In this document: piece after piece, positions 1 to 64,000 of the stretch | Numbering within the stretch: position 1 is the stretch's first letter | Layout: every line of letters starts with the position of its first letter | Source of the DNA: Cyanophora paradoxa CCMP329 | Taxonomy: Eukaryota > Plantae > Glaucophyta | Assembly: GCA_004431415.1 (NCBI GenBank) | Contig: QPMI01000416.1 | Location: forward strand, 62,001 to 126,000 | Length of the DNA: 64,000 nt | Direction: 5' to 3' | Translations under genes and position numbers: made by a program | The notes under the pieces: model-generated | What the model was told of the DNA's origin: nothing | What the model saw: the letters and a program-made list of their open reading frames with translations, nothing else | The model's database searches: none

Positions 1-370
1 TGAAAAGACGATTTAATATAGGCTCACCCTTTCCTGACATCGATAGACTCGGATTATCAATAAAATCGTCCAGCACAATTAACAGGTTACCGACTTTCTC
101 ATTTTTCTTGATCCTCTCCTTGCGTTTCTCTATTATATTGTCGATCAGCTTATGGTCGAAATCCTCATACAGATACGATGTGACATTGTCGTATTGATGA
201 TTCCAGATCGTGGAGGCGAAAATCATCACCGAATCTATCTTGTCCTCGTTGTGGTAAAGCAGGTATTTCAAAAACACTGACTTCCCAGTTGCAGTTTTGC
301 CCACAAAAACGGCGCGATTCGGAAATTCCAGGCTTCCCGGGTCAAACTCACTCAGATCTTGTATATCCAT
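1..370 (-). CDS. A32/FtsK-like DNA packaging ATPase (3' part off-window; not in ORF track)
   Basis: Manual translation MDIQDLSEFDPGSLEFPNRAVFVGKTATGKS (Walker A) and LLIVLDD (Walker B); aligns with 18451-19233; follows the MCP. Confidence 0.88.
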   Translation of the reverse strand, partial: MDIQDLSEFDPGSLEFPNRAVFVGKTATGKSVFLKYLLYHNEDKIDSVMIFASTIWNHQYDNVTSYLYEDFDHKLIDNIIEKRKERIKKNEKVGNLLIVLDDFIDNPSLSMSGKGEPILNRLF

Positions 371-421
371 TTCCCTTATAAGAAACATATAAAAATTACG
401 AAACGCGACAGCCCTCATTCC

Positions 422-1870
422 TCATGCCGATATTCTACTGAGACCGTTGGCATTCATTACAAGGATATTGTGGCAATAAGCCGAGATCTGAACACCGACC
501 TTTGTCCAGGTGGCGAGGGGTGTGCCATTGGGTGTGAGGATTAGGAAGCTCGACGCTGATTGCGTTAGATCGACGTAGCCAGTCGCCTTCTCACCTTTGA
601 GCGCCGCTTTACCATCGAGAGCAAAGCAGAAGCCAGTGTAAATGGGGCGCTTGTTGCTATCGATCCAGTTGGTCATCTTGAATTTATCGGCGAGCTCCAT
701 AGCCGCGGATTGCAGCGGGACACCAGTGTTGGAATATAGGTAATTGTTGTTATTTAGAACTTGCATCACGACATTATCATCGAAGGCAAGGGTGCGGACA
801 GTAGAGTGCCCTCCTTTATTATCGCCGAGTGTGTTTTCGTCGCGAACCTTGACAACAAGTGCGTAAACAAGTCCCGAAATTTGAGATAGTGACAGGCGGA
901 GACCAGAGCCGAGAGCAAGACCGGTATAATCCGCAAACTGAATATCAGTGTAGGGGATGGCGATGCCAGAGGTCTTAACACGAGTAATGATTTCGCCCAT
1001 CGTTTCCTCATCGATGTTAACAGCATCCATAATGATACGAGGGGTCGTCATTTCCAGATTCGCAAGTGCAGGTGTAGGTGTGAGAGCCGCACTATCGAAA
1101 ATCGCAGTGGCATTAGGGTGAGCTAAGGTCTTAATATTTCCGAAAGCAGCCGCAACAGCAAGCGTCGTCTCGCCATCAGTAGAATTGGCAGCAGTAATTG
1201 CAGTCGTGTTATTCTGAGCGTAAACGCCAGGAACCGCCGCAGTTTCGAGCAGCGCAGGGGTTTGGAAATATACTTCGACCGCGATTTCGGATGGGAGCGC
1301 ACCGATGGGCACGCCAGCATCGAGGAAGCTCGGAATTCGCATGGTAAAAATGCCGCCAGCTTGGTTGCCGCCCTCTACCTTCGGTCCGAGATGCAGCCCA
1401 TGCTTGCGCTTCTTTTGATCGAATTCAGCCGGAGTGTTAGCCAGGAAAGCGTAATCTACCAGTCGCTCAGCGGGAATAATTTGCTCATACGACCCGTATT
1501 TAATGCTGACTCGCTGAACAAACGAGCCAGGAAGCCCGCGGACGAAACCAGTATTGAATAGATCAGCCGAGCAGTCAGCAGAGGTCTTGGCGATGGCAGT
1601 CAGCGCCTTCGCCGATGGAATGGTAACTTGGAGGCTAATACCATTGCACCAATTGTAGCGAGGGAGATAGAAGACCACACGAGTGGTAGCACCAGTAGAG
1701 GAGAACAGATTGCCGGGATCCGCAATTGGGAGCACCTCCACACGAGAAGGCTTGAATTGTTTGTCCACACCCACGATAAATCCGCGATCCAAAAGCATGC
1801 TCTTGTAATCCTCCGGGGTTTCGAGGACGGATTTGAGCGTGAGGCGGCTAAGCGAGGTCGTGGGATCCAT
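422..1870 (-). CDS. Major capsid protein (PLV-type double jelly-roll), outer element
   Basis: 482 aa, beta-rich, between penton-like gene and ATPase; aligns end to end with 17027-18397 (LPRYN, LSQISGLVYAL, GYVDLT). Confidence 0.8.
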   Translation of the reverse strand: MDPTTSLSRLTLKSVLETPEDYKSMLLDRGFIVGVDKQFKPSRVEVLPIADPGNLFSSTGATTRVVFYLPRYNWCNGISLQVTIPSAKALTAIAKTSADCSADLFNTGFVRGLPGSFVQRVSIKYGSYEQIIPAERLVDYAFLANTPAEFDQKKRKHGLHLGPKVEGGNQAGGIFTMRIPSFLDAGVPIGALPSEIAVEVYFQTPALLETAAVPGVYAQNNTTAITAANSTDGETTLAVAAAFGNIKTLAHPNATAIFDSAALTPTPALANLEMTTPRIIMDAVNIDEETMGEIITRVKTSGIAIPYTDIQFADYTGLALGSGLRLSLSQISGLVYALVVKVRDENTLGDNKGGHSTVRTLAFDDNVVMQVLNNNNYLYSNTGVPLQSAAMELADKFKMTNWIDSNKRPIYTGFCFALDGKAALKGEKATGYVDLTQSASSFLILTPNGTPLATWTKVGVQISAYCHNILVMNANGLSRISA

Positions 1871-1923
1871 ATTTCGTTTTTATCTTCCGCTGAGAAATTT
1901 ATTTTAGAAGAACGGATTATTTT

Positions 1924-3189
1924 TTACAGCCACCCGCTCAACGCATTCGTTAAATTGCCGCAATGCGGGTAGTCCTCATAGAGCATTTTCGCGAATCCCT
2001 TATTAACAATGCGCTGTAAATCGTCGTCGGGCTCATCCACTCCCATAGTAATTTCCAAAATGAATGTGTGCTCACAGCTTCCGAGGAAATACCTATAACC
2101 GCTCTCCGTGAGAATTTGAACGGTTAAACTATCAAAGGAGAGGCGGGTGTTAAAGTATTTCGTGAAAGCATCCGCCCCATAATTAATTAGCTCAGCATCA
2201 GCATAGGCTGTGCCTTTCGAAATCGGGATCTTAGCGAGGAATCCATTAGTAGCCTCGGTGCATGTCGTAAAAAGCGAGCAGTCCGGCTCTGTGATCTTTA
2301 AAACTATTGCATTATCCGGTGTATAATCAGGGGCAGTGCCTCCGGCTATGCCTAAGACCAGAGCCGTCGAATTATAATTGCGGAATGCATCACCAGCTGA
2401 GTAAACGACACCACTCCCAGCAAAGGCTGTATAGCCCGATCCGTTGTATTGATCTATCATTATATTCTCTCTGATCGATGTAAACCCGAGAAGAGTCATC
2501 GTGCGATAGGCGAGCACCTTTCTCTCATTCGCAGTAGACCCAGTGGCATTACTCGGACCATATTTAGTGAAAGCTATGTAGACATAATCACTCGAATAAA
2601 AGCATATGGCATTTAATGTGCTCTCAAAACGGCATCTCACCACCGGGTAAAAGGTTCCCCCTGTCGATGCGTAGCTTGGATTAATTTTTGTGTCGATCAT
2701 ATCCTTGATGTAGTTGCCAGTTCCATTTTTCGTTAAGATGTTATCGATTGCAGTGGCAAGGTCGGTTCCAGTCGAGTATGTGCCCGGAGGGATCGTAATT
2801 GCTACGTCTCTGTATCGGGTATATCTTCTGAAAGTGTTTAGGTAATCAGGCGGTATATAGTTGCCTTGGTCGCCAGCATCTATGGCTTTGTAAGCGTCAT
2901 ATATTGCAGTTGCCTGTGAATCTCTGATTTCCTGAGTGGCACCATTCAGCTGACCGCTCGAAAATCGGTAAGGAAATGATATGAAAATCGTATTAGCATC
3001 ATCGGCTTTCGTTTCCCCGATTTCAGTATAGAATTGAGGGCTTGGAACCGTGGGAATAGTGTTGGAAAATTCGATCTGTCGCACAGCGATGCTCTTCACA
3101 TTGTGGTATTGCTTTGGAAGGGTCACCTTATAGGAATGAGCCGAGCCCTCTGATCGATCACGGCTACTGATGCTGAGATACTCGCGCAT
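1924..3189 (-). CDS. Minor capsid (penton-like) protein 1, outer element
   Basis: Likely start MREYLSISSRDRS; YKVTLP..Y.NV.SI, FLAKIP and C-terminal HTFILEI motifs typical of PLV/virophage pentons. Confidence 0.72.
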   Translation of the reverse strand: MREYLSISSRDRSEGSAHSYKVTLPKQYHNVKSIAVRQIEFSNTIPTVPSPQFYTEIGETKADDANTIFISFPYRFSSGQLNGATQEIRDSQATAIYDAYKAIDAGDQGNYIPPDYLNTFRRYTRYRDVAITIPPGTYSTGTDLATAIDNILTKNGTGNYIKDMIDTKINPSYASTGGTFYPVVRCRFESTLNAICFYSSDYVYIAFTKYGPSNATGSTANERKVLAYRTMTLLGFTSIRENIMIDQYNGSGYTAFAGSGVVYSAGDAFRNYNSTALVLGIAGGTAPDYTPDNAIVLKITEPDCSLFTTCTEATNGFLAKIPISKGTAYADAELINYGADAFTKYFNTRLSFDSLTVQILTESGYRYFLGSCEHTFILEITMGVDEPDDDLQRIVNKGFAKMLYEDYPHCGNLTNALSGWL

Positions 3190-3216
3190 TTTATTCTTTA
3201 TTAATAGGAAATAAAA

Positions 3217-4191
3217 ATGATTCGGAAGCCAGTTAACGATTTCTATAATGGCAAGTTTACGAGGGTCAATGTTAATATCGATTCTATTGAGCGCAGTGCA
3301 GGGCACCCGGGAGAATATACAGTAAAGCTTTCTCAGCGACTTCTGAACGTAAAAGGGGTGCGCATTGCAAGCGCCGAGCTCCCGAACACGATTTATGCTG
3401 TCACCGATAATTCCAGAGGCGTGACCATACAGGGAATGACGAACAGCATCACCTTTTCCCCTTTTCCTGATATAGGAAACTACACCCCCGCGATTTGGGG
3501 ATATGGTAATAAGAACTTAGGCTATTCGGGCAGCTTTGTCGATGTAAACCCTCTCACAAGCGAAAGCGTCACAGTCTACTACAAGTGGCTCTATAATCCA
3601 GCGACAATGAAAATTACTTTTTATTCGAGCATTCCCCTCACACTGAGCTGTGCATATGACGACTTTGCAAGGTTCCATGGAATGATCAAAGGGGATATGT
3701 ATCAAACAATTCCAGTTGGTGAGGGTTCAGAGCATCTCACGGTAGACTATTTACCCCTCACACCCAGCAATCCAAAATACTCATTTCTACAAGCCTATGA
3801 GGGCAAAACAAAATACCCCGCCGGAATATCTGTGCTTCCATTCCCTCTTGAACATGCAGTGACCTTCCCGAATGCGATCAATTTAAATCCGACCCCCTAT
3901 GTTTACCTACAAATTAAAGAGTTTACTCCCTTTTACGACAGGTATATGGTGGCAGCAAAGACAGATGAGGGTGGAAATGGTAACCTCGCTAAGATCCCAC
4001 TAACCAGCCCCTTGGGATCGTTTGTTTACTACCTGACATTCCGCAGAATCGATACTGTGGAGTTCTTTAATTCCCACGATCAGGCTTATGATATAGACAC
4101 GCTCACAATTAAATGGCTCGACGCCTACAATAATGTAGTCAACTTTAATGGCGTTAATCACAGCTTTATATTAGAGGTGCTATCGGGTTAA
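3217..4191 (+). CDS. Minor capsid (penton-like) protein 2, outer element, divergent from protein 1
   Basis: NIDSIERS, SAELPNT, YVYLQI, LAKIPL, NFNGVNHSFILEV. Confidence 0.75.
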   Translation: MIRKPVNDFYNGKFTRVNVNIDSIERSAGHPGEYTVKLSQRLLNVKGVRIASAELPNTIYAVTDNSRGVTIQGMTNSITFSPFPDIGNYTPAIWGYGNKNLGYSGSFVDVNPLTSESVTVYYKWLYNPATMKITFYSSIPLTLSCAYDDFARFHGMIKGDMYQTIPVGEGSEHLTVDYLPLTPSNPKYSFLQAYEGKTKYPAGISVLPFPLEHAVTFPNAINLNPTPYVYLQIKEFTPFYDRYMVAAKTDEGGNGNLAKIPLTSPLGSFVYYLTFRRIDTVEFFNSHDQAYDIDTLTIKWLDAYNNVVNFNGVNHSFILEVLSG

Positions 4192-4209
4192 AATAATCTT
4201 ATATTACAA

Positions 4210-4762
4210 ATGAGTATCACGAATCTCCCCTTTATCACTCGGGAAACCTTGTATTTGGATGACGGTTTCGAGCTCAGCAGTAACATTACCGCTTCCAATG
4301 TGACCATATCTTCAAACCTTGTGGTAAAAGACTTTCTATTAAACCAGAGCAACCTTGAATATATCGATATCACCAGCAATCTCCCTTTTACCTATGGCAC
4401 TGATAACTCAGCCCTCGTTATCTATCATGGGGGCGCACCTGTTGCATTCTTTGGCAGCAATTTCCCCACTGTGCGAACCTTCCAGCACGAAATCAATAAA
4501 GCCCGCCCCATCCCACTGACAGCTGTCGTCGAATGGGATCCTGTTAAATATTCGCAGAGCATCACAAGCAATATCACCCTCACTCGACCGCATTTAATTG
4601 ATGTCATGGGGGTCGACCTTGTAAAGGAGTTTTATAGTGAGCGATTCACAAGAAACGAGCGAGATGTAGCCCAGGATCTCGAAATCTCGGGTTTATCAAT
4701 TGCTACCGCAGCAAACACGGCAGGGCTCGCTGTTTTAACAGGGGCTATCACCATCACTGATG
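4210..4762 (+). pseudogene. 5' part of a fibre-like virion gene split by the inner element (continues at 31023)
   Basis: SN-rich beta repeats; frame ...AITITD joins AIMYLSRDLVPLLD at 31023 once the element and one TSD copy are removed. Confidence 0.85.
4757..4762 (+). repeat. Left target-site duplication CTGATG
   Basis: Identical CTGATG at 31017-31022, directly outside the right TIR. Confidence 0.95.
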
Positions 4763-4935
4763 ACACATAGGGATACCCCTGATCCAAGCCCTCCGGCCTT
4801 CGGCCTACAGGCTTGGATCAGGGGTATCCCTATGTGTGCGCGTTTCAGGTACTAGGGTAGTAATCATTTATTTCAGGTCTTAGGGTATTAATCATGTCTT
4901 TTTGGCACCAGTATGTTGGCCGCCTCTGGGGTATT
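4763..4935 (+). repeat. Left TIR of inner element, with terminal hairpin 4763-4837
   Basis: Reverse complement of 30844-31016 with about 3 mismatches; perfect 28-bp arms at 4763-4790 and 4810-4837. Confidence 0.95.
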
Positions 4936-5046
4936 AGATGTAATGTGTCTCACTGTAATCGAATTTATCTTTACCATGAACTGTCATAGCAGCATCAATA
5001 AACTTTTTTTGTTTTACTATCCATACTCTATATATAACCAATATTC

Positions 5047-5880
5047 TTATGGAGCAGTATCCTGCCCAAAAATGGGGAAATATCGATTTGTCCCATAGTA
5101 TTCAGCATAGGTATTCTGCTTTGCAATAAAATCGGTTCTCTCTGCAAACATCACACACTTGTAGATACCAAACTTGGTGGCTCTCACAAGAAACTGATAG
5201 TCTTCCAAACCGAAATTGACTCCATGATAAGCAATTCCGAAATTATCATATGGGGTGATCACAACTGCAAAGTTGGGAGTTCCACCTTCAACTTGGCAAA
5301 CAGCATATACATCTGGTGGGATATCAACAACCACCTTGTAGTGATCACCAATCTCAACAAGAGAGTCAACTACTGCTGTTTGTTCATTTACAACAATGGG
5401 GAATATTTTGATTATATAGGGGGCATTCATGCTGGGGACATAGGTTCGAATTCTTGTGTTGGGATCAATGGGATTGGGCTGATCATTCACAAATAGAGGC
5501 GCTCCAACAGCCCCACCAACCCTAAGACCATCACCAATATAAGCTCCCCCCGATTTGCAGTTAATAGCTCCCGACCTAGATTCAAAAGAATAAGTAGACA
5601 GAGGATCTCCATAGCTATCTGGGTCTCCATAATGAGCAGAAAAGTTTGCATTTGTGACAAGTAGCTTAGTTGTCTTAACTAAACCATTATTTTTATCACA
5701 CCTGAGTTCCTGTAATCTCAGTTTGTGGGTGGAACCAAAGGTGTTCATTGTAGGTTGGACCTCTGTTGATTGGAGACCCTCTACATCATCAAAGGTAGCA
5801 TGTTGCAGAACATGGTTTGCTGGGGCAGCTAATGATAGCTGTGGTGTAATAATTCGTTCAAGTGGGGGTTGCTCAGCCAT
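5047..5880 (-). CDS. Putative virion accessory/fibre protein (ELR.DK..GLVKTT family)
   Basis: 277 aa; N-terminal module shared with 5904-6797 and 36003-37014. Confidence 0.6.
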   Translation of the reverse strand: MAEQPPLERIITPQLSLAAPANHVLQHATFDDVEGLQSTEVQPTMNTFGSTHKLRLQELRCDKNNGLVKTTKLLVTNANFSAHYGDPDSYGDPLSTYSFESRSGAINCKSGGAYIGDGLRVGGAVGAPLFVNDQPNPIDPNTRIRTYVPSMNAPYIIKIFPIVVNEQTAVVDSLVEIGDHYKVVVDIPPDVYAVCQVEGGTPNFAVVITPYDNFGIAYHGVNFGLEDYQFLVRATKFGIYKCVMFAERTDFIAKQNTYAEYYGTNRYFPIFGQDTAP

Positions 5881-5903
5881 TTTACATTAAAGGGATATAT
5901 CTT

Positions 5904-6797
5904 TTATGGGGTTGGGTCATCAATTACATCTAATTCTTGGTAAAATCCTGTTGTGAATATATCAGCAACATTTACCCCACGAAGTGCTGATACAGCTGCT
6001 ATATCTGTTCTCAGTCCCATAATCATAGTATTGTATACTCCAACCTCAGTGACAAACAGATCATAGGTAAATGTCAAATTGTTATAAACACAATATCCTC
6101 TGCCAAAATGGTTCGAAGCTTGAACAAAGAATAAGTAGTTGTGTCCTGGTTGATTATTATTGGCTCTACACATGGAAAGCATTGCAGTGGGAAGAGGAAT
6201 ATTTCTTCTTACTCGATCAGTTCCTGTAATGGAAACTAATTCCGAATTCTCAAGAGTTACAGAGGATGCAACATAGAAATGCAAAAAAGGTTGCTGTGCA
6301 ACAGGTGTGTAGAAACGAATTCGTTGGGGGTCATCCACATTCTGTTCAAGAGTATCTGGGACATCATTATACGAAATTGAGGATGAAAGCTGACCTGAAA
6401 CTCTGCAACCTCCACCAATAAAAGCTCCTCCTGATCTCACAGTAACAGCAGCAGAATTCTTATCGAAATCAAGGGCTTTCAGATCAACACTGTAAGCATC
6501 AGGACCTCCATTTGTCGGTTGAAAGAAGTTTGCATTTGTTACAAGTAGTCGTGTGGTTTTAACTACACCCGAATTCTTATCGGCTCGGAGTTCTTTTACA
6601 CGAATCATCGAATTTTTATCGAAAGAGTTACCATTAGAATTGGGTCTCTCTGTGGATTCTAAACCACGAACCTCATCATTAACTTCATGCTGGCGAAAGT
6701 GCATAGCAGGGGATCCAAGGGAATATATTGGAAGTTGAACTCGATTATATTCACCCATTGCTTCTTTTACTAAGAAGGAAAGAAAAATAAACACCAT
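5904..6797 (-). CDS. Putative virion accessory/fibre protein, tandem paralogue (likely start 6758)
   Basis: ELRADKNSGVVKTTRLLVTNANF and SGGAFIGGG shared with its neighbour. Confidence 0.6.
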   Translation of the reverse strand: MVFIFLSFLVKEAMGEYNRVQLPIYSLGSPAMHFRQHEVNDEVRGLESTERPNSNGNSFDKNSMIRVKELRADKNSGVVKTTRLLVTNANFFQPTNGGPDAYSVDLKALDFDKNSAAVTVRSGGAFIGGGCRVSGQLSSSISYNDVPDTLEQNVDDPQRIRFYTPVAQQPFLHFYVASSVTLENSELVSITGTDRVRRNIPLPTAMLSMCRANNNQPGHNYLFFVQASNHFGRGYCVYNNLTFTYDLFVTEVGVYNTMIMGLRTDIAAVSALRGVNVADIFTTGFYQELDVIDDPTP

Positions 6798-7106
6798 TCA
6801 AGCCAAAGCAATTAGATTGGATCCAAGAGATTGGTAAGCGGTTGTTAGACATTGGAGGTTTGATGTCATCGCTTTAAGGTTAGAATCACATTCGCCATAA
6901 CGTGTTACGGGATCACCATAAGCCGATTGCGCAAGGACATTAACCAAAAGGTTTTTATATTCATGAACAACCGGTGACAGTTTGTTGGTTTGCTGTATCG
7001 TTTTTTCGACAGTTTGTAGTGCGGCTACAAGTTTGATAGTATCAAAAGCAAGAGCGACAGGCTCAGAAGAAGTAGAAGGAGTTCCACCGAGTGGATAGGT
7101 CGCCAT
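6798..7106 (-). CDS. Hypothetical protein
   Basis: 102-aa ORF packed tightly between co-oriented genes. Confidence 0.55.
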   Translation of the reverse strand: MATYPLGGTPSTSSEPVALAFDTIKLVAALQTVEKTIQQTNKLSPVVHEYKNLLVNVLAQSAYGDPVTRYGECDSNLKAMTSNLQCLTTAYQSLGSNLIALA

Positions 7107-7109
7107 TTA

Positions 7110-10100
7110 TTATACTGTGACATTTTTAATTTGGTCTATTTGACTTTGGAGATTTTCACATGTTTGTGTTAAATCTTTGCATTTCTTAGATAACTCTTTA
7201 ACGGCTTCTATGAGAACTGGAATTAAACCCGTGTATTCGAGAGAAAGGTAACCATCGTCTTTTTTAACATTAACTACCTCTGGTATTACCTTTTGAACAT
7301 CTTGTGCAATTAAACCTAATCTTGTTCCGTCTTTTTCACTTCCAATTCGTTTAAAACTTACTCCTTCTAATTTTTCAATCGCTGAAAGAGCGCCGGTTAT
7401 CTTTTTAATATCTGTTTTATATCTTATGTCACTTCCTTGTGTTAAATACCCTCCTATCCACATCCAACCACCATGATACATGTAACAAATATCAGTATCT
7501 TGCTCATTTCGGAATACAAGGGGAATATCTCCCCTTCCTTTCAAATATGTAGAAGTATTATTACCGAAATGGATACGATTGTATCCATCACTGGAATTAA
7601 ACCAAGTCCCCACATCTCCTGTTAAGATATTTGGTTTGCTATAAACGTTATTCCAATGAATATAGCCGGTGTGACCACCATAACTATTTCCTACCCATAT
7701 TTTCATGTAACTTATACCCATAATGTGAACTCTTCCGATCTTTGGTCTAATTCGAATTGTGAGAAATCGATTACCAAGATGTATCGGAACATTATTTACA
7801 CCACTGTGGTTACCATCAGGCGATGTGGCGTATGGTTGATAACTATTCACTGATGTAATAAAAACTTCATTCCCTTGTCTATTAACTCCCCAAATTTCAA
7901 AAAGTCGTGAGCTTACCCAAGGTAAATAGGTTAAAAATGCTGTTCCTGTGTGATATCCTTCTGGAATATCGAAGTCTATCCAAGCGGTAGAAGTTTGATC
8001 ATCCGTTTGATTATTATGAACATATGAACCATAATTATAATGTGGATCCCATGCTGCACTCCACGCCCATGTCCAATCGCCATAAGAACATCTATTAAAT
8101 TCAATACCTCCTTTTGTTTTATCTGCTGTGTGAAACTTTGGAACAGCATTACCATTTATTTGAAGATCTGTTGTAGCATTAATAGTGGGTGCTGTAATAG
8201 TGTTTTTCACCCAAAAGTTACCATTGTTATAAGACTTTAATATTGCTCCATCTGCTGAGTCTCTGAATTCAATTGAAACACCACCACTATTTCCATAACC
8301 TCGAATATATGTGCAATCACCATTTCCAAACCAAATTCGCGGAACAGTGTCGGTTGATTTTAACCATGTATTTGTTGGCCATGTCGCTGTTTGTGGAAGG
8401 TCTGCGGCTGTTATTAAAGCGGGACGACTATAAATATTATCCCAACTTATCAAACCATTCGCTGGTGCTGTTCTCCCTACTTCTTTTGTCCATCCAAGCA
8501 TTCCAATGTGAATTCGTCCTTTTTTTGCGAAAATTCCAATATGTGAGAAATTCCCACAAAATACGGATGTCCATAATAAACTCGAATGCCAAGCTGTGTC
8601 GGCTGTGTTTTGAACATTTTGATACGTATTAACTCTCATAATATAATTCCATCGACCATTGCGATATCCGTAAATATCGAAATATCGCCCATTCGTCCAA
8701 CATAAATATTGAATGTGACATGTTTTCATTCCTGCTGGAACCACACACTGCATGTAGCCACTGCCACTTTCATCATCTGTTTGGTTGCAATAAAAACCCT
8801 CTACTGGGTTATCTGTTGTGGGTTTCCATGCTGTTGTCCAATTTCCCACAAAATCAACACCTGTGCTATTCCAACCACTCACCACATCAAAATCGGAATA
8901 TTTGCCGACAGGATTAAAAGCGATATTATCATAATGAATTAATCCAACATCATTATCGGTTGCTCTTTGTCTACTCCAACCAAATACACCCGTAAAATAA
9001 ATGCGACCTTTCACACCTTTTACCACAATCTTTTTATAGAAATCACAGTTTATAGAAGTATAGATAATAGCGTTATAGGTTCCATCTTGAATTCCACTAT
9101 CTTGTATTGCTTGATAGTGATTAACACGTTTTAGGAAATGCTGATGTCCATTAACAGTTTCACCGTAAATGTCGAAATATCTACAATTATGCCAATTCAA
9201 AAGTTGAATATAAAACGATTTCATACCCTCTGGTATTGCCCAACGCATCCAACAACCCGTAACATCTGCATCATTCTCAGGTGTGGTGTAACATCCTGTT
9301 TGTCCTGTTCTATGTCCTGTCCAATTGACAGTCCAATTATTCGCGCTTCTATCTGTCGAAACCACATCTAATTGGTCGAAATCGTAACCTTTTGGTATTG
9401 TGGTTCCGCCAATTTGTAAAGTGGTAGCATTCACAGTTCCTGTTACAGTTCCACCTGTTAGAGGTAGATAATTAGCAAGTGCCGCCGTTAAATCGGTATC
9501 TGTAACAAAATCTGTAACAGCTAATTGTAATTCTGTATTTGTAACATAATCTTTGTTTTCTAAATAATCATCTGTAACAACACCGGAAAGGGTTGTATTG
9601 TGTAAGTTTTTCGCCGCCATTCTCTGATTGACTTCTAAGGCGCCACCTGTTGTCGTTTTGATCCACGCCATCTCACACTTTCCGTGATCATCTGTGGGTT
9701 GTCCTGCAACAGGAAGATAGTTTACAACTTTCTCCCTTGTGAATACTATCTTAGGTCTTGCTCCATCATATGCGCTTTGATCTGTTACGTTAATTTGAAT
9801 AGCTGCTGAAAAATCCGCTACTTGTCCTGTTTCACCCGGGTGATAATTCGTGACATAGATACTGGGGAAAGTATCATTAATTCCTACATTAAAATCGCCA
9901 CTATACACTCCATTTACGATTGGATCCCTGGGTAATCTTACTGCAAGAGTTCCCACCATCGGTGTGCCTGTTTCACCTGTAAATGAACCATTGAGACTAA
10001 CATAATGATCATTCAAAAATAGCCTTTCAGGTGTATTAATTGATTGGTAAAGTGTGACTCCATTAAAAACGTTTCCGATTGCATTCAATTGGGCAAAAAC

Positions 10101-13100
10101 TGGCTGTTCGTCTATTTCGCTCCATGGGTGCCTGTGGTTGCTATTTGTAATCTCTGAATAATCATGAGTGTGTGGATCGGGTGGGAAGGTTAACGGAGGA
10201 TTTGTGATATGCTCCCATAAATGAGTATGGGCGAAATCTGTGATTTGCGATTTTGTGTGAGTATGGTCAAAATCTGTGATTTGCGATTTTGTGTGAGTAT
10301 GGTCAAAATCTGTAATATCTGCTTTTGTGTGTTTTTGTTTTGCTAACCAATCTAAAACAACATTCGATGTTGGATGATGTGGTAGAGTTGCATTTTTGGT
10401 AACTGTGAGATTTTCAATAAATATATTGCTCGAATTAATTTTAAGATCTTCATTATTCAATATGGGCTGCGTATTTGGAAATCCATACAATAATTGTATA
10501 TAATATCTAACCGCGTTCTTTTCTTCAATAGATAACGCACGATTGAAAACGATAATTTCGGCAAGATCTCCATTAGCAACAGAAGAACCAAATGATGCAA
10601 AATCAGAAGGTGGAAGAAAATCACCCGATGATGTTCCAATATCAATACCACCCATTCCTACGACAATTTGCTCTGAGGAAACAGTGAAATCCCAATAATT
10701 CCACGAATTATATATATATGATGCATCGAATAATGGAGGAGTTGCATTTTCTACATCGTTTTGAATTTGAAGTGAAACCCCAAACTTTTGATTTTTACAA
10801 CCATATCCAATCCAATTTTGATAAGAACTATCCCTTATATTCAACATATAAGAAGGATTTGTTGTATTGATCCTACCTATAAAGAATACTGTAAGACCTG
10901 ATGACCAATCTATTGAAACACTACTCTTATAAGCCAAGTTCAATTCTTTCCCAATCGAAATTTGATTGTTCAGGGTTGCATTCAAATAATAATAAACACT
11001 TTCCCACTTCGAATTATTTGTAATGTATGGTATCTGTGTAGTAACTCTGTTATATAACTGACCTTCGAAATATATCAACTCACCATGTTGACCTGATGCT
11101 TTCCATGCAAATATACAATTTGGAATAATTGGGGCTGGATCAATGACAGTAGTAACAGCATAGTAAGGTCTATAAAGTATTTGTATAGTATTTTGTGTTC
11201 CAATTGTTATATTTCGATACACTGTAAGATTACTTGTGTAAATATCATCTGCCCATAGGTTACTTGCCCATAGGTTACTTGTCCAAATGTTACTTGCTGA
11301 AATGTTACTGGTGTAAATGTTACTTGTGACTGTAAGGTTTGTATCATTTTTAATCACGAATAAAGAAAGAATATTCGTTAGTTCTCCTTCGTCAATATAT
11401 CCTTGATCTTCTAAATAATCTTCTGTTACCACTCTCGATATATTTTCGTTGTGAATGTTTTTTGCAGCCATTCTTTGATTGGCTTCCAGAACCCCACCAT
11501 AATCTGTTTTAATCCATGCAAGCTCTGCCCTCCCATAGTTATCATTTGCAGTTCCCACTATGGGAATGTAGGAGTATTTATCTCGACTGAAAACTATCAT
11601 TGGTCTTGATCCATCCAGACTGCTCACATCTGCAACATGAACCTGTATAGCAGAGTTGTAATTTTGGTAGGTTGCTGGGTCTGTTGGGACTCTGAATGTA
11701 TCTGTGGGAATGTCAGCCTCCATGTAGCTTGACACAAAGATATTTGGTATGGTTGCTCCTGGTTCAGGTGGGTTTTCAAAAGAGCCTGGTAATGTCCGAA
11801 TATGAAGTGGTCCTCTCATGGCTGAATTTGCAAGTGACCCATCCACATTGACATAGTGTTCATTCAAAAAGATCCTTTCAGGGACATTGCATGTCTGGTA
11901 AAGAGAAACTCCCATTAGAGGTTCAACTTTTGAAAATTCTGGTTGGTCATTAATCTCATCCCAAGTGTGTTCATGTTTGCTTGGTGGAAATTCTTCTGGT
12001 ATTCCATCAATATCACCCCAATCATGCCTGTGATCCTCTGGTGGATACTTTTGAGGTTTGCCTAAGATCTCATCCCAATCATGATTGTGATCCTCTGGGG
12101 GATACTTTGCAGGTTTATTATTAATTTGTTCATAATCAGGAAAGAACTCCCAGATCTCAGGTCGAAATCCATCTGGTAGTAATTCCTCATGGGGTTCATA
12201 AGGTTGCTCATAATCAACAGCTGGTGGATCATGCCCATCTGGCAAATACTCCTCATCAGGTTCATAGTTCTGCTCATACTCAAACTCTTGTGGATCTAAG
12301 CCATCTGGTAGTATCTCCTCCTCATTGGGGTCAAATTGATCATACTCATACTCTTGTGGGTCAAAACCATCTGGTAAATACTCTTCCTCATCTGGAACGA
12401 ATTGATATTCTTCAAGCTCTAATATATCGATTTCAGGAGGTAAATACTGCTCATCTATTTGCTTTCTTGGTTCAATTATAGGTTTATTGCGAACTTGCTC
12501 CCAACTTACAATATGCTGCCCAAAGGCTACATCTTCAGTTGCTGTGTATTCTCTTCCAGGTTGCTTCTTTGGTGTTAAATCGGGTGGTCCATTGGGAAAT
12601 GGAATAGGGAATGGGACTGTTGGTCCATTGGGACCATAATGCTCAATTATTTCCCTTAGAGTTTTCTCACTTACAAGCTTCTCACCATTTGCATACACAT
12701 TGCTGCCATGGATATTTCGCCATTGCCTGGTTCGAATTCCAAGGTCTTTCACATTGCTATACAAAGGCAAAAGGTGCCTATCCATTTCGACTAAATCAGG
12801 ATGTAAATGGATTGCTACTGGCTGACTGGGGCTACTGTTGATTGTAATTGATGGCTTTTTTTGATGGACATCTTTTGGAGTAAAGAACCCAAAAGGCTCA
12901 TTCCTTGCAAAGTCATATGTAATATCCTTGGGGTAGACATCATTAGTTGAACAGACTTGATTCGTGTTCTGGAAATGGCCCACTTGTAATACTTGGGGAA
13001 CCTCTGTTTTTGTGGTGCTGCCCTCATTATAAATTCTTAAACCCGTGTTCTGTTTGCCCTGCTCATCTTGTACATTGAAAATCAAACGGCCACTATCACA

Positions 13101-13412
13101 CCTTGATGGTATGTCTGGGTGAGTGCCACTGGTTTTTAGTTTCCTAGGTCTCCTTCTTGTTGCTTTGATCTCTGCTACTTGGTTGGCTTTCACATTACCC
13201 AAACTAAAAGCAACACTGACATCTTCTTTATTTGGATCAGTTTGATTCACAGATAAAGCATGCTCCCTTGATTGAGTCTTTGAAGAACCGTCAGAGCTGT
13301 GGTCGATTGATATTGAACCTTTAACTTTTATATTATCAAAGTTCACATGCTTTGTGCTGCTGGAATTATCATCTTGAATTGTTTCCAGATTAGGGGGGTA
13401 ATTAAAGCTCAT
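7110..13412 (-). CDS. Giant modular fibre/spike protein with C-terminal peptidase S74 intramolecular chaperone
   Basis: 2100 aa; SDIRYKTDI...GLIAQDVQKVIPEVV...EYTGLIPVLIEAVKEL; HxH tail-fibre repeats; LamG-like GDLAEIIVFNRAL; several internal duplications. Confidence 0.85.
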   Translation of the reverse strand: MSFNYPPNLETIQDDNSSSTKHVNFDNIKVKGSISIDHSSDGSSKTQSREHALSVNQTDPNKEDVSVAFSLGNVKANQVAEIKATRRRPRKLKTSGTHPDIPSRCDSGRLIFNVQDEQGKQNTGLRIYNEGSTTKTEVPQVLQVGHFQNTNQVCSTNDVYPKDITYDFARNEPFGFFTPKDVHQKKPSITINSSPSQPVAIHLHPDLVEMDRHLLPLYSNVKDLGIRTRQWRNIHGSNVYANGEKLVSEKTLREIIEHYGPNGPTVPFPIPFPNGPPDLTPKKQPGREYTATEDVAFGQHIVSWEQVRNKPIIEPRKQIDEQYLPPEIDILELEEYQFVPDEEEYLPDGFDPQEYEYDQFDPNEEEILPDGLDPQEFEYEQNYEPDEEYLPDGHDPPAVDYEQPYEPHEELLPDGFRPEIWEFFPDYEQINNKPAKYPPEDHNHDWDEILGKPQKYPPEDHRHDWGDIDGIPEEFPPSKHEHTWDEINDQPEFSKVEPLMGVSLYQTCNVPERIFLNEHYVNVDGSLANSAMRGPLHIRTLPGSFENPPEPGATIPNIFVSSYMEADIPTDTFRVPTDPATYQNYNSAIQVHVADVSSLDGSRPMIVFSRDKYSYIPIVGTANDNYGRAELAWIKTDYGGVLEANQRMAAKNIHNENISRVVTEDYLEDQGYIDEGELTNILSLFVIKNDTNLTVTSNIYTSNISASNIWTSNLWASNLWADDIYTSNLTVYRNITIGTQNTIQILYRPYYAVTTVIDPAPIIPNCIFAWKASGQHGELIYFEGQLYNRVTTQIPYITNNSKWESVYYYLNATLNNQISIGKELNLAYKSSVSIDWSSGLTVFFIGRINTTNPSYMLNIRDSSYQNWIGYGCKNQKFGVSLQIQNDVENATPPLFDASYIYNSWNYWDFTVSSEQIVVGMGGIDIGTSSGDFLPPSDFASFGSSVANGDLAEIIVFNRALSIEEKNAVRYYIQLLYGFPNTQPILNNEDLKINSSNIFIENLTVTKNATLPHHPTSNVVLDWLAKQKHTKADITDFDHTHTKSQITDFDHTHTKSQITDFAHTHLWEHITNPPLTFPPDPHTHDYSEITNSNHRHPWSEIDEQPVFAQLNAIGNVFNGVTLYQSINTPERLFLNDHYVSLNGSFTGETGTPMVGTLAVRLPRDPIVNGVYSGDFNVGINDTFPSIYVTNYHPGETGQVADFSAAIQINVTDQSAYDGARPKIVFTREKVVNYLPVAGQPTDDHGKCEMAWIKTTTGGALEVNQRMAAKNLHNTTLSGVVTDDYLENKDYVTNTELQLAVTDFVTDTDLTAALANYLPLTGGTVTGTVNATTLQIGGTTIPKGYDFDQLDVVSTDRSANNWTVNWTGHRTGQTGCYTTPENDADVTGCWMRWAIPEGMKSFYIQLLNWHNCRYFDIYGETVNGHQHFLKRVNHYQAIQDSGIQDGTYNAIIYTSINCDFYKKIVVKGVKGRIYFTGVFGWSRQRATDNDVGLIHYDNIAFNPVGKYSDFDVVSGWNSTGVDFVGNWTTAWKPTTDNPVEGFYCNQTDDESGSGYMQCVVPAGMKTCHIQYLCWTNGRYFDIYGYRNGRWNYIMRVNTYQNVQNTADTAWHSSLLWTSVFCGNFSHIGIFAKKGRIHIGMLGWTKEVGRTAPANGLISWDNIYSRPALITAADLPQTATWPTNTWLKSTDTVPRIWFGNGDCTYIRGYGNSGGVSIEFRDSADGAILKSYNNGNFWVKNTITAPTINATTDLQINGNAVPKFHTADKTKGGIEFNRCSYGDWTWAWSAAWDPHYNYGSYVHNNQTDDQTSTAWIDFDIPEGYHTGTAFLTYLPWVSSRLFEIWGVNRQGNEVFITSVNSYQPYATSPDGNHSGVNNVPIHLGNRFLTIRIRPKIGRVHIMGISYMKIWVGNSYGGHTGYIHWNNVYSKPNILTGDVGTWFNSSDGYNRIHFGNNTSTYLKGRGDIPLVFRNEQDTDICYMYHGGWMWIGGYLTQGSDIRYKTDIKKITGALSAIEKLEGVSFKRIGSEKDGTRLGLIAQDVQKVIPEVVNVKKDDGYLSLEYTGLIPVLIEAVKELSKKCKDLTQTCENLQSQIDQIKNVTV

Positions 13413-13455
13413 GGCTTTTACTATATGGATTTATAAAATTCCTTATAAGTATTAG

Positions 13456-15010
13456 ATGCCTCTCAAGGTCGTTTTAGCATTGTCAGGAGGCGGGGCAAGG
13501 GGCATTATCATTACCAGACTGCTCAAAGAAATCGAAAATCGAACTGGCAGGCGAATCATTGACCTTGTGGATCTTGTGAGTGGAACTTCCACGGGTGGGA
13601 TCATTGCCATTGGGTTGAACATCAGGCATCCAGATAGGGCAGGCGAACCCAAACTCACAGCCAGTGATTTACATAATATATACCTCACTCAGCTGCCCTT
13701 GATTTTCGCGAATCCTCGAAATATAATCGAAAATGCCCTTTTTAACACCAAGTATGATGTGGCTCCTTTGGAAAGCGCAATCTATTCTGTTACTGGCGAA
13801 TCTCTCATTCAAGATTCCTTAAAGGACATTGTGATTACTTCGTTTGATACTCAGTACATGAAACCTATATTTATCACAAATGATAACAACTACAACTTTC
13901 TGCCCTGTAAAATAGCAGCAAGGCTACCTCTGCTGCTCCCACCTACTTTTCTCCTGTGAGTATAGTTGATTTTAATCGAGGGGTAACTGCTTGCCTTATT
14001 GATGGTGCTATTTCAGGAAACAATAACCCAAGTGTGTGTGGCTATAGCCATGCGAGGAAGATTTACAGTGATGATGATGACATTATAGTTATAAGCATCT
14101 CTTGTGGTGAGGTAGACCCATATTTAGAGTCTGATTATTTCGGCTATGGTTATGAGACTGTGAATAGTTGGGGCATTCTCTCATGGATTGCCTCAACAGA
14201 TGGAAGCCCATTGATCAACATGCTCATGGCAGCAAGTGAGCTGTCAGCTCTTGACAAAATGGAGGAGTTGCTACCTTACAACTACGATCAGGATTATGGA
14301 GGTACTATAGGCTATCTGTTCCTCTTCCAAATCACATAGTCAAGTCCCTTGATGATACCTCTAAAATCCCCGACATGCTTGCGTTCACTGAGACATACAT
14401 AGCAGCAAACAACACCATGATTAATAAGCTTTGCGATTTGCTGGTAGCAAACTATGAATTAAAGAACCCATCAAAAGCTTACATCTCTTCCACTCTCACC
14501 CTGTCACCACCTTTGGATGCTAATTGGTACAAACTTGCTGATGATGCCTTTACTGCCTCCTCCTCTGTGATAGGTAAAGAGCCCCACATGGCTCGACCTT
14601 CATCATTTGGCTGGGAAGCTGGGGCATTTGCTCCAGAGCAGATATGGGAGACCCCCACTGAGTACCTTCAAGTTGCTTTCCCATATACGTTTGAACTCTC
14701 TTCAGTGGTTGTCTATGGGTCAGGGGACACCAATGCTTTCATAAAGACTTTCAATGTGGCTACATCAACTAATGGGGTCAACTGGTCTTTTATTCGAGCA
14801 GAAGGGCAGAACAAAACATTTGTATGTGAGAACATAAACAATGCTAATAATTCCGGCGATGTGGCTTTATTAAATGGTTACCCTCTCACCATCAAGGATG
14901 CTTTCTACGTAGGGTTCTCTTTGAGAATAAAGTATGTTCGCATTTATCCCCTTGTTTATGTCAATGCTCCCACAATGAGAGTCGATTTTACAGGTGCGTT
15001 TATTCGATAA
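13456..15010 (+). pseudogene. Patatin-like phospholipase fused to an F5/8 type C (discoidin) domain; two frameshifts
   Basis: GGGARG, GTSTG and DGA motifs; RYYRL...SLDDTS bridges 14339 to the 14375 frame; FTASS...YLQVAF...YVRIYP...MRVDF discoidin signature. Confidence 0.82.
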
Positions 15011-15933
15011 ACTCGAGCTGAAAAGAATTGTCAATTCCATTCATGTCAATGATGTCACCAAAGTAGTCTCTAAACTCAACTGTTAATTCCCTTACCACCA
15101 GATGTCGGTCATTAATTCGAATAAACTCCCATGTTCACCATTATAGTAAACATAGCCTCCTATATCCTTGCTTAATTGGAGTCTCAGTATGGCGCCTTGG
15201 TTTTGTGGCTGTGATTTTGGGACTATATTATGTCTGCTGGCAAAGGGAGCGAGTTCTTTGACATGTAAATAAAGGTACTGCTCAGCGTTCATATCTGCCA
15301 TCTTATTGCTGTAATAAACATATCTAAGAGGTGTGGACGAAAGTCTGGATCCCGAAAAGGTAGTTCCCCACAATGGGTGATTGAGTGTGATAGGTTTGCC
15401 ATCATACTTTAGAAAATTCTCAGGGCGATATGGAGATTGAGAGGGCGAATTGTCATCCATAAATGAAGACTGGAACTCAGTTGAGCTTAAACCCAATAGC
15501 TTACCAATGCGCTTATTGCTTGCTTTTATACGGAAAAATCTGTTACTGTAGAACTCCACTTTATAAGTGGTTGGATTGTAGAATAATTTGAATTCGAAAG
15601 CAACTGTTTTTCCTGCTATAGTTTCCTCATAGAACACATAGTTCAATCCATAGTTGTATGGTTGGGTGACCCGAAATGACCCTGATTGATATAACCGGTT
15701 GGCAAGGGGGAAATGTTGTAAGTTACTGTTTCAGTGACAGAACTATCCTGGTAGGTGAATTCCACTATTAAATGATCTGTTCCCACACTATTGTAAATGC
15801 TGTTTGGAATTTCTGCGTAAATAACCCTACACTCTCGAGGTCTCTCTACTGGAGTTGTGAGGGTGACCCTGTAAGAGTTTTCGGTTTCACCTTGGCTGCG
15901 ATCCCTGCTATCAACATTGACAAGCCGGTTCAT
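15000..15933 (-). pseudogene. Penton-like protein 2 of inner element, two frameshifts
   Basis: NVDSRDRS, YAEIPNS, YLYLHVKE, and LTVEFRDYFGDIIDMNGIDNSFQLEF in a third frame; homologous to 3217-4191. Confidence 0.75.
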
Positions 15934-15962
15934 TTTAATATATGAATATAGATAAAAGGAGA

Positions 15963-16972
15963 ATGCCCGTGGACTACATTGAGGTGAGCTCTTTTAATAC
16001 AATCTCTGGTGACGGTCCTACTTCAAGCTTTGTAGCTCGACTTCCAAACATATATGAGAATGTTAGGGCTGTCAGGCTGGTCTCAGCCGAATTTTATAAT
16101 AGTATCCCTATGGTGAGTGGTGAAACGCAACCAGGGGATATTACAATTGATAATTCATTCAGCATTTTTTGGAGTGAAGAATTCGATGGTGCTGGCATTG
16201 ATGGCATTCCAACTACTCGACCAGCGGCCGGCTTTGAACCTTGGAAGCAATTAATCATAAGTCGCAAAAAACCCATTCAAAGCCACCAGCAATTGGTAAA
16301 TGTAATTAATGCGAAATTCGATGATAGAGAGCCGGAACCATCTATTCGCTGTAAATGGGATGAGTCACTAAAACGGATTATATTCCACTCAGAGAAACCT
16401 TTCTATTTAGCCTTCTCTAACGCTGGAAATCCAAACCAGAAAACGATCCAAAAGTTACTGAGTGCTGCCCGATTGCTTGGTCTTGATCCCGGAAGATATG
16501 GAAATTCCCCAATTCAATCACAGGTTTATAATGCTCTTACTGATGGCATCTTTACTGGTGAACGGGTGAATGGTATTATATCTTCGTTTGAGCCTGAAAA
16601 GACAAGGGACAGTGTTTTATTTGTCAGAGTAAAAGAGTTGGGTGATCTGGTTCAGTGTGGGGATGGTCTCCTGACTGGTTACTTCCACAAAATCGTGGTT
16701 CCTGACAAGGACTATGGTGAGCATGTGGTTTACAATTCGACAGAATCCCACCCACTTTACAAATACTATAACAAAAAATGAGTTTGTCTACATTCTCTGT
16801 GGATATAGTAAATGCTATAAACGAACCAATTGATTTTGAGGGTCAACCTGTCCACCTCACATTTGAAATTCGCTATGGGGACGAGCCAGCAGGTGACCCT
16901 CTCTATGAATACTTTAAGATGCGGATGTCGCAAAGTCATCCAACATATCCGGTCATTGCGAGTTTCGGGTAA
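15963..16972 (+). pseudogene. Penton-like protein 1 of inner element, one frameshift near 16775
   Basis: LPNIYENVRAVRLVSAEFYNSIP and DFEGQPVHLTFEI; homologous to 1924-3189. Confidence 0.72.
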
Positions 16973-17026
16973 ACACAAGGATCATTCGTAATTTTTTTAT
17001 GTTACAGTATAATAAAAGCGAAAATC

Positions 17027-18397
17027 ATGGATATTACGTCGACCCTCCAGCGCCTTTCGTTGAAAGAAGCCCTAACAACCCCAGAGGAGGCCAAGGCCTT
17101 CTTTCTGGATAACTCCCTTATGCTTGGTCTTGAATCCAAGTCTAAGCCCGTTCTTGTTGTTGTGAACCCGAGCAATACTTTTGAAAATAATGTTGGAAAT
17201 CGCATTTCATTCAAACTCCCTCGCTACAATTTCTGTGGCAAACTCGAACTTGCCTTTGACCTTCCAGCTATCACTTTTGGTGATGCGGATCTTGTTCGGA
17301 ATGGGTACACTCGCCCAGTGGGTGCTTTGGTTCAGCGACTTGAAATTACCTATGGGTCATACACCTACCATATCCCTTCTGATTTCCTTGCTCATTTCCC
17401 TCTTGTCTATTATAGTGAGGATCAACTTGCCAAAAAGAAGCGGTCAATGGGTATGCTTCACGGCATCCCCGCCCATGGAACCAACCGACTTGGTGGTTCT
17501 TTCTTCGTCGAAATTCCTGTGCCTTGGCTAAACCACTACCTGCCTCTTGGTGCTCTGTCTGGTGAAATGGTAGTAACTGTTTGGTTCAAGGATGTAGGGA
17601 AGGGTTATGTTGAGACTTCTTATGGTGGTCGTACTCTTCCTAAGGCTGGGGACACAGCCATTGATGGGGACAAGGACGATGGGCTTGGCGTCGCACCTGC
17701 TGAATCTGTGCTGGCACATGTTGGCCAAAACATCACCACTTTCAATCTTGGTGCGCCGAGCACTGAAATTACAATTACTTCTCCTCGCCTTTACATGTAT
17801 GCTGTTAATGTGTCTGATGAGCTTTTTGCTACTGTTATTGAGAAGGTAAAGACTACTGGCATGGCTATCCCTGCTCTAGACATTGGATTTGTAGATGCTA
17901 GTGCTTTTTCTGCCAAGGGCAATGCCCAACCCAATCGAATTAACCTCTCTCAAATCTCAGGTCTCGTTTATGCTCTGCTTGTCTCGGTTCGCGATAACGC
18001 TAATGTTGACAAAGCTAATGGTTCCCACAGTGTTCTTAAGACCTACTCCAACTCCAAAGAGATCACATTCACAATTGAAATAAACGGCCAGCGACTTTAT
18101 GCCACTGAGCCAATTTCGCTCCTCAAAGGTGCTGAGCTGATTGCTGATGTCTTCAAATGCTCTAATATGGATAAGGTTGCTGATCGCTATGTTCTTTCGG
18201 GTATGAGTTTCTGTCTTGACGGTGAGAAGGCGATTCGCAATATTGCCCAGTCTGGCTATGTTGACCTGACCAATTCTTCATCTTCATTCCTCACTCTCTA
18301 CATGCCCACTGACAAGGTTATTGATGTCAATGTTCGCGCTCTCATGCACAGCTATATCATAGTGGACAAGGACGGGCTCCGAAAAATTAATCTATAA
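17027..18397 (+). CDS. Major capsid protein (PLV-type double jelly-roll), inner element
   Basis: 456-aa intact ORF aligning with 422-1870; upstream of the ATPase. Confidence 0.8.
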   Translation: MDITSTLQRLSLKEALTTPEEAKAFFLDNSLMLGLESKSKPVLVVVNPSNTFENNVGNRISFKLPRYNFCGKLELAFDLPAITFGDADLVRNGYTRPVGALVQRLEITYGSYTYHIPSDFLAHFPLVYYSEDQLAKKKRSMGMLHGIPAHGTNRLGGSFFVEIPVPWLNHYLPLGALSGEMVVTVWFKDVGKGYVETSYGGRTLPKAGDTAIDGDKDDGLGVAPAESVLAHVGQNITTFNLGAPSTEITITSPRLYMYAVNVSDELFATVIEKVKTTGMAIPALDIGFVDASAFSAKGNAQPNRINLSQISGLVYALLVSVRDNANVDKANGSHSVLKTYSNSKEITFTIEINGQRLYATEPISLLKGAELIADVFKCSNMDKVADRYVLSGMSFCLDGEKAIRNIAQSGYVDLTNSSSSFLTLYMPTDKVIDVNVRALMHSYIIVDKDGLRKINL

Positions 18398-18450
18398 ACC
18401 ATATTCAGTCACATCGTATTATTTTTATCTGGTTCTTTATAGAAGGAAGC

Positions 18451-19233
18451 ATGGGCGACTTGGACGAATTTAATGCTGGGGAGATGATAAATCCCCCTTT
18501 CCGCGTTTTGGCAATTGGCAAATCTGCTACTGGTAAATCAGAGGCTGTCAAGTACTGGCTCAAGCAGCTTCATGATGCCAAAAAGATTGATGTCGTTCTT
18601 GTTATCAGTGGAACTGCTTTTAACAACTTTTGGAACAATGTAGCAAGTGTTCAGCTTGGCAAATGGGATGCTCATTACATTGAAAAGGTTTTGGAAGATC
18701 GACAACAGAAAATAGAAAAGGGAGAGCCGATTAATCAACTCTTAGTTGTACTGGACGATCTAATTGATAATGACTTGGTCGATCTCACTCGCGATAAAAT
18801 AATCAACAAATTGTACTCTATGGGCAGACATTTGAAAATATCTATTATCTGTATCACACAAAAGCTAAGGAAAGTCTCATCGACCATTCGCGTCAACTCA
18901 GATTATGCTATGTTCCTAAGCGCTGCCAATAGAAAGGAGCTTGAAGCCATTGAGGAAGAATACAATATAATGCGGGACAAAGATGTTTTCTATAAAATGT
19001 TTGAAGAGTACGTTCATTCCTACCAGTTCCTAATTTGGTCATCTGCCGATTATTCTGTGAAATATTTCGTAGATAAAGCGGATTTGGTCAAAGATTTCCC
19101 ATTTCCACGGTTCCACAGGAAGCCAAAAAAGAAAGAAGACGAGCTTAAACCACCAGAGAAAGAAGAGGGGCGCAAAGAAGTGAAAAGCCAAGTTCATAGT
19201 AATAAGTTAATGCGATATAAACGCGGTCTATAA
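18451..19233 (+). CDS. A32/FtsK-like DNA packaging ATPase
   Basis: GKSATGKS (Walker A), LLVVLDD (Walker B), GRHLKISIICITQ, IRVNSDY. Confidence 0.92.
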   Translation: MGDLDEFNAGEMINPPFRVLAIGKSATGKSEAVKYWLKQLHDAKKIDVVLVISGTAFNNFWNNVASVQLGKWDAHYIEKVLEDRQQKIEKGEPINQLLVVLDDLIDNDLVDLTRDKIINKLYSMGRHLKISIICITQKLRKVSSTIRVNSDYAMFLSAANRKELEAIEEEYNIMRDKDVFYKMFEEYVHSYQFLIWSSADYSVKYFVDKADLVKDFPFPRFHRKPKKKEDELKPPEKEEGRKEVKSQVHSNKLMRYKRGL

Positions 19234-19261
19234 AAATATCTCTCACTTTAATAAAGACGCA

Positions 19262-19996
19262 ATGCCCCCCAAACGCAAAATAGGCATCCCTGCTGGGGCT
19301 GTTGGTTATTCAGGCGGTGGTAACAATGGCTCCATTAACACAGACCCGCTTAAATTCAATGGAATGAATGAGATAAAGCCCTCACAACAGCAAGAGGATC
19401 CCCTTAATGCCGCCTATGAGGAATCCTTTGATGACAAAGCCCCACAGACGTCCACCAGTGATCAGCTCAACATCTCCCCTGAAGCCTCCAAAATGAAGGC
19501 TGTGGGTGAGGGTGCCAGGCGAATTATAGGTGCTGCTGATGATAAAGGTCTTGGGCTCCAAGATCTATCACTCACTCGCAAAGGTGAGGGTCTCAGTAAA
19601 GAATCCGACAAGGTTATCCAGTCTATGGCGGGTGAAGTCACATACAAGACTGCTCCCACCCAGAATATTCATAGAGTTCCCAAAGCTCAATGGGACGAAA
19701 TGACTGCCAAACTTAAAGATCTGGAAGCCAAGTCAAGTGCCTTAGAGCAGTATGTAACTGAGAAGAGAGAGAGATCCAAACTCAAGGAAATGCTTAGAAA
19801 GGAGGTGTTCAAAATGGGGATCACTGGAATTCCAGATAAACAGTTTATTGCCAAGAAAGAGACCCAAATCGATGAGCAAGCTGTTGATGAAATGAAAACA
19901 AAGACCCAAAAGGGGACTATTGAGCCTGGCGCTACAAAGGCTGAGGTGGACAAAGGTGTAGCTCCCACAGTGTATAAACGACGGGTTTGGCTTTGA
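19262..19996 (+). CDS. Hypothetical charged protein (possible core protein)
   Basis: 244-aa ORF, basic N-terminus MPPKRK, coiled coil. Confidence 0.6.
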   Translation: MPPKRKIGIPAGAVGYSGGGNNGSINTDPLKFNGMNEIKPSQQQEDPLNAAYEESFDDKAPQTSTSDQLNISPEASKMKAVGEGARRIIGAADDKGLGLQDLSLTRKGEGLSKESDKVIQSMAGEVTYKTAPTQNIHRVPKAQWDEMTAKLKDLEAKSSALEQYVTEKRERSKLKEMLRKEVFKMGITGIPDKQFIAKKETQIDEQAVDEMKTKTQKGTIEPGATKAEVDKGVAPTVYKRRVWL

Positions 19997-20021
19997 AAGC
20001 ATTTTTCTATAGATATTATAA

Positions 20022-20252
20022 ATGGAGGACACCATTAGTCTGGTGGAGTTCACTGTCGATAGCCCTGTGACTGAGAGTTACATTAAAAACGCTTTAGCAA
20101 ACCAAAAAAGATACAGGGAAGACCCAAAATATAGAGAGTTTAAGAAACAGCAAGCCTTGGCATCATATTATCGCCGAAAGGCACAAAAAGAAGCAGTGAG
20201 GCCCATAGGGAGGCCAATTAAATATTATCAGACTACTGAGAGCAGCAACTGA
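20022..20252 (+). CDS. Small basic putative DNA-binding protein
   Basis: DPKYREFKKQQALASYYRRK...IGRPIKY; resembles 25188-25379. Confidence 0.5.
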   Translation: MEDTISLVEFTVDSPVTESYIKNALANQKRYREDPKYREFKKQQALASYYRRKAQKEAVRPIGRPIKYYQTTESSN

Positions 20253-20277
20253 GTTATTTTGTCTCGTTAATAGTAAG

Positions 20278-20484
20278 ATGTGGCAATGGCTCCAACAATT
20301 GCTGGATATGTTTCATATACATGTGACCAGCAATTATAAATGTAGCTGTTGCGATACTACTATTGACGTCAGCATTGGATCTTCCTCCCCAAGTGGATCC
20401 AGGAGGAACTCTTTGGATGTGGTGATGGCAGGGCTGGCTCGCATGAGGGGCAAAGGGAAAGTTTGGAGCCTATTGGAGAGGTGA
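20278..20484 (+). CDS. Small hypothetical protein (CSCC motif)
   Basis: ATG after an AT-rich spacer; amphipathic N-terminus. Confidence 0.35.
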   Translation: MWQWLQQLLDMFHIHVTSNYKCSCCDTTIDVSIGSSSPSGSRRNSLDVVMAGLARMRGKGKVWSLLER

Positions 20485-20674
20485 ATGGCGCGGAATTGGT
20501 TGAGGCTGTAAATAACGCATTGGATGAGTACCAAGGGCAGCTACATGTTCAGGTTAGGCCTTCAACACCTGAAAGGGGAACGTTTACGCATATGGGGATC
20601 ACTATAGGAGGCTCAAGACGCTTTCAGCGACGCGGTGATCAGGGCATACCATTTAAGGGAGCAGGTTGAACACA

Positions 20675-20911
20675 TCACTGGCCATCAGGGAAGGTATTAA
20701 TCTCGTTTCCAAGCATGAGAAGGTCGTTTGATATTTTTTGTAAGGCTGCTTTAATGTGTGGAGACAAAGGAGCTATGCGGTGTCCAAGGTTGTACAGTTC
20801 TATAGAGAGGCGATGTATGGAGTTACTCAGTTCTGAGCTTGGAGACGTCAGCGCCAAATATGAGAGTTCAAAGGACACCTCTACAAGGCGAGTATGGATG
20901 GGAGTTGTCAT
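20675..20911 (-). CDS. Small hypothetical helical protein
   Basis: 78-aa ORF with an AT-rich leader. Confidence 0.35.
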   Translation of the reverse strand: MTTPIHTRLVEVSFELSYLALTSPSSELSNSIHRLSIELYNLGHRIAPLSPHIKAALQKISNDLLMLGNEINTFPDGQ

Positions 20912-21247
20912 AATAATCTACTTTTAGGCAGCATAAAAATGCGAAAGGGGCGGCTCTGCGTAGAGCTTGATGAGAGCTTCACAGGAAAAAAAAGAGCGCT
21001 CAAAACGGCCAATCTGGTGCCGAGATATTCGCGTTTGAAGTTCCTTAAGTGGCTCTAATTGAAAGTTTTAGAAACATTCTTATAGAGCTCTATAAGGAAA
21101 AAGCCGCCTACTGCTGTACGGTAGGCATGCGGGCTCTACCGGTAGGACAGTAGGCAGGGCCCTACTGTCCTACCGCCGGCGGCCTGTGCCTACCGGTCTG
21201 CGGTAGACACGCGGGCTCGCCTACCACTGCGGTAGGCTGGCTCATAT

Positions 21248-21895
21248 ATATGTATATGATATATATGAAAAAAAACAAGTTTTGGTAAAAACCACAGCGC
21301 CGTGATCGCCATGACGCGGCGAGTCCGAAAAGCTATGATATATATATATATGTCATGTGACATCATAATATATCATATACATATATCATTATGGTATATA
21401 CAAGTCGCTCAAATTGAAGTCTTATAAGGTCTTATAAGAGTTGTTATATAGAATTCTTTTCTAAAATCTTATATGGTCTTATAAGATTTAATGTGCGTAC
21501 TTTAGCTGGTACGCAGGCCAGTGTGCGTACCGTAGCGCAGTACGCAAGCCACTGTGCGTACCGTAGCGCAGTACGCAAGCCAGTGTGCGTACCGTAGCGC
21601 AGTACGCAGGCCACTTTGCGTACCGTAGCGCAGTACGCAGGCCACTTTGCGTACCGTAGCGCAGTACGCAAGCCACTGTGCGTACCGTAGCGCAGTACGC
21701 AGGCCCCTGTGCGTACCGTGGCTCAGTACGCGCGAACGTACATATGTATATGATATATATGAAAAAAAAACAAGTTTTGGTAAAAACTATAGCGCCGTGA
21801 TCGCCATGACGCGGCGATTCCGGAAAGCTATGTTATATATATATGTCATGTGACATCATAATATATCATATACATATATCATTATGGTATATACA
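21248..21895. repeat. Two ~150-bp direct repeats (21248-21402, 21742-21895), each an imperfect palindrome
   Basis: TGTATATGATATATATGA...AAACAAGTTTTGGTAAAAAC...TCATAATATATCATATACA occurs twice. Confidence 0.9.
21492..21732. repeat. Tandem array of a 31-bp palindromic unit (about 7 copies plus 1 degenerate)
   Basis: TGTGCGTACCGTAGCGCAGTACGCA(A/G)GCCAC, with TGCGTAC/GTACGCA inverted inside each unit; no spacers. Confidence 0.95.
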
Positions 21896-22070
21896 TTTGG
21901 TATATGCGAAACTGAAAATATTCGTAGCTCGTCACCAGATCATCGTAAGGCTATGATGTTGGGGTCTATAAATATCTACTTTTTACGAGAATCCAACGGT
22001 GATAGCGGCAAGGAGTGAATCGGTGATGGTGAAAAGGTTGTCTCTGGATGTTTCAATCTGCTTCTCAATT

Positions 22071-22331
22071 TCAATTTGTTCCAAGAGCTGCCCTCTTTTT
22101 TATTTCGAGCAGCTTTTTCATGATATATTTGTCATCTTCTTCCAAGAGAGGATGTTTTTCCTGTGCTGCTCTTGGTCTGTTTTCCAGATCTTCTTTAAGC
22201 TCATGGAGTGTGTGGAGTAAAAATCTCTTTCTTTTGTCATTCTCATCCATCTCATTCACAATTCGCTCTGTCTCTCCATAGCGTTTCTGTAACTTCATTT
22301 CCTGCCTTTTATTACAGCTGTCCATTGACAT
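22071..22331 (-). CDS. Small coiled-coil hypothetical protein
   Basis: 86-aa charged ORF preceded by TTAAAG boxes. Confidence 0.45.
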   Translation of the reverse strand: MSMDSCNKRQEMKLQKRYGETERIVNEMDENDKRKRFLLHTLHELKEDLENRPRAAQEKHPLLEEDDKYIMKKLLEIKKRAALGTN

Positions 22332-22379
22332 CTTGATTCCCTTTAAACAATTATGGTGTTCTATTCTTTAAGTGGTGGG

Positions 22380-22560
22380 AGGGTGAATGGGGTGAATGGC
22401 AGGGTGAATGGGGTGAATGGCAGGGTGAATGGGGTGAACGGGTTATGTGTAAACTTTCTTAGGAAAACCCCCTCTCATGGGGATTTATACATATAACCCG
22501 TTCACCCCGTTCACCCCGTTCACCCCGTTCACCCCGTTCACCCCATTCACCCCATTCATC
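22380..22560. promoter_or_regulatory. Putative origin: inverted arrays of 9-bp GGGGTGAA(C/T) iterons around a ~55-bp spacer
   Basis: Directly downstream of the primase-helicase stop; inverted second copy at 30660-30822. Confidence 0.6.
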
Positions 22561-22621
22561 CACTTAACCACTCTTTCTTAAAAACATAAAATGCTTTTCT
22601 CAGAATATTTACTACTTTCAA

Positions 22622-25083
22622 TCAATCACTGTCACTTTCAATCCCCATCTTTGCCTTGATTCCAACATAATGCCAGAGCCTTACTTTCCCAATCTGTTTC
22701 TTAGGAATCCCATTGATCACAGTCATAGCTGTTCCAAAGGCTGTTTGGCTCATTTCTTTATCCACTCTGGAATACTCTTTGAATAGATCAGCTGCTTTGA
22801 TGACGTCACTGCTGCTGTGGGTGATTTCAAAGTTTGCCTGAAGCCATGTCAGCACTGGGTTGTTTTCAGTGATATATTCCTTGCTGGCCTCTTTGACAGA
22901 TTCAGGCACTGGGATGAAGCCCATGGCGCCCACCTCAGTGGTGTATGTGTCAATGAGCAGCCTCATGAAAGCCTGAGCATATCTCTCATCATCTCTAATT
23001 CTGCCCATCAGGCTGGGGTCTGCCTTCTTTTGGCCTTGAATGGGATTCTCTTTGAACTGGTATTCAAAATGGGACACATGGAGGCGCCTTTGGATGCCTC
23101 CATCCAACTTGGAGAGCTTTGGAATATCATTTGTCAGCAGGAAGGGAATGAATTGAGGAGTGAATGTGATGGGGTTAGCATGTAATAAACGAGCAACAAG
23201 TTTCTCACCTCCAGTGATCTCCTTGATTTTGCCCACCTGAAGCTTGTCACTGGCTTCAGGCTCATTGGAGAAGATGATCCTCACACCCTTTTTGTCAGCC
23301 AGCTCAGGCACAGGGGCGCCAGACCTTGGTTTCCCACTGACCCAGTAGGAGCTGTCAAGGGGATGGGCATAATCACCCAGAGCCTTGAGAACCAACTCTT
23401 GGAGTGTAGATTTGCCATTGGAGCCAGTGCCTGTCCAGATGTGGAAGCGCTGGTCTTTGTTGCCCTTCCCAGAGAGGGCACCTGCCAATGTCCTCACAAG
23501 GAATTTGCCAGTCTCTTGATCTTTGAATGGCTCATATACAATTTTCTTGATTTCTTCCATGACATTCCCATCAATCATAGGGGCATATGGATAGCCACAA
23601 GTCCTACTGACATACTCATCAGCTTTGGCTGGGCGAAAGACCTTATTTTGAAGGTCATAGACTCCATTGGTAAACCCAATCAGCTCCTTAGATTCATCCA
23701 TACTGGCAGCTATTTCAGTGTCAGCAAAGAGAGCCTTTGCTTCCTTGATGATGGAATCTTTGAAACCACACTTAAGGAGCTGCTTGGAAATTTCAAGGCA
23801 TTTCTTGGCATTCTCCTCATACTTTGAGCTTTCATCTGGATCAGCAGCAGCTGAACGAGTGTTTTCCATTGCCTCCTTCATAAAAAGCTTCATGACATCA
23901 GTGGAAAGCACTTTGCGCAGTGTATGGGGTTCCTTTTCAGCTCTCCACAGTCCAGTGAGCTTATTCCTGACATACCAGATGTCTTTTTGATTGGCATCAT
24001 AGCGGAATTGGTCTTTTTGTGTGTGGTACAGGACTTCAGCCACATTGTAATGACCCCCATTTGAAGCAATGGCATTTTAATGGCCTGCTTGAGGTCTCCC
24101 TTATTGGTAAACAGCTGAATATATAGATCCAGATTATCAGCTTTGAGCCAATAGACAAGAGAAGCATATGCCAATGGCTTTACTGAGCTACCTTTTTGGA
24201 AGCTCTGCCAAGCCTTGTCACACGCCTCAGCCCTATACTTGCTGCTCTGTTGGCTGAATTTGTGCCAGATGGCCAGTACTTTGTCTTCAGGCATTTTCTT
24301 GTCTTTCATAGTGCTTGTCAGGGCCAAGCCAACATTAATCCAGTCAGCATAGCCATCAGCTCGTTTTTCACTGAGTCCCATCACAAGCTTTTCCAGCTCA
24401 TCACTGGTGATGATTTCGCTGGAATACTCATTATTTTTGGGCAGCTCCTGGGCAGGCTCCTCCTTCTCTGGAAGAGTGAGCAGGGCCTCCTTGCCAGTGA
24501 GAAGCTGGACAAAGAAATCAGTGTCCTCATGGGATGTTAGCTTGGTGAACACAGTGTCCCAGCAAGGTTCCTCATAGGTGCTGCTCTTGTCAGCAAGAGC
24601 CTTCTCTTTACAGCAACCAAGGCACACAAGCGCCCTGTTGTTGTTGTAAACAGATGGATCATAGTCCTCATGAGGCTTGAGCCCAGCCCCCTCAAGGAAA
24701 ACAGGGAAATCCCTGTAGATGCCATGAAGGGTGGTACATACCATGTGGGCACTCACTTTGTAGCATGGATCCTGTGTGTCTTTTTTGATCAGCAGCCTTG
24801 ATCTGGTGGAGATGGCAATGGTGCTGATGTGGACACCAAGTGCCTTGGCCAGCTTTTCAGCCTTGGAATTGATAAGCTCAAGTCCCTCATCATCAACCTC
24901 ATCAACAGGCAGAACCTGTTCGAAATCAATGTAGAGCTTGGTGAATTTATGGCCACTCAAGTACTCAGCCATGTGCCTGTTGCCTGAAGCAATCCTCTGG
25001 AGTGCCTCAGTGACCCTGATAGTCACAGTGCTGGCTTCGCGACTGCCAATGATGCTTGTTAGGAAGGTGCCAGTGGATGTCAT
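22622..25083 (-). pseudogene. AEP primase-PriCT-2-D5/SF3 helicase, one frameshift near 24050
   Basis: KLYIDFE, SAH, DPSVY (AEP); YADWINVGLAL..WHKFSQQSSKY (PriCT-2); LIGFTNGVYDL, GTGSNGKS, NEPE, KEITGGE (D5 helicase). Confidence 0.9.
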
Positions 25084-25187
25084 TCTACTATAGGATGAGA
25101 AAATAATTTGATGATTCTATAAACACCCTTGTCCTTAAGTAGTTTATAGAATCATTAAATAAAACAATCAATTTTTCGCGACCCCCC

Positions 25188-25379
25188 TCAATACACCACT
25201 GTCCTTGGTCTGCCAACAAGGCACCTCCTTTCATCAAAGAGGTACCTCACACAGGGAAGGGGGTCACCCTTGTAGTATCTGCTCCTTAGACTATTAAGCT
25301 TCATTCTCTCACGGAAAGCAGGATCTTGAGCACGGCGACGAGTCACATAGGCAATTTGAGATGCCGCATGGTATGCCAT
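25188..25379 (-). CDS. Small basic putative DNA-binding protein
   Basis: DPAFRERMKLNSLRSRYY...VGRPRT; resembles 20022-20252. Confidence 0.5.
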   Translation of the reverse strand: MAYHAASQIAYVTRRRAQDPAFRERMKLNSLRSRYYKGDPLPCVRYLFDERRCLVGRPRTVVY

Positions 25380-25434
25380 TTTAGTTCTTGTTCCTCTACA
25401 CTATAGGTAAGATTTTATTCTTTAAATGCTGATT

Positions 25435-26005
25435 CTATTCGGTATTTTGTGCCTCGGGCTTAATCTCATTGAGAGCGGCAAAGTCTCCATAGTGTTCAAT
25501 TGCCGCCTGATTGTAGGCATGAGCGGCTAAGGCTTCATTTTTGTAATACCCAAAGAGAGCCTTTTGTCATTAATTGTAATCTGAGCACACCATTTACCCT
25601 CTCGTTTCTTGAAAGAAACACCTTTATATTGACTGCTTGTATTGCTGCTTTTACTCCTATTCCTATTATTCTCAAAAGGATAGCATACCCTCAGATTACA
25701 CTTCCTGTTGTCCAATTTATCTCTGCTCACATGGTCGACAACCAACCCTTCTTCAGTTCATTTGTCATTATCAATCGATGAGCATACAATACCAACCATT
25801 TCCCTTCATCTCGCTTTACACTTGTCTTAGCATAACCATCCCCATCCAAACACCAGTTATATCTCATCATTGTAGGAGCATCTTCGATATCACATATCAT
25901 ATACTGGCCCCTTCCTTTGGCCCCTCCAAGTGGAACGTAGAAATATTTCATGGAGTCCACGTCGTCAAACTTGGTTTCAACAAAATCCTGATCAAAGGTT
26001 TCCAT
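25435..26005 (-). pseudogene. HNH endonuclease with AP2 domain, two frameshifts
   Basis: YFYVPLGG, AHRLI, VVDHVSRDKLDNRKCNLR, SQYKGVS, AAHAYNQAAIEHYGDFA; homologous to 33774-34484. Confidence 0.85.
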
Positions 26006-26100
26006 TTTTCGTCTACAATAGACACACAAAATAATCTTCCAAATTCTACGCGGCATTTAAAGATTATTTTCGTACCTATATATAAGTACAACCCCCAACC

Positions 26101-29100
26101 ATGCCCCGCCCCAGCCACTACCAAATTAAGGAGCTTCAGGACAAGATTCTTGGGAATCTGGCGTTCCTACTGGCCAACCACTCGATCAGTGAAAGTGAAT
26201 ATGAATCATACATAGGGCAAACCAACAAAAAGCTCAAAGGATTACAAGCACTCAATCGAGAACTATTAGGGAAAATCGACGCCCTTGATGAGACTGATCG
26301 CCTTGGCCAAATCCAAGTCGAACAGACCACCACAACTCAAGTCAGAGGAGATGAATACACAGCTCTAATTAATGAGCATCGCGCTCTAAATAATAAATAC
26401 ATTGATTTCACAATCAGAGCTCAGCACCAGATCCTGACCACCCAAGAATTTATTGACACCTACTCTGAGGAACTCCACACAAGGCTCCAAGATGCCATCA
26501 ATTCCCAGATGTCGATTAAAACTCGCTTTACATTTGTCTGTCGCTTTTCAAAAGCAAACAATTCGAGAGATTTTATTACCAAGCACATTTACAGCACCTA
26601 TGCTATCATGACAAGATCTCGAATCCTCACAAAAGAGACAGCTAAACTTGCCAAGGAATGCCAGTCGCAAATTAATGTCACAGATAGCTACAGATTAGAT
26701 AGCATCCAAGCCCTCAGGGTCATTGTTCTCTCCTTTAAGCCAATCTCAGGAGGTGCTTTTATCCCACTCCCAGAGTGGCTCAAAAATAAACGAGCCATTG
26801 TCAATGTCAACAACAAGGACAATAGATGCTTTGAGTATGCTATCCTTTCTTATATTCACAAGGACGAAGTAAATAGCCACAAGCGTAATGAGACTTCCCA
26901 ATATAGGAGGTGGTTCAAAAAAGAACTAAATTTCGAGGGCATTGACTTTCCTGTAAAGGCAGATGCTGATACTATCGATCTCTTCGAAAATCTCAATCCA
27001 GCAATCTCTGTTAATATTTACGACCCCTCTAACTCTACAGAAGAAATTAATCTACTCCACAACAGCTCCTCAAGGAACAGGAAACACCAAGTGGATCTGC
27101 TGCTAATTACAGACGCAAATGGTAACAGTCATTATACCACAATATTCAGCATGTCCAGACTCTTAGCTAAGAATGATAAGCAGCGACTCCATTTCTGTAA
27201 AACCTGTTCCAACCACTTCAAGACTGAGGAGAAGCTTCAATCCCACAATCAAAGCAAACGTTGTGTGGATTGGAAGACAAGTGCTGGAGAGACTCCAAAA
27301 CAACCCACATTCATTGAATTTGGTCTTAAACATCTCTCAAAGACTGTATTCCTCCCAGTGATTGCCTATTGCTATTTCGATTTTGAAACAGATCAAGAAG
27401 GTATGTTCAAGATCAAATCAATCTCACTGACAGCTCTTCATAATAATAGAGTAGTACTCACTAAAACCCACTCCAGCATCTACGAGCTTTTATCTACACT
27501 CGACAAAGCAGCCCCAGAGCTATTTAAAGCCCTATTTACCAACGTCCCAATGTCACTGACCAAAGAGCAGAAACGTACCCATTACCTTGCTAAAACCTGC
27601 TACATCTGTGAGGGTACGTTTTCCCAAGACAATTATAAAGTCCGCGATCATGACCATCAAACAGGCGATTTTGTAGGCTCAGCCTGTCGCAAATGTAATC
27701 TTCACAGACGCACCAGCAATCTCACCAAGATTCCCATAGTGACCAATGATCTGTCCCTATCTGGAACGCAGATATTCAAGGCAGTCGCCTTAAATCCCGA
27801 AAAAAGGGTGGAAGTCCTCGCGAAATCGTTTGACAACTACATGTCGATCACATGGGGGTGCTTTAAGTTCATTGACATCAAAAACTTTATTGATTATGGT
27901 GTCCAGAACGTGGAAGGATTAATGGAAAAGTTCCAGCTATTTCGCCAGAAATCCCACAAGACCTATGGAATGGATGCTGCCCACTATGTCTCAAGTCCTG
28001 GCCTTTCGTGGGACAGCATGCTATCGATCACCAAGCCCAAAATCGAACTCCTCTCCAACCTTGATATGTACAACATGATTGAAGGCATGATCAGGGGAGG
28101 CCTTTCGATTATGAATCATAAATATGCCAGAGCTGAAAATGACAGCCACATTATCTATTTGGACGCCAATAACCTATATGGATATGCCCTGTCCCAAAAG
28201 CTACCCCTGTCTAATTTCCAATGGCACCCAGAACCCTCAAATTACGACCTGTCATCAGCAGGTGGTGCTGTACTGGAGGTGGACATTCATTATCCCCAGC
28301 ACCTCCATGAACTCCACAAAGAACTGCCTCTTGTCATCAGGAGAACAGAAGATGGGCTACAAGCAGCCTGCCAAGACATTTCCAACTACGTAATATCAAA
28401 ACCATTGCTCCAATTCATGGTAGCACAAGGCTTAAAGGTCACCAAAATCCACAGGGTGCTGACATTTACTCAGGCTGCTTTCATGAAGCCCTACGTCAAA
28501 TCTAATGCCCAAAACCGCAGAGAAGCCGCCTCCAAACCCGAAAAGGACTTCTTTAAAATCATGAACAACAGCCTTTTCGGCAAAACCATTGAGAAAGTGA
28601 GGGAAGGTCGAATGTCAAGATTGCCACCAACGAAAAGCAATTTATGAAATATGCCAGATCCCCACTTCTCAAAGCCGAAACCAGGCTTAGTGATTCAGCA
28701 GTAGCCTTCGAAATGCTACAGAAAGACGTCAAGCTGGACAAGCCCATAGCAATTGGGGCAGTTGTTTTAGATCTTGCCAAGCTACGCCTATTTGATTATT
28801 ATTATAGCACCATCAAGCGCAAGTGGCCAGACTGTAAGCTACTATTTACTGATACGGATTCTTTCTGCCTTTCAATAAATTCCACAACCATCCAACAGGA
28901 TCTACAAGACATTGACACACACCCCACAGAGCTTGGGAAGTTCAAAAATGAGTTTGAGGGCAGAACCATTACAGAATATGCTGGTGTGAGGCCGAAATGC
29001 TACAGCATTAAAACAGATGATGAGGAAATCAAAAAGCTGGCTGGTGTTTGTAAGGAGACCATTCAAACAGATCTGTCTTTCCAAGATTATAAAGACCATG

Positions 29101-29195
29101 TGCTCCACCAAAAACCCAAGCAAATCGAAATGACTGTCCAAAAGAAGCTTGAAAATGAGACCTTCAATGTGAAGATGTCAAAGATTGCTTTCTAA
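26101..29195 (+). pseudogene. polB: Protein-primed family B DNA polymerase (Polinton type), frameshift near 28610
   Basis: YLDANNLYG, KIMNNSLFGKT, LLFTDTDS; Endo VII-like CYIC..DHDH..ACRKCN insert; DNRCF...SHY vOTU-like region. Confidence 0.92.
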
Positions 29196-29206
29196 TCTCA
29201 ATATAG

Positions 29207-30577
29207 ATGTCATCAAAGATCGTACGCAGACAAACAGAATATGATGTGAGTGTACTCCCTATCCCAATCCCTCAAGAAGAGAGAGGGGGGCGCATACAGA
29301 AAAAGAGTGACCTCAAAGCATTAGTTCCAGCAGACATCCCAACAGCAATTGCTGTGCCCCACTTGGATCCCTTAGCAAGGACATTCTATGACACCAAGGT
29401 AGGATTTAAAGGCCTTGCTTCATTGGCCAAAGAGCTTCCAGATGTGCCAAGAAAGACAATCCGTAGATTCTATGATGCCCAAGAAATCAACCAAATAAAT
29501 AAACCCCTCCCATCAGCCAAGAAGACTGCCTATATCCCCATAAGACAGCCACTCGATACATTCGCTATTGATTTAGTCTTCTTTCCCTCATACAGCAAAC
29601 AGAATCAAGGCTACAACACGTTCCTCACAGCTGTAGAAAACACCACCAGACTGGGCTTTATTATTCCAATGAGGGGAAAGACAGCAGAAAGCACATTGAA
29701 CGCATTTAAGGAGCTTGAGCAACAAGTCCCTCGTCCAATTGTGAAGATACAAAGTGATGCTGGGAGCGAATTCCTGAACAAGGTATTTAAAGACCATTTA
29801 GAAACCCAGATGATTGAGCACCAAGTTTCGCAGGTTGGAGATCACAATAGCCAAGGCCGAATAGAGGCCTTTAATCGCACAATAAAGAAGCTAATTAACT
29901 CGTATTGTATAGCGAATAATACTGTAAAGTTTTTCGACAAGCTCCAAGATTTTGCCTACAACTACAATAATACCATCCACTCAGCAACAGGGATGAAACC
30001 AGCAGAGACCACAGAGGTACATGTTCCCCTCATACTCGCAAAAGAAAACGAGAAATTCATGAAGTCAATTGAATATCTAAAGGACTATCCAGCGGGAACC
30101 CACGTGAGAACTAAAATAGAGAAGGGTCCATTCGCCAAGCAGGGCAATAATTGGAGCCGCGAAATATTTACAATAGAAGGAGTGGAGGGGTTCAAGTTTA
30201 GATTGAGGGACATTGCCGGAAAAATGATTGATCGACTTTATGCCCACTACGAATTACAGAAAGTGGAAGCCGTGGAGTTTCTGGAAGCCCCATCAATAAA
30301 TGTCATTGAAGAGGCAAAGAAAGAGGCCAGAACAGAGCGACTGTTGGCCAGAGAGGGGATTGAGAGGGCTCCAAATGTGCCAGATAAACCATTATTGGAG
30401 GACAGAGCAGGGAAGAAGAAGAAACAGGGGAGAGAGTTGGAGAGATTGAGGGTGGCGGGAACAGAGAGATTAGCAGGGGGAGCAGAGGCAGTAAGGTGGT
30501 ATAGAGATTTCTCGAATTCAAAGGAGACCTATGAAGCTCCAGCAATTTCCACGAGATCAAGGAGGAGGGCAGGATGA
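29207..30577 (+). CDS. Retroviral-type (rve, DDE) integrase of Polinton type
   Basis: AIDLVF, QSDAGSEF, RIEAFNRTIK, YNNTIHSATGMKP, NWSREIFTI; consistent with a 6-bp TSD. Confidence 0.95.
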   Translation: MSSKIVRRQTEYDVSVLPIPIPQEERGGRIQKKSDLKALVPADIPTAIAVPHLDPLARTFYDTKVGFKGLASLAKELPDVPRKTIRRFYDAQEINQINKPLPSAKKTAYIPIRQPLDTFAIDLVFFPSYSKQNQGYNTFLTAVENTTRLGFIIPMRGKTAESTLNAFKELEQQVPRPIVKIQSDAGSEFLNKVFKDHLETQMIEHQVSQVGDHNSQGRIEAFNRTIKKLINSYCIANNTVKFFDKLQDFAYNYNNTIHSATGMKPAETTEVHVPLILAKENEKFMKSIEYLKDYPAGTHVRTKIEKGPFAKQGNNWSREIFTIEGVEGFKFRLRDIAGKMIDRLYAHYELQKVEAVEFLEAPSINVIEEAKKEARTERLLAREGIERAPNVPDKPLLEDRAGKKKKQGRELERLRVAGTERLAGGAEAVRWYRDFSNSKETYEAPAISTRSRRRAG

Positions 30578-30596
30578 GACATCTGTAAAGGTTGTT

Positions 30597-30822
30597 AAGG
30601 ATTGTTAAGATTGTTAAGATTGTAAAGGGTGTAAAGGGTGTAAAGGGTGTAAAGGGTGTAAGGGTGAACGGGGTGAACTGGGTGAACGGGGTGAACGGGG
30701 TGAACTGGGTGAACGGGGTGAACGGGGTGAACGGGGTGAACGGGTTGTTTGTATAAATTCCCGTGAGAAGGCATTTTTCCTAAGAAAATATACAAACAAC
30801 CCGTTCACCCCATTCACCCTGC
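30597..30822. repeat. Graded 9-bp tandem repeats plus inverted copy of the 22380-22560 iteron cassette
   Basis: AGATTGTTA > AGGGTGTAA > GGGGTGAAC units, then spacer and GTTCACCCC. Confidence 0.9.
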
Positions 30823-30843
30823 TGATGCCAAACTCATGTGTTC

Positions 30844-31016
30844 AATACCCCAGAGGGGGCCAACATACTGGTGCCCAAAAGACATGATTAATACCCTAAG
30901 ACCTGAAATAAATGCTTACTACCCTAGTACCTGAAACGCGCACACATAGGGATACCCCTGATCCAAGCCTGTAGGCCGAAGGCCGGAGGGCTTGGATCAG
31001 GGGTATCCCTATGTGT
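30844..31016 (-). repeat. Right TIR of inner element, with terminal hairpin 30942-31016
   Basis: Reverse complement of 4763-4935; followed by TSD CTGATG at 31017-31022. Confidence 0.95.
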
Positions 31017-31022
31017 CTGATG

Positions 31023-33745
31023 CGATCATGTATTTATCCCGCGATTTGGTGCCTTTGCTCGATCATCAGTTTAATCTCGGGCAATCTAACACTGATGCTG
31101 TTAAGAAATGGCTCAATGTGTATGCCTATGATGGGTGGTTTGATGACTTGCACACGACTAACCTTTATAGCACGACCTCAAAAACAAGTAACATAATCTT
31201 GCCTTTCAATCACTCACTCCGACCTAATCAGATTCTTACCAATGATAATGCACTGATCAGCTACACCGACTATAATAGTAACCTTTCCCGCTCGGTTTCG
31301 CAAACTGAGACCTACACTGTCGAGGGATACCCTCAGCAGCTCGCAAATGGGTCTATGTCGCTTACGTAGGCAAACCTACATATACATTCACTTGGGATCA
31401 GTTGGGTGTCACAGGTTTCGAGACGAATATACCCACTGTTTCATTGGTGGATCACACTACTTATTATAATCCTATCTATAACAATAATGAATCTAATAAA
31501 GCATTTATCCAAAATGTCACCTCCACAGGTTTCAGGTTTCGTTTGTCATTAACGAGACATACAATTTACTTATCATCCGAAACAACTCATTGAGTTCCGA
31601 AGCTACTATTAGTTTCACTCTTAACATCAATTATATCACCCTGAATTCGATAGCAAACCAGAGTGAAGGTTTACCGAGATTTACAAGGTAGCAATATCGT
31701 GCCCTTCTCACAGAATTTCGATCTTGGGGCGAATTCTTTGAGGTGGAACACAGTTTATACTTTGAATGCAAACACCTGTAATATTGTGGTCGCAGGGTCA
31801 TCGGCTACTATTGGAGATCTGACCGCCCCTTTCAAAAAGGAGTATCTTAAAGAGCTGTATATTACAAAGTCTGATTTACCAGATGCTATTTCGTTGGTGC
31901 TCTCCCCGACTCCCAGTATATCCTATCACAATGTGAAAGACACCAGTAATGTAGTGCAGAGGGAAGCAAAGTATTCCAGGCATCCGAGATATCAGCAACA
32001 ACATATAGATACCTTGCAGCGGTTCCAGCGAATTTTAATTTCACATTTGAGACACCTTTTGTTTCCCCTCCTACTATTGAAATAACAGACACGAATTTGT
32101 ATGTGGTCAATAATGGGTCGACCACCTCTATTAACAATGCACCAGCCGGCTACTCCCCATTTGTTGCAACTAACATAACAACCACCGGCTTCACACTTGT
32201 CGGAAATGCAACAGTGACATATGCTCTTACAGCATATCCTGTTGGGTTGTATTTTGCGAAATTTAATCTTTCAGCGATCCCACCTGTGTCCCTTTCTCCT
32301 CCCTTTACTATCAGTTGGAAGGCAACAGGATCTATTCCACGATTCGACCCCGAAGATCGCTTGAAAATAAGGTATCCTCTCGATGTGACCGACCTCCATA
32401 CTACGAGAATAAATGGGCAGAATTTCGTATTTAATGGAACCAATGCAACTCTGATCGATAATCGAGTAACGAATAATTACTTTTTCGATTCTCGATATAT
32501 TAATACTTGCAATATTGTCATACAGAACACGTTTGAGAATCGAAGTAAGACCTTATCAGTCACCTTGCCCACTCACTCGAATGTCTCAGATGGATTTCAC
32601 TATTATCTTTTCAATCGCAATTACACCTCATATATTCCATACCCTTCTGAGACTGTCAACATGAGCTATCCCAGAGTCACCCTTACATCGACCAATGCTG
32701 ACTTCTTTGGATCCACGGACTTTATGACCTTCTTTGCTTTCACATCGTCCACAGATGGTCTCTTAGTTTATTACACTTTCAGATATGATGCTGTTTGGAC
32801 TCAGCTTGACAGCCACCCAAATACAGATGTAATCGAAGTGGGCGATAAGAAATATATTAAAACCGCTTCCCATGGGTGTGCACTGTCCGGCTCGATGATA
32901 GATACACTCCCAACCTAAATAGCATCGGAATGCACTCGACTTGCAATATTTATGTGCAAGGTGCAATTTCGGCTACCAAATATTTCGAGGGTGGGAACTG
33001 TGATGCAGCCCATAGGTTGCTATCGAGAAATGGGCTCTTTGAGTCATTTAGTGGGACAGCTCTACCGCCCTTTATCAGGGACACAGTCTATGATACTACA
33101 TGCAATATTTGGGTGTGCCGATCTGTGAGCAATCCGCCTGTGACAAAGGAATTATATAAATACCTGTCAGATACCTATGGTGCAATTACAGGGTCTTCAA
33201 CAGGAAATCCAGCAACGGCTCCCATCGTGTTTGCAAATGCATACACAGCGCCGACATCATTAGCAGGGTCGACAGAACCGCCACCAAACGATCCCAATCC
33301 AAACACACCTCCCCCTGACTCCGATCCTCAAACACCACCCACAAATAATCCACCTTACACTCCACCCACAACAAATAATCCCACTCCCATTGGGGCGCCG
33401 CAAGGAGGTGGTAATGGGATAGGTGGCTTGATTGGGATAATCTTGGGCGCGATTGCAGGTGCAGCTTTACTTGCTCTTATGTGGAAGTATCGTAGTTTAT
33501 TCTTTGCATGTTGCTATAATGCAGGGGCAGCATACTCTACACCAGAAGTAGGTTTAACAGAGACACCTGATGGTGATTTAGGTGTAGAGATTTCCAGACC
33601 AGAGGGGAATTCTCTTAGTGTCATTAGAAATGGCAGGAGTCCACAGGATCGAGGAGCATTGAGATCAGGAGGAGACAGTGATTTTATGTCCGAAATAGCA
33701 AGACGTGAGGGACGCATTTATGAACATGTCCCTAATGTTATGTAA
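31023..33745 (+). pseudogene. 3' remainder of the outer fibre-like gene(s), fragmented; ends in a Pro-rich linker and a TM helix
   Basis: Consecutive + strand fragments; LVP....FNLG...KW and IVPF...FDLG...RW fibre motifs; GLIGIILGAIAGAALLALMWKY. Confidence 0.6.
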
Positions 33746-33773
33746 CGACCACAAAAAAGAACCAGTTGCGTTT

Positions 33774-34484
33774 TCAATTGATAATGTTTAGCTTTGCTTT
33801 ATCACCAAGTAGCTCAATCGCTTTATCATTATATGCTTTTGCAGCTTCTTCTTCCGTTTTATAGTTGCCAATTCTAAGATGTTTCTTCTGAACTTGAATT
33901 CTTGATTCCCAAAGCTTGCAATCTTTTCGAAAGCTTACCCCACGATACTTAGATGTCTTTGTTTCAAACTGAATTGAAGAGTTAGCAGCGCATTGGATGT
34001 CATTAAGCCATGCATATTCGCCAAATAAAGCGATTGCTTTTGCATTGTAGTTCCAAGCCGCACATTCCTCGGTTCGATAATTTCCAAGGAAATGGCGTTT
34101 TCCGTTTACAAATATTTTAGACTCCCAGCACGCATGCTGTGAATTCCATGTTACACCTTTGAACTGAGATGTTTTATTTGTGCACCTGACTTGACGATTG
34201 AAATTGTTTTGTTGTTTTGTGGCAAGTCTGAGATTTGATTTTCTGTTATCAAACTTATTGTGATTAATATGATCAACACAAGATTTAGGATCGTCTGTGT
34301 TTATAATAAATCGATGAGCAGAGGTAAGTTTTGCAGAAATGTGAGTATAAGCATATCCACTATTATTAACAAACCAATCATATTTCATAACCCTCTCTCG
34401 ATCTTCAATGTCTATGATCATATGTTTGCCTTCTCCATGTTTCCCTCTCAAAGGGACATAGAAATAGTCAACTTCGTCTGTCAT
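33774..34484 (-). CDS. HNH endonuclease with two AP2 DNA-binding domains
   Basis: AHRFI, VDHINHNKFDNRKSNLR; SQFKGVTW..AAWNYN; SKYRGVS..AAKAYNDKA. Confidence 0.92.
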   Translation of the reverse strand: MTDEVDYFYVPLRGKHGEGKHMIIDIEDRERVMKYDWFVNNSGYAYTHISAKLTSAHRFIINTDDPKSCVDHINHNKFDNRKSNLRLATKQQNNFNRQVRCTNKTSQFKGVTWNSQHACWESKIFVNGKRHFLGNYRTEECAAWNYNAKAIALFGEYAWLNDIQCAANSSIQFETKTSKYRGVSFRKDCKLWESRIQVQKKHLRIGNYKTEEEAAKAYNDKAIELLGDKAKLNIIN

Positions 34485-34545
34485 TTGAGTTCTTTTCTGA
34501 TCGTTTTAAAAAGGCGTCATTTTTTTAAATCATTTTTTATAAAGA

Positions 34546-35981
34546 ATGACAGTTATATCAAATCCCACCTTTAATAATAAATACCATGTCACAGATCCAG
34601 AGATACCCTCGGCTCAAAATGATCTTATAGTTTCACACACCCCATACTTGGGAGAAGTTGTTAAAGATTCATGGAATGATGTAACAGGGCATGAATTTGG
34701 GCATCTATACGATATTCAGAGTGGGATAGGCTATGTCGATGCATTAACAGGAACAGTTTTTCGCAATCTTAACTGTAATTGCACGGGAGGGTGGCTGTTT
34801 CAGACATGCAGCAATGTCGCCTCTGATCTCGATCCCGCCGTTTATATAACTCCGAGTTTATATGGTGGTAAAACGATTTTCTCCATCACTTGCAATCTCG
34901 TTAATTCGGATGTGCCCATAGTAGCACCTGTAATAGGTGCATCAAATATGTATATCCAAAGAAACCCGGTCGTGCATACAGGCGCCGAATTTATATTAGG
35001 CGACAAAACCCCAATTAGTCGACTCGAATTGCCCACGAATTTCACCTTTAATCTCGTGGATGAGTTCCCTAACAGTCAAAGTCTCATGTATTTCACCTCT
35101 GAAAATCGCCTTTCGGGTGCATTCTCACCCATTGAGCTGTCTATACCGAAGCAAAAGGTGAGCTATAAAGAGCTTACAGATGTGCCGGCGGGATTTAGTG
35201 GGAAGTGGAGTGATATCATTCAGAAGCCGACTTGGAGTAGTGTAGCATACACAGGAAATTACTATGATTTAGTAGGAACTCCCGATTTCACAAGCTATAT
35301 ACCTCGTTGGATTGATCAAGGTGTAATTATATCAGAATCTACACTTCCTTTCAATGGGACATGGGATAGGTTATTTACTAAGCCGAATTTGCATGCTGTT
35401 GCCACAAGTGGTGACTACAACGATTTAACTAACACCCCTATTGCACCGACCTTGCATGCTGTGGCTACAAGTGGAGACTACAATGATCTCATTAATACAC
35501 CGAACCTACATGCTGTGGCTACAAGCGGAACTATGACGATTTAATTAACACACCTACTTCGCCACCTACTCACAATCACAGCATAGAGTTGCTCACGAAT
35601 TTCGGTAATTATGTGAATCCAAATGCATATGTGCAACAAGGGACAGCGAATGTAGTTTTGGAAAATAGAATATACAATGCAGGAGAGACCTTTCAGTTAT
35701 CGGAACGGTCGTATTCTCTACCCATTTATAGTGATGCAGTGATTACTACCTCTATCGAGAATAGCTACAACTCTGTAAATTGGGAAATGACCAACTGTGT
35801 GTATATCGGACCTGAGTATGTTAATAATGAGAGAGTAGGACTAAAAACTAAGTTTACATGGATCGTTAGATTCACAGCTTTCGCATCGACTAATTTCACA
35901 AATGTCACAGCAGCAAATCGCACCCTTAAACTCCATTGGATTGCTGTCGGACCTCTCCAAAACAATAATATTCTCGCTTAA
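34546..35981 (+). pseudogene. Tail-fibre-like protein with LHAVATSGDYNDL.NTP repeats; frameshift near 35530
   Basis: Three phage tail-fibre-type repeats, W.DI..KP motifs, C-terminal LHWIAVG. Confidence 0.7.
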
Positions 35982-36002
35982 TAAGTAAAGAACAATCAAA
36001 AG

Positions 36003-37014
36003 ATGTCAACTGTATTCACGCCTGTGTTTCTTTGAGTGCAAGTGCTGTCCATAATGTCCAACACACAGTCTATGATTTATCTCCGAGCCACCCTTCGACT
36101 GAGACAGCGAAAACCGATTCTTTTAATGACCAAAGCATACTCAGAGTCAAAGAACTCAGAGCTGACAAGATTGATGGACTCGTTAAAGCTACTCAAATGA
36201 TCGTATCGAATCGACCGCAATCTCTTCGGGGCTGGTCACCAAAGAAAATCTATATGAAGGTCAACAGGATTCCAAAACGGCTTTTAATCCGGCTGATAGG
36301 AATTCGGCGGCTTTTCAAGTTTACAGTGGTGGGGCATGGATTGGGACTGGACTGAGTGTGAATGGGACAGTGACAGCGACTTCTTATGGGGCTGTGAGTG
36401 GGACAACAGGTGGATTTACTGGACTCCTTACAGCAAGTGGTGGAATAAAAACGAATTCAATTGATACTGTGGGTGCAAATGACAATTTTGTGATCAAGAG
36501 AGGTGGGGCAAATATAGCTTCTACCTTCGCATCATCATACACAAATCCAACCAACCCAGGAACCTTCACCTGGAATGGGCTATCCATTAATGGCACTAAC
36601 TCTTATCTCTCTCTCCCAAACCATCCGAGATTTTCCTATGGATTATCCGGGGGTTCAATTGCGCCCTCCACCCTTACTACATGGGGAAATACCATTCTTG
36701 CGTCATCTTCATTTTCGAATGGAATATTTACAGCCCCTGTCAGCGGACATTACAGGTTTACTACCACTCTTATGACAGATACTGCGCAAATTGGTGTCCA
36801 TCATGTCATTCTGAAAATAAATAACGTTGCAACAAACGTTTGGGGCTACATTCAGACAACTCACGTCGGACATTTTCAGTTTGGATTCACTTGCATTGTG
36901 TATATGAATGCCAACGATAATGCAAGGTTGTCCTTAGAAACAGGGAAAGTATATAGTTGGACAGCACAGTCATACTGTCATTGGTCTGGCGAACTTATAA
37001 GTGCAACAGCCTGA
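36003..37014 (+). pseudogene. ELRADK-family fibre protein with a C-terminal C1q-like head (frameshifted)
   Basis: ELRADKIDGLVKAT; SGGAWIGTGLSV in frame with the 36358 ORF; GIFTAPVSGHYRF...VYMNAND...WSGELI C1q pattern. Confidence 0.75.
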
Positions 37015-37041
37015 TAAAATTTCTTAGCATAAAGTAAAAGA

Positions 37042-37305
37042 ATGTCAAACACCTATCAAGTCGTTTTAACTGACACTGAAAAACTGGGAATGGAATACTG
37101 TGCCTACTCTGTTCAGGATTGGATCGATAATGCGGCTCATAATAGGGCGAGAATCGCGATTGATGAGGTTGTGGACAAAGAAGTTAAATCGTGTATTGCC
37201 GCTGGAATTCCGATTCCACTCACAAAGGAAGCGATTGTAGAGCAAGCGTTTAATCGGGGGACTGTTCAGAAGGCAAGCGAAATTAATGTGAGTGCTCCTA
37301 TGTAA
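37042..37305 (+). CDS. Small phage-like protein, possible fibre assembly helper
   Basis: LTDTE..MEYCA.SVQDWIDNA..NRARIA pattern, recalled from phage ORFs that follow C1q tail genes (not searched). Confidence 0.55.
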   Translation: MSNTYQVVLTDTEKLGMEYCAYSVQDWIDNAAHNRARIAIDEVVDKEVKSCIAAGIPIPLTKEAIVEQAFNRGTVQKASEINVSAPM

Positions 37306-37459
37306 AGAACTCGAATTCGAAGAATGAGAGATGGGTTTATTATTATTTTTCATAGATCATGCATAAGAAAGGCATGTATCTTGCATAGTGGGCGGGGCGC
37401 ACTGTTTCACACTAAGGTCAATCGATTTTCATAGAGTCTCAGACTGATAACAATAAGAT

Positions 37460-38200
37460 AAATAATAAACTACTTTATAATTAATAAAAACTACTTTAAA
37501 CTACTCAACTACCTATGTTAAACTACGCAACTTAATACCGGAAACTACGCCATTAATACCAAAACTACGCAACTACGCAAGTTTTTCACTTTTCTAATTT
37601 TTTTCCCCGCCAACTTCTAAACTTTTTCAGAAAGTTGCGTAGTTGCGTAGTTTTGGTATTAAATGTGTAGTTTTCGGTATTAAAAGCGATCAGATTGCGT
37701 AGTTTTCATGCGTAGTTACGTTAAATTGCGTAGTCTACCGGGAGTCCGCATGCATTTAGGTGCGAGACTATTGCGTAGCCTATAAAACGGTCGTGTTTCA
37801 GTGCGAAACTATCGCGTAGCTTCCCTTGTAGTATGCCGGCGCTCTTTTCAGTAGAGAAATCATGGTATATATCATAGAATCATATTGATATTAATAAGAA
37901 ACTACTTTATAATATATAAACTACTTGAAACTACTCAACTTCCCCTGAAAAACTACGCAATTCGAAACCAAAACTACGCAAACGAAACCAAAACTACGCA
38001 ACTACGCAAGTTTTTCACTTTTCTAAATTTTTCCCGCCCCGAGTTTCAAACTTTTTCTGAAAGTTGCGTAGTTGCGTAGTTTTGGTATCTTTTCAGTAGT
38101 TCCCGGTATTAAATTGCGTAGTTTCTTTGAGTAGTTGCGGTAAATTGCGTAGTTTCTATGTGTAGCCGCACGATCTCGATGCGAAACTCATGCATTTACG
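37460..38200. repeat. Two ~430-bp tandem units of inverted AACTACGC/GCGTAGTT iteron arrays
   Basis: Central spacer GTTTTTCACTTTTCTAA starts at 37581 and 38010. Confidence 0.9.
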
Positions 38201-38209
38201 TGCTAATCA

Positions 38210-39210
38210 GTAAGGTGTTACAGGTGTTACAGGTCTATCCCAAAGTTTCCTATCCCCCACCCCCTCCTAGGGCAAAGTTTGGGATGAACCTGTAACACCT
38301 GTAACACTGACCTAATTCAGTAAGAACCTATTAAAACAACAAAATATCAGTCTTAGTATATCATAATAATATCAGTAGTAATTATTTTTTGTATTATAAC
38401 GATCAATTTCGTATCGTTTTTCAGTGCGAAACTATTCACTATCACATATTTTCGATGCGCGCGAAATGTTTTATGCAGCACACGATAATTGTTTACGTTG
38501 TTACAGGTGTTACAGGTCTATCCCAAAGTTTCCTATCCCCACCCCTCCTAGTAGCCGAGTTTGGATGAACCTGTAACACCTGTAACACTGACCTATTTCA
38601 GTAAGAACCTATAAAAACAACAAAATATCAGTCTTAATATATCATAGTAATATCATTAGTAATTCTTTTTGTATTATAACGATCAATTTCATATCGTTTT
38701 CAGTGCGAAAATATTCACTATCACATACTCTCGATGCGCGCGAAATGTTCATGCAGCACACGATAATTGTTTACGTTGTTACAGTGTTACAGGTCTTGCC
38801 CAAACTCGGGAACCAAGACCCCACTCCTAGGGCGGACTTTGGGATAAACCTGTAACACCTGTAACACTAACCATTATCAGTAAGAACCCATTAAAATAAC
38901 ATAATATCAGTCATAAATAATCATAAAGTATCATCAAGTATCATATATTAACCTTGTTGTATATACATCCGCGTTCCATGCAGCACATTGTAGTTGTTTA
39001 CGTTGTAACGGGTGTAACAGGTTCTCCCAAACTCGGAATCCATGACCCCTCCTAGTAGCCCAATTTGGATAAACCTGTTACACTGTTACACATAGAAAAT
39101 ACCATTATAATAACATAAGATATATCAATTATCATAAAGAATACTATGTTATCATTATTATATTACACGTCCCGCGCTCCATACAGCACATTGTAGTTGT
39201 TTACGTTCTA
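38210..39210. repeat. Four diverging ~230-290-bp tandem units with inverted GGTGTTACA/TGTAACACC iterons
   Basis: Cassettes start near 38213, 38498, 38776 and 39003. Confidence 0.9.
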
Positions 39211-39401
39211 ATGCGGCACCATATACGCTCCATATCATCATCGCATTATATCCAAAAGAACATTTTATTATTTTTCGACGGAATTCCGTTAGAATTTCAC
39301 ACATATTTTATACATATTTATTACGATCATTAATACATATTTTACATATAATGCATACACATATTATTTCAATATCATTATACACGATAATGCGTAATAT
39401 C

Positions 39402-39697
39402 ACACATAGACAATGCCCGCGTTTTATCAGGAGGCGTGATATAATTATCTAAGTTTAAAATCCACCTCAAATACAAGTGATTACGAGAGATAGAGGTAAA
39501 ATACATCGGAGATACGACTAAATTAAGTTTCAGTAAGGGTTTGATTAGGATTATATATAAAATACGCACATAAAAGACAAGAATAAAGGATAAAATACAC
39601 ATAAATTAACGTTAAATATGCAAGAAATATAGGTAAAATATAAACAAATTATAATTAAACTTAGCCGAGGGATAAAACGCGGGCATTGTCTATGTGT
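39402..39697. repeat. Right terminal fold-back of the outer element (27-bp perfect arms, 242-bp AT-rich loop)
   Basis: ACACATAGACAATGCCCGCGTTTTATC (39402-39428) and GATAAAACGCGGGCATTGTCTATGTGT (39671-39697). Confidence 0.9.
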
Positions 39698-40954
39698 GAG
39701 CCCGGGCGGCGGCGCCGGCGGCCCGGCCAGGCCCCGGGACTTGGGCCGGGAGGGCCGGGACCGTTGATCATGATCATGGCGCGTCGATATCCAGCCGTGG
39801 CCATGGGCGCCGGGCGCCGGGCGGTCGCGCTCCGAGGCCGATCGCGAGGGCCGAGCCTCGGAGGTTCCTTCCGCGAATTTGAAGCTAGCTGCTTCTCAGA
39901 GTCTCGCTGTCACGTGCACAGTGTGCTGGCGCCTTAATTAGTACTCCCGCGGGAGTAGTACAGAGTCTACAACCGTGAACAGTCTGCCAAATTTGAAGCT
40001 AGGTGCTTCGCTGTCACAGTGTGCTCAGCGGCTGGCGCCTTCATACTCCAAGAGTCCGACGTACGCGACGGTCCAAACATAATTGAAACATTCCGCGGGA
40101 GTATATACGTAGTACAGATCTAGATCTAGAGTCTACTAGTACTACAGTCTACAGACTCAGTTAAATAGTACTACCCTGCAGGCTGCAGATCATGATCAGA
40201 ATCATGGTCGATATATATCAGTGCCGATCTAAATCTGAAGGCAAGCTCTGCGAACTCGCGAACAAGCAAAAAAAGACTCGAATTCGAGTCAATAATTTCG
40301 CGAAATCGAACAAGCGCTATCTTTTCGGAAAAAAACAACGATCACCGGCCTGGCCGGCGGGGGCTAGGCTAGCCGCCGAGGACTACGGTAGCCGCTGATG
40401 ATCATTGCCACAAGTTGCGGCCGCGGCCCACGGGCCACGCCGTGACGGGCGGTCGCGCAGCTCGCGCTGCATGCACACTGCATGCAGCTGCTTCCGCGAA
40501 GTTCCGAACTGTGAAATTCGGAAAGGTTATCAGCTGCAGCTCAGCGCGCGGCTGCTTCTCCGAGGCTCGCTAGATCGCTGTCAGAGTGTGCTGCAGCTGG
40601 CGCCTGCGGTGTCCTGCCGCGAGTCCCGCGACTAGTGCTTCGACCGTCGGACACTCCAGCGGCATTCCGCGGGCCGGTCCGACGGTCCGGCGCACACTCC
40701 TACCGGTATATATATATCCTTCCGGCCTTCAAGGCTTGAGCTCGAGCCTTCTCTCCCAAGGTACCGGTCCTTTTCCAAGGTAGAGCAATCCGCGCGTCCC
40801 GGGGTCCTAGGCAGCTGCCAGGCCCGAGGCATATATATGCAGGGCAGACGCCGCGCCAGTTTCGAAGTTTCGAGCATGTAAAGGTACACGTATCGCTGAC
40901 CAAGGGCCGCGCTTCGCGGCAGCAGCGACAGCACAGGATTCGAGCTCGCGCAAG

Positions 40955-42812
40955 ATGGGCAACGTGATCACTACGGGCCCTTCCAAGGGCGGCCCCCCCA
41001 CCGATGTGCAGGGCAGGTATTCCATGTACGGCACCTACGGAGGCTGCGACAACCGCGGCGGCAACACTGTTCAGAAGGTGTGATCGTGATTCCGGATTCC
41101 GAAGTTCCCTAAATTGTTTTCTAAAATATTAATATAAAATTTGCGCAGTGGGCCTTCGATAACCCCGTTGGCGGCCCGAACTCGCCTGCGTACGGCGTGG
41201 TCTTCTTCAAAAACGTGCGTACGAGCGCGTTGTCACTGTGTGTGCATTAAAAAAAATATTTCTGTACACTTGCTATCGAAAACTGACTTGCAAGTTGTGA
41301 ATGATGTCCAGGTGATGAAGGTGTACGAGCCTTCCAAGTGGGGCAAGATGTGGGGCCCCTACAAGGTTAACGCCAACGGCGAGCTGAAAGTGTACGTTGC
41401 GTTAACGTGACATAAACCAAAACTTGCAATGCCATGCAGTTGCCTGTCCGGACCTTAGCTCTTTAAAGCGACGTCTCAGAGTCTAAACAAATCTGCCTCC
41501 TCATGATCATGATCGCGAGCGTTGGGCAGTAATTTCGTTGGGCGGGAGGCGAACGACGAGTTCTCGGCCCTCTGCGTCGCCCCCAACACGCGCGTCCAGA
41601 TCTGGGACGACGCCGACTACAAGGCGCGCTCTAGATCTGAATTCGAATGAATTCGAAATAAATTTTAAGCCGGCCGTCAACGTTCTCATGTTTAATTTTT
41701 TTTATAATTTCTCTCTGGACGAGCGACTGAAACTAGACCCCCGCGCAAGCGCAGGACGACTACATGATCTTCGAGGGCGTCAACACGGCCGAGCCGCTCA
41801 CCGCAAGCGAGCCGAAGGGGTCCGGCCCATTTTACCTTGCGTTGCCCTTCAAATTAATTTTTCTTTATATATTTCCTCGTGATCGAGCGCTCGCACCGGC
41901 CTCGGCCTCGGCCACTGACCGCGAGCGACGCCGAAGGTACTTCTGCTTCAATCTCTCCAAGGTCCCGGACTGCCCCGAGTGCGCAAATCTGCCTTCGCGC
42001 GGGACCAAACCGCTAAGACATTAATATTCGAATTCCGTATTTGGGTTCTATTTTTATTTGCTTTTGCGCGCACAGCATGGGAGTCTACAACGGCTTTAAC
42101 GACCGGTGCGTGATGCGCCCCCCCCCTCTCCCTCCCCCCTTCCCCTCCGCCCCCCCCACTTCCCCCGCCCCGCCCCTTTCCCCCTCCCTTCCCCCTGGCC
42201 CCCCCTCCTCGCTCCCCCCGCCCCCCCCCACCCCACCCCCCACCCGCCCCCTGGGACCCACCTCTCCCAACCCCGCAGCACGTCAAGCTTCACGGTCAAG
42301 AAAATGCGTCAGGCCGACTCCGAGAACCAGGTGCCCACTGGGCCAGGCCATGCTTATCGATATCCATCCAGCTAATATTCATCCATCTCGAGTCTAATCC
42401 ATCCATCCATCTAATTCATATATATCTAATCAATATTCATCCAGCTATAGTATATCCATCCATCTAATTCATCCTTGGCTTCATAACTCTATATTAATTA
42501 GTGATCAATAAATCAGTTTTGCCTGCATCTCCGCTAATGCTTTTTGCGCTCAGCTCGTGGACGAAGGCGAGGAGGGTGCCCCCGAGGTCGAGCTTTTCGC
42601 CCTCCTGGAGGCGAGTGCGACGTTTCGATTCATATTCGAATTCGATTTTAATCTGATCGGAGGCGCGCGCCTTTCTGATATACATTGAACGCGCGCGGCT
42701 GCCGCATGCGCAGGGCCTGCCGGCGGAGGAGGGGTACGTGGCGGGGACGGAGGGCGGGGAGGAGCTCGCCGAGGAGGCGGACGAGGCGGAGGGACCCTCC
42801 GACCTCCTCTGA
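40955..42812 (+). CDS. Host multi-exon beta/gamma-crystallin-like protein, paralogue 1 (start uncertain)
   Basis: About 10 exons: YSMYGTYGGCDNRGGNTVQK / WAFDNPVGG / ... / ANDEFSALCVAPNTRVQIWDDADYK / ... / GFNDR-TSSFTV / acidic tail; silent changes versus paralogue 2 fix the frame. Confidence 0.7.
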
Positions 42813-45104
42813 TCATGAGCGCCGGCGCCCCGGGCCGGGGCCCCCTCCTCCGATCAGTTGCAATTGTTCGATCAGTGGCCCAGCTGCAGCCCGGCCTGGC
42901 AGTACTAGTGAACCTCGGAATCACTTTGAGTGATTCGTGTCGCGTCGAGGGGCCTGAATTGCAACTGCACAGCCCCTGGCAGTGCAGCTGCAGTCTGGCA
43001 GCTCCTCTGGGCTTCCAGACGGAATTCCAAATTAAAGAGAAGAGCAAACCTGCGGACCGAGGCAGTGCTGGCCATGGCCAGGCAGCGCTAGCGCTAGCGC
43101 GCCACCGCCCATGGGTACCGTCCGACGGTCGCAGCTTGATTAACTTCGTCACAGCTTGCAATTGATTGACTGCGTGTGGGAGCACGCCCGCTAGCCGCCC
43201 GAGGCGGCCGGGATTTTGCCCGTGAGGCCTTCGACGGGGTACATGATTAATTTACGGGGCGCCGGGGGTGGCCATGGGGAGGCGGCGGGGGCGGGCGGGC
43301 GCGCCTGGCGGTGGAGGGCCGCCGGGCGTCGGGAGGCAGCCGCGAGGCCCGTGGAGGGTTACATGATCAATTCACGGGTGCCGCAGTGCGGGGGGCGGGG
43401 GAGGGGTACTAGAGGTAGGTATTAGTTGGGGTACGGGCAGGAGGGTCGGGGGAGAAGAGGGGGACCCGGGAGGAGAAGGTAATTCATGATTCACCAACTT
43501 GCAATTGGCAAAAACGAGCGGACCGGTACGTATATATACGTATATACTGTTACTAGGCTAGTAGCTACCGGTATAGGTGCGTCCGGCGGTAGATCTCATG
43601 ATCATGATCATCGGATCAGATCTTAACTTAAGCTTCGAATTCCGAAGTTCGATCGCGAATCTCTAGCGAAGGCAAGCTCCGCGAACTCGCGATCGATATC
43701 GGATCGCGAATTCGAAGAAAAAGCTTCGATCGCGAACAACCGTTATCTTTTTGAGAAAAAGTCCGGGGCCAACCGGTACCGTTGAACCCGGCCAACCGGG
43801 CGCGCCGGCCTTGAAGCGGCGCCCGCCGACTCGGCGCCGAGCCGCCGGCGCCGGCGCCGCCGCGCGCGGCGCCGCCCGGCCGGCGGCGGCCCCGGCCCCG
43901 GGCGGCCGGCGGCGCCCCGGCGGCCGCGGCCGGCCCGGCCGCGGCCGCGGCCCGCGGGCCGGGGGCGGCGCCCCGCCGCCGCCGGGCCGCCGGGCCGCCG
44001 GCCCCAGTGGGCCACGCGGGGCCCGGACTCCGGAGTCCGGACTCCGGAGTCGTCGGGGGCCTCGGGGCGCCCCGGGCCGGGGGCGCGCGCCCGCGCTGCA
44101 CTGTGTGCATGGCGGCGTGATGATGGCGCCGCGCGCCGCGGCGCGCGCGCGGGCCGCGGGCTGCGCATGCGGGCCGCGGGCCGCGGCGCATGCAGATGCA
44201 GGGCCGCCCTGTCGCGCCGACTCGCGCGTCAAAAAGGCTGGTGCACCGGCTCGACTCAGAGTCGAAGCTCGAGCCTCGGAGACTTCGAGCCTCGGACTCA
44301 GGTTCGGAGTCCGACTCTCGGGAGTCTCGGCGCGCGAGGCTCATCATGGCCCGATTCATCATTCACGGCATCGATGTCCGACGGTCAGAGTCTACCCGTG
44401 ACCGGCCCGGCGGGTACCGCACTGCTGCAGTCCGGCAGTTCCGAAGTTCGGAGCCTCATCACTGAGTCATCATGGCATCAGCTGCAGCCTGCAGGCTCAT
44501 CGGCGTCTGTGCCGGCCTGTGTCAACTGTGCAGCTGCAGCTGGTCACGGGTCAGCCGCGTTTTCTCTCAAGCTTAAGGTTCGTTCACGGTTCCTTCGAAT
44601 TCGCCCTGCGCGCGCGTGCTGCCGTGGCCTCCAGTTGCGCTTCCGAAGTTCGGAACGTCGTCGGACGCGTACGCGTGCATATATATACGCTGCCGCGCGC
44701 GCGCCCGGCAGCCGCGGCGCGCGCCGTCGCCGTCAGCCTTAGCTTCACAAGACCTCCTTCAAAGGCTGCATCTAGATCTCCTTCTCCAAGTTCCAACTTG
44801 CTGGCAATTGCAACGTTTAACGTCCAGATCTAGAGCAATTCTCGCGTCCTGTCATCCGATGATCATCGGATCATGCCATGATGGCGTGGACCATATGCAT
44901 GGCCATGCCCGGCCATGATACATATGTATACATATGGCCGGCCAGTGGCCAGTGGTCCGATCGTGAGGCTTATGCACGTGCACGGCGAACGTTAACGTTA
45001 ACGCGAATTGCGAAGTTCCGTGCATGTTCGTATTGCTTACCGAAGGGCCACGCCTCGCCGCAGCAACAGCGACAACGTTAACTCCGGATTCACGCAATTG
45101 CAAG

Positions 45105-47763
45105 ATGCCAAGGGGTCCCGTCGTATCCCTCAGCGATATCGCTGTGCAGGACATTTATTCCATGTACGGCACCCACGGAGGCTGCGACAACCGCGGCGGC
45201 AACACCGTGCAAAAGGTTTGATTATGATCATCCTATATATAATAATTACCGTAGAACAGATTCCTTTAATTTTAATTGTAGATCTATGCGTAAACAGTCA
45301 AGCTTTTTTTGAAGGCGGGGCCCGGGCCGAGGCCGGGCCTGGGCCGCGGCCGGGGGCGCCAGCTGCAGGCGTGTGTCTGGACTGCCTGTCTGGCCATGAC
45401 CGGTACCATGCTTGCGATTTAAATTTCCTGAATTCTAGATCTATATATACGTGTAAATTGAGGGTAGGGCCTGGGGGTGCCAGGCGTGTGTCCTTGATTT
45501 GTGGCCTTGATTTACACTTGCGATCGATACCGTGCGCTTAATGATATATATGTGCAGTGGGCCTGGGATAACGCCGTCGGCGGCCCGAACTCGCCTCCGT
45601 ACGGCGTCGTTTTCTTCAAAAACGTGCGTACGCGTACACTTTTTGTACACATGTACATTTGCATGCTTGCAATTGATATCTAAAACTGACTTGCAATTGC
45701 AATCGATCGTGATGGTCATGATCAGGTAATGAAGTCGGACGATCCAGCGAAGTGGGGCAAGATGTGGGGCCCCTTCAAGGGGGACGCCAAAGTCGGGGGG
45801 GTGCTCAAAGTGTGCGTAAGCTTAGTTTGCCAAGTTCAACGGTTGGCGAACCGCCGGATCCGTATAATTATTATAATGAAAACTCAAGCCTGGAATGCCC
45901 TGATGCTGCAGCTGTCCCCTTCGAGCCCTGAAATTTACCGCAAAGCCTAGATCTAGATCTAGATCGATATCGAGATCTGCCCCTTTGCCAAGTTGCGCGG
46001 CCCTAATCTCACAGTTTGCTGATCGTAACGCGGTGGTCCCCGCGCCCGGGCCGGGCTGTGCAGGAACAATGTGGGGCGGGAGGCGAACGACGAGTTCTCG
46101 GCCCTCTGCGTCGCCCCCAACACGCGCGCCCAGATCTGGGACCACGCAGACTTCAAGGTGCGCTCTAGACCCGAATGAATTGGAAATTAACTGTAGCTAG
46201 CTTTTATAATTAAACTCCAAATTTGAGTCCGGACTCGAAACTTAAACTGTTGGTTTTGGTTAATTACCAGTCACAACCTCTAGTCTACGGAAATTAAGCC
46301 GCTCATTATTAATAATCATGGTAGCCTCGAGCTCACGTACGCGCGCGCATGCAGGGCGACTTCATGATCTTCGAAGGCGTCAACACGGCCGCGCCACGTA
46401 CTGCGGGCGAGCCGAAGGGGTCCGATCCGTACCCGTCCGACCCGTCCTGCGTTCCCCTTCGAATTTGTTGTTACATCCTCTATCTCATGATCGAGGGCTC
46501 GCATGCGCATCGCCCATCATGGCATGAACCTGTTCAATGACTGCGGGCGACCCTTAAATTTAAACCTCTTCCTCCCTCGAGCTTCTTAAAAACTTGAAAC
46601 GGCTTAATTTCTTATAAGCTTCGGATTGACCCGTACCACTGACCGCGAGTTACGCTAACCCCGAATTCGAAGGTACTTCTGCTTCAATCTCTCCAAGGTC
46701 CCGGACTGCCCCAAGTGCGAACAGTCGCCTCGAGCTCCCCTGGGCATCAGCGCGCTGAGCCCTTGCAAATTGATCATGAGCTCTTCAAGGCTTTAAAACA
46801 ATTTTAATTTGCCATGGTGCTTTTTTAATCGCTTTCTCGTGCCCAGTAAGGACGTTTACAACGGATTCAACGACCGGTGCGCGATGTCTGGTTCTCCGCA
46901 AGCCTCCCCTCCCCCTCCCTCCCCCCCCCCCCCCCCCCCCCTCCTCCTCTCGGCCGCCCGTCCCCGCTCTAGATCTTTGTTCCCCCTCCGGAGTCCCCGC
47001 CCCGCCCCCTTCCCACCTCCTCTCTTCCCTCCCTCGTGATAAGCCCCGGCCCGGCCCGGCCCCACCCATGGGACCCTCCTAGGCCCCCGTGCTCCCCCGA
47101 CCTTTTCGAGCTCGCAGAGCTCGAGCAGAGTCTTAACTCTACCGCCACACATAATTATAAGCCACCTTAGGCTATATATTTCTCGCCAACCTTTTCGAGC
47201 TCGCAGTACGACGAGCTTCGTGGTCACGGGATTGCGTTATGGTCAGGCAGACTCCGAGAACCAGGTGCGGGGGCCGGGCCCGGCGCCTTGCCTTTAATTT
47301 CCATCCATGGCCAGCCTTGCAGTGTGTCATAGTATCAATATTCATCCTCCAACAACAAATACAGTGTGCTTGCAATCAATATTCATCCTCGGCTTAATAA
47401 CTCTAGCACTAGTAGTCAATAATTCAATGATTATATTTTGCTTGCAATTGGATCTCCGCCAATTTAACGATCTTGCGCTCATGATCATCGGATCAGCTCG
47501 TGGACGAGGACGGGGAAGGACAAAGCGCCCCCGAGGTCGAGCTTTCCGCCCTCCTGGAGGCGAGTGCGACATTTCAACTCTTATTGATTCGATTCCTTCC
47601 GATTTTTATTTGATCGGAGGCGCGTGTCTTCCTGTACAATATTGACCGCGCGCGGTTGCCGCAGGGCCTGCCGGCGGAGGAGGGGTACGTGGCGGGGACG
47701 GAGGGCGGTGAGGAGCTCTCCGAGGAGGCGGAGGAGGCAGAGGGACCCTCCGACCTCCTCTGA
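45105..47763 (+). CDS. Host multi-exon beta/gamma-crystallin-like protein, paralogue 2
   Basis: Same exon series and splice positions as 40955-42812, diverged introns. Confidence 0.7.
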
Positions 47764-48099
47764 TCGCGCGCGGCGCGGCGCCCCTCCGCCCGCTACGTAT
47801 ACGGCCCCCCCGCGCGCCGGCTCGAGCTCATGCATGTTATGTGTCCGACAATCACGACCAGTACGTGGCTCAGGGACTCGTTTTGCATGAATCTCGTAAA
47901 AGACACATTCAAAATCTCATCAAAGACACATTAAAAATCTCACGAGCTCGAGTCGGGAGGCGGGGCCCTGGCGCCGCCCCCGGGGCCGCCGATGAGTGCG
48001 CGGGCGCGGGCGGCGCGGGCGCGGGCCTTGGCCGCCACGGGCCCCTCCCCCTGCCCCGCCGCCTGCCGCGATCAACATCAACGAAATCAAATGCTTCCT

Positions 48100-51000
48100 G
48101 CTGTAATCTGATCGTGGAGTGTGAATAATTAGACCAACCTCGGCCTCCCTGAGGGACGCCTCGGCGGCAAGGAGCGCCTCCTCGGCCCACGCCGCTGCCG
48201 GCCCGCAGGTCAGGCCAGGCCGAAGCTTAAAAAAAGAACAGAAAAGCATAGCTAAAGCATAGAAATCTGGAGTACTAGTCGTGAAGTGAAAGGGAAAGAG
48301 AAAGGGGGGTGAACATCGGAAAGAAGAGCTCCAGGGGCGGGCGCACGGCCCAGGGCGAGGTTCGCCTCGGCGAGGTTCCCGCAGAGCGCCGCCCGCGTCT
48401 CCCGCTCCGACCCCGGGCAGCTCGCCAGCCCCACGCCTGCCGACGGCCTCGGAGGGGGCGGGGGGGGGAGGGGGAGTGGGGGGGTACCGTAGAGGAGGGA
48501 GGCGAGGGCGTAGTTCCGCTTCTTGAAGACGTCGTTCGCGACGGTCTGGGGGTACGCCGTCACGCGGGGGGGGGGGGGGGGGGGTTTGAGAAGCTGGGGG
48601 AAGAGGGGGAAGGGAGAGGGGGGTATTGCCTTGAACGACGAGGCCATCTCGACCGCGAACCTGCGAAGCCGTGCAGAGCCCCGTCAGAAAGAAAAAGAGA
48701 AACAAAAAGGCCACTCCAGGGCTCGACACAGGGGGGTACGCGCTTGTTCTCCGTGGCGGACAGCGCCGGGACCTTGTCGGGGTACGCGGCGCGGAGGCGG
48801 AGGAGCGCCGCGGCGCACCCTGCGGGGGGTAGGGGGAAGGCCCAAGCCTCAGGGGAGAGGGTGAAGGGGGGGTACGCGGCCTGCGCACCGGCGACGGCGC
48901 TGCCAATGGCGCCGGTGACGACGTCGTCCTCCGGGGTCTCCCACGAGTGGCCCGAGTGGAGCTGCGCGAACCCGAGTTCGAACACGATCGAGGCTTAAGG
49001 AGCTCCAGGCGGCGCCGGGGCGCGGGCACGTGTCCTAAGATCTAAGAAGATCTCAGAAGACCGGGGCCAGTAGAAGCTTTCGCAGGAGGCAGCGCATCTC
49101 GGTGAAGTCCAAACCCAGATACTTAGAAGCTTAGAAGCTTAGAAGCTCTAATGAGAAGATCTAAGATGGAGGCAGCGCTTCTCGGAAAAGGCGCGATAAG
49201 CTACTACGAAGAAGCTTAAAAGCTTAGAAGCTCTAAAGCTCTTCTAAAAAGATCTAAGAAGAGGAAGACCGGGGCCAGGAGAAGCTTTCGAAGCTCGAAA
49301 GCTCTAAATTAAAACGATGCCTCTTCGGCATCGGGGCCCGGGGCGAACGCACCGCCTCCGCCTCGGGGTCCGCCTCCCCTTCCGCGGCCTTCGCGATGAC
49401 CTGCGCCGAAAGTTAGGGGGGGGGGGGGGGGGCGGGGGGGGGGGGGGGGGGGGTACCTTGCGGAGGGCGGGGGCGTGCGGGAGGGCGGAGCGGGCGCCCT
49501 CCGGGAGGGCGCTCAGGTGAGCGAGGCACCAGGCCAGCTCCTCGATTTGCTGCGCGAAGCTCTGGAAAAAAATGGACGGGTAGAAGAAGAATCGCGTACC
49601 CTGCGGCGCGAGGCGTGCGCCTTCTCGATTTCCTCCGGCTCCGGGCCGTCGGCCGGGTGCAGGCACATCCTGCGGGAGAAAAGGGTACGGAGATGCTCGG
49701 GGGCGGGGTACGGGGGTACGGCATCCGGGGCGAAGGGTTGGGGGTACGGACGCACGCGACGGCGCCGCGGACGGCGTTCTTCCGCGCGTTCGGCGCCTCG
49801 TTCATGGCCCTGGGGGGTACGCCGTTCAGGTAAGTATTCTTTGTTTTTTTTTGGGGGGGGGGAAGTCGAACCGGAGCATGCCGGCGGCGATGTCGCCGGC
49901 GGGATCCGAACCGGCGGCGAGGAGGGCGGCCTGGGCCGCGCGGGCGGCGGCGAGGGCGGAGGCGCGGCCTTCCGAGCCGGCGGGGACGGGCCGGCGGGCA
50001 GGGGGCCAGCGGCCTCCTCGGCGGCGCCTGAGGGGCGGCTGAAGGGGCGGCGGCAGCCGATGGGGCCGAGTCAACGTCGGCAAAGGGCGGGGCGCAGATC
50101 AAAAGGCGGAGGGCGCCAGCCGCGTAGACGCCGCTCCGGTCCTCTGCCGTACCCGCCCCATCCATCCATCGCACAGGGGGTACGCGGGAGAAGGGGGGGG
50201 GAAGCGCACCGGGGTACGCGGGCGGAAAGGGCCTGTTGACGAGAGAAAGGAGGGCGGGGAAGAGGCCCAGGGTAGAGGCGAGCTGCAGGCGTAGCCGGCG
50301 AATGGGGCTGATCACCTTGCAGATCTGGGGGGGGGGGGGGGGGGAAGGAAGGGGGGGGGGAATTTGATCGGCTCGCGGGCGGCAGGGGGCAGGGGGCGGC
50401 GAACAAGGTAGATCGATTGGACGGCCACCTCGTGGATGATCGCTGTAAGGCTGGGGTGGGGTGGGGGGTACGCGTCACGCGGCGGGGAGGGGCGTGGAGG
50501 GCGGGCGGGCGGGGCCGGCGCTCACCGCGGGGCGTAGCGCTTGACAACCTCGGGGGGCATCATCGGACCCCAGAAGATGGTCTGGATTGCGCCCTCGGTG
50601 GGGCCTGCCGGAGGGCGGGGCGGGGTACCGGATCGAACGACGGGCGGTTGACGGGGAGGAAAAGGCGACGTACCCTCGTCCAGCTCGGAGAGGAAGCGCT
50701 GCGGGTCGATCGCGAGCTGCTCGACGATGGCTCCCAGGAGGTCGCCGGCGGGGGGGTACAGCGCCTCGCGTAGGGGGAAGGTCGGCGCCTCCACCGCGAG
50801 CTGGTAGACAAGCTGCATGCACTCGTACCGCAGCTTCGAGACGCCGCCGCGCAGCGCCTCGGCGATGGCAGGAAGAAGGAGCGGCTCTGCCAGCGCCTGC
50901 GCGGGGGCGGATCGAATCTGGGGCGTGGCGGGAACAGTCCGGCCGCGGATCGAATCTCACCGCGGAGGTCGCGCCGAGGTCGCGGACGAGCGTGTGAATC
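48100..51000 (-). CDS. Host multi-exon hypothetical protein, possibly with a TPR-like segment (boundaries approximate)
   Basis: Coding-like pieces LVYQLAVEAP.., FELGFAQLHSG.., ANDVFKKRNYALA..Y, AALCGNLAEANLALGR separated by poly-C/G introns. Confidence 0.45.
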
Positions 51001-52249
51001 CCTTTGCAGGCGGGGACGCTCGCCGTCGTGTCCTTGCAGCGCGGCCCGAGCAGCTGCCGGCGGCGCGCGCGGCCCGCGCGTCAGCGATGGCGCGGCGTTG
51101 GTGCCCCGGGGCGCTCGCGGCGGCTTGCCTTCGAGAGGAGCGTGAACAGCGGCGCTCCGACTGCTGCGTAGATGGGCCTCGCGGATCCGGCTTCCTTCAG
51201 CGGCTGGAGCCACTGCGCCGTACGCGTGCAAAGGATGCATATATCAGTGGCGCCGGCGATGGCCATGAACCCGCGCGAACGTTCGCGCGGCGCCGTCCGG
51301 CGAGCAGACGGCGAGCCAATGGCGAGAGCACGTCGCTCACACGCATGATGATGCGGTCCGCCTCGGGGCTGGCCAGCTCCTCCATCATCGGGCCGACGCG
51401 CTCCTTCCGCGCCTTCCCTCCGAGCTTCGCGAAGCAAGCGGGGCACAGCGGCGCGCTGTCCGGATTCGTACACGTGCCAGCCTTGCATTTAGAAGAGGCT
51501 GATCATGACAACGAACGCGCGGCCGGTGGTGAGCGGAGCCGGCAGCGGCGCGCTCGAGCTCGACGCGGCTCACCGGACGATCGCTCGCGCCCCCTAACGC
51601 GCTCGAGCTCCGCGAGCATCTCCTGCAGGGACATGCCAGCGAGCATTCCCGGATCGAACATTGCACTGTCAGCTGCGCCGATCGCTAGCCGTGTACCCCC
51701 GCCGGCGCGGGTCCGCGGGGTCGTCCAACCGAGCTCTTTTCACGATATCGATCATCCTTTCTACCAACCTGCCTACCTGCAGGAGCAATCGCAATCGTCT
51801 GCCCGCGCAGCGCGCGGCCGCGGCGACGTCAACTTCGACAACTGCATGCGCAGCTGCAGCCGCGGGCGCCGCGTTCGCATCGGAGTCGCTACGAGCGTTC
51901 TGGAGTCGATTGTCGACGTCGCTGCGCGGAAAGGTCCTGCTGCCGTCGCGGGAGCATTGACAACCGGCCGGCGCCGCGGCCGCGGGATCCGCGGATTCGT
52001 AGTGAAGGGAGCGCGCGGATACGGCGACGAGCGAACAAGTGGGATCAGCATGCATATGTGCGATTCGCTCGCAAGGTGCGCACAATTCCGCCGCCGCGGC
52101 CGCGGCCGCCGCGCGCGGCGCTGCGCGCGCGCGCGGGCGCCGGGCCCGCAGCTGCGCACGCAGCTGCTTACAGGATCCCTCCGTGCACCGCGCAGGCCTC
52201 GAGCTCGAGCCTTCGGGCGCACGCGTGTGCAAGTCTCTAGATCTCCGGA

Positions 52250-54935
52250 TCCTCCCCGTACGCGTGCAGCTGCAGCTCCAGATCTCGTCCTCGCTCTGGG
52301 CGTGTGCGTGCTAGCGCTGCAGCTGGCGACGGTCGCCCTCGCAGCAGGCCACACGTGGAGCTCCGGCGCCGCGGATGCGATGGCGGCGGCCGGCTGCAAG
52401 AAGCAGTGCGGGGATACGCGCTTCCCCGCCGAGAAGGCCAGCTCGAAGCAGCTGGAGTGGCTCGCCCAGAAGCGCGGCGGCAGCGGCCGCGGCGGCAGGG
52501 GCCTCGTGAGGGCTCTATCCAGAAAGGAGCACGACGACCTTCTGATGCAGCTGCAGCCGTCCACTCCCGGGCCAGACAAGTCTTCCGGTACCTATCTAGC
52601 CCGGAGTTTCAAGGACATCGCGGACGCGCAGGGCGCGGACGGGCTCGAGATCTTCACGCAAGTCTCGTGCGCCGCGCGCGCTCCCGCCTCCGCCTCCGCC
52701 TCCGCCTCCGCCTCCGCCTCCGCCTCCGCCTCCCGGAGTCCGCCTCCGCCTCCGCCCCCAGCGCCTGACCCGTTCCTTTGCAGTCCGATGCACGCGCATC
52801 TCGACCGGGGCGAGCTCTCCCTAATCGCCGACGCCCTGAGGACCGCGGACCGCCGGGCGTTTGTCGACGCCAAGCTCCTCCTCAACTCCTCCCTCCTCGA
52901 CGACGCCCTGTACAGCGCGGCGCCCGAGAAGACGTTCGAGAAGCACGTGAAGCGCCTCACGCCGCAGCTGACGCACCCCGAGATCCCCAAGGAAGCCAGT
53001 GCGGGCCTCACTGAGTCGCGGCCCCGCAGATACGGGGCCCTCTGACTGAGCCGCGGCCCCGCAGGTCGCTTCCTGTGGGGCGCTGCGTACGCCCTGGACA
53101 CCGAGGTGCAGCTCATCGTCGTCAACGAGTCGGGGCGCGTCATTGCCCTGCCGCCCTTCGCCCCCAACAGCTCCGGCGCCGATCGCGAGCGTCGGCCGCG
53201 GGACCAGTGGCGCCTGTCCGACTTCGGCATCCACCGCCTCTACATACTTCGGTACTTCCACCTGGAGACACGCCAGGTCCATCTCTTGCATTATAATTAG
53301 CACACAACCCAACTACAATGAGTTTCACATCGCCCAATATATAATATAATAACTGGAGAGACGCCACTAAGCTAAATTAATAAACTGGAGAGACGGTCGC
53401 GTACGAGGCGCTGGGGCCCATCCTAGCTAAAGAGGTTTCTAATCTAAAGAGGGTTTTGTATCTGGGTAGCTAGCTAGCTAAAGAGGTTTCTAAACTAAAT
53501 TAAAGAGAGGTTTCTAAGCTAAATTAACCGGAGACCCGCCAGGGCAGGTCGTGTACGAGGCGCTGGGGCCGATCCCGGGCTCCCTCTGCGTCTGCTCGCC
53601 CCCGCTCTCCCGAGACTTCGCGTACACCCAGGTCCGCGGATCCCCCTCCTTGCATCTCAGCTGCTATCGTTTCTTTGAGTTGCAATATTAATTAATATTG
53701 CTGCTTTGCAATTGCTTTGCAGACGAAGAAAGCAAAGGCGAAGGCGTTTTCTTCGTCTGCATCCAGTCGCAAAGTGCGTTTTAATATGCGTTTAATTCCC
53801 TTGCAAATGCAACATTCATCTTACAGATGCTCGCCAGACACAGACGTCAACAGGCGGCGCCGGCGCCGCCCCGCAGCAGCCAGTGGAGACTTCTGTTGCA
53901 TCGGACTTCCCGCCAAAGGATCCGGACGGCGACTGCACCAAGAAGTGCGGTGTCCCTCGCATTGCCTTCAACAAGGCCAGCAAGGAGAATCTGGAGTGGC
54001 TCTCCCAGAAGCGCCGCCCGTCCACGGGCAAGGGCAGCGCCCAGGGCCCCGTGGTCGCCGCGCCGGGCAGCCCCGACAAATTCAGGCAAGTGTACCCCAT
54101 GCTCCTGGAGAGCGACGCTGCCAGCTCCGCTCGGCACGCACCAGCGCTATCGGATTTCGCGGACGAGAAGGGCGTGGCGGCTCTCGGGCGGCACTTCGTC
54201 CGAATCTCGTGCGCGTCTACTATCGATCCTGCCACCTTATAATTACTCGCTGGATCACCACTGAATCGCGGCCGTCCGCAGTTTGAAGGACTTGCAGTTG
54301 CACCTGAATCGCGACCCAAGGCAGCTTCTTTTCGAGGCGGTCGAAGCCGCGGACAGGTGGGCGTTTCTCGAGGCGGGCTACAACCTCGAGATGGAGAACG
54401 GTGCCTTCTACGGCCCGGCGGTGCAGAGCGCGCTGACGCAACACGTAAAACACTTGCCGCCACGAAGTATGCACATGCATCGGGAGATCTCCAAGCACAA
54501 AGACGGCAGTACGCATTTTGTTCATCTTTATAATTACATGAAGGCGTTCGAATTCTGATATATATTTATTCCGACCCGAACAACGCTGCAGACTTGCTGT
54601 TCTGGGCCGCTGCGCACGCTCTCGACACCGAGGTGCAGGTGATCGCTGTCAACGAGTCAGGGCGCGTCGCCGCCCTGCCCCCGTTCGCCCCGAACATCAC
54701 TACTCGGCGCCCAAGCGAGCGGAGCCTGTCCGATTTCGGCATCGGCCGCCTCTACGTCCTGTACTACGTCCACCCAGCCACCAAGTCCGCCATCTACGAG
54801 GCGCTGATCCCGAACACGCCCGCGGGCTACACCTGCGCGTGCTCGCCCGCGCTCCCGCGTGACTTCGCGTATCGGAGCCCGCTGGCGCCCGTATCAGAGC
54901 CCTCGGTGCGCAGCCGTGGCTCGACTGGCCATTAA
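52250..54935 (+). CDS. Host protein(s): tandem duplicated unknown domain, first copy with a signal/TM segment
   Basis: CKKQCG..KAS...LEWLAQKR versus CTKKCG..KAS...LEWLSQKR; ALDTEVQ.I.VNESGRV.ALPPFAPN occurs twice. Confidence 0.6.
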
Positions 54936-55085
54936 TATTGACAGCCCGTCTGGTTTGGACTGATCATGACGTTGCCTGCAGCTGCAGGCTAGCACTGCTT
55001 CCCCTTCATCTGAGACCGCATCGAAACCGCGGGCCGGCACCAGCGCTAGCGGCGAGCCTCGTCCAACTCAGGTGCTGACCGCTTC

Positions 55086-56204
55086 ATGTTCGAATTCGAT
55101 TGCGCCTGCCTCCTGAAGCAAATTTGTGCGCAGGCGCCAGTGCCACGCAAGCCGGATCCGGATACAGGGGTCGAAGATGGGGGCGGAGACGCCACGAAAA
55201 CGGGCCCCCAGGGGGACGATCACGAGCCCTCCGCAGCGGCCCACGTGCTCCCGATTGCCTTCACGGCCGTCATTGCCGTGGTCGGCCTCGTGGGGTTCTT
55301 CGTGCCCGAGCGGCGCCAGCTGAGGACGGAGCTGGCGGCCGCGCGGGCGGCGGCGGCGGCAGCCGAGCAGCGGGCGGCTGCGGCAGATCAGCGGGCAGCT
55401 TCAGCGGAGCAGAGGGCGACGGATGCGAACCAGCGGGCGGCGGCCGCAGAGCAGGGCGCAACGGCAGCGAAACAGCGGGCGACTGCTTCGAATGAGAGGG
55501 CGGCGGCTGCGGAGCAGCGGGCGGCTGGCGCAGACGCGGAGGCGCGAAGGGCGGTGGAGAACGCGCGGGCGGCAGAGCGGGACGCCCGGCGAGAGCTGGC
55601 GGAGGCGCGCGCCAAGGCGGAGTCGCTGGGGGCGGAGCTCCGCGACGAGCGGCGGGCCGCCGAGCAGCAGAGGGGGCAGCTGGACGAGGCGCGGCGCGAG
55701 GGGCGCGGGGCGGTGGAGCGCGCAGCCGCCGCCGAGCGGGCGGCGGCAGAAGCAGAGCAGCGGGCGGCGGGCGCCGAGGCGGCCGCCGCGGCCGCCGCGG
55801 CGGAGCTTCGGGCAGCGGCGGCGGTGGATCCGGAGCGGCGGCCGCGCGAGAAGCTGGAGGGCGGCCAGGGGCGGGCGGAGCTGCAGGCGCTGCTCGAGCG
55901 GCTCTGGCCGGCCATCGTCGCCGGGGCGCGGCAGCGCGAGTGCGCCCTCTGCCTCAGCGTCGTCCCCGAGGAGGACCTGCGGGCGCTCCTCCCGTGCGCC
56001 AAAACCTCCCGTGCCGCCCTAAGTTTCGTCTCTGACGCCGGGGCGCGCGGCCGCGGCAGGTGCCTGCACGCGCAGACGTGCAAGGGCTGCGTCGCGCAGC
56101 TGGAGGCGCGGGGGCGGCAGTGCCCGCAGTGCAGGAAGCCCTTCACGTGCGCCGAGCGCGTCTTCGCGGCGAACTTCGCCCCCGCTCACGCTCCCGCCTT
56201 CTAA
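55086..56204 (+). CDS. Host TM + coiled-coil + C3HC4 RING protein (has introns)
   Basis: Hydrophobic helix, AEQRAA heptads, CALC...LLPC/LHAQTCKGC...CPQCR. Confidence 0.8.
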   Translation: MFEFDCACLLKQICAQAPVPRKPDPDTGVEDGGGDATKTGPQGDDHEPSAAAHVLPIAFTAVIAVVGLVGFFVPERRQLRTELAAARAAAAAAEQRAAAADQRAASAEQRATDANQRAAAAEQGATAAKQRATASNERAAAAEQRAAGADAEARRAVENARAAERDARRELAEARAKAESLGAELRDERRAAEQQRGQLDEARREGRGAVERAAAAERAAAEAEQRAAGAEAAAAAAAAELRAAAAVDPERRPREKLEGGQGRAELQALLERLWPAIVAGARQRECALCLSVVPEEDLRALLPCAKTSRAALSFVSDAGARGRGRCLHAQTCKGCVAQLEARGRQCPQCRKPFTCAERVFAANFAPAHAPAF

Positions 56205-56824
56205 GTTATAATTATATAATGATTACGGGCAGTGGGCCAGCGTACCCTCGGCGCCGCGGCGCCCAGCGGCCGCCCCAATAGGCCTTGCTGTAAATTCAAG
56301 GTTGTAATAATAACCATCAAGTACCAGCAAGTCCAAGGAAACAATATTAATCATTGAATCGTGAACGTAGAGTACCATGGCCAGTGTCAAAATGCAGACC
56401 AGGGAGTTTAATTTGCCGCCGGTGCGACTCGAGCAAAGTCGCTGACTGAGAGGTCCGGCAGTTATGAGCTTAAGCTTAGACCTGCCATCCCCCCTCTCCT
56501 CCTTCCCCCCCCCCCCCCCCCCCCCCTCCTCCTCCTCAGGACCTTCCTCACCCCCTCCCTCCATTCCCCCTAGGCCTCCGGCTCTTTTTCGCGAGGCTCC
56601 TCGATCTGATCCCTCTAGATCTAGATTTATTGATATCATAGTATTCTCTTTTCGCAGCTCTGTAGCCAGGCTAGCTAGTTCTGTCTTCGATCATCGCATT
56701 TTCTCTCGAGCCCAGCAGCAGACATTAATTAATTGCGGCAGGCCAGATCTTTTTGCTTTCAACGGGTTCACCAGGCCTAGGCCCAGCAGTAGCTATCGCA
56801 GCGTGGCTGGGGAAATATTTAGCA

Positions 56825-59411
56825 ATGGGACTCGACGCGGCGATGTTCGTGGACCCCAGCGTGGCGCGCGACTTCTCGTGCCCCATTTGCCATGACGTCC
56901 TCCAGGAGCCCGTGCGTCAGCGTCTCGCGCGCGCGCCTCCCGTCGGCTGGAAACTTTCCGCCTGAAGGATCAATGCGCAGACGGAGGCGAATTGCGAGGG
57001 CGGTCACGTCTTCTGTTTCTCGTGCATTTCCGCCCATTTCGCAGTGCGAAAGGACGGCACGCGCTGTCCTGAGTGCGCGAAATCGTTTTTCGCAACGCAA
57101 AAAAATCAACTTTCGCGCTCAGAATTTCGCTGACGCTGCGCTCATTTTTTGTTTGCGCAGGTGCAACGAACCGATCACTGAGGATCAAGTTCGCAAGAAC
57201 AAGAAGGTCCGCAACGTGATCAGCGATGCGGAAACGAGGTGCACATGCCCCGGCCGCGGGCTAGCGGCCCCATCGTGTCCGCGCAGCCCTAGGCCTCACG
57301 ACATCGACAGCTGCGCGAACGAGGCCGGCGGCTGCAAGTGGCGCGGCAAGCAATTCAACCGCGAAGCGCACATCAAAATCTGCCCGCGCACCTCCACAGC
57401 GTGCTGCGGTTGCGCTACCTTCTTCTCCCGCGAGGAAATAGAGGTGCGCACGCGCAGACGCTCGCCGAGGCTCTTTGTTCGGTCCTGAAGCCAAGCTCTT
57501 CAGGCGCACGAGGCTGCGTGCGACCGCGTCCAGCGCACCTGCAAGAATGCGCCCTTCGGTTGCGAGGCGCTCGTCGCCGAATTCGATCGCGAAGCTCACC
57601 TCGGTCCGAGCTTTCTAATTCCTGAATTCGAAGCTTAAGTGCGCATTCCGCTATTTTCTCTGCTGATCGTTGTCCCGTACGCGTCTCCAGCGGTCTGCGC
57701 CCAGCGCTGCCGCGAGTCGCTGCAGCGCTTGAAGCAGCGCGCGGAGGAGGCAGAAACGAAGCAAAAAGTGGCCGAGGACCAGAAGAAGGCAGCCGAGGAC
57801 CGGGCGGGGCAGGCCGAGCAGCAGGCGGATGCGGCGAAGCGGAAGGCGGCCCGGAAGGAGGACCGCGCCAAAGAGGCCGAGGATGATGCCAGGGAGTATG
57901 CCGAGCAAGTTAAGCAGGAGAAAGCCCGCGCCAAGGCTGCCGAGGATCGGACCCAGCAAGCGGTGGTCCGGGCGCAGGCGGCGGAGAGAGAGAAGAACGA
58001 CGCGCGCAAGTACGCGAATGCGCTCAGCGAGTACCTCGTCCATTTGCCGAACTGCGAGTTCCAGGAGGCGAGAACGTTTTATCGTGACTTTGGATTTCGA
58101 TCGTGACATCCCGCGCGCCTGCGCATGCGCAGGAGCTCTTCGTGTCGTTCCAGGCGAGCTGCCCGAATTTCCTCGACGAGCAGCGGGACGACCCCCACCG
58201 GAAGGGCATCGCCATCCCGCGGAGCTGCGTCTCTTCCGACGCCGTCGGCGCCTGGTGCAAATAATCTTCTTGTAGGTCGCGTAAACTTAAGCCGAAATAA
58301 TAATATAATCATGAATCGAAATCATCTTCGACGTGGGATACAGATCTAGATCGAAATGATCAGCAGTTGCGAAACTCGAAATAATTATTATAAACGTCGC
58401 TGCTAAATTTGTCCGATCTGTTGCAAAATTTGCGTCACCTGAGCAGCGAAAATATCCAGAACCAATCGATTAGAAAGGCACATTCAAATCCTCAACGCCA
58501 CTTCTGCAGGAAGCTGCGGCTGTACCCGAACGGGAGCGATGGGGACCGCCACAGCCTGGGCCTGTTCCTCTCGTGCACGTCCCCGCGGGACCAGGACCGG
58601 TGGGCCCGCTTCGCCGTCACGATCCTCAACCGGGATATTTCCAAGCACATCACCAAGGCGCGCGCGCGACCGTTCACCCGAGCTTCGAGATATATAAATA
58701 TGCCCTCGAGCCTGAGCCTGAAGCTTAAGCTTATAATAATTCGCGATCGAAGGCATACGACGAGGAGGATCTGGACCTCCACGAGGACGAGCGCGGCTGG
58801 TGGGACTTCGCGGACCTCGACCTGCTGACCTGCGAGGAGGTTCGTGTCCGATAACGCGAGATCGAATTCGAATATATAGTTTTATCATCTAGCGCTAATT
58901 ATATAACTCCCGCGCATTGGATCCACTGCAGCTATATGAAGGTCTAGATGTCTTACAATCACTTGTCTAGATGTCCGTTTTCTCGAGCACGTCTATTCAT
59001 TAATATTGAATTTTTAAAGGATCGACGTCCGCGCTCTATGGCAAGCTGTAGGCGCTGGAGCTCCGGTCCTCAAGCGCGCTTATTCATCTTTTGGCAAGAA
59101 TGCATATAAAAAACATTAAGTTTACGAGTTCAAGTGCTTTATCAGTTCAGAGTTTAATCCTAGAATTAATGCCTGGAGTTTTATCACACGCCGTACTAGC
59201 CTCCGAGTCTATCCTTATCAAGGAATCGATGTTTAATGTGATCTGAATATCTGAATGTGATCCGCGGCCGTCACCGATGCCCGGCCGCCAGGACGGTGAC
59301 TGCGACCACTTCGGCAACGCGTGCGGCGGCTTCCTGCACGACGGGAAGCTTCTGCTCCACGTCAGCATCTGGCGGGCCGAGGACGACGGGGAGGGCAACT
59401 GTTATTATTAG
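56825..59411 (+). CDS. Host TRAF-like protein (RING, TRAF zinc finger, coiled coil, MATH), multi-exon
   Basis: FSCPICHDVLQEP, CEGGHVFC, CKNAPFGC, LRLYPNG..LGLFL, GWWDF, GFLHDGKLLLHV. Confidence 0.85.
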
Positions 59412-59805
59412 TCGCCCGCCATGGCCACCAGGGTCGATCGCGACCGGGCCCCTCCTCTTTTTCGCAGTCGGCTTCGCAGGTCTGATCGGTCCTCTTTCTC
59501 CCGATTCGTAGAAGTCTATTGTTTTTTTTTATAGCTATAGCAGCTATGGCTATCTGTGCACCAGAATCCGAACCGCAGATCATCGGATCTAGATCTAGAA
59601 GACAGCCGTATCCAGTTGAAGAACGGCGAAAAGACGCTCTTAAGCACTTACCTTGATGCCCTGAGCTTGACCCCTTGATCATAAACCATTTTGTTTAGCG
59701 TGCGAAAAGTGCCAAGTGCGAAAAGAACCCGTACCCGGGGAGGCGCGAAAGCACCGATATCAATTCCGCGCATTCGACGCGTCCGCCTTGAATCTGAAGT
59801 CCGCC

Positions 59806-61576
59806 ATGCACCGCGAGGGGTTCAGGGACCGCAAGCACGGCGGGGAGGTCCTCGCCGACCTCCTGGAGGCGAAGTATGGGCGCCCGCACGAGTGCGCTCC
59901 GGGGGCGCGCCCGACGCACGCGCTCTCGCCGCCGCCGAAGCATTTCGCGCAGCGCCGTCGTCATCGGACTGCCGCGCGGCGGTCTCCCTGTTGCCGAAGT
60001 CGTAGTGCGCGCGCGCCTTGCCGAGCGCACCGACACACGCGCGCGCGCGCGCGCGCGAAATCTCTAGATTTCGCGGAGCGTGCGACTGATCGATTTCGCA
60101 GGCCCAGCGCCTCGATGCCCCGCTGGATATCCTCGCGAGTCGAAAGATCGGCGCGCCGGACAATGAGGAGTTCGCTATCGGCGCGGTGACGGAGAGCGGA
60201 ACGCGCGTGCTCAACGATGAGTGAGCGACCGCTGCATCGCATTTGCCGGGGGAACTAGTGTGAATTTTAGATCTAGATCTAGATCTAGATCTCGCTTTAA
60301 CCAGCCCGCTCCCAGGTTTGCCCAGGCCTCATTTTCGCATCCTAATTCGTTATTCTCAGCGTTATTAGTATGTACGGAATTCCTCACTCATACATCGTTT
60401 CAAAGGTGCGCTCTATATATAGCTAGCCGTGCGCAATCTCCGGATCCGGATCCCTCTTTAATTTCGCTCCTCTAAACTGTTTCGCGGCGCAGTCGGCTCA
60501 GCAGTGGCGCACCGCGAAGGAGCGGGCCGCAATGCTCCGGGACGGCGTCCCGCCGCTCGACCTCACGAACAAGACCGTCTTCATCGTAGGTCCGTTGCGA
60601 GCCTAGGCCTCCCTGCCGATCAAATTAAATATTGATTCGGACGCCCCCGCTGGGACCGCAGATGATGGGATTGCGACCGGGTGCGAGACGGCCTCGACTT
60701 TTGCGGCTCATGCGCACCTGCAGGCGCTGCTAAGTTAATTTGCGTTTTGCGACAGAATGACGACGCGTGCCGCCGTCCTGGACGTTCTCGCTCGCCGCCC
60801 GCGCAAGCTCATCGTCGGTCAGCCGCTTAACTTCAAATTTCGCGCGATTCGATCCTGCATTTGATCCCGGCCCGTGCATGCGCAGCCGCCCCCGTGGCCG
60901 CGAAGGACACGGTCGAGCAGCTCCTCTCCATCCCCAGCGTCCACGTCGCTGTGCCCCTCGTCCGTCCGCGCTTGACCGCGACCTAAGCCCGCGCCGTGCG
61001 ATTCTCGCAGGCCCCGCGCGCCGCACTTTAATTTCGCCGCATTTCGAATTCAGACCCCGGTCAAACTGCTCTAAGCCCGCGCCGCGCGATTTTCGCAGGC
61101 CCCGCCGCACTTCCGCGCCGTCGGCAACTGGTACAACCGCTTCGACCAGGCGCGAAATATCTTTCAAACCGGAGTCCACTCGCTTTCTTTTCCAATTCTT
61201 AACTTCGTGCGCATGCGCAGACGGAGGACGAGGAGGCGCTCGCGATCGTGCGGCGGCGCCGGGCGGCCCGCGGGGACGCCGCCGGGGAGCGCGTCGGGCT
61301 CCTCGGCTCGGACAAGGCGGCCCGCGCCGAGGCCGCGAGCCCCCAGTGCGCCCCGCCCTTTGCTTCGTTTGCACCTCGGCGTCTTAGCCTTAAACGAACG
61401 CGTAAACGAACAGCCTTAAGCTTAGCCTTTATAAAGTGAGCTTTCCAGTGCGCCCTGAAGCCTCAGCCTTAGCCTTAGCCTTGAACGTGAGCTTCAAATT
61501 CGCTCATACGACAACCAGATCCTCGGCGGGGGCCTACGACTTCCCGGCCGGCCCGCCCCGCCCGGGCGAGGAGTGA
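59806..61576 (+). CDS. Host phosphoribosyltransferase (bacterial-like type I PRT), multi-exon
   Basis: FRDRKHGG, VIGLPRGGLPVA, RKIGAPDNEEFAIGAV, V-DDGIATG, AAPVA, FRAVGNWY..FDQ. Confidence 0.88.
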
Positions 61577-61842
61577 GCCTGGTGCTGGAATCGAACCCGA
61601 GGAAAACGCAAGAATTCGAACTCGATTCTCCAGAGCAGAGCGTTGAAAAATAGACTGTCTAGCCCGCTAGCTGGCTACCTGAGGACGGCTAACTACGGCT
61701 TAGTACAGCTAGCTATAGGCTCGCAAAACTGGCTCGCCGAAAGCAAAGCCTACGGCTATAGCTAGCGATGTAACTAATAATGTACAACAATCTGTCCCGA
61801 GTCCCGAGGGATCAAGAGCGAGGCTCGGGCTTCGGGCAGAGT

Positions 61843-63230
61843 CTAGGAGATGACGCAGCGGCCGTCCGGGCGGGGCCTCGGGCGGGCCTGATCGGGCCGC
61901 CCTGCCCCCGACGGGGACGAGGACGAGGAGGACTGCGGCGGGGCGGAGGAGGAGGAGGAGGAGGAAGGGGCCGATTCCCCAGGAGCGGCCTTGGACGGCC
62001 CGCCGGCAGACTGGCCCGCGGCCTTGTCCTTCTCCCCCCCGCCGACGCCGTTCTCCTGCAGGGGGACCGTCGAATCGGACCGGGTAGCGAAAGGGGGAGG
62101 GGTACAGCATTTTAAGGGGGTACGGCGAACCTGGAGCAGGGCGAGCACGTCGGCCCGGCACATGGGGCACGTGAGGGAGCGCGAGAACCAGCCTTCGATG
62201 CACCTGTACCCCACGGGATCGGGTCAGGGAGATCGAAGTGGGGGGGTACGGGGCCGCTTCGTTCGCACTTCTCGTGGTAGATGTGGATGCAGGGGAGGGC
62301 GGCGGCGGTCTGGCCGGCGGAGAACTCGTCAAGGCAGACGTGGCAGCTCGCGTTCTCGCCGGCCAGCGGCCCTCCAACCTCGAAGAGGGGCAGCTGCGCC
62401 ATCGCTACGCGCGCCCCCCGCGCCGTCTCTTCCGCTTGCTGCCGGGACTGTGAGCCCCGAAACGGACGCGTGGCCCGGAAAAAGCACCCGCTGCCGCTCT
62501 GCTTCCCGCTCTTGAAGCGCGCCGGTCATCATAACCTGCGCGCGGAGGCTTCGAAACGCGCACAGCGGAGGCCGCACATTTGATCCGGGTCGCGCGCACC
62601 CCCATGACCACGAAGGCGATGCGCTCGACGTCCCGCTGGAACACCTGAAGCTGCTGCGGCGACATGCCCGGCATGGTGATGGTGGCAGCCTCAGTCGACT
62701 GCGGGCGCGCGTGCGCGTGCGCGCGTCAGCGAGGAAGCTTCGGAGAATCAAAAGGGCGCACCACGAAGTTGCGCAGATCTTCGAGGAGCCTCCGTGGTAT
62801 CTCCATCGACTGTGGGGACGATCTCCGCTGGCGGCGCCGCGGCCGCTGCTGCTCCTCCGAACTGGTCTCGCCATCTGACTCGTCCCGCGCGCGGCGCCGG
62901 CCCCTGGCGCGACGACGCGGCTGCAACGGTGCTGAGATTAGAGAAGCAAGGTCGCATCGATGGGAGCGCTCTCACCGTGCCCGGGGACCGGCCCTCTGAG
63001 CTGGCTGCGTTTGGGGCAGGAGCGCCGGAACTCTCGCTCTGAGCGCAGCGGGGATCGCAGTGAGCGGATCACTGGCATGCAGAATGCTCGACGAGAGCGG
63101 ATCCAGAGGCACCTCTGCAACCCTTTCCTGCCCGGCGGCCTGACTTGCTGTGGTTTCCCTCCGAGCCTGCGGCGCAGACGAGCTGGAGCCGGTGGCCGAT
63201 CCGTTATCCCGGGAGCTCTCCATTTGCAAG
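61843..63230 (-). CDS. Host RING-H2 E3 ligase, multi-exon (5' end uncertain)
   Basis: CHVCLDEF...LPCIHIYHEK | CIEGWFSRSLTCPMCR. Confidence 0.85.
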
Positions 63231-63756
63231 GTCTGCAGGCAATTGGCACTGCTGCGCGCTGAAGGGAAAGCTGCACGGCCTGCACGCCAGCGCCGCCGAC
63301 CGGCCGCCGTGCACGGCGAGCTGCTGTATGCTGTGGATCGGCTGAGCTGCGTAGCGGGCAGCCTGCTATGGCTGCTTTCTTCTCTTGACCGCGCGCACGG
63401 CGTACCCCTCCTCGCTCCCTGGACCCAGCTAGCGCTGCATGCATATGCATATGCGCAGAATTTGATCGCTCGACCGGGCCATGCATGGCGCTAGCGCTTG
63501 TAGGCGCTTCGAAGTTCGCGATCCTCGAGCGTGCACGTGCACGGCGTAGCACGTGCACGGACCCACAGCACGCCAGCGCTGCGGCCGCTAGCTCCTGCTG
63601 AGACGCCGCCCCACGCGTAGCTAGCGCTCCTCCGTACCGTAGTACGCGTACCGCAAGCTGGCGCCGTAGCCATGAGCGCTGCGCATGCGGCAGCCTCGCG
63701 CGAGGTGGGGTCCATGCTTTTGCCAGGGGCCCCTCCGGCATGGGGAGGGATCACGG

Positions 63757-64000
63757 GAGGGGCGGGCGCCGGCCGGGGCGCAGGCGCAGGCCGCCGGGCG
63801 CAGACGCAGGCGGGGGGAAGGGCGGCCTGTTCCGACACGGGCGAGGCCCGCGAGCACGAGACGAAGTCGGGGCAGGCATCAGAGGGGCGGGCGCCGGCCG
63901 GCGCCGGGGCGCGGGCGCAGGCGGGGGGAAGGGCGGCCTGTTCCGACACGGGCGAGGCCCGCGAGCCCGTATCACCAGAGGGGCGGGCCGGGGCGCAGCC
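63757..64000. repeat. GC-rich ~110-bp tandem repeat running off the window
   Basis: GGGGAAGGGCGGCCTGTTCCGACACGGGCGAGGCCCGCGAGC twice, plus the start of a third unit. Confidence 0.8.

Follow-up and report, generated by a model that had tools for sequence, protein, structure and literature searches.

Evidence for a virus-like element nested in a gene of another, related element in the genome of Cyanophora paradoxa

The 64,000 bp stretch of Cyanophora paradoxa CCMP329 DNA analyzed here (the window; contig QPMI01000416.1, positions 62,001–126,000) contains two PLV-type elements, one lying inside the other (Table 1). Both are AT-richer (40–46% GC) than the host DNA (62% GC). The left part and left end of the outer element precede the first base of the window, 13.4 kb of it is visible outside the insertion, and GC-rich host DNA follows directly after its right end.

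Table 1. Features of the two elements, in window coordinates.
Feature	Coordinates	Strand	Basis
Outer (target) PLV-type element	1..39697	.	AT-rich block, hairpin terminus, 62%-GC host DNA adjoining
Outer A32-type packaging ATPase, cut off by the window edge	2..418	-	Pox_A32 E 6.6e-5; 38% to inner ATPase
Outer major capsid protein	422..1870	-	34% to inner MCP, E 5e-77
Outer putative penton 1	1924..3189	-	Weak match to inner 15942-16781; position, motif
Outer putative penton 2, head-to-head with penton 1	3217..4191	+	Similar to pieces of inner 15092-15933, E 2e-8
Interrupted outer gene, 5' part, 184 codons	4210..4762	+	Runs into TIR
Left target-site duplication CTGATG	4757..4762	.	Sequence comparison
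Inner PLV-type element, 26,254 bp, 42% GC	4763..31016	.	TIRs, gene content
Inner left TIR	4763..4935	.	170/173 identical to right TIR
Fibre of 2,100 aa with a Peptidase_S74 chaperone at its C terminus	7110..13412	-	Pfam E 1e-15; PHROG tail-fibre families to E 1.6e-25
Patatin lipase then F5/8 (discoidin) domain	13456..15010	+	Domain search, short-read contigs
Inner putative penton pair, head-to-head	15092..16781	.	Cross-homology with outer element
Inner major capsid protein, double jelly-roll type	17027..18397	+	Foldseek of predicted model
Inner A32 packaging ATPase	18451..19233	+	Pox_A32 E 2.6e-13; Walker A/B motifs
Internal hairpin with 9-bp repeat arrays	22420..22569	.	Inverted copy at 30672-30822, 88% over 151 nt
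PriCT-2 / D5-type SF3 primase-helicase, frame broken once near 24000	22622..25083	-	Domain search
pPolB carrying an EndoVII insert, frame broken once near 28600	26101..29195	+	765 homologues at E<=1e-30
rve integrase	29207..30577	+	rve E 1e-5, below Pfam cut-off; D-D-E motif D122, D184, E220
Inner right TIR with terminal hairpin	30844..31016	.	TIR comparison, folding
Right target-site duplication CTGATG	31017..31022	.	Sequence comparison
Interrupted outer gene, 3' part, about 909 codons	31023..33745	+	Fibre/lectin-like segments, Pro-rich linker, hydrophobic helix aa 988-1006
Outer HNH-AP2 endonuclease	33774..34484	-	Domain search
Second outer fibre-like gene, one frame break near 35541	34546..35978	+	phrog_17509 (unknown function) E 7e-15
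Outer right end, small-hairpin repeat arrays, 296-nt fold-back with terminal ACACATAG	37480..39697	.	Repeat and folding analysis

The inner element has attributes of a PLV, with a length in the 14–40 kb range, 173 bp TIRs, an rve integrase with an intact DDE motif, a 6 bp target-site duplication and an A32 ATPase. Its major capsid protein (MCP) has no match in Pfam or PHROG, and the top named Foldseek matches of a low-confidence model (pLDDT 47) are double jelly-roll MCPs (E to 4e-13, TM only 0.2–0.3), with virophage MCPs ranked 12th or lower, behind nucleocytovirus-type MCPs. In both elements the paired genes beside the MCP are putative pentons, a label based on a motif and on their position, together with cross-homology. 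Single-base gaps at 15127 and 15669 in the inner pair are filled in short-read contigs, and the patatin and F5/8 reading frames are likely one fused gene split by two single-base gaps. A Pfam search of 17 inner ORFs and four further frames gave no match to a capsid-maturation cysteine protease, a search of low sensitivity since Pfam also misses the inner MCP. Relatives were found in viral and metagenome contigs neither by MCP nor by a 28-nt TIR pattern.

The inner pPolB retains the polymerase motifs in alignment, and has lost the exonuclease II aspartate and a segment of ~120 aa including Exo III; the proofreading domain is predicted to be dead. Its nearest homologues (35–43%) carry Endonuclease_7, its reading is unbroken in P0003, and it has no sequence match in the PDB.

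The initial annotation recognized a shared penton–penton–MCP–ATPase block in opposite orientations in the two elements and clearly diverged, and this holds: the MCPs and ATPases are related as listed in Table 1, and the elements have no blastn match to each other. The putative pentons are weakly similar (E 2e-8 to 2e-3), and the predicted model of outer penton 2 (pLDDT 30) is uninformative. The outer element is PLV-like in its MCP, its ATPase and its hairpin terminus at 39697. Its second putative fibre-like gene, so labelled from motifs, has short repeats resembling those in phage proteins.

The first 75 nt of the inner left TIR form a perfect fold-back hairpin with a 28 bp stem and a 19-nt loop, starting with ACACATAG (-37.3 kcal/mol, z -11.9, 0/200 shuffles). 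The ends of both families carry this 8 bp sequence and a fold-back hairpin. They read 5'-AC...GT-3' in both families, whereas Polinton/Maverick termini are 5'-AG...CT-3'. The internal hairpin and its inverted copy (z -7.6 and -8.2) enclose the replication-integration genes, namely the primase-helicase, pPolB and integrase.

The sequence CTGATG immediately flanks the TIR pair on both sides, as first annotated, and local composition gives a probability of 2e-4 for a matching flanking 6-mer by chance. Excision of 4763–31022 leaves a single CTGATG. With the insertion in place, the frame that opens at 4210 enters the TIR and stops at 4768–4770, after 186 aa. The initial annotation had the flanks joining in one frame that ends at 31369; the joining stands, with 299 codons open as assembled, and the end does not. 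We regard the 31369 stop as very likely an artefact of assembly, with short-read contigs restoring G/C bases absent from the window and the gene continuing to 33745. With X placed at six read-supported breaks it is open for 1,093 aa, and random placement of the breaks never exceeded 424 (0/2,000). The absent single G/C bases are likely long-read errors: all 11 of the uncompensated single G/C insertions listed extend an existing G or C run. The breaks in pPolB, the primase-helicase and HNH (20001–30939), and that at 35541, lie outside the read coverage. The available part of Bellas et al. (PMC10120064) describes frame-break artefacts of this kind.

Variants among sibling copies are mostly synonymous (33/38 in genes under short-read contigs, 29/42 in the split gene). 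On the strength of these and of the homopolymer-type breaks filled in short-read contigs, we reject a decayed fossil. Purifying selection on the capsid genes lends indirect support to the idea that the inner element may form virions.

The interrupted gene was called a fibre gene at first, and this label is only partly right because of its C-terminal hydrophobic helix. It has motifs that we take to be fibre-like and a below-cutoff H_lectin match (E 0.004). The 19-mer at aa 988–1006 has a mean hydropathy of 2.44, compared with 1.41 or less across 11 other ORFs, and is predicted to be a C-terminal membrane anchor; a soluble fibre would lack such an anchor and would often end in an S74 chaperone, which is absent here. 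The clear S74-type fibre is a gene of the inner element, to which the split gene matches weakly (E 0.014–0.055). Six pieces of the split gene have no PHROG match, and its Atlas leads to phage clusters (0.80–0.82) are under the useful range. No longer homologue of its first 183 aa occurs among 3,804 candidates, which is weak evidence. P0002, the sole match of 31950–32867 in the representative search, is spurious, being a repeat protein aligned over ~70 aa at 27%.

The annotation also called for a search for the empty site, and this is found in short-read contigs, clearly in X1, X5 and X8. Contigs of these three that match from 31017 onward continue leftward for 30 letters, 28 of which equal window 4727–4756, and both mismatches are synonymous. 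Record 27 of X5 ends its match precisely at 4762, with 61 letters beyond, and a fourth run (X16) supports the empty site by 10 letters. X20 (share 0.21, 31 contigs on the window) is not counted as expression evidence, and X21 and X22 are uninformative, with next to no window words. Unsplit copies of the interrupted gene exist in the same organism. No contig or read bridging 4762/4763 or 31016/31017 is present among those listed, in a set of short-read contigs that omit rare variants. Recovery of the empty site from sibling copies makes both the order and the mechanism of insertion readable, and marks this as a clean virus-in-virus insertion. The nesting of one virus-like element in a related one is very likely real, and the evidence supports an integrase-type event that put a whole PLV-type element into a coding gene of its relative, truncating it.

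We think it probable that a PLV recently inserted, by its own rve integrase, into a gene of a related PLV, likely without preference for viral DNA. The integrase would have joined the linear ends to a 6 bp staggered cut, placed behind codon 184 in a gene of about 1,093, and host repair of that cut would have made the duplication; rve integrases typically yield 6 bp duplications, according to the available text of PMC12220804. The insertion appears recent because the TIRs are 98% identical, the duplication is perfect and the sibling differences are mostly synonymous. The outer copy would no longer make the complete split-gene protein and, with its insert, is probably too long for packaging at 40 kb or more; the protein could come in trans from intact siblings.

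Rough copy numbers from contig-depth ratios are 14–36 for the outer and 13–97 for the inner family, alike in three runs, contig depth being no copy number in itself and the single-copy baseline being assumed. Assuming a 100-Mb genome, 0.08–0.84 inner-in-outer and 0.35–3.6 any-in-any nests are expected by chance. With tens of copies per family a hit on a sibling-family provirus would be an expected accident, and one nested case fits chance, which is the likely origin of the nesting, although at the low-end copy estimates the chance for this pair is only 8%. Insertion into a provirus would carry a low host cost and so persist, and the earlier suggestion of proviruses as safe landing sites is plausible. 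The inner element may have arrived by superinfection, or by re-integration of a reactivated resident copy.

Targeted nesting, with the inner family drawn to resident PLV DNA by its AT-richness or open chromatin, or by tethering to shared end-binding proteins, is unlikely. It would accord with AT-richer elements in a GC-rich host, with the 8 bp terminus common to both families, with the 14 nested viral elements in Halocafeteria, where 77 complete ones occur (bioRxiv 10.64898/2026.07.28.741278, available text), and, for another type of element, with the 91% of type 1 Ngaro retrotransposons that lie in EMALEs (PMC8547959, in part). Against it, the chance expectation is not small, and rve-bearing EMALEs showed no sequence-specific integration, according to the accessible portions of PMC8547959 and PMC11161782. 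The AT-rich target preference put forward originally finds no support: the target is 45–46% GC, and the outer right flank and the DNA adjoining another inner-family end in X5 are 70% and 80% GC, although three sites are few enough to leave room for targeting. A genome that holds tens of copies of each family, as this one does, could provide a test of targeted against chance nesting.

A bolder reading, for which we would claim little likelihood, is that the two represent separate lineages within one group of hairpin-ended PLVs, with integrase-recognized ends and a proofreading-dead pPolB primed from terminal fold-backs in common, the lost gene encoding a membrane-anchored lectin-fibre carried by a lipid-containing particle or displayed at the host surface (a decoy, or superinfection exclusion). 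If so, the insertion would be one PLV disabling the surface protein of a rival, and more than a landing in junk. It is quite improbable that the inner element entered an outer genome while this was free and replicating in a co-infected nucleus, with the resulting composite integrating afterwards as a unit; both elements look equally fresh, with little sign of decay in the listed variants, but the two would have had to co-replicate, and a molecule of at least 40 kb to integrate. An assembly chimera of two high-copy repeat families is the least credible, since despite an error-prone assembly, multi-copy families and the lack of a bridging contig among those listed, a mis-join would not yield exact TIR ends and a 6 bp duplication of letters that are single in the empty site, and the elements have no shared DNA similarity on which to mis-join.

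Nesting of PLVs and virophages, with palindromic termini, is already known from Halocafeteria seosinensis (bioRxiv 10.64898/2026.07.28.741278), in which five PLVs and nine virophages are embedded in other viral elements. In the available text of that report the elements likewise have palindromes within TIRs beside the duplication, rve integrases and, in some, pPolB with a D5 primase-helicase, although palindromes there occur preferentially alongside replication genes other than pPolB, whereas the hairpin-ended inner element here has pPolB; that text holds no empty-site or gene-disruption analysis of its nested cases. Less ordinary than the nesting are two predicted features, hairpin ends with an exonuclease-dead pPolB and a membrane-anchored fibre-like protein. 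Polinton/Maverick elements with EndoVII-containing pPolB share pPolB, the rve integrase, TIRs and the 6 bp duplication, but the inner element differs in that a protease was not found, the exonuclease is eroded, the primase-helicase is separate and the ends are AC...GT hairpins.

Protist PLVs (Bulzu et al. 2025, PMC12220804; Bellas et al. 2023, PMC10120064), as far as the accessible parts of these surveys go, are similar in size (14–40 kb), TIRs, 6 bp duplications with rve-INT and S74-ended fibres. Fusion of F5/8 to patatin is reported there chiefly for PLVs of rhizarians and glaucophytes, and one glaucophyte PLV has a fibre with a repeat and H_lectin, content that resembles genes in the window. 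The nested inserts in those parts are retrotransposons, in contrast to the PLV here, and they mention no membrane-anchored fibre-like protein; both families may already be listed in the supplements. From what is accessible of PMC8547959 and PMC11161782, Mavirus/EMALE virophages also have rve integrases, form AT-rich islands in a GC-rich host and combine an exonuclease-less pPolB with a separate SF3 helicase; here, however, a protease was not found, two putative pentons lie head-to-head, and the interruption is a PLV rather than an Ngaro retrotransposon. Finally, in polisuviruses (bioRxiv 10.64898/2026.10.13.758929, available text) non-TIR repeats bracket replication genes, as do the copies at 22420–22569 and 30672–30822, although here a single inverted pair holds the primase-helicase, pPolB and integrase together. 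Tandem integration is proposed there as a route of module exchange, and nesting brings the capsid and replication modules of two elements next to each other, a proposed way for these viruses to exchange them.

The nesting of the inner polinton-like virus (PLV) element within a gene of the related outer element is very likely real and is well documented; its ends, the target-site duplication (TSD), the empty site and a stop at 4768-4770 are all demonstrated. As initially annotated, CTGATG borders both ends of the inner element, at terminal inverted repeats (TIRs) of 173 bp each that are identical at 170/173 positions, and a matching flanking 6-mer is expected by chance at 2e-4. A 4-bp TSD is formally possible, although the inner end and the 6-bp TSD are fixed by the outer-element terminus at 39697, because this has the same 8 bases (ACACATAG) as the inner ends. 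The host DNA past 39698 is 62% GC.

Part of window 1-9500 is present in 20 of the 22 short-read runs listed and ~0.6 of its words in 19, all 'organism A', and some of these runs may be the assembly's source and so are not independent of it. Four runs were compared on 1-20000 and four on 30940-33000. The empty allele sought in the reads was recovered in X1, X5 and X8, where the contig on 31017 onward extends left and matches 4727-4756 at 28/30 positions, with both differences synonymous; X16 has 10 such leftward letters. The X1, X5 and X8 contigs therefore represent sibling copies with the interrupted gene unsplit and CTGATG present once. One X5 contig (record 27, depth 407) has its end exactly at 4762, followed by 61 more letters. 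No contig among those listed crosses either junction; as contigs drop rare variants, this does not amount to a negative finding. At 4810, one X20 contig runs from the inner arm of the terminal hairpin into 250 unrelated letters that look coding, and may be a chimera or a truncated copy.

The flanks are in frame after excision, as the initial annotation had claimed, but its frame end at 31369 is not retained. In the assembly a stop ends the joined frame after 299 codons. Short-read contigs carry a single additional base at each of six positions downstream of the insertion, and an X at each of these breaks extends the frame to 33745, giving 1,093 aa (0/2,000 random placements exceed 424 aa). Among the single-base rows shown (12/25 on 1-20000 and 7/7 on 30940-33000), all 11 G or C insertions outside compensating pairs extend an existing G or C run, and one additional row has T at the neighbouring base 31961. 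Of 42 sibling variants placed in the 1,093-aa frame, 31 fall on third codon positions and 29 leave the amino acid unchanged (the 42 are 40 of 44 listed rows plus two from a loose end, with multi-hit codons classed singly). The break at 32868 is the least certain: X1, X5 and X8 have it in a fraction of their depth, and the sole sign of it in X16 is a loose end. If this break is disregarded, the protein measures 817 aa, with a separate 271-aa ORF at 32930. We favour joining this ORF to the interrupted gene, because a fused frame leaves 3/5 variants past 32868 synonymous and because the ATG at 32930 is changed in one X1 contig.

The label 'fibre gene' stands only in part. There is a weak H_lectin match (E 0.004), Atlas leads at 0.80-0.82, and what we take to be shaft motifs of fibre type, but none of six pieces has a PHROG match, and the C-terminal part contains a Pro-rich linker and a predicted hydrophobic helix (mean hydropathy 2.44 versus ≤1.41 in 11 other ORFs). 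Homology searches gave no convincing homologue. The fibre evidence is weak, and the most suitable description of the product is a fibre- or lectin-like protein predicted to have a membrane anchor. A weak search of titles and abstract starts returned no PLV fibre with a transmembrane segment.

Integration would have been catalysed by the rve integrase at a 6-bp staggered cut, and 6-bp TSDs are described as typical of rve-INT in the sections available of PMC12220804. The interrupted copy would lose the full-length protein, which sibling copies could possibly complement, and the composite of at least 39.7 kb would probably be unpackageable. Either a fresh infection or re-integration of a reactivated copy could be responsible. 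The AT-rich target preference proposed earlier is contradicted at two of three sites: the target is 45-46% GC, the right flank of the outer element is 70% GC, and in an X5 contig an inner-family end adjoins DNA of 80% GC, three sites being too few for statistics. Rough copy estimates are 14-36 outer and 13-97 inner (family-contig depth over the lowest-depth contigs common to the runs; depth does not equal copy number, and the baseline is an assumption). For copies of 20-30 kb in a 100-Mb genome, chance gives 0.08-0.84 inner-in-outer and 0.35-3.6 any-in-any nests, and one nested case therefore needs no targeting.

Features of the two elements and the host flank
Feature	Coordinates	Size	Remarks
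Outer element	1-39697		left end before base 1
Inner element	4763-31016	26,254 bp	42% GC
Interrupted outer gene	4210-4762, 31023-33745		
Fold-back hairpins	4763-4837, 30942-31016, 39402-39697		
Paralogous inner genes	5047-6797	277 and 297 aa	adjoin left TIR; N-terminus in common with outer gene at 35969-37014
Inner fibre		2,100 aa	S74-ended
Inner patatin plus F5/8			
Inner putative pentons			two, head-to-head
Inner MCP and A32 ATPase			
Inner tandem array	21230-21900		31-bp array (21478-21762), duplicated AT-rich block on either side
Inverted hairpin pair	22420-22569, 30672-30822		9-bp repeat arrays; brackets primase-helicase, HNH, pPolB, integrase
Inner PriCT-2/D5 primase-helicase			
Inner HNH-like ORF			
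Inner pPolB	26101-29195		EndoVII insert
Inner rve integrase			D122/D184/E220
Frame-broken outer gene	35969-37014		weak C1q-like domain at its end
Outer-end hairpin modules	37480-39210		two 429-bp-spaced, ~four 225-280-bp-spaced; inverted 8-9-bp repeats
Host duplicated segments	41523-42831, 46057-47782		~4.5-5 kb apart, 88-91% identical
Host coding region	55050-56204		coiled coil, weak RING finger

The shared core block, in opposite orientation and diverged, is borne out, with inner and outer MCPs 34% and ATPases 38% identical and no DNA match between the elements. The inner MCP has no profile match; its low-confidence model (pLDDT 47) has double jelly-roll capsid proteins as top named matches (E to 4e-13, TM only 0.2-0.3), and its one homologue among 7,999 scored candidates is a EukProt protein at 58%, which makes a protist host likely. 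Structure modelling did not confirm the penton label. Segments of 60-1,856 bases of the inner fibre gene (between 7400 and 12400) are missing or repeated in sibling contigs; the fibre varies modularly in length within the family.

TIR identity is 98% and the two TSD copies match exactly; both families appear to have been active recently. Of 772 differences on 1-20000, the 40 best supported include 38 in ORFs (two non-coding ones were dropped), and 33 of these are synonymous (outer 15/15, inner 18/23); the listing favours common variants and therefore says more about selection in the families at large than about the condition of the copy at this locus. X20 contigs lie over the genes for the outer MCP and pentons and over some inner ones (1-5900, 16200-19200) and carry an adapter-like stretch, presumably a cDNA template-switch oligo, a weak hint that these genes are transcribed. 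The pPolB and helicase breaks lie outside the read-covered region, and pPolB is continuous in its homologue P0003; PMC10120064 documents stops of artefactual origin in elements of this kind.

Both inner ends fold into hairpins with a perfect 28-bp stem (z about -11.5, 0/200 shuffles), and the outer end folds back across 296 nt; the two families share terminal ACACATAG and the fold-back despite capsids only 34% identical. The inner pPolB has polymerase motifs and has lost the aspartate of what we take to be Exo II and ~120 aa including the presumed Exo III; compared with its homologues it is also shortened between motifs A and B. The ~120-aa deletion recurs in P0003 (51% identical) but not in four more distant homologues. 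All six aligned pPolB rows retain the N-terminal region and the invariant Cys and His of a likely vOTU site; protein priming is therefore favoured and pure hairpin priming disfavoured. The hairpin pair bracketing the replication genes resembles, we presume, iteron origins of D5-type helicases, and could be origins or the ends of a swappable replication module.

This arrangement is like the repeat-bracketed modules of polisuviruses, as far as the accessible text describes them (bioRxiv 10.64898/2026.10.13.758929), and exonuclease loss plus SF3 helicase gain is known for mavirus (PMC11161782, in part). Both families may already be listed in supplements of PLV surveys and preprints; the portion of PMC10120064 available has no match for 'nested', and excerpts of other papers describe retrotransposons nested in PLVs or virophages (PMC12220804, PMC12747079, PMC8547959). 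Virus-in-virus nesting and palindromic termini are both already known from Halocafeteria, where, in the accessible part of the preprint (bioRxiv 10.64898/2026.07.28.741278), five PLVs and nine virophages lie inside other viral elements.

Follow-up and report, generated by a model that had tools for sequence, protein, structure and literature searches.

Terminal palindromes have been described for virophages of Halocafeteria seosinensis (subtypes 1, 2, 5 and 6) and for a Polinton-like virus (PLV) of subtype 4, and the text of that preprint draws a hairpin-priming model for them, which is put forward as a proposal (bioRxiv 10.64898/2026.07.28.741278). The same text treats the replication mode of most PLVs, and the way in which PLVs with a primase-helicase complete their ends, as an open question (10.64898/2026.07.28.741278). 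At the Cyanophora paradoxa locus presented here, a palindrome likewise lies within the TIR of an element with an rve integrase and adjoins the TSD. Whereas the Halocafeteria screen had a gap limit of 10 nt, the arms of the present palindromes enclose 19 and 242 nt. Furthermore, the Halocafeteria palindromes occur preferentially with replicases other than the protein-primed family B polymerase (pPolB), whereas the inner of our two elements carries an AEP-SF3 replicase plus a pPolB; the Halocafeteria elements also belong to another capsid lineage, and their host likely to another supergroup.

An earlier note on this DNA set such fold-back ends against the simple TIRs of canonical Polintons. That they are unreported is not supported, as both the palindromes and the hairpin idea are found in the Halocafeteria preprint (10.64898/2026.07.28.741278). 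It is the only description of terminal palindromes that our literature search found, supplements being outside its scope; PMC12220804, PMC10120064 and 10.64898/2026.06.19.733378 use neither 'palindrom' nor 'hairpin' in their main texts. The novelty may be affected by Figure 6 of 10.64898/2026.10.13.758929, in which a 'palindromic repeat' is marked and a QPMI01 contig appears. What apparently is new here are loops beyond the range of a 10-nt gap screen, the retained pPolB, a design common to two nested families and a seemingly fixed orientation. Screens with a 10-nt gap limit, as published, would overlook such ends.

The linear replicons of Streptomyces provide a second comparison (PMC5449611). 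There, replication from an internal origin leaves a single-stranded 3′ overhang with terminal palindromes, fold-back-templated repair of the 3′ tip has been shown, and a terminal-protein-primed fill-in at repeated terminal bases completes the end patching by Tap/Tpg; tips of the AC-repeat type are the kind used by protein priming (PMC5449611). Streptomyces telomeres differ from the ends described here in having several short palindromes instead of one long stem, and they come with no integrase. The likeness, which includes a mechanism that we only infer for our elements, is meant as an analogy, and no homology is claimed.

Canonical Polintons and Mavericks (PMC11296320, PMC12220804) share with the inner element the TIR, a 6-bp TSD, the rve integrase, the ATPase and the capsid genes and, as far as the predicted fold and motifs of its altered enzyme show, a pPolB with TP and vOTU domains. 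Unlike them, the inner element has no protease detected among its scanned ORFs, a degenerate exonuclease, an extra AEP-SF3 replicase and palindromic tips. Parvovirus and poxvirus telomeres (PMC9415595) resemble the present ends in their fold-back terminal sequence; in contrast to those, no flop isomer was seen in the contigs and no Rep/NS1 among the ORFs compared, the element is rve-integrated and the palindrome is open on both strands. Table S6 of PMC12220804, with its columns as we interpret them, holds 156 PLVs of Cyanophora paradoxa, with rve in 85, a pPolB domain in 49, D5_N in 40, PriCT_2 in 15 and lipases in 89, and these columns give neither a tyrosine recombinase nor a protease. The gene set of the inner element matches that of these PLVs, the comparison being one of gene sets and not of element identity.

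Two nested elements and their boundaries

The window, that is, the whole 64-kb stretch of DNA analysed here, holds one element inserted in another. The inner element (4763-31016, ~26 kb) lies between two copies of CTGATG (4757-4762 on the left and 31017-31022 on the right, both on the + strand), which form a 6-bp TSD, and its fold-backs are flush with this TSD. Its TIR of 173 bp (4763-4935, + strand, and 30844-31016) is identical over the first 101 bp and has 3 mismatches deeper. The inner virus sits in a gene of the outer virus, likely a fibre or structural gene (4210-4762 and 31023 onward). Three of the four ends are visible, the outer left end lying beyond the 64-kb window. Immediately past the outer right tip at 39697, the GC content rises from 0.29 to 0.77.

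Contigs of 4 public short-read runs (of 22 listed), one of which may be the source of the window, were compared with positions 29000-39950. Among the contigs listed, the empty site, consisting of the left flank and a single TSD copy, was present in 3 of the 4 runs, and in 3 of 4 the junction from the outer arm to the host was spanned by a contig of single-locus depth. An outer end at 39699 was also considered. The junction contig of single-locus depth starts at 39669 in three of the four runs, in keeping with an end at 39697-39698. This placement follows from the behaviour of the assembler at its word length.

These boundaries bear on the suspicion that the palindromes are assembly artefacts or independent small MITEs at the ends. 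The assembly is error-prone, with many one-base differences between the window and the short-read contigs in the outer element, and among the contigs listed for the 4 runs none spans an inner tip. Against this, none of four boundary pairs showed a hairpin flanked by a TSD of its own (2-12 bp), yet a 6-bp TSD surrounds the whole inner element; two identical tips stand 26 kb apart; and the empty-site and outer-junction contigs each occur in three of the four runs. The artefact or MITE reading is thus largely refuted, and we consider it highly improbable. The palindromes therefore form the actual termini of two integrating PLVs, as the earlier note had maintained.

Several one-base insertions relative to the window were seen in short-read contigs of the outer element between 31000 and 37400, which suggests that long-read errors lie behind its broken ORFs.

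Terminal fold-backs

In the left fold-back of the inner element (4763-4837), perfect arms of 28 bp enclose a loop of 19 nt that holds a GGCC mini-stem of 4 bp, and the right fold-back (30942-31016) is its exact inverted copy. The outer right fold-back (39402-39697) has arms of 27 bp, or 29 when two extra pairs are counted, and an AT-rich loop of 242 nt. The coordinates, arm lengths and loop lengths given in the earlier note were all reproduced, and it holds for 3/3 visible ends that each carries an internal inverted copy of its own terminus. The tips read AC...GT, in contrast to the AG...CT of canonical Polintons.

To set the chance level, the longest perfect arm with a loop of up to 300 nt was determined in 20 dinucleotide shuffles of positions 1-39697. 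It reached 10-13 bp, compared with 27-28 bp at the real tips. Folding z-scores were -12.5 for the inner tip and -7.2 for the outer tip, while the outer loop by itself gave +0.7. A longer, degenerate pairing of the outer loop with the DNA further in was dismissed (score 45 vs 34 ± 6, maximum 60, in 200 shuffles). That the inner arm might present the integrase with a CA end as in retroviruses was considered too, but the end that is joined is the outer arm.

The arms of the two elements are identical at 15/27 positions, made up of the first 8 and of 7 of the remaining 19, so that 12/27 differ; BLAST between the tips of the two elements gave no similarity that stood out past the first 8 bp. Perfect arms in spite of divergence between the families, from which the earlier note had read selection, are by themselves no proof of it, because one arm may be copied from the other. 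Searches for related loci in which arm covariation would be visible found none, either among viral contigs that align with the capsid or the integrase or among metagenome contigs.

Origin-like iteron palindromes

Long palindromes are a habit of both genomes and not of their tips alone. The internal spaced palindromes of these elements have perfect arms of 20-28 bp, and one internal unit at 37553-37662 likewise has perfect 28-bp arms. In the inner element, two spaced palindromes of 9-bp iterons (22368-22570 and 30618-30825) look origin-like, a role that we assign from their form alone. Positions 22420-22569 are an 88% inverted copy of 30672-30822, in both of which the 9-bp iterons stand around a short core. 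Between the two copies, in the right-hand third of the element, lie the genes for primase-helicase, HNH-AP2, pPolB and integrase, a replication-integration module that may be exchangeable as a cassette. The text of 10.64898/2026.10.13.758929 describes repeats on either side of a replicase module.

Next to the right tip of the outer element, six spaced inverted repeats made of 8-9-bp iterons form a subterminal array (37458-39211) that by its form likewise looks origin-like. Its units lie about 280 and 430 bp apart, and judged by contig joints their number varies between copies. The inner element further has, in a non-coding region (21245-21895), a 31-bp tandem array between two 159-bp direct repeats (94%).

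Such internal repeats raise the question of whether the terminal ones have any function of their own. An ancestral end may have folded back once, been copied and been inherited without function, or the tips may simply be the outermost origin-like repeats, binding a replication protein as double-stranded DNA. The internal palindromes with their perfect 20-28-bp arms fit this account, copying from arm to arm would give perfect pairing without selection, and accidental annealing is named as an alternative in the text by the Halocafeteria authors (bioRxiv 10.64898/2026.07.28.741278). However, two families that have diverged, and whose loops are very unlike, show the same design exactly at the junction, and a search for the internal iterons inside the tip arms gave no match. 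The arms of the inner element show 0 mismatches compared with 3 in about 98 bp of TIR further in, a difference that also speaks against mere inheritance, though it is not significant by itself. Overall, an origin of the tips as functionless or origin-like by-products seems unlikely.

Gene content of the elements

Both elements are PLVs and carry genes for capsid proteins of the double jelly-roll type. The predicted model of the inner major capsid protein (17027-18397, + strand; pLDDT 66) matches the PBCV-1 and SGIV capsids with an E value of 3e-17, and the outer major capsid protein (422-1870, - strand) is 36% identical to it. The closest homologue of the inner capsid is a Cyanophora paradoxa protein with 59% identity; the capsid family is rare, as 6 of 1.84 billion proteins reach E<=0.001. 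PF04665 was found in both elements, in the inner one as an A32-type packaging ATPase (18451-19233, + strand). In addition, the inner element encodes a likely fibre protein of 2100 aa with a C-terminal Peptidase_S74 chaperone (7110-13412, - strand), and a patatin-like phospholipase, in two frames, with an F5/8 discoidin domain (13456-15010, + strand). Four ORFs are presumably minor-capsid-like by an N-terminal motif, with no family cut-off reached. No maturation cysteine protease was matched among the scanned ORFs, where a divergent one could escape detection.

The rve (retroviral-type) integrase (29207-30577, + strand) is open and has its DDE residues. The inner element thus combines the TIR, integrase and TSD that characterise PLVs, while the left end, integrase and replicase of the outer element lie beyond the window. 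An HNH-AP2 endonuclease is encoded in two frames (25530-26056, - strand). A second HNH-AP2 gene, in the outer element (33774-34484), is present at single-locus depth with multi-copy neighbours, and may be a recent insertion. The AEP primase/PriCT-2 domain and the D5-type SF3 helicase occupy two overlapping frames in the assembly (22622-25083, - strand), with their motifs present. Poxviruses likewise have a D5 primase-helicase, which they employ alongside a junction resolvase. Among 44 ORFs compared with Pfam and 31 with PHROGs, no match to HUH/Rep, NS1, A22, protelomerase or tyrosine recombinase was obtained.

A pPolB with a degenerate exonuclease

The pPolB gene (26101-29195, + strand) is spread over two overlapping frames and encodes a TP fold, a vOTU domain, an EndoVII-like insert, a degenerate exonuclease and the palm motifs. 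Its residues were compared with 35 homologues. The vOTU residues C243 and H344 as well as palm motifs A and B are retained, and motif C is located in the overlapping downstream frame. In contrast, the ExoII Asp, present in 35/35 homologues, and the ExoIII Asp, present in 33/35, have been lost; for ExoI the alignment allows no clear assignment. The spacing between ExoII and ExoIII is 48 residues, compared with a median of 158 in the 32 of 35 homologues in which it could be measured. The exonuclease domain is short by about 110 residues.

In the predicted model, residues 100-211 have the TP-type beta-alpha-beta-beta-alpha-beta topology with four strands and two helices. The model matches phi29 polymerase (E 1.4e-8) and, weakly over about 120 columns, Y-family polymerases; this second match probably belongs to the TP domain. 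According to the text of 10.1101/2024.03.18.585575, TP domains resemble Y-family polymerases and have their priming residue in the segment that links helix 2 to strand 4. The predicted priming loop of the present pPolB reads T-D-S-Y, compared with G-S-x-W in 27/27 homologues in which it could be located, and has Asp where 32/35 homologues have Ser; Thr194 and Ser196 are still in the loop. With these two residues kept and the canonical loop altered, protein priming by this enzyme may be possible, the residues neither establishing nor excluding it. When the pPolB profile was compared with sequences of solved structures, only zinc fingers were matched.

The text of 10.1101/2024.03.18.585575 describes pPolBs that have lost the exonuclease and occur with a helicase as an active arrangement. 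The pPolB and primase-helicase genes have one frameshift each in this assembly. An assembly error is plausible for both, because contigs show extra bases at several sites of the outer element (not these two); the alternative is decay. Given that a pPolB with TP fold and intact vOTU dyad is retained in the inner element, the suggestion that the fold-back stands in for protein priming is not upheld.

Copy number and loop orientation

In run X1, the contig with the inner integrase has a depth of 1734, compared with 93-111 for single-locus contigs, which suggests ~15-20 copies of the inner family, with depth as only a rough guide and no copy number in itself. By the same rough guide, both elements are multi-copy. 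In run X3 (record 31), a contig of 330 bases covers positions 39356-39684 at a depth of 513, about ten times the single-locus depth of 39-59. It is collinear with the window: starting inside the element, it passes the inner arm, crosses the entire outer loop and enters the outer arm. This contig should break at the border of arm and loop if a flop isomer were similarly abundant, we infer.

Read from the outside in, the loops of the left and right inner tips have identical orientation, an outcome expected by chance in one of two cases for a single tip pair. No flop isomer of the loop was found in the two inner tips and the one multi-copy outer contig (1 of 4 runs), contigs being prone to lose rare variants. 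In this small sample, the loop orientation appears fixed. Symmetric hairpin resolution, as in parvoviruses and poxviruses, inverts the loop half of the time and gives both flip and flop. An end of the parvovirus or poxvirus type, as the earlier note had envisaged, is not supported: no flop orientation was seen at these tips, and no HUH or tyrosine recombinase was matched among the 44 ORFs.

The same observations weigh on self-priming, by which the excised strand would fold, its 3′ end would prime synthesis of the genome and a nuclease would then resolve the closed end. In its favour, the 3′ end pairs perfectly and could be extended, the pPolB departs from the canonical priming loop, and candidate nucleases exist in the EndoVII-like insert of the pPolB, the HNH-AP2 genes and the integrase; the Halocafeteria palindromes, which accompany mainly non-pPolB replicases, point in the same direction (bioRxiv 10.64898/2026.07.28.741278). 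However, the loops seen (two inner tips and one outer contig) include no flop, neither HUH/Rep nor protelomerase nor tyrosine recombinase was matched (44 ORFs with Pfam, 31 with PHROGs), and the TP fold and vOTU dyad have been retained. Taken together, self-priming with terminal resolution is doubtful, although an asymmetric variant, in which a nick at the junction of the inner arm would keep the loop orientation, is compatible with these data.

A possible route of end completion

A linear genome copied by a primase-helicase is left with unfinished ends. We propose that the inverted copy of the last 27-28 bases acts as a fold-back telomere, by which the ends of the free linear genome would be completed and the loop would not be inverted; the chances of this reading appear to us about even. 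It is favoured because the arms are perfect at 3/3 tips, far above chance, and because families whose capsids are only 36% identical have kept the arm length and the 8-bp tip while 12/27 arm positions differ. It is further favoured because the inner element has a primase-helicase with its motifs together with origin-like iteron palindromes, and because both elements are multi-copy by contig depth. Patching is preferred over resolution because the inner tips match in orientation, the X3 contig is collinear, the TP fold and vOTU are kept, and the tip is an AC repeat. Against completion by fold-back count the similar palindromes at internal positions, the T-D-S-Y loop, and the split pPolB and primase-helicase genes.

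In the proposed scheme, the primase-helicase would begin copying at the internal iteron palindromes, and a single-stranded 3′ end would remain. This 3′ end would pair with the inner arm and so be protected, and a shortened tip could be rebuilt from the inner copy, whereby the arms would stay identical. The gap would then be filled, probably primed at the AC-repeat tip by the TP domain of the proofreading-dead pPolB, or alternatively by host repair after integration. Finally, the integrase would join the 3′ tip to host DNA. The scheme as a whole would be closer to Streptomyces end patching than to terminal resolution in parvoviruses. Among the options raised before, that of the inner copy as a template restoring the ends fits best, and end completion would be its likeliest function.

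More tentatively, and at rather lower probability, such viruses might replicate in a eukaryote as Streptomyces linear replicons do, with a primase-helicase working from internal iteron origins and a pPolB reduced to patching the ends on fold-backs of fixed orientation with loops of up to about 240 nt. Such ends could then be common among PLVs yet missed by tight palindrome screens, and the elements could represent an intermediate in a switch from protein-primed to primase-driven replication. Two multi-copy families in what is likely a cultured and sequenced alga make the choice between hairpin priming and end patching directly testable.

Beyond the outer right tip, the GC-rich host flank contains a diverged direct duplication (41002-42831 and 45140-47784), 71-88% identical in blocks.

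Follow-up and report, generated by a model that had tools for sequence, protein, structure and literature searches.

The stretch of Cyanophora paradoxa DNA analysed here (the window, 64,000 nucleotides) carries an integrated element of about 26 kb (4763..31016), flanked by TIRs of 174 bp that are 98% identical, each beginning with a 75-bp hairpin, and by a 6-bp TSD, CTGATG (4757-4762 and 31017-31022). By its double jelly-roll capsid protein, A32 ATPase, TIRs and TSD, this inner element is a polinton-like virus (PLV). It is nested in a second polinton-like element, whose capsid protein is 36% identical to its own and whose right end lies near 39700. A gene of the outer element is interrupted by the inner one (4210-4770 / 31011-31369) and seems to resume past the right TIR. 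At the end of the outer element stands a perfect inverted repeat of 29 bp (39400-39428 / 39671-39699, 242 bp apart); the repeat ends read ACACATAG / CTATGTGT and are identical to the end sequence of the inner TIR hairpin (4763, 31016), which is likely a shared integrase end signal.

The capsid and ATPase genes (17027..19233, plus strand) lie to the left of the region studied here. The major capsid protein (17027-18397) is a predicted double jelly-roll, and the best Foldseek matches of its AlphaFold model (pLDDT 69.6, pTM 0.75) are iridovirus and PBCV-1 capsids (E 3e-18). Its closest relative is a single Cyanophora paradoxa protein (58% identity), followed by five more distant ones; the family is thus small and distant, with six relatives at E <= 0.001 among 1.84 billion representatives. 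The A32 packaging ATPase (18451-19233) matches Pox_A32 (E 2.6e-13). IMG/VR yielded no protein relatives of the capsid, the ATPase or the single helicase, and JGI metagenomes none of the capsid alignment. Farther to the left, 7110-13412 encodes a fibre-like protein of 2100 aa with a C-terminal Peptidase_S74 chaperone domain, near patatin-like and F5/8 type C genes. Neither a cysteine maturation protease nor the Sputnik-type capsid family, as expected of polintons in the strict sense or of virophages, had a Pfam match among the 28 proteins scanned, a scan that small or divergent genes may escape.

The right-hand block contains a D5/SF3 helicase part (22622-23893) and a PriCT-2 primase part (23890-25083), both on the minus strand, which are split between two frames here and form a single gene in virophage relatives. 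Three other genes likewise occupy two or more frames: an unnamed plus-strand gene before the array (20278-20927), an HNH-AP2 gene (25440-26056; the outer element encodes a homologue too) and a PolB-like gene (26101-29195). Since public contigs show single-base insertions at 20426, 20574, 20606 and 21988, some of the frame breaks may be assembly errors of the window. A polinton in the strict sense would carry an rve integrase and a protein-primed PolB. The integrase here is rve-like (rve, E 1.1e-5, below the curated cut-off), and the PolB-like gene, without a match in the profile library, is one that we take to be such from motifs visible in its translations.

A doubled array of palindromic modules

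Between these blocks, 20927-22026 holds no ATG open reading frame of 60 aa or more, and most of it is taken up by an array of palindromic repeats (20930-21900). Counting inverted repeats with arms of at least 6 and spacers of at most 12, we found 36 in the array, against a mean of 3.5 and a maximum of 8 in 100 dinucleotide shuffles; of 40 windows of 971 bp in 1-39700, the 38 that lie clear of the array all hold ten or fewer. The array as a whole folds at z = -9.5 and -8.4, single modules at -3.4 to -6.1, and the flanks at -1.8 and -1.7. The repeats are therefore confirmed as real and above chance.

The preliminary description had listed six blocks in this region, and all of them lie where it had put them, in the order given. 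It had sorted them into four families; they are better described as three module types forming a three-part palindromic unit, A-B-C, present in two tandem versions (A1-B1-C1 and A2-B2-C2). Module A consists of CTTATAAG boxes, B of GC[C/G]TAC..GTA[G/C]GC half-sites with a 31-bp period, and C of an AT-rich TATATG cassette. A1 (21041..21103) is an AT-rich mirror module (GC 0.30; fold z -3.4) with imperfect arms of 28 nt, in which CCTTAAG at 21043 is followed by an 18-bp palindrome, CTTATAGAGCTCTATAAG (CTTATAG-AGCT-CTATAAG), at 21079-21096. B1 (21103..21243) is GC-rich (0.68; fold z -5.6) and is composed of GCCTAC/GTAGGC half-sites, with three GCCTAC-N7..9-GTAG[G/A]C palindromes and a 15-bp perfect hairpin at its centre (21140-21175). 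C1 (21244..21402) is again AT-rich (0.30), with TATATG and CATATA arms; its 19-bp perfect inverted repeat (21246-21264 / 21368-21386) encloses an A-tract and a GC-rich hairpin.

In the second unit, A2 (21402..21491) carries CTTAT[A]AG boxes in two pairs (21421/21431 and 21468/21478); the boxes of a pair are spaced 10 bp apart, and an AT-rich spacer separates the pairs. The boxes that had been reported from both A blocks are thus perfect only in the second (21421, 21431 and 21478), the first being devoid of a perfect CTTATAAG. B2 (21494..21731) bears out the 31-bp TGCGTAC..GTACGCA array, in the form of eight TGCGTAC-N8..9-GTACGC[A] palindromes of period 31 whose half-sites change direction every 15/16 bp; its spacers are near-identical, and unique spacers of the CRISPR type are absent. 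C2 (21738..21895) lies 494 bp downstream of C1, and the two cassettes, described earlier as 150 bp long, measure 159 and 157 bp, are 94.3% identical and each carry inverted arms of 17-19 bp about 103 bp apart. A MITE could have arms such as the 19-bp ones of C, and one X19 contig gives C another left context (see below); the identity of C1 and C2 nevertheless runs on for 16 bp past the right arm, in the manner of a segment duplication.

The two-unit reading follows from three things taken together: the likeness of C1 and C2 stops at 21402 and 21895, exactly where (at 21402) A2 begins with a 17-nt match to A1 (21047-21063, 88%); A1 and A2 align, with a local score of 29 that 1 of 200 shuffles equalled; and the B modules have a common motif plan, the B1-B2 local score of 28 being equalled by 9 of 200 shuffles and hence borderline. 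All 11 GC[C/G]TAC-N7..9-GTA[G/C][A/G]C sites of 1-39700 lie within B1 (three) and B2 (eight). A and B have diverged between the units and the C cassettes are near-identical, and because C is so much more alike than A or B, we infer either gene conversion or capture of the second unit from a diverged relative.

The region had been called a control region. As a promoter this is doubtful, since the main gene blocks on both sides point towards the array; the same convergence weighs against the more general idea of a transcriptional enhancer or sensor, through which a factor of the virus, a helper virus or the host (for example HNH-AP2 or small basic proteins) would activate or silence the provirus. 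Phased palindromes would suit dimeric factors, HNH-AP2 homologues are present in both elements, and CpG o/e is 1.37 in the array and 1.38 in the outer stack (see below) versus 0.36-0.56 in inner coding DNA, a figure, however, that is driven by the tandem copies. A further lead is the 76-aa small basic protein with a GRP motif encoded just to the left (20022..20252, plus strand), a candidate binder whose weak AT-hook lead (score 0.87, 14% of that cluster) nevertheless stays under the 0.9 line. None of the array motifs figures among the words commonly found ahead of 24 gene starts, and we regard an enhancer role as unlikely. A single copy of the mimiviral early motif AAAATTGA is present in 1-39700, on the minus strand at 25168, and the matches to it in A1 and A2 (6/8 and 7/8) are not above chance; a scan for sigma-70 promoters and terminators, unsuited to this host, gave results at chance level.

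The 20022 protein and a second small basic protein, at 25188, belong to no Pfam family and show a weak likeness to each other (E 0.004). No homologues of the former were found among proteins of 41-133 residues, and it aligns poorly with small virophage proteins. These two, together with the HNH-AP2 proteins of both elements, are the other candidate binders of the array.

Constraint and variation among sibling copies

Public sequencing runs contain sibling copies of this region: in 20 of the 24 runs listed, all of them from the same organism, about 60% of the words of 17000-25000 are present. The comparison below rests on four runs (X1, X2, X18 and X19), of which X1 and X18 are one sample. Within the window itself, the seven full units of B2 show nine differences (six distinct) in their spacers and none in their half-sites, a count that stops short of the final unit's tail, in which a single half-site base is changed at the end of the array; in the first, shorter unit both half-sites are intact. 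Among siblings, none of the 14 substitutions listed in 21041-21895 falls in a motif box (246 of 855 positions; nominal p 0.009), a result drawn from the best 40 of 137 rows, in which the changes are not independent and which is partly circular, the boxes being exact matches in the window. Two of the listed substitutions restore boxes that have decayed in the window.

Variation among copies, which the preliminary description had made a test of its proposal, is plain. B1 exists in several alleles (depths 181, 107 and 55 in X19), one of which, seen in 3/4 runs (loose end 21135), has an extra GCCTAC palindrome exactly 31 bp after the first, which adds to the case for a motif plan common to B1 and B2. 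About 130 bp past C2 lies an exchange point (22027..22036), marked by a drop in word depth and by loose ends at 22027, 22030 and 22036, from which three other right-hand continuations depart (22027 in 4/4 runs, 22036 in X2 and X19, 22030 in X19); the window's own 22028-22068 has a depth of 11 in X19. Just left of the array, the word depth of single contigs is 544, 1159, 347 and 96, and at 22121-22322 it is 64, 155, 48 and 13; the former exceeds the latter 7.3-8.5 times in 4/4 runs, word depth not being equal to copy number. Because of this excess over the gene to the right, the depths hint that the array is common to many copies; it appears to be retained among related copies whose right-hand genes are not the same. 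A gene immediately to the left of the array is variable as well: in siblings, other sequence takes the place of 20536-20682, with loose ends in X2 and X19 and a joint in X18.

It had also been proposed that the direct C repeats let the middle of the array be deleted or swapped by recombination. The data so far do not bear this out: no joint inside the array is among the matches listed in the four runs, whose contigs are too short to reveal a deletion between 94%-identical repeats of 158 bp, the depth of A2 relative to the left flank is 0.75-0.88 in X19 and 0.8-1.6 over the four runs, and the exchange at 22027-22036 lies outside the repeats. As A2 is near the left flank in depth and no joint inside the array is listed, both units seem to be kept in most copies. 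A related possibility is that module exchange is driven by the array itself, acting as a site for site-specific recombination or resolution; its direct repeats are 494 bp apart, and the exchange point is 130 bp off. Neither a tyrosine nor a serine recombinase was found among the 28 proteins scanned, no joint inside the repeats is listed in the four runs, and the three different continuation points better match non-homologous gene replacement; we consider such a site highly improbable.

The depth of the array itself is similar to that of 20000-20900. Coming after the capsid-ATPase block at a similar depth, the array might instead be a packaging signal for the A32 ATPase or a small basic protein, much as the A-repeats of adenoviruses are packaging signals. 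It is internal, however, 9 kb from the nearer end, its two-fold symmetry lacks direction, and it is the outer element that has a stack at its end, all of which makes a packaging role improbable.

Mirror modules in the window and beside helicases elsewhere

A detector of mirror modules (a 7-mer occurring twice, then its reverse complement twice, within 260 bp) marks only B1, A2, B2, positions 22381 and 30662 (an inverted copy) and the outer stack in 1-39700, with none in coding DNA; with 6-mers, C1 and C2 are marked as well in 20900-22600. The module at 22381 is a GGGTGAAYG array (22376..22569; 54-bp spacer; fold z -8.3) that lies 53-64 bp behind the helicase stop and has the same low depth as the helicase, with an inverted copy at 30672-30822 (88% over 151 bp). 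Since it lies directly behind the helicase, shares its low depth and, with its inverted copy, brackets the replication genes, this module would likely be the cognate origin of the resident helicase. The inverted GGGTGAA pair (22376-22569 and 30584-30822, the right one 22 bp from the TIR) encloses the genes for helicase, primase, PolB-like protein and integrase, which look like a self-contained cassette with a putative origin of its own. The array is different: it does not adjoin the helicase gene, from which a further gene and a further module separate it, and its depth differs about 7-8.5-fold. It does not follow the resident helicase, and it fails the linkage test of primase-SF3 helicase origins.

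The same type of module recurs beside other helicases. Of 167 IMG/VR loci that encode a related helicase, the best 80 were searched, together with Lactobacillus phage A2, which was added by hand. Modules lie at -150..+600 of the D5 helicase stop in 18 of the 81 loci; after clustering at 70% identity, 6 of 18 clusters have one near the stop, whereas random anchors average 1.0 and 0 of 2000 reach 6, and with phage A2 excluded the proportion is 5 of 17 clusters against 4 of 101 stops of other long open reading frames (Fisher p 0.003). The other 12 of 18 clusters have no module near the stop by this detector, which also marks the annotated rep_origin of phage A2. Three of the loci (L003, L009 and L012) encode Sputnik-type capsids; in three (L008, L011 and L013) the helicase is flanked by modules of two families; and three (L003, L005 and L010) have a TGTAGG module, a tRNA-Gln and an AT-rich palindrome stacked upstream of the primase-helicase gene. 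Some modules of virophage contigs have GCCTAC/GTAGG cores.

These virophage-like contigs have further features in common. In 5 of 10 loci scanned, the non-coding stack that immediately precedes the primase-helicase gene includes a tRNA-Gln(TTG) gene, with a mirror module and an AT-rich palindrome beside it (such stacks lie at L003:1450-1860, L005:1780-2200, L010:4095-4470 and L009:3335-3650); no tRNA is found within our window. An AATCGCA...TGCGATT mirror core lies 15-20 bp past the helicase stop in 6 of 12 loci (L002, L003, L004, L005, L007 and L009) and recurs elsewhere in the same genomes, most copies being missed by the stricter detector. Directly after the GTGTAGG module, L011 (1735-1998), L012 (3395-3604) and L013 (4073-4300) encode a small basic protein with YY motifs that loosely resembles the 20022 protein, and L008 carries a gene for the small subunit of ribonucleotide reductase (5791-6723).

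The exact A and B motifs of the array have no real match in IMG/VR or the JGI metagenomes, and it is the build, behind helicases and in virophages, that recurs. As DNA patterns, a single B2 unit, a pair of B2 palindromes and the pattern of A2 gave 0 matches in IMG/VR. The general B pattern had two matches each in metagenomes and IMG/VR, attributable either to chance or to terminator-like hairpins in tandem that follow genes of bacteria or phages. A blastn search of phages returned just three 40-bp matches (E 0.3), and none of the 19 Rfam matches in 20200-22700 reached its gathering score. B1 recalls the bacterial GTAG-type REP elements; this identity was ruled out, no HUH transposase having been found and the host being eukaryotic. 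Stacked mirror modules are thus no peculiarity of the inner element, even if these searches found no real counterpart of its exact motifs.

The lack of matches in other viruses is one of several points that would fit a mostly neutral origin, in which a spacer between converging genes was shaped by slippage, gene conversion and unequal crossing-over, C being a small mobile or duplicated piece: the tandem expansion of B2 is recent, the C copies are near-identical, and in one X19 contig the left end of C is joined to at least 255 unrelated letters. Yet changes avoid the half-sites, every module has mirror symmetry, the same build is found behind helicases and in virophages, and both units are seemingly kept in most copies. 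We think a neutral array unlikely on balance.

The outer element has a mirror-module stack of its own (37458..39400), of the AACTACGC and GTTACAGGT types. TGCGTA occurs 16 times in the array, 18 times in the outer stack and seven times in the remaining 36.7 kb, and 21 nt of B1 match the outer stack, a likeness that none of 200 shuffles reached, in one of the 36 pairs compared. In all, 26 common 8-mers were counted between array and stack (background mean 3.1), and were set aside, the stack being internally repeated and the background coding. The suggestion that the array is a modular set that behaves like protein-binding sites, as in that stack, is thus upheld: half-sites are spared by change in the window and among siblings, the build is the same, and the TGCGTA core is common to both. 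The shared sites, and the expansion of B2 to eight copies, could also point to a decoy that titrates DNA-binding proteins of a helper giant virus or a rival PLV. No helper is known, though, and the common core was noticed after the fact and may reflect common descent (the capsid proteins being 36% identical), so that a decoy is a distinctly unlikely explanation.

A candidate origin-type array and its known counterparts

The array is real, constrained and variable, and by its layout it would be of an origin-type docking kind. We hypothesize, with a confidence that stops a little short of even, that it is a family-wide candidate docking array for proteins, of replication-origin type, which is kept while the genes to its right are exchanged. 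This reading is suggested because mirror modules are enriched behind D5 helicases, because the detector marks the phage A2 origin and because virophages stack such modules; and also because the half-sites are spared in B2 and among siblings, and depth is high left of the exchange point. In the proposed mechanism, the gene-free doubled A-B-C unit would act in cis. As 31 bp make three turns, a protein that is dimeric or sits head to head would bind B along one face of the helix, and the AT-rich A and C might be places of DNA bending, melting or extrusion. With specificity shifted from GCCTAC to GCGTAC in the second unit, two different initiators could load. Rather than the resident helicase, whose own module (22376-22569) sits behind its gene at low depth, the main binder would be an initiator or SF3 primase-helicase from a sibling module, from the family of the outer virus or from a helper virus. 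Recombination from C to C would restore a single complete unit.

Several points count against an origin. The array is unlike proven origins of this type in that it neither lies directly behind the helicase nor follows its depth; the B arrays alternate direction every 15.5 bp, without two opposed clusters; and an element with pPolB and hairpin TIRs may do without an internal origin. In PLE, according to the available portion of the source, replication did not depend on two of the three parts that were deleted, nor on three of the four types of repeat (PMC7145576).

A bolder version holds that the units are two tandem origins with different keys, unit 1 (GCCTAC) serving initiators of its own family and unit 2 (TGCGTAC), with its core in common with the repeats of the outer element's end stack, borrowing or soaking up the replication protein of a co-resident family, so that the element would be replicable whichever module is swapped in, and that such stacks are overlooked origins of PLVs and virophages generally; we hold this to be rather unlikely, if worth stating.

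The cis-acting signals of PLVs and virophages (origins, packaging and helper-specificity sites) are mostly unmapped, and the array offers short, well-bounded candidates that can be cloned. The same genome contrasts a family-wide array with a helicase-linked module, and an easily detected type of module recurs beside virophage helicases, which bears on how elements survive the exchange of replication genes and on the mutual exploitation of co-resident elements.

The hr repeats of baculoviruses and the family of repeats in EBV oriP are tandem palindromes with a period of about 30 bp that bind a dimeric viral protein and serve as origin or enhancer. They belong to unrelated viruses and show no sequence link to the array (the Rfam baculovirus NAE match, E 1.9, is below threshold). 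The core origin of SV40, in the accessible text of its description, is a set of inverted pentamers with a palindrome and an AT-rich tract as its flanks (PMC1779811), a three-part layout like that of the array and one that is read by an initiator-helicase. Unlike the array, it is 64 bp long and single-copy, with GAGGC sites; the likeness is one of layout, and no homology is claimed.

As the available part of one source has it, pRN1 replicates from a movable stem-loop behind a primase-SF3 helicase gene, and in the same text the P4 alpha protein binds origin repeats via a winged helix (PMC4234260). Like the origins of pRN1, P4 and phage A2, the array has mirror-symmetric repeats or a long stem-loop with an AT-rich core in the neighbourhood of a D5-type helicase gene. 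On the available accounts, those origins are single modules directly behind the gene, unlike the array with its six stacked modules 700-1600 bp further on; 22376-22569 fits their pattern.

Elements of the PLV kind are mentioned in Cyanophora (PMC12220804, PMC8502044, as far as their accessible text goes). The PLV and virophage literature, in the portions available, describes exchangeable replication blocks, helicase-flanking repeats, terminal palindromes and nesting (PMC11296320, PMC8547959, bioRxiv 10.64898/2026.07.28.741278, bioRxiv 10.1101/2025.10.09.676808; a further preprint for comparison, likewise partly available, is bioRxiv 10.1101/2022.07.28.501842). Like the published elements, the inner element combines a conserved structural block and an exchangeable replication block with palindromes at the TIR ends, nesting and repeats of the kind proposed as origins. 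The published repeats, in those portions, are terminal or flank the helicase; here they are internal, doubled and of several families. The literature covered, which took in few subscription papers and left supplements outside its scope, holds no description of an internal doubled array in PLVs or virophages.

Another counterpart is PLE, a satellite of Vibrio phage, which in the available text has four repeat types in one non-coding region, one of them the origin, with origin and initiator swapped together (PMC7145576, PMC8263062). As far as these parts of the sources show, PLE is, like the inner element, a virus parasite with several repeat types in a gene-free stretch between gene blocks; its repeats too are semi-palindromic and about 30 bp long, and replication parts are exchanged within the family. 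PLE differs in being bacterial and in using a RepA_N initiator, which was not found among the proteins scanned here; and where PLE swaps origin and initiator together, the array, built as a doubled three-part unit, seems to stay while its neighbour changes.

Follow-up and report, generated by a model that had tools for sequence, protein, structure and literature searches.

The stretch of Cyanophora paradoxa CCMP329 DNA analysed here (64,000 nt; hereafter the window) is viral and AT-rich over about 40 kb and then passes into GC-rich host DNA. Within the viral part lies a 26-kb element (4763-31016) with terminal inverted repeats (TIRs) of 173 bp and a 6-bp target-site duplication (TSD), which contains the polymerase gene (pPolB) studied here (Table 1). 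TIRs with a 6-bp TSD, an RVE integrase and an A32 ATPase, all of them features of Polintons and Polinton-like viruses, are present in this element; the Ulp1-like maturation protease of classical Polintons was absent from the 29 ORFs scanned, shorter or broken ORFs lying outside the scan. A capsid protein is likely encoded as well: the only match of the candidate resembles the Capsid_N and Capsid_NCLDV clusters of the Atlas (score 0.98, with a low recognition value that makes it a lead only), and a Pfam scan of the candidate itself gave no match. The identifier style of this one matching protein suggests a glaucophyte gene model, pointing to an alga as the likely host. Also present are a gene for a fibre-like protein of 2100 aa with a C-terminal S74 intramolecular chaperone domain in Pfam (7110-13412, minus strand) and, apparently frameshifted, a patatin-like phospholipase and an F5/8 type C (discoidin) domain gene (13456-15010).

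Table 1. Features of the inner element, in window coordinates.
Feature	Position	Strand	Remarks
Left TSD, CTGATG (6 bp)	4757..4762		
Left TIR	4763..4935		first ~75 nt form a palindrome; 170/173 identical to right TIR
Candidate capsid protein	17027..18397	+	one match, P0276 (EukProt), 58%; 34% to outer copy (422-1870)
A32-like packaging ATPase	18451..19233	+	PF04665, E 3e-13
Left cassette, head-to-head 9-bp repeats	22420..22569		candidate helicase-loading origin (putative function)
AEP primase - PriCT-2 - D5_N - SF3 helicase	22622..25083	-	split near 24074 in window copy
Free-standing HNH-type endonuclease gene	25527..26056	-	in pieces in window copy; HNH motif read by eye
pPolB gene: TP - vOTU - Zn finger - dead Exo with HNH insert - palm/TPR1/fingers/TPR2 - thumb	26101..29195	+	
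Terminal-protein (TP, D1) domain, aa 96-213	26386..26739	+	candidate linking loop NVTDSY, aa 192-197
vOTU-like protease, aa 224-352	26770..27156	+	Cys243/His344 kept; OTU domains, Z up to 7.3
Exonuclease remnant, aa 415-622	27343..27966	+	ExoI Y425/D427, ExoII D550/G555, ExoIII Y599/N603
Endo VII/HNH insert, aa 481-542	27541..27726	+	PF02945, E 2e-5; Hpy99I, Z 6.0, 61 aligned
RVE integrase	29207..30577	+	PF00665, E 1e-5 (below curated cut-off); matches integrases in related loci
Right cassette, head-to-head 9-bp repeats	30618..30822		inverted relative to left cassette
Right TIR with terminal palindrome	30844..31016		
Right TSD, CTGATG	31017..31022		

Both ends of the inner element form hairpins adjoining the TSD, each with a perfect 28-bp stem and a 19-nt loop, as the initial annotation of this DNA had supposed; the best stem of the element interior was only 9 bp long, and 100 shuffles yielded none above 11 bp. 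The inner element is itself inserted into a second, related Polinton-like element (window 1-4762 and 31017-39699), which has its own capsid gene (422-1870, minus strand) and ATPase gene (to 418). Near 39699 the outer element ends in a fold-back with 49-nt arms (39400-39448 and 39651-39699), and the terminal letters ACACATAG are common to this fold-back and the inner element; a slide-back role of the terminal ACACA is conceivable but carries no weight in the reading given below. Origin-like cassettes of two kinds recur in the outer element (37480-39211): one kind, ~430 bp long and present twice, contains inverted AACTACGC repeats, and in the other, a ~280-bp unit present three to four times, TGTTACAGG/CCTGTAACA repeats lie head to head.

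In the inner element, the AEP-SF3, HNH, pPolB and RVE integrase genes form a module bracketed by an inverted pair of cassettes of 9-bp repeats, corresponding to the internal iteron cassettes described earlier. A supposed likeness of these repeats to the iterons of phage P4 was not borne out, the octamer having no occurrence in the literature searched. Just left of the module, a 31-bp tandem array of seven copies is flanked by a duplicated AT-rich block (21478-21762). The AEP-SF3 gene carries the motifs LYIDFE, SAHMV and YDPSVY, as well as GTGSNGKST, IIFSNEP and LLTND, which we take to have catalytic roles. It had been called a full primase-helicase; the window copy, however, is split by a frameshift, a break that sibling contigs pass without interruption. 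The free-standing HNH gene, bypassed in some sibling contigs, is by eye similar to an intact HNH-AP2 endonuclease gene of the outer element (33774-34484, minus strand).

The pPolB gene, previously read as one gene, consists in the window copy of two ORFs (26101-28647 and 28593/28644-29195; 848 + 200 aa) split near 28600, a break that is absent from sibling contigs. The polymerase motifs are intact (for A, YLDANNLY at aa 686; for B, KIMNNSLFGK at aa 819; for C, TDTDS), and the vOTU-like Cys/His pair and the Endo VII-like insert are retained, all as first described; KxY is present too. Judging from the sequence, the insert within the exonuclease domain and the active-looking vOTU are the marks of group 2 (pPolB2), and the gene is a group-2-type (HNH-insert) Polinton pPolB. 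It shares the TP-vOTU-Exo(HNH)-palm layout of the group-2 enzymes of Jeong et al. (10.1101/2023.08.22.554363) at ~30% identity and is nested among such proteins in trees. No SF1 helicase is fused C-terminally: downstream of the gene end at 29195 lies the integrase, and the best homolog, P0003 (an intact protein of 1083 aa, 50% identical over the whole query), ends at the thumb. The shortness reported after motif A proved real in the window protein, in which motifs A and B are 131 aa apart, below all 270 other proteins measured; this is, however, only just under the 5th percentile of 134 aa, and since P0003 has 155 aa the shortening falls outside the syndrome that the two proteins share. The distance from motif B to C is 99 in P0003 (median 100). 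The reported short C-terminus was confirmed, with 66 aa after KxY where P0003 has 89 and the median is 94, leaving the thumb end about 25 aa short. Contig overlap suggests that this early stop is common to both sibling types, and no support was found for the C-terminus running on in a different frame.

In the predicted models, which are confident (pLDDT 85.9 for P0003 and 85.1 for the 848-aa window piece), TP, vOTU, exonuclease-remnant and phi29-like palm folds can all be recognized; the predictions draw on alignments of relatives with an intact exonuclease and are read here as secondary structure and search results. The best structural match was phi29 polymerase (Z 14.9, rmsd 3.9, 335 aligned; E 8e-18 in a second search), placing TPR1 and TPR2 in a phi29-like palm. 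Residues 96-213 resemble the LF/PAD domain of Y-family polymerases (Z 8.0-8.9; best rmsd 2.7 with 103 aligned), the fold ascribed to PRD1-like terminal proteins in the accessible text of PMC11161782. Structure searches related aa 224-352 to OTU proteases and aa 481-542 to beta-beta-alpha-Me nucleases. At aa 415-645 the fold can still be aligned with DnaQ-like exonucleases (Z 6.3-6.7), and so the protein has not undergone the mavirus-type loss of most of this domain. A sequence search of the PDB gave no match, and the Atlas yielded only leads below 0.9 for aa 1-225.

It is the catalytic site of the exonuclease that sets this protein apart. With ungapped anchoring on conserved flanks, the four in-register carboxylates D, E, D and D, kept in 263 of 274 aligned proteins, read Y, D, G and N in the window protein, so that intact ExoI, ExoII and ExoIII carboxylates were not found and the protein appears as a derived pPolB2 variant rather than a typical member. 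At ExoI, YADFE is replaced by YCYFD. A D-F-E occurs two residues downstream on the same strand, and the retention of D427 and E429 there makes a partial metal site possible. The ExoII motif (HN..YD) reads TNDLSLSG, just as the initial annotation had noticed; without gaps, its N has become D and its D has become G. ExoIII (Y..TD), for which the annotation saw no clear counterpart, is present in register as YGVQN (Y-x3-N), its catalytic Asp replaced by Asn at a position occupied by Asp in 240 of the 245 proteins that could be measured. Upstream of ExoIII, about 95 aa are deleted between aa ~597 and ~599, and the spacing from FID to LDP is accordingly 33 aa as compared with a median of 128 in the 274 aligned proteins, bearing out the strong reduction reported after FID. 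In the available text of 10.1101/2023.08.22.554363, by contrast, ExoI to ExoIII are conserved in pPolB1 and pPolB2 in all groups examined; the window protein differs from group-2 enzymes in both the replaced carboxylates and the deletion. Proofreading has very probably been lost in this pPolB. As its site is replaced and partly deleted, in the siblings and P0003 as well, the enzyme likely copies DNA without error correction, from which a lower copying fidelity can reasonably be inferred.

A degenerate exonuclease in a frameshifted gene could also signify a decaying pseudogene, with the shortened domain resulting from local damage or an assembly artefact. The window copy is indeed frameshifted in three neighbouring genes and has an early stop relative to P0003. 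However, in sibling copies (short contigs, drawn from 4 of the 24 runs listed) the polymerase, primase-helicase and HNH genes continue without a break at these frameshifts, and five of the six length differences to them lie in single-letter runs, so that the frameshifts are likely assembly errors or private to the window copy. All 30 bins of the pPolB gene are covered by the sibling contigs, which show neither a joint nor a large insertion there, and no complete sibling exonuclease was seen. P0003, itself intact, shares the deletion junction; its ExoII and ExoIII have likewise exchanged D for G and D for N, respectively, and its carboxylates read Q, K, G and N, with an ExoI of Q-I-K. Differences to the siblings are mostly synonymous: among the 40 listed of 216, 28 substitutions were classed, leaving out 2 upstream, 8 in two clusters and 2 in the second ORF, and 21 of these 28 fall on third codon positions and 20 are synonymous, with 14 of the 15 listed differences in aa 92-184 being synonymous. 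Selection on the polymerase thus looks purifying, the pseudogene reading is already largely refuted and extremely unlikely, and, as far as sequence can tell, the exonuclease loss is a real, evolved feature rather than local decay. The degenerate proofreading domain of the initial annotation is therefore upheld, as substitutions plus a deletion common to the siblings and P0003.

A search of 1.84 billion representatives revealed a second protein pair in which ExoI to ExoIII are all degenerate, P0184 (FID-to-LDP spacing 51 aa) and P0199 (45 aa), indicating that the exonuclease-less state is not a one-off. In trees, the window protein (P0002) with P0003, and P0184 with P0199, form two well-supported pairs among exonuclease-intact proteins, full support being reached for P0002 with P0003; the intact relatives are 30-36% identical. 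A single clade of both exonuclease-less pairs was not rejected by the AU test (p-AU 0.55; 20 rows, quick tree), and the loss may therefore have one or two origins, the free trees giving two pairs and the test allowing one. The trees were built without named mavirus or pMVRE sequences. In viral_contigs, searches with P0002, P0184 and P0199 found no close relative, and the matches to P0003, A3 and A6 were relatives at 25-44% with ExoII and ExoIII intact wherever the patterns matched, several loci having no pattern match or no exonuclease region. No further degenerate member was present among 474 candidates retrieved with the P0003 exonuclease region. Two other proteins were considered as exonuclease-dead and rejected: P0163 (spacing 66) retains Asp at ExoII and at ExoIII, and its gaps resemble, in our judgement, gene-calling artefacts, and P0099 has the ExoIII D-to-N change alone with normal spacing.

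The initial annotation had further suggested that replication may have moved away from classical terminal-protein priming. The protein retains, however, the LF/PAD fold with a Ser/Thr/Tyr-bearing loop, NVTDSY, before the last strand, its vOTU Cys/His pair is kept, and aa 1-215 are 46% identical to P0003; with the TP domain and the vOTU Cys/His retained, abandonment of protein priming is not demonstrated. Continued protein priming is supported by the TP fold, by this identity, by the nearly all-synonymous differences across aa 92-184 and by the intact vOTU. Doubt arises from the terminal hairpins (terminal palindromes go mostly with non-pPolB replicases in 10.64898/2026.07.28.741278), the intact AEP and the linking loop, which has no Gly; the nearby Gly/Pro described in the available text of PMC11161782 are missing, and the S-[GN]-[WFY] loop found in 175 of 220 measurable proteins is absent from P0002, P0003 and 43 others. 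Priming might instead have been taken over by the terminal hairpins or by the AEP primase. In this scheme the 3' end would fold back and be extended by the proofreading-less pPolB with the SF3 helicase, a nuclease (either the HNH insert or the integrase) would resolve the ends, and the TP domain would be kept as a DNA-binding or structural part. The 28-bp hairpins next to the TSD at both ends would suit such a scheme, as would the fold-back end of the outer element with its shared terminal letters, the intact AEP motifs, the loop altered in both P0002 and P0003, and the HNH insert, which is the best-conserved block between these two proteins (64%). Hairpin priming has also been put forward as a model for the terminal palindromes of Halocafeteria elements (available text of 10.64898/2026.07.28.741278). 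Conversely, the protein has kept the TP fold with its Ser/Thr/Tyr and an intact vOTU, all of them conserved, and P0184 and P0199 keep a GSGW loop while having no exonuclease. We consider hairpin or AEP priming a real rival, though unlikely here, and a shift away from protein priming in general equally doubtful. The fullest form of this idea is a Polinton in the course of switching its replication mode, with the proofreading-less pPolB extending a fold-back genome end rather than a terminal protein, AEP-SF3 loaded at the internal repeats, and the HNH in the dead exonuclease domain resolving hairpins; this would be parvovirus-like rolling-hairpin replication by an enzyme of the protein-primed family, and seems to us decidedly improbable.

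The neighbourhood of the polymerase bears on a different question, namely which enzyme replicates the element. Upstream of the polymerase (25448-26092), the siblings differ in at least three ways: some contigs include the HNH gene, others skip it, and others again carry unrelated DNA (loose ends at 26092 and 25073). Linkage of pPolB to AEP-SF3 is not universal among them. A replacement of the replicase may be in progress, in which AEP-SF3 would be the real replicase and the pPolB-integrase a co-resident, transpoviron-like module that only fills gaps or copies ends, relaxing selection on proofreading. The varying upstream neighbours agree with this, and so does the enclosure of the AEP-SF3/HNH/pPolB/RVE module within its own inverted repeat cassettes, which recalls the multi-replicase genomes with repeat-bracketed second replicases described in the accessible part of 10.64898/2026.10.13.758929. 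Yet the exonuclease loss, being common to P0003 at 50% identity, predates the arrangement, selection on the polymerase looks purifying, and in summed sibling depth, which does not measure copy number, AEP-SF3 reaches only about one third of the polymerase value. Replicase replacement is thus quite unlikely.

On balance, the locus probably encodes an active, proofreading-less group-2-type pPolB that is likely still primed from its own TP domain and likely assisted by the SF3 helicase in unwinding. The protein would be made as TP-vOTU-ZnF-Exo*(HNH)-palm-thumb, and the vOTU, by analogy with the enzymes in the available text of PMC11161782, would cut off the TP. The released TP could then prime at the ends through a Ser, Thr or Tyr of the loop at aa 192-197, the exonuclease remnant may serve as a scaffold for the HNH insert and the palm, and synthesis would proceed unedited, presumably at lower fidelity. 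AEP-SF3 would unwind the DNA, perhaps loading at the head-to-head 9-bp cassettes. Besides the palindromic ends and the altered linking loop, the short thumb end, the possible partial metal site at ExoI and the non-universal linkage to AEP-SF3, with its lower sibling depth, speak against this reading.

Several known systems share parts of this organization, as far as the accessible portions of the cited papers describe them. Mavirus-type pPolBs (PMC11161782; PRT-pPolBs in PMC13215967) combine absent proofreading, retained TP and vOTU, a separate SF3 helicase and an RVE integrase, as here. Mavirus keeps only an Exo remnant, whereas the window protein has preserved the HNH insert and the greater part of its exonuclease sheet, and the window helicase differs in carrying an AEP primase (the comparison was made without a mavirus sequence in the trees). 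The Tlr1-like/transpoviron pPolB-SF1 fusions (PMC11161782) likewise have TP-vOTU-palm without a working exonuclease; unlike them, the window protein has no fused SF1 helicase, and both Asp of motif C are kept in it and in P0003. The palindrome-ended virophages and Polinton-like viruses of Halocafeteria (10.64898/2026.07.28.741278) resemble the window elements in their nesting and in palindromes that lie inside TIRs adjoining the TSD, and some have both a pPolB and a D5 primase-helicase, but their palindromes go mostly with non-pPolB replicases; the word exonuclease does not occur in the main text of that report. Hairpin ends and dual replicases are thus already described in other elements. In the literature searched, we found no group-2 pPolB that bears an HNH insert and whose exonuclease is dead and in part deleted (accessible parts of sources including PMC12721341, PMC11296320, PMC10120064, 10.64898/2026.06.19.733378 and PMC12220804, supplements and subscription journals being outside this scope).

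The underlying concepts are already in print. Exonuclease loss is known from mavirus and Tlr1-type enzymes, in which the domain is nearly gone, and proofreading is otherwise said to be conserved in Polinton polymerases. According to the available text of PMC11161782, the loss goes with the gain of a helicase and the keeping of TP and vOTU, a pattern that the pairing of pPolB and helicase at the window locus fits. In favour of such a gain, none of 42 loci with related pPolBs matched the AEP or SF3 part of the window, these loci being often partial and the searches based on single sequences. The protein described here would be an independent, partial version of that pattern. Every other domain being kept, and exonuclease-intact relatives existing at 30-36% identity, it looks like an early step of the loss, which here would still be partial but has gone almost to completion in mavirus and Tlr1-type polymerases. 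Natural proteins of this kind make two published ideas directly testable: that a helicase compensates for lost proofreading (as set out in the accessible text of PMC11161782), and that palindromic ends alter the mode of priming in these viruses.

Follow-up and report, generated by a model that had tools for sequence, protein, structure and literature searches.

In the SaPI system, as described in the text of PMC9371898, a C-terminal winged helix recognises two or more opposed iterons on each side of a spacer directly behind rep, and two hexamers have been proposed (PMC9371898 and PMC7581432, in their text). The origin of pRN1 has a 21-nt stem and a 58-nt loop, lies 54 bp behind the primase-helicase gene and is functional when moved, according to the text of PMC4234260. 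In P4, crr consists of two tandem 120-bp units of inverted 8-mers directly behind alpha, and the 8-mer recurs at ori1. The annotated origin of phage A2 has inverted repeats directly behind the primase gene.

In the text of the literature examined, there is no settled account of how Polinton-like viruses that encode D5 primase-helicases initiate replication; PMC12220804 covers the helicases of these viruses, and its text shows no origin. The ends of related viruses are described in more than one way: the text of PMC8547959 gives virophage TIRs of 0.2-2.3 kb, that of bioRxiv 10.1101/2022.07.28.501842 describes the TIRs of PgVV as near-identical units varying between isolates, and that of PMC11296320 proposes turnover of end modules for Polinton-like viruses. 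Literature searches gave no paper that describes, in its listing or in the text examined, inverted-iteron origins or mixed origin stacks of Polinton-like viruses; Table S15 and Figure S4 of PMC11296320 and Extended Data Figure 1 of bioRxiv 10.1101/2022.07.28.501842 are possibly relevant. Here, we describe a stack of six inverted-repeat cassettes in a 64,000-nt stretch of DNA from Cyanophora paradoxa CCMP329 (the window). We lean slightly towards reading the stack as replication origins at which helicases are loaded, with two specificities (A and B), arranged in tandem units at one end of an integrated Polinton-like virus.

Structure of the window and the end of the outer element

Positions 1-39697 of the window form a viral region with 35-51% G+C, and the DNA beyond has 52-76% G+C. 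The viral region contains two capsid-like genes, which are 35% identical to each other; one belongs to an outer element and the other to an element nested in it. The gene for the putative outer major capsid protein lies on the minus strand at 422-1870, and its nearest Atlas clusters are the viral Capsid_N and Capsid_NCLDV clusters (score 0.97-0.98, with a recognition score below the reliable range of the tool). A putative packaging ATPase of the outer element was recognised by eye in an incomplete frame where the window is cut. With the capsid protein as the query, no related Polinton-like genome was found among viral contigs and protein clusters (two representatives, no DNA), and the ATPase gave two proteins without DNA.

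The nested element at 4763-31016 interrupts a gene of the outer element. It has the TIRs (174 bp) and the target duplication (6 bp, CTGATG) of a Polinton-like element as well as terminal hairpins, and it encodes the domains Pox_A32, PriCT_2, D5_N/DUF5906 and rve. The hairpins of both elements are bounded by ACACATAG...CTATGTGT; those of the nested element are 75 nt long (4763-4837 and 30942-31016), and that of the outer element is 296 nt long (39402-39697), with a higher G+C content beyond it. The outer element ends at 39697, and the cassette stack lies just inside the terminal hairpin. Contigs from all four of the runs examined match the junction between this end and the host DNA without differences. 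The outer element is probably an integrated Polinton-like virus.

The window covers the right end of the outer element, and the left end and the element's own helicase lie outside. Since the visible parts of the outer element (1-4762 and 31017-39700) contain neither a helicase gene nor a remnant of one, no cognate initiator was identified for A or B. The last ORF of the outer element ahead of the stack is on the plus strand at 37042-37305 and encodes 87 aa, with a sole Pfam match that is weak and below the cut-off.

Six inverted-repeat cassettes at 37460-39210

The first-pass annotation had placed two cassette families, in two and four copies, at 37460-39210, and all six cassettes were found there. 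Two have AACTACGC repeats (A1 and A2) and four are of the B type (B1 to B4), in which the repeat is GTGTTACA; all four repeats of B4 instead have a variant core and read like GTGTAACA, with the same changed base in each. A unit 1 (37460-37869) contains cassette A1 at 37563-37652, with two AACTACGC repeats per arm and outer satellite repeats, and its arms pair over 53 nt. A unit 2 (37891-38203), which lies 429 bp downstream and is 83% identical to A unit 1, contains cassette A2 at 37992-38081. B1 (38215-38307) has two GTGTTACA repeats per arm with a period of 9, and it is followed by B2 (38499-38588), B3 (38777-38867), which has a 1-nt deletion in its left arm, and B4 (39004-39091). At 39172-39207, on the plus strand, only the start of a fifth B unit is present (repeat family D4), with no cassette.

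At least two opposed repeats with a period of 8-9 are present on each side of the spacer in all six cassettes. Between the innermost 8-mers, the spacer measures 58 bp in both A cassettes, 59, 57, 59 and 56 bp in B1 to B4, and 58 and 59 bp in the two inner cassettes of the nested element, so that the length is kept at 56-59 bp in all eight cassettes of the window. Hence the layout proposed earlier, paired opposed repeats as in the inner cassette beside the primase-helicase, is confirmed, and so is the conserved spacer geometry. An exact detector, which requires two tandem 6-mers and then their reverse complements 35-90 nt further on, was positive in positions 1-40000 at A1, A2, B1, B2 and both inner cassettes and nowhere else. 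As a negative control, it gave no match in 300 simulated copies of the region or in ten simulated 40-kb sequences. B3 and B4 escape the exact detector because each has a 1-nt deletion between two repeats, and both are clear in the alignment. The folding z-scores of the six cassettes range from -3.6 to -12.

The identity between tandem units decreases along the B array, from 94% for B1/B2 to 85% for B2/B3 and 82% for B3/B4, with 75% for B1/B4. In the A units, repeat positions are identical in 106 of 112 columns versus 117 of 155 at other positions, where the mask was taken from the two aligned rows and inflates the conservation of the A repeats. In B1-B3, the invariant columns amount to 36/38 in the arms, 24/57 in the loop and 44/60 in the flank. 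The repeats are better conserved than the surrounding DNA in both families, though arm gene conversion or gap placement may inflate these figures.

Neither 50,697 phage records nor the 167 loci collected in this study gave a match to the DNA of the stack. Promoter-like sites in the stack were not in excess (7 versus 10.3 in shuffled sequences). RNA genes were considered and rejected, as Rfam gave only sub-threshold miRNA hairpin scores in the stack and nothing at gathering level in the window. A GCGAAA-containing motif is common to the A and B units (37791-37822, 38414-38435 and 38693-38714), and a similar site is found in non-coding DNA of the nested element at 21900-21930.

Variation among sibling copies

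Contigs of one organism were examined from four of 20 matching runs; there are no RNA runs among the matching runs listed. The read depth over the stack (X1) was 884-4439 compared to 98-177 in the host flank, which we do not take as a copy number. Many divergent contig pieces lie over the stack region. The contig joint 37398>38207 leaves out both A units; the others are 37718>38180, 38201>38452 or 38727, 38203>38972, 38303>39088 and 38914>39096. Across these joints, the missing part is the A pair, a single A unit, or between one and three B units. Because 15 of the 28 joints are listed, as single contigs at 80% likeness with possible repeat artefacts, and most have a short side of 23-28 nt, they are a hint that sibling copies may differ in cassette number rather than a census of such copies.

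Several contig joints also skip 36450-37030, which suggests that siblings swap a cargo gene ahead of the last ORF. An HNH-AP2 endonuclease gene at 33774-34484 has a read depth near the host level amid genes of high depth, and it has a smaller relative at 25727-26056; the gene at 33774-34484 is likely a copy-specific insertion.

Terminal regions are prone to repeats and no contig among those listed spans the whole stretch, which would fit neutral repeats or an assembly artefact. We regard this explanation as highly improbable, since the units differ from one another by 6-25%, contigs of all four runs cover all 30 bins, the pattern is absent from simulated sequences, and the repeats are better conserved than the spacers.

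The nested primase-helicase and the inner cassettes

A reference for the stack is provided by the nested element, in which a primase-helicase is encoded on the minus strand at 22622-25083 by two ORFs with PriCT_2 and with D5_N and DUF5906, followed by a predicted winged-helix-like C-terminal domain. Among its homologues are P4 alpha (96.5%) and viral D5-type primase-helicases. In the structural model, the final ~75 residues have the order strand-helix-helix-strand-strand, and there is a weak match to an RFX winged helix (E 0.027); the C-terminal part alone was used from a model that is poor in the ATPase core (mean pLDDT 59.7). This model suggests that the nested helicase likely ends in a winged helix. 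Both the primase-helicase gene and the polymerase-like gene (26101-29195) are split into two ORFs in different frames, by breaks or by assembly errors.

Inner cassette I1 (22376-22569) has GGGTGAAC/GGGTGAAT repeats around its 58-bp spacer and lies 52 nt behind the stop of the D5 helicase, directly behind its cognate gene, a position that the A/B stack does not share. Inner cassette I2 (30584-30822) is an inverted copy of I1 that adjoins the right TIR and is excluded from it. Its long left arm (30584-30744) is made of graded repeat variants and passes through the 9-bp units TTGTTAAG, GGTGTAAAG and GTGAACGGG, so that it looks like an archive of former iteron sequences. In opposite orientations, I1 and I2 bracket the nested primase-helicase, the polymerase-like gene and the integrase (22376-30822), which suggests a replication module that may be flanked by its own candidate origins.

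The spacers of the two families differ in their likeness to the inner ones. Compared to the I1 spacer in the same orientation, the spacers of B1 to B4 gave z-scores of 2.4, 2.6, 4.2 and 1.2, while the reversed orientation gave 0.1-1.0. In contrast, the A spacers have no likeness to the inner spacers (z -0.3 to 0.2), and A and B spacers are weakly alike (z about 2). The spacer likeness to the inner cassette reported in the first-pass annotation thus stands for B and does not hold for A. The AT-rich centre of SaPI origins is lacking in the B spacers, which at 42-50% A+T are not an AT-rich unwinding region, whereas the A spacers have 67-71% A+T. From the concerted base change in B4 and the graded variants in the I2 arm, the B, B4 and inner repeats look like one drifting lineage, and the A repeats appear separate.

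A second non-coding repeat complex is found in the nested element at 21080-21930. It comprises CCTACC palindromes, a pair of ~160-bp direct repeats, each with 19-nt inverted arms at its boundaries, an inverted TCTTATAAG cassette at 21417-21489, and an array of seven 31-bp units alternating GTACGCA and TGCGTAC, which has the hexamer TACGCA in common with the A repeats. This core hexamer occurs 41 times, of which 15 are in the nested 31-bp array, where there is no origin geometry, and 17 are in the stack.

Repeat types and helicase genes elsewhere

A search with the B pattern gave 65 viral loci, at which up to two ORFs of at least 220 aa within 1.2 kb were scanned (98 proteins and further ones); six loci had no such ORF. 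Helicases were called by Pfam matches to D5_N, DUF5906, VapE, DUF3987 or AAA_25, and we take DUF927, DUF3987 and AAA_25 to be markers of Rep-type helicases. A Rep-type helicase gene is near the B type at 30 of the 65 loci and in 16 of 38 sequence clusters, where the 30 loci comprise 29 with a domain match and L058, which was counted for a layout like that of L054. At 22 of these loci (22/65 overall) the repeats lie at most 500 nt from the 3′ end of the gene, at seven they lie that close to the 5′ end, and at one they are further away. Three scans with the A pattern gave 11 loci, of which five (two being duplicates) are 49-109 nt behind a VapE, DUF3987, DUF927 or AAA_25 gene, one is behind an unannotated 585-aa ORF, and five are not behind a helicase. 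No helicase match was found among the ORFs scanned at 35/65 B loci and 6/11 A loci. The strict A pattern had no match in prokaryotic genomes and a looser pattern had eight; since eight loose matches are roughly what chance would give, only adjacency to a helicase gene counts for A loci. The inner type lies at the 3′ end of a primase or primase-helicase gene at all five of its loci, four with D5-type matches. These associations come from phages and prokaryotic elements, with many near-duplicate loci, and within that sample all three repeat types do occur beside helicase genes, in agreement with the origin-like character claimed for the cassettes in the first-pass annotation.

The association was also examined from the helicase side. 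With a relaxed detector, a cassette was found between -100 and +300 nt of the stop at 16 of 78 D5-anchored loci compared to none of 296 other stops; the 78 are what was left of 85 loci after seven were dropped for missing downstream DNA, and many are close relatives. The exact detector was positive at 7/76 helicase loci. At L149, a D5 gene is bracketed by two inverted copies of one cassette, as by I1 and I2 in the nested element. In the closest relative, L147 (52%), the detector had no match behind the first helicase. L147 has two tandem D5-type helicase genes (L147:3-3854), the second followed by an ATGACA-type inverted cassette and the first by looser repeats.

The palindromes might not be origins at all, serving instead as cruciform sites, or as sites bound by proteins, in end processing, recombination, packaging or the control of transcription. 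Their strong folding into hairpins, their place next to the terminus with no helicase gene near and the presence of TACGCA throughout the nested 31-bp array, away from any origin geometry, would all fit such roles. However, the matching geometry follows the nested helicase directly and also follows primase-helicase genes elsewhere, and the annotated A2 origin is built from inverted repeats in the same position, which makes a role other than that of an origin improbable. The absence of an adjacent gene is compatible with our origin reading: distance from the gene does not prevent origin function, because P4 ori1 and the relocated pRN1 origin work, and copies of the origin type away from a gene exist in I2 and at L149.

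Giant-virus helicases had been proposed earlier as users or decoy targets of the cassettes, and the stack might then be a decoy or a trans-origin for the D5 helicase of a giant virus. Cloned phage origins can act as decoys. In addition, the text of PMC11296320 states that parasitism on giant viruses is assumed for many Polinton-like viruses, and that some giant viruses have accessory mobile D5-like helicases flanked by repeats. In contrast, the detector, which recovers six of the eight window cassettes, was negative near the stop at all 76 giant-virus-type D5 loci (77 fetched, one dropped), and 1.37 Mb of giant-virus D5 flanks contained a single loose match to the doubled B repeat and none to the doubled A repeat. 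The test is indirect, because the loci come from viruses other than the host's own. A role for giant-virus helicases is nevertheless most improbable, and that part of the first-pass annotation is dropped.

Ordered cassettes of two unrelated families were absent from the 18 of 167 mostly phage loci that have more than one detector cluster (judged from motif lists, with five loci read); at L009, the second cluster is a low-complexity repeat. This 167-locus sample says little about Polinton-like viruses.

Discussion

The layout of the cassettes and the association of their repeat types with helicase genes are observed, and a candidate origin role for each cassette is likely, with binding and initiation assigned by analogy to SaPI, P4 and pRN1. 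Since both unrelated repeat types are built like the cassette of the nested helicase, the outer end likely offers sites to more than one kind of viral helicase. The stack is likely a variant of a known origin type, for which the use of two specificities is predicted. By the same analogy, each cassette would be a loading site for a D5-type primase-helicase. The C-terminal winged helix of this enzyme would contact the paired repeats, and two hexamers would form across the spacer, open it and prime replication in both directions. A and B would be read by different helicases, one family likely by the outer element's own helicase outside the window, and the other possibly in trans by the helicase of a sibling virus in the same cell. 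The array may have arisen when an origin unit was duplicated in tandem, its repeat drifted in concert, which would have given B4, and sibling viruses, some with A-type and some with B-type ends, recombined.

Another explanation is that a single specificity is in use. The stack would then be part of a long, unit-built TIR, in which one family provides redundant or crr-like sites for the element's own helicase and the other is a passenger from an earlier replication module. P4 crr, with its two tandem units behind alpha and a second site elsewhere, offers a precedent, and so, in the text of their sources, do virophage TIRs of up to 2.3 kb (PMC8547959), the near-identical, isolate-variable TIR units of PgVV (bioRxiv 10.1101/2022.07.28.501842) and the proposed turnover of end modules (PMC11296320); the 1-nt deletions in B3 and B4 would also fit. 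However, the repeats of both families are kept better than the DNA around them, and the 174-bp nested TIR leaves its terminal cassette outside. Moreover, judged by spacer likeness, B and I2 face in opposite directions with respect to the end closest to each; this is at odds with a TIR that mirrors an I2-like site, provided that the two elements are syntenic. Taken together, we consider the use of one specificity somewhat unlikely.

The first-pass annotation had called the region an origin collection. Two repeat families are indeed present, but the collection is not broad, B is related to the nested origin, and tandem drifted cassettes also occur in phages (P4 crr, L044 and L055).

If the stack does consist of origins of two specificities, a wider picture can be drawn, which we put forward tentatively. 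Polinton-like viruses of the same host might trade end cassettes, and this copy, whose array is polarised and variable in copy number and would have working sites for two or three initiator specificities, might be replicated by whichever sibling wakes and could titrate its helicase, which would amount to hitchhiking and incompatibility at the level of replication. Should A and B both be active, co-resident endogenous viruses would be able to replicate or block one another via shared origins, which would help to explain the coexistence of dozens of related copies and the swapping of replication modules. The window supplies candidate origins of ~95 bp whose geometry is fixed, repeat variants that form a natural series, and, as a control, one helicase with an adjacent cassette.

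Comparison with known origins and viral ends

Gezel-14T/PgVV and the entomopoxvirus-associated PLVs are like the outer element in having unit-built ends that vary between isolates, helicases flanked by repeats, and a repeat of more than 300 bp in the TIR and beside the helicase module; in the text of the sources, however, the units are not described as inverted-iteron origins, and mixed specificities are not reported. The SaPI origin used by Rep/PriRep5 resembles each cassette in having at least two iterons per spacer side in opposite directions (text of PMC9371898). It is a single origin with 5-6 nt iterons and an AT-rich centre that adjoins rep, whereas the stack has six cassettes of two families with no adjacent gene. 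The pRN1 origin, and that of phage BIP-1, is likewise a palindrome of ~100 bp behind a gene for a primase, SF3 helicase and winged helix; unlike the stack, the pRN1 origin is present in a single copy on an archaeal plasmid and is described in the text of PMC4234260 as having no iteron structure.

P4 crr and ori1 are similar to the stack in the tandem direct repeats of a unit with inverted 8-mers at a period of 9 and in the second, distant site; the core GGTGAAC is also found in the inner cassettes, and alpha is homologous to the nested helicase. In contrast to the stack, P4, a bacterial satellite, has one repeat type, crr adjoins alpha, and the paired repeats in crr are reversed in direction and closer together. 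The phage loci L044 and L055, unlike the stack, have a single repeat family beside the gene; as in the stack, two tandem cassettes are present, here beside a helicase gene, and in L055 (4655-4897), a concerted change of one base sets all repeats of one cassette apart from those of the other, much as in B4 compared to the other B cassettes.
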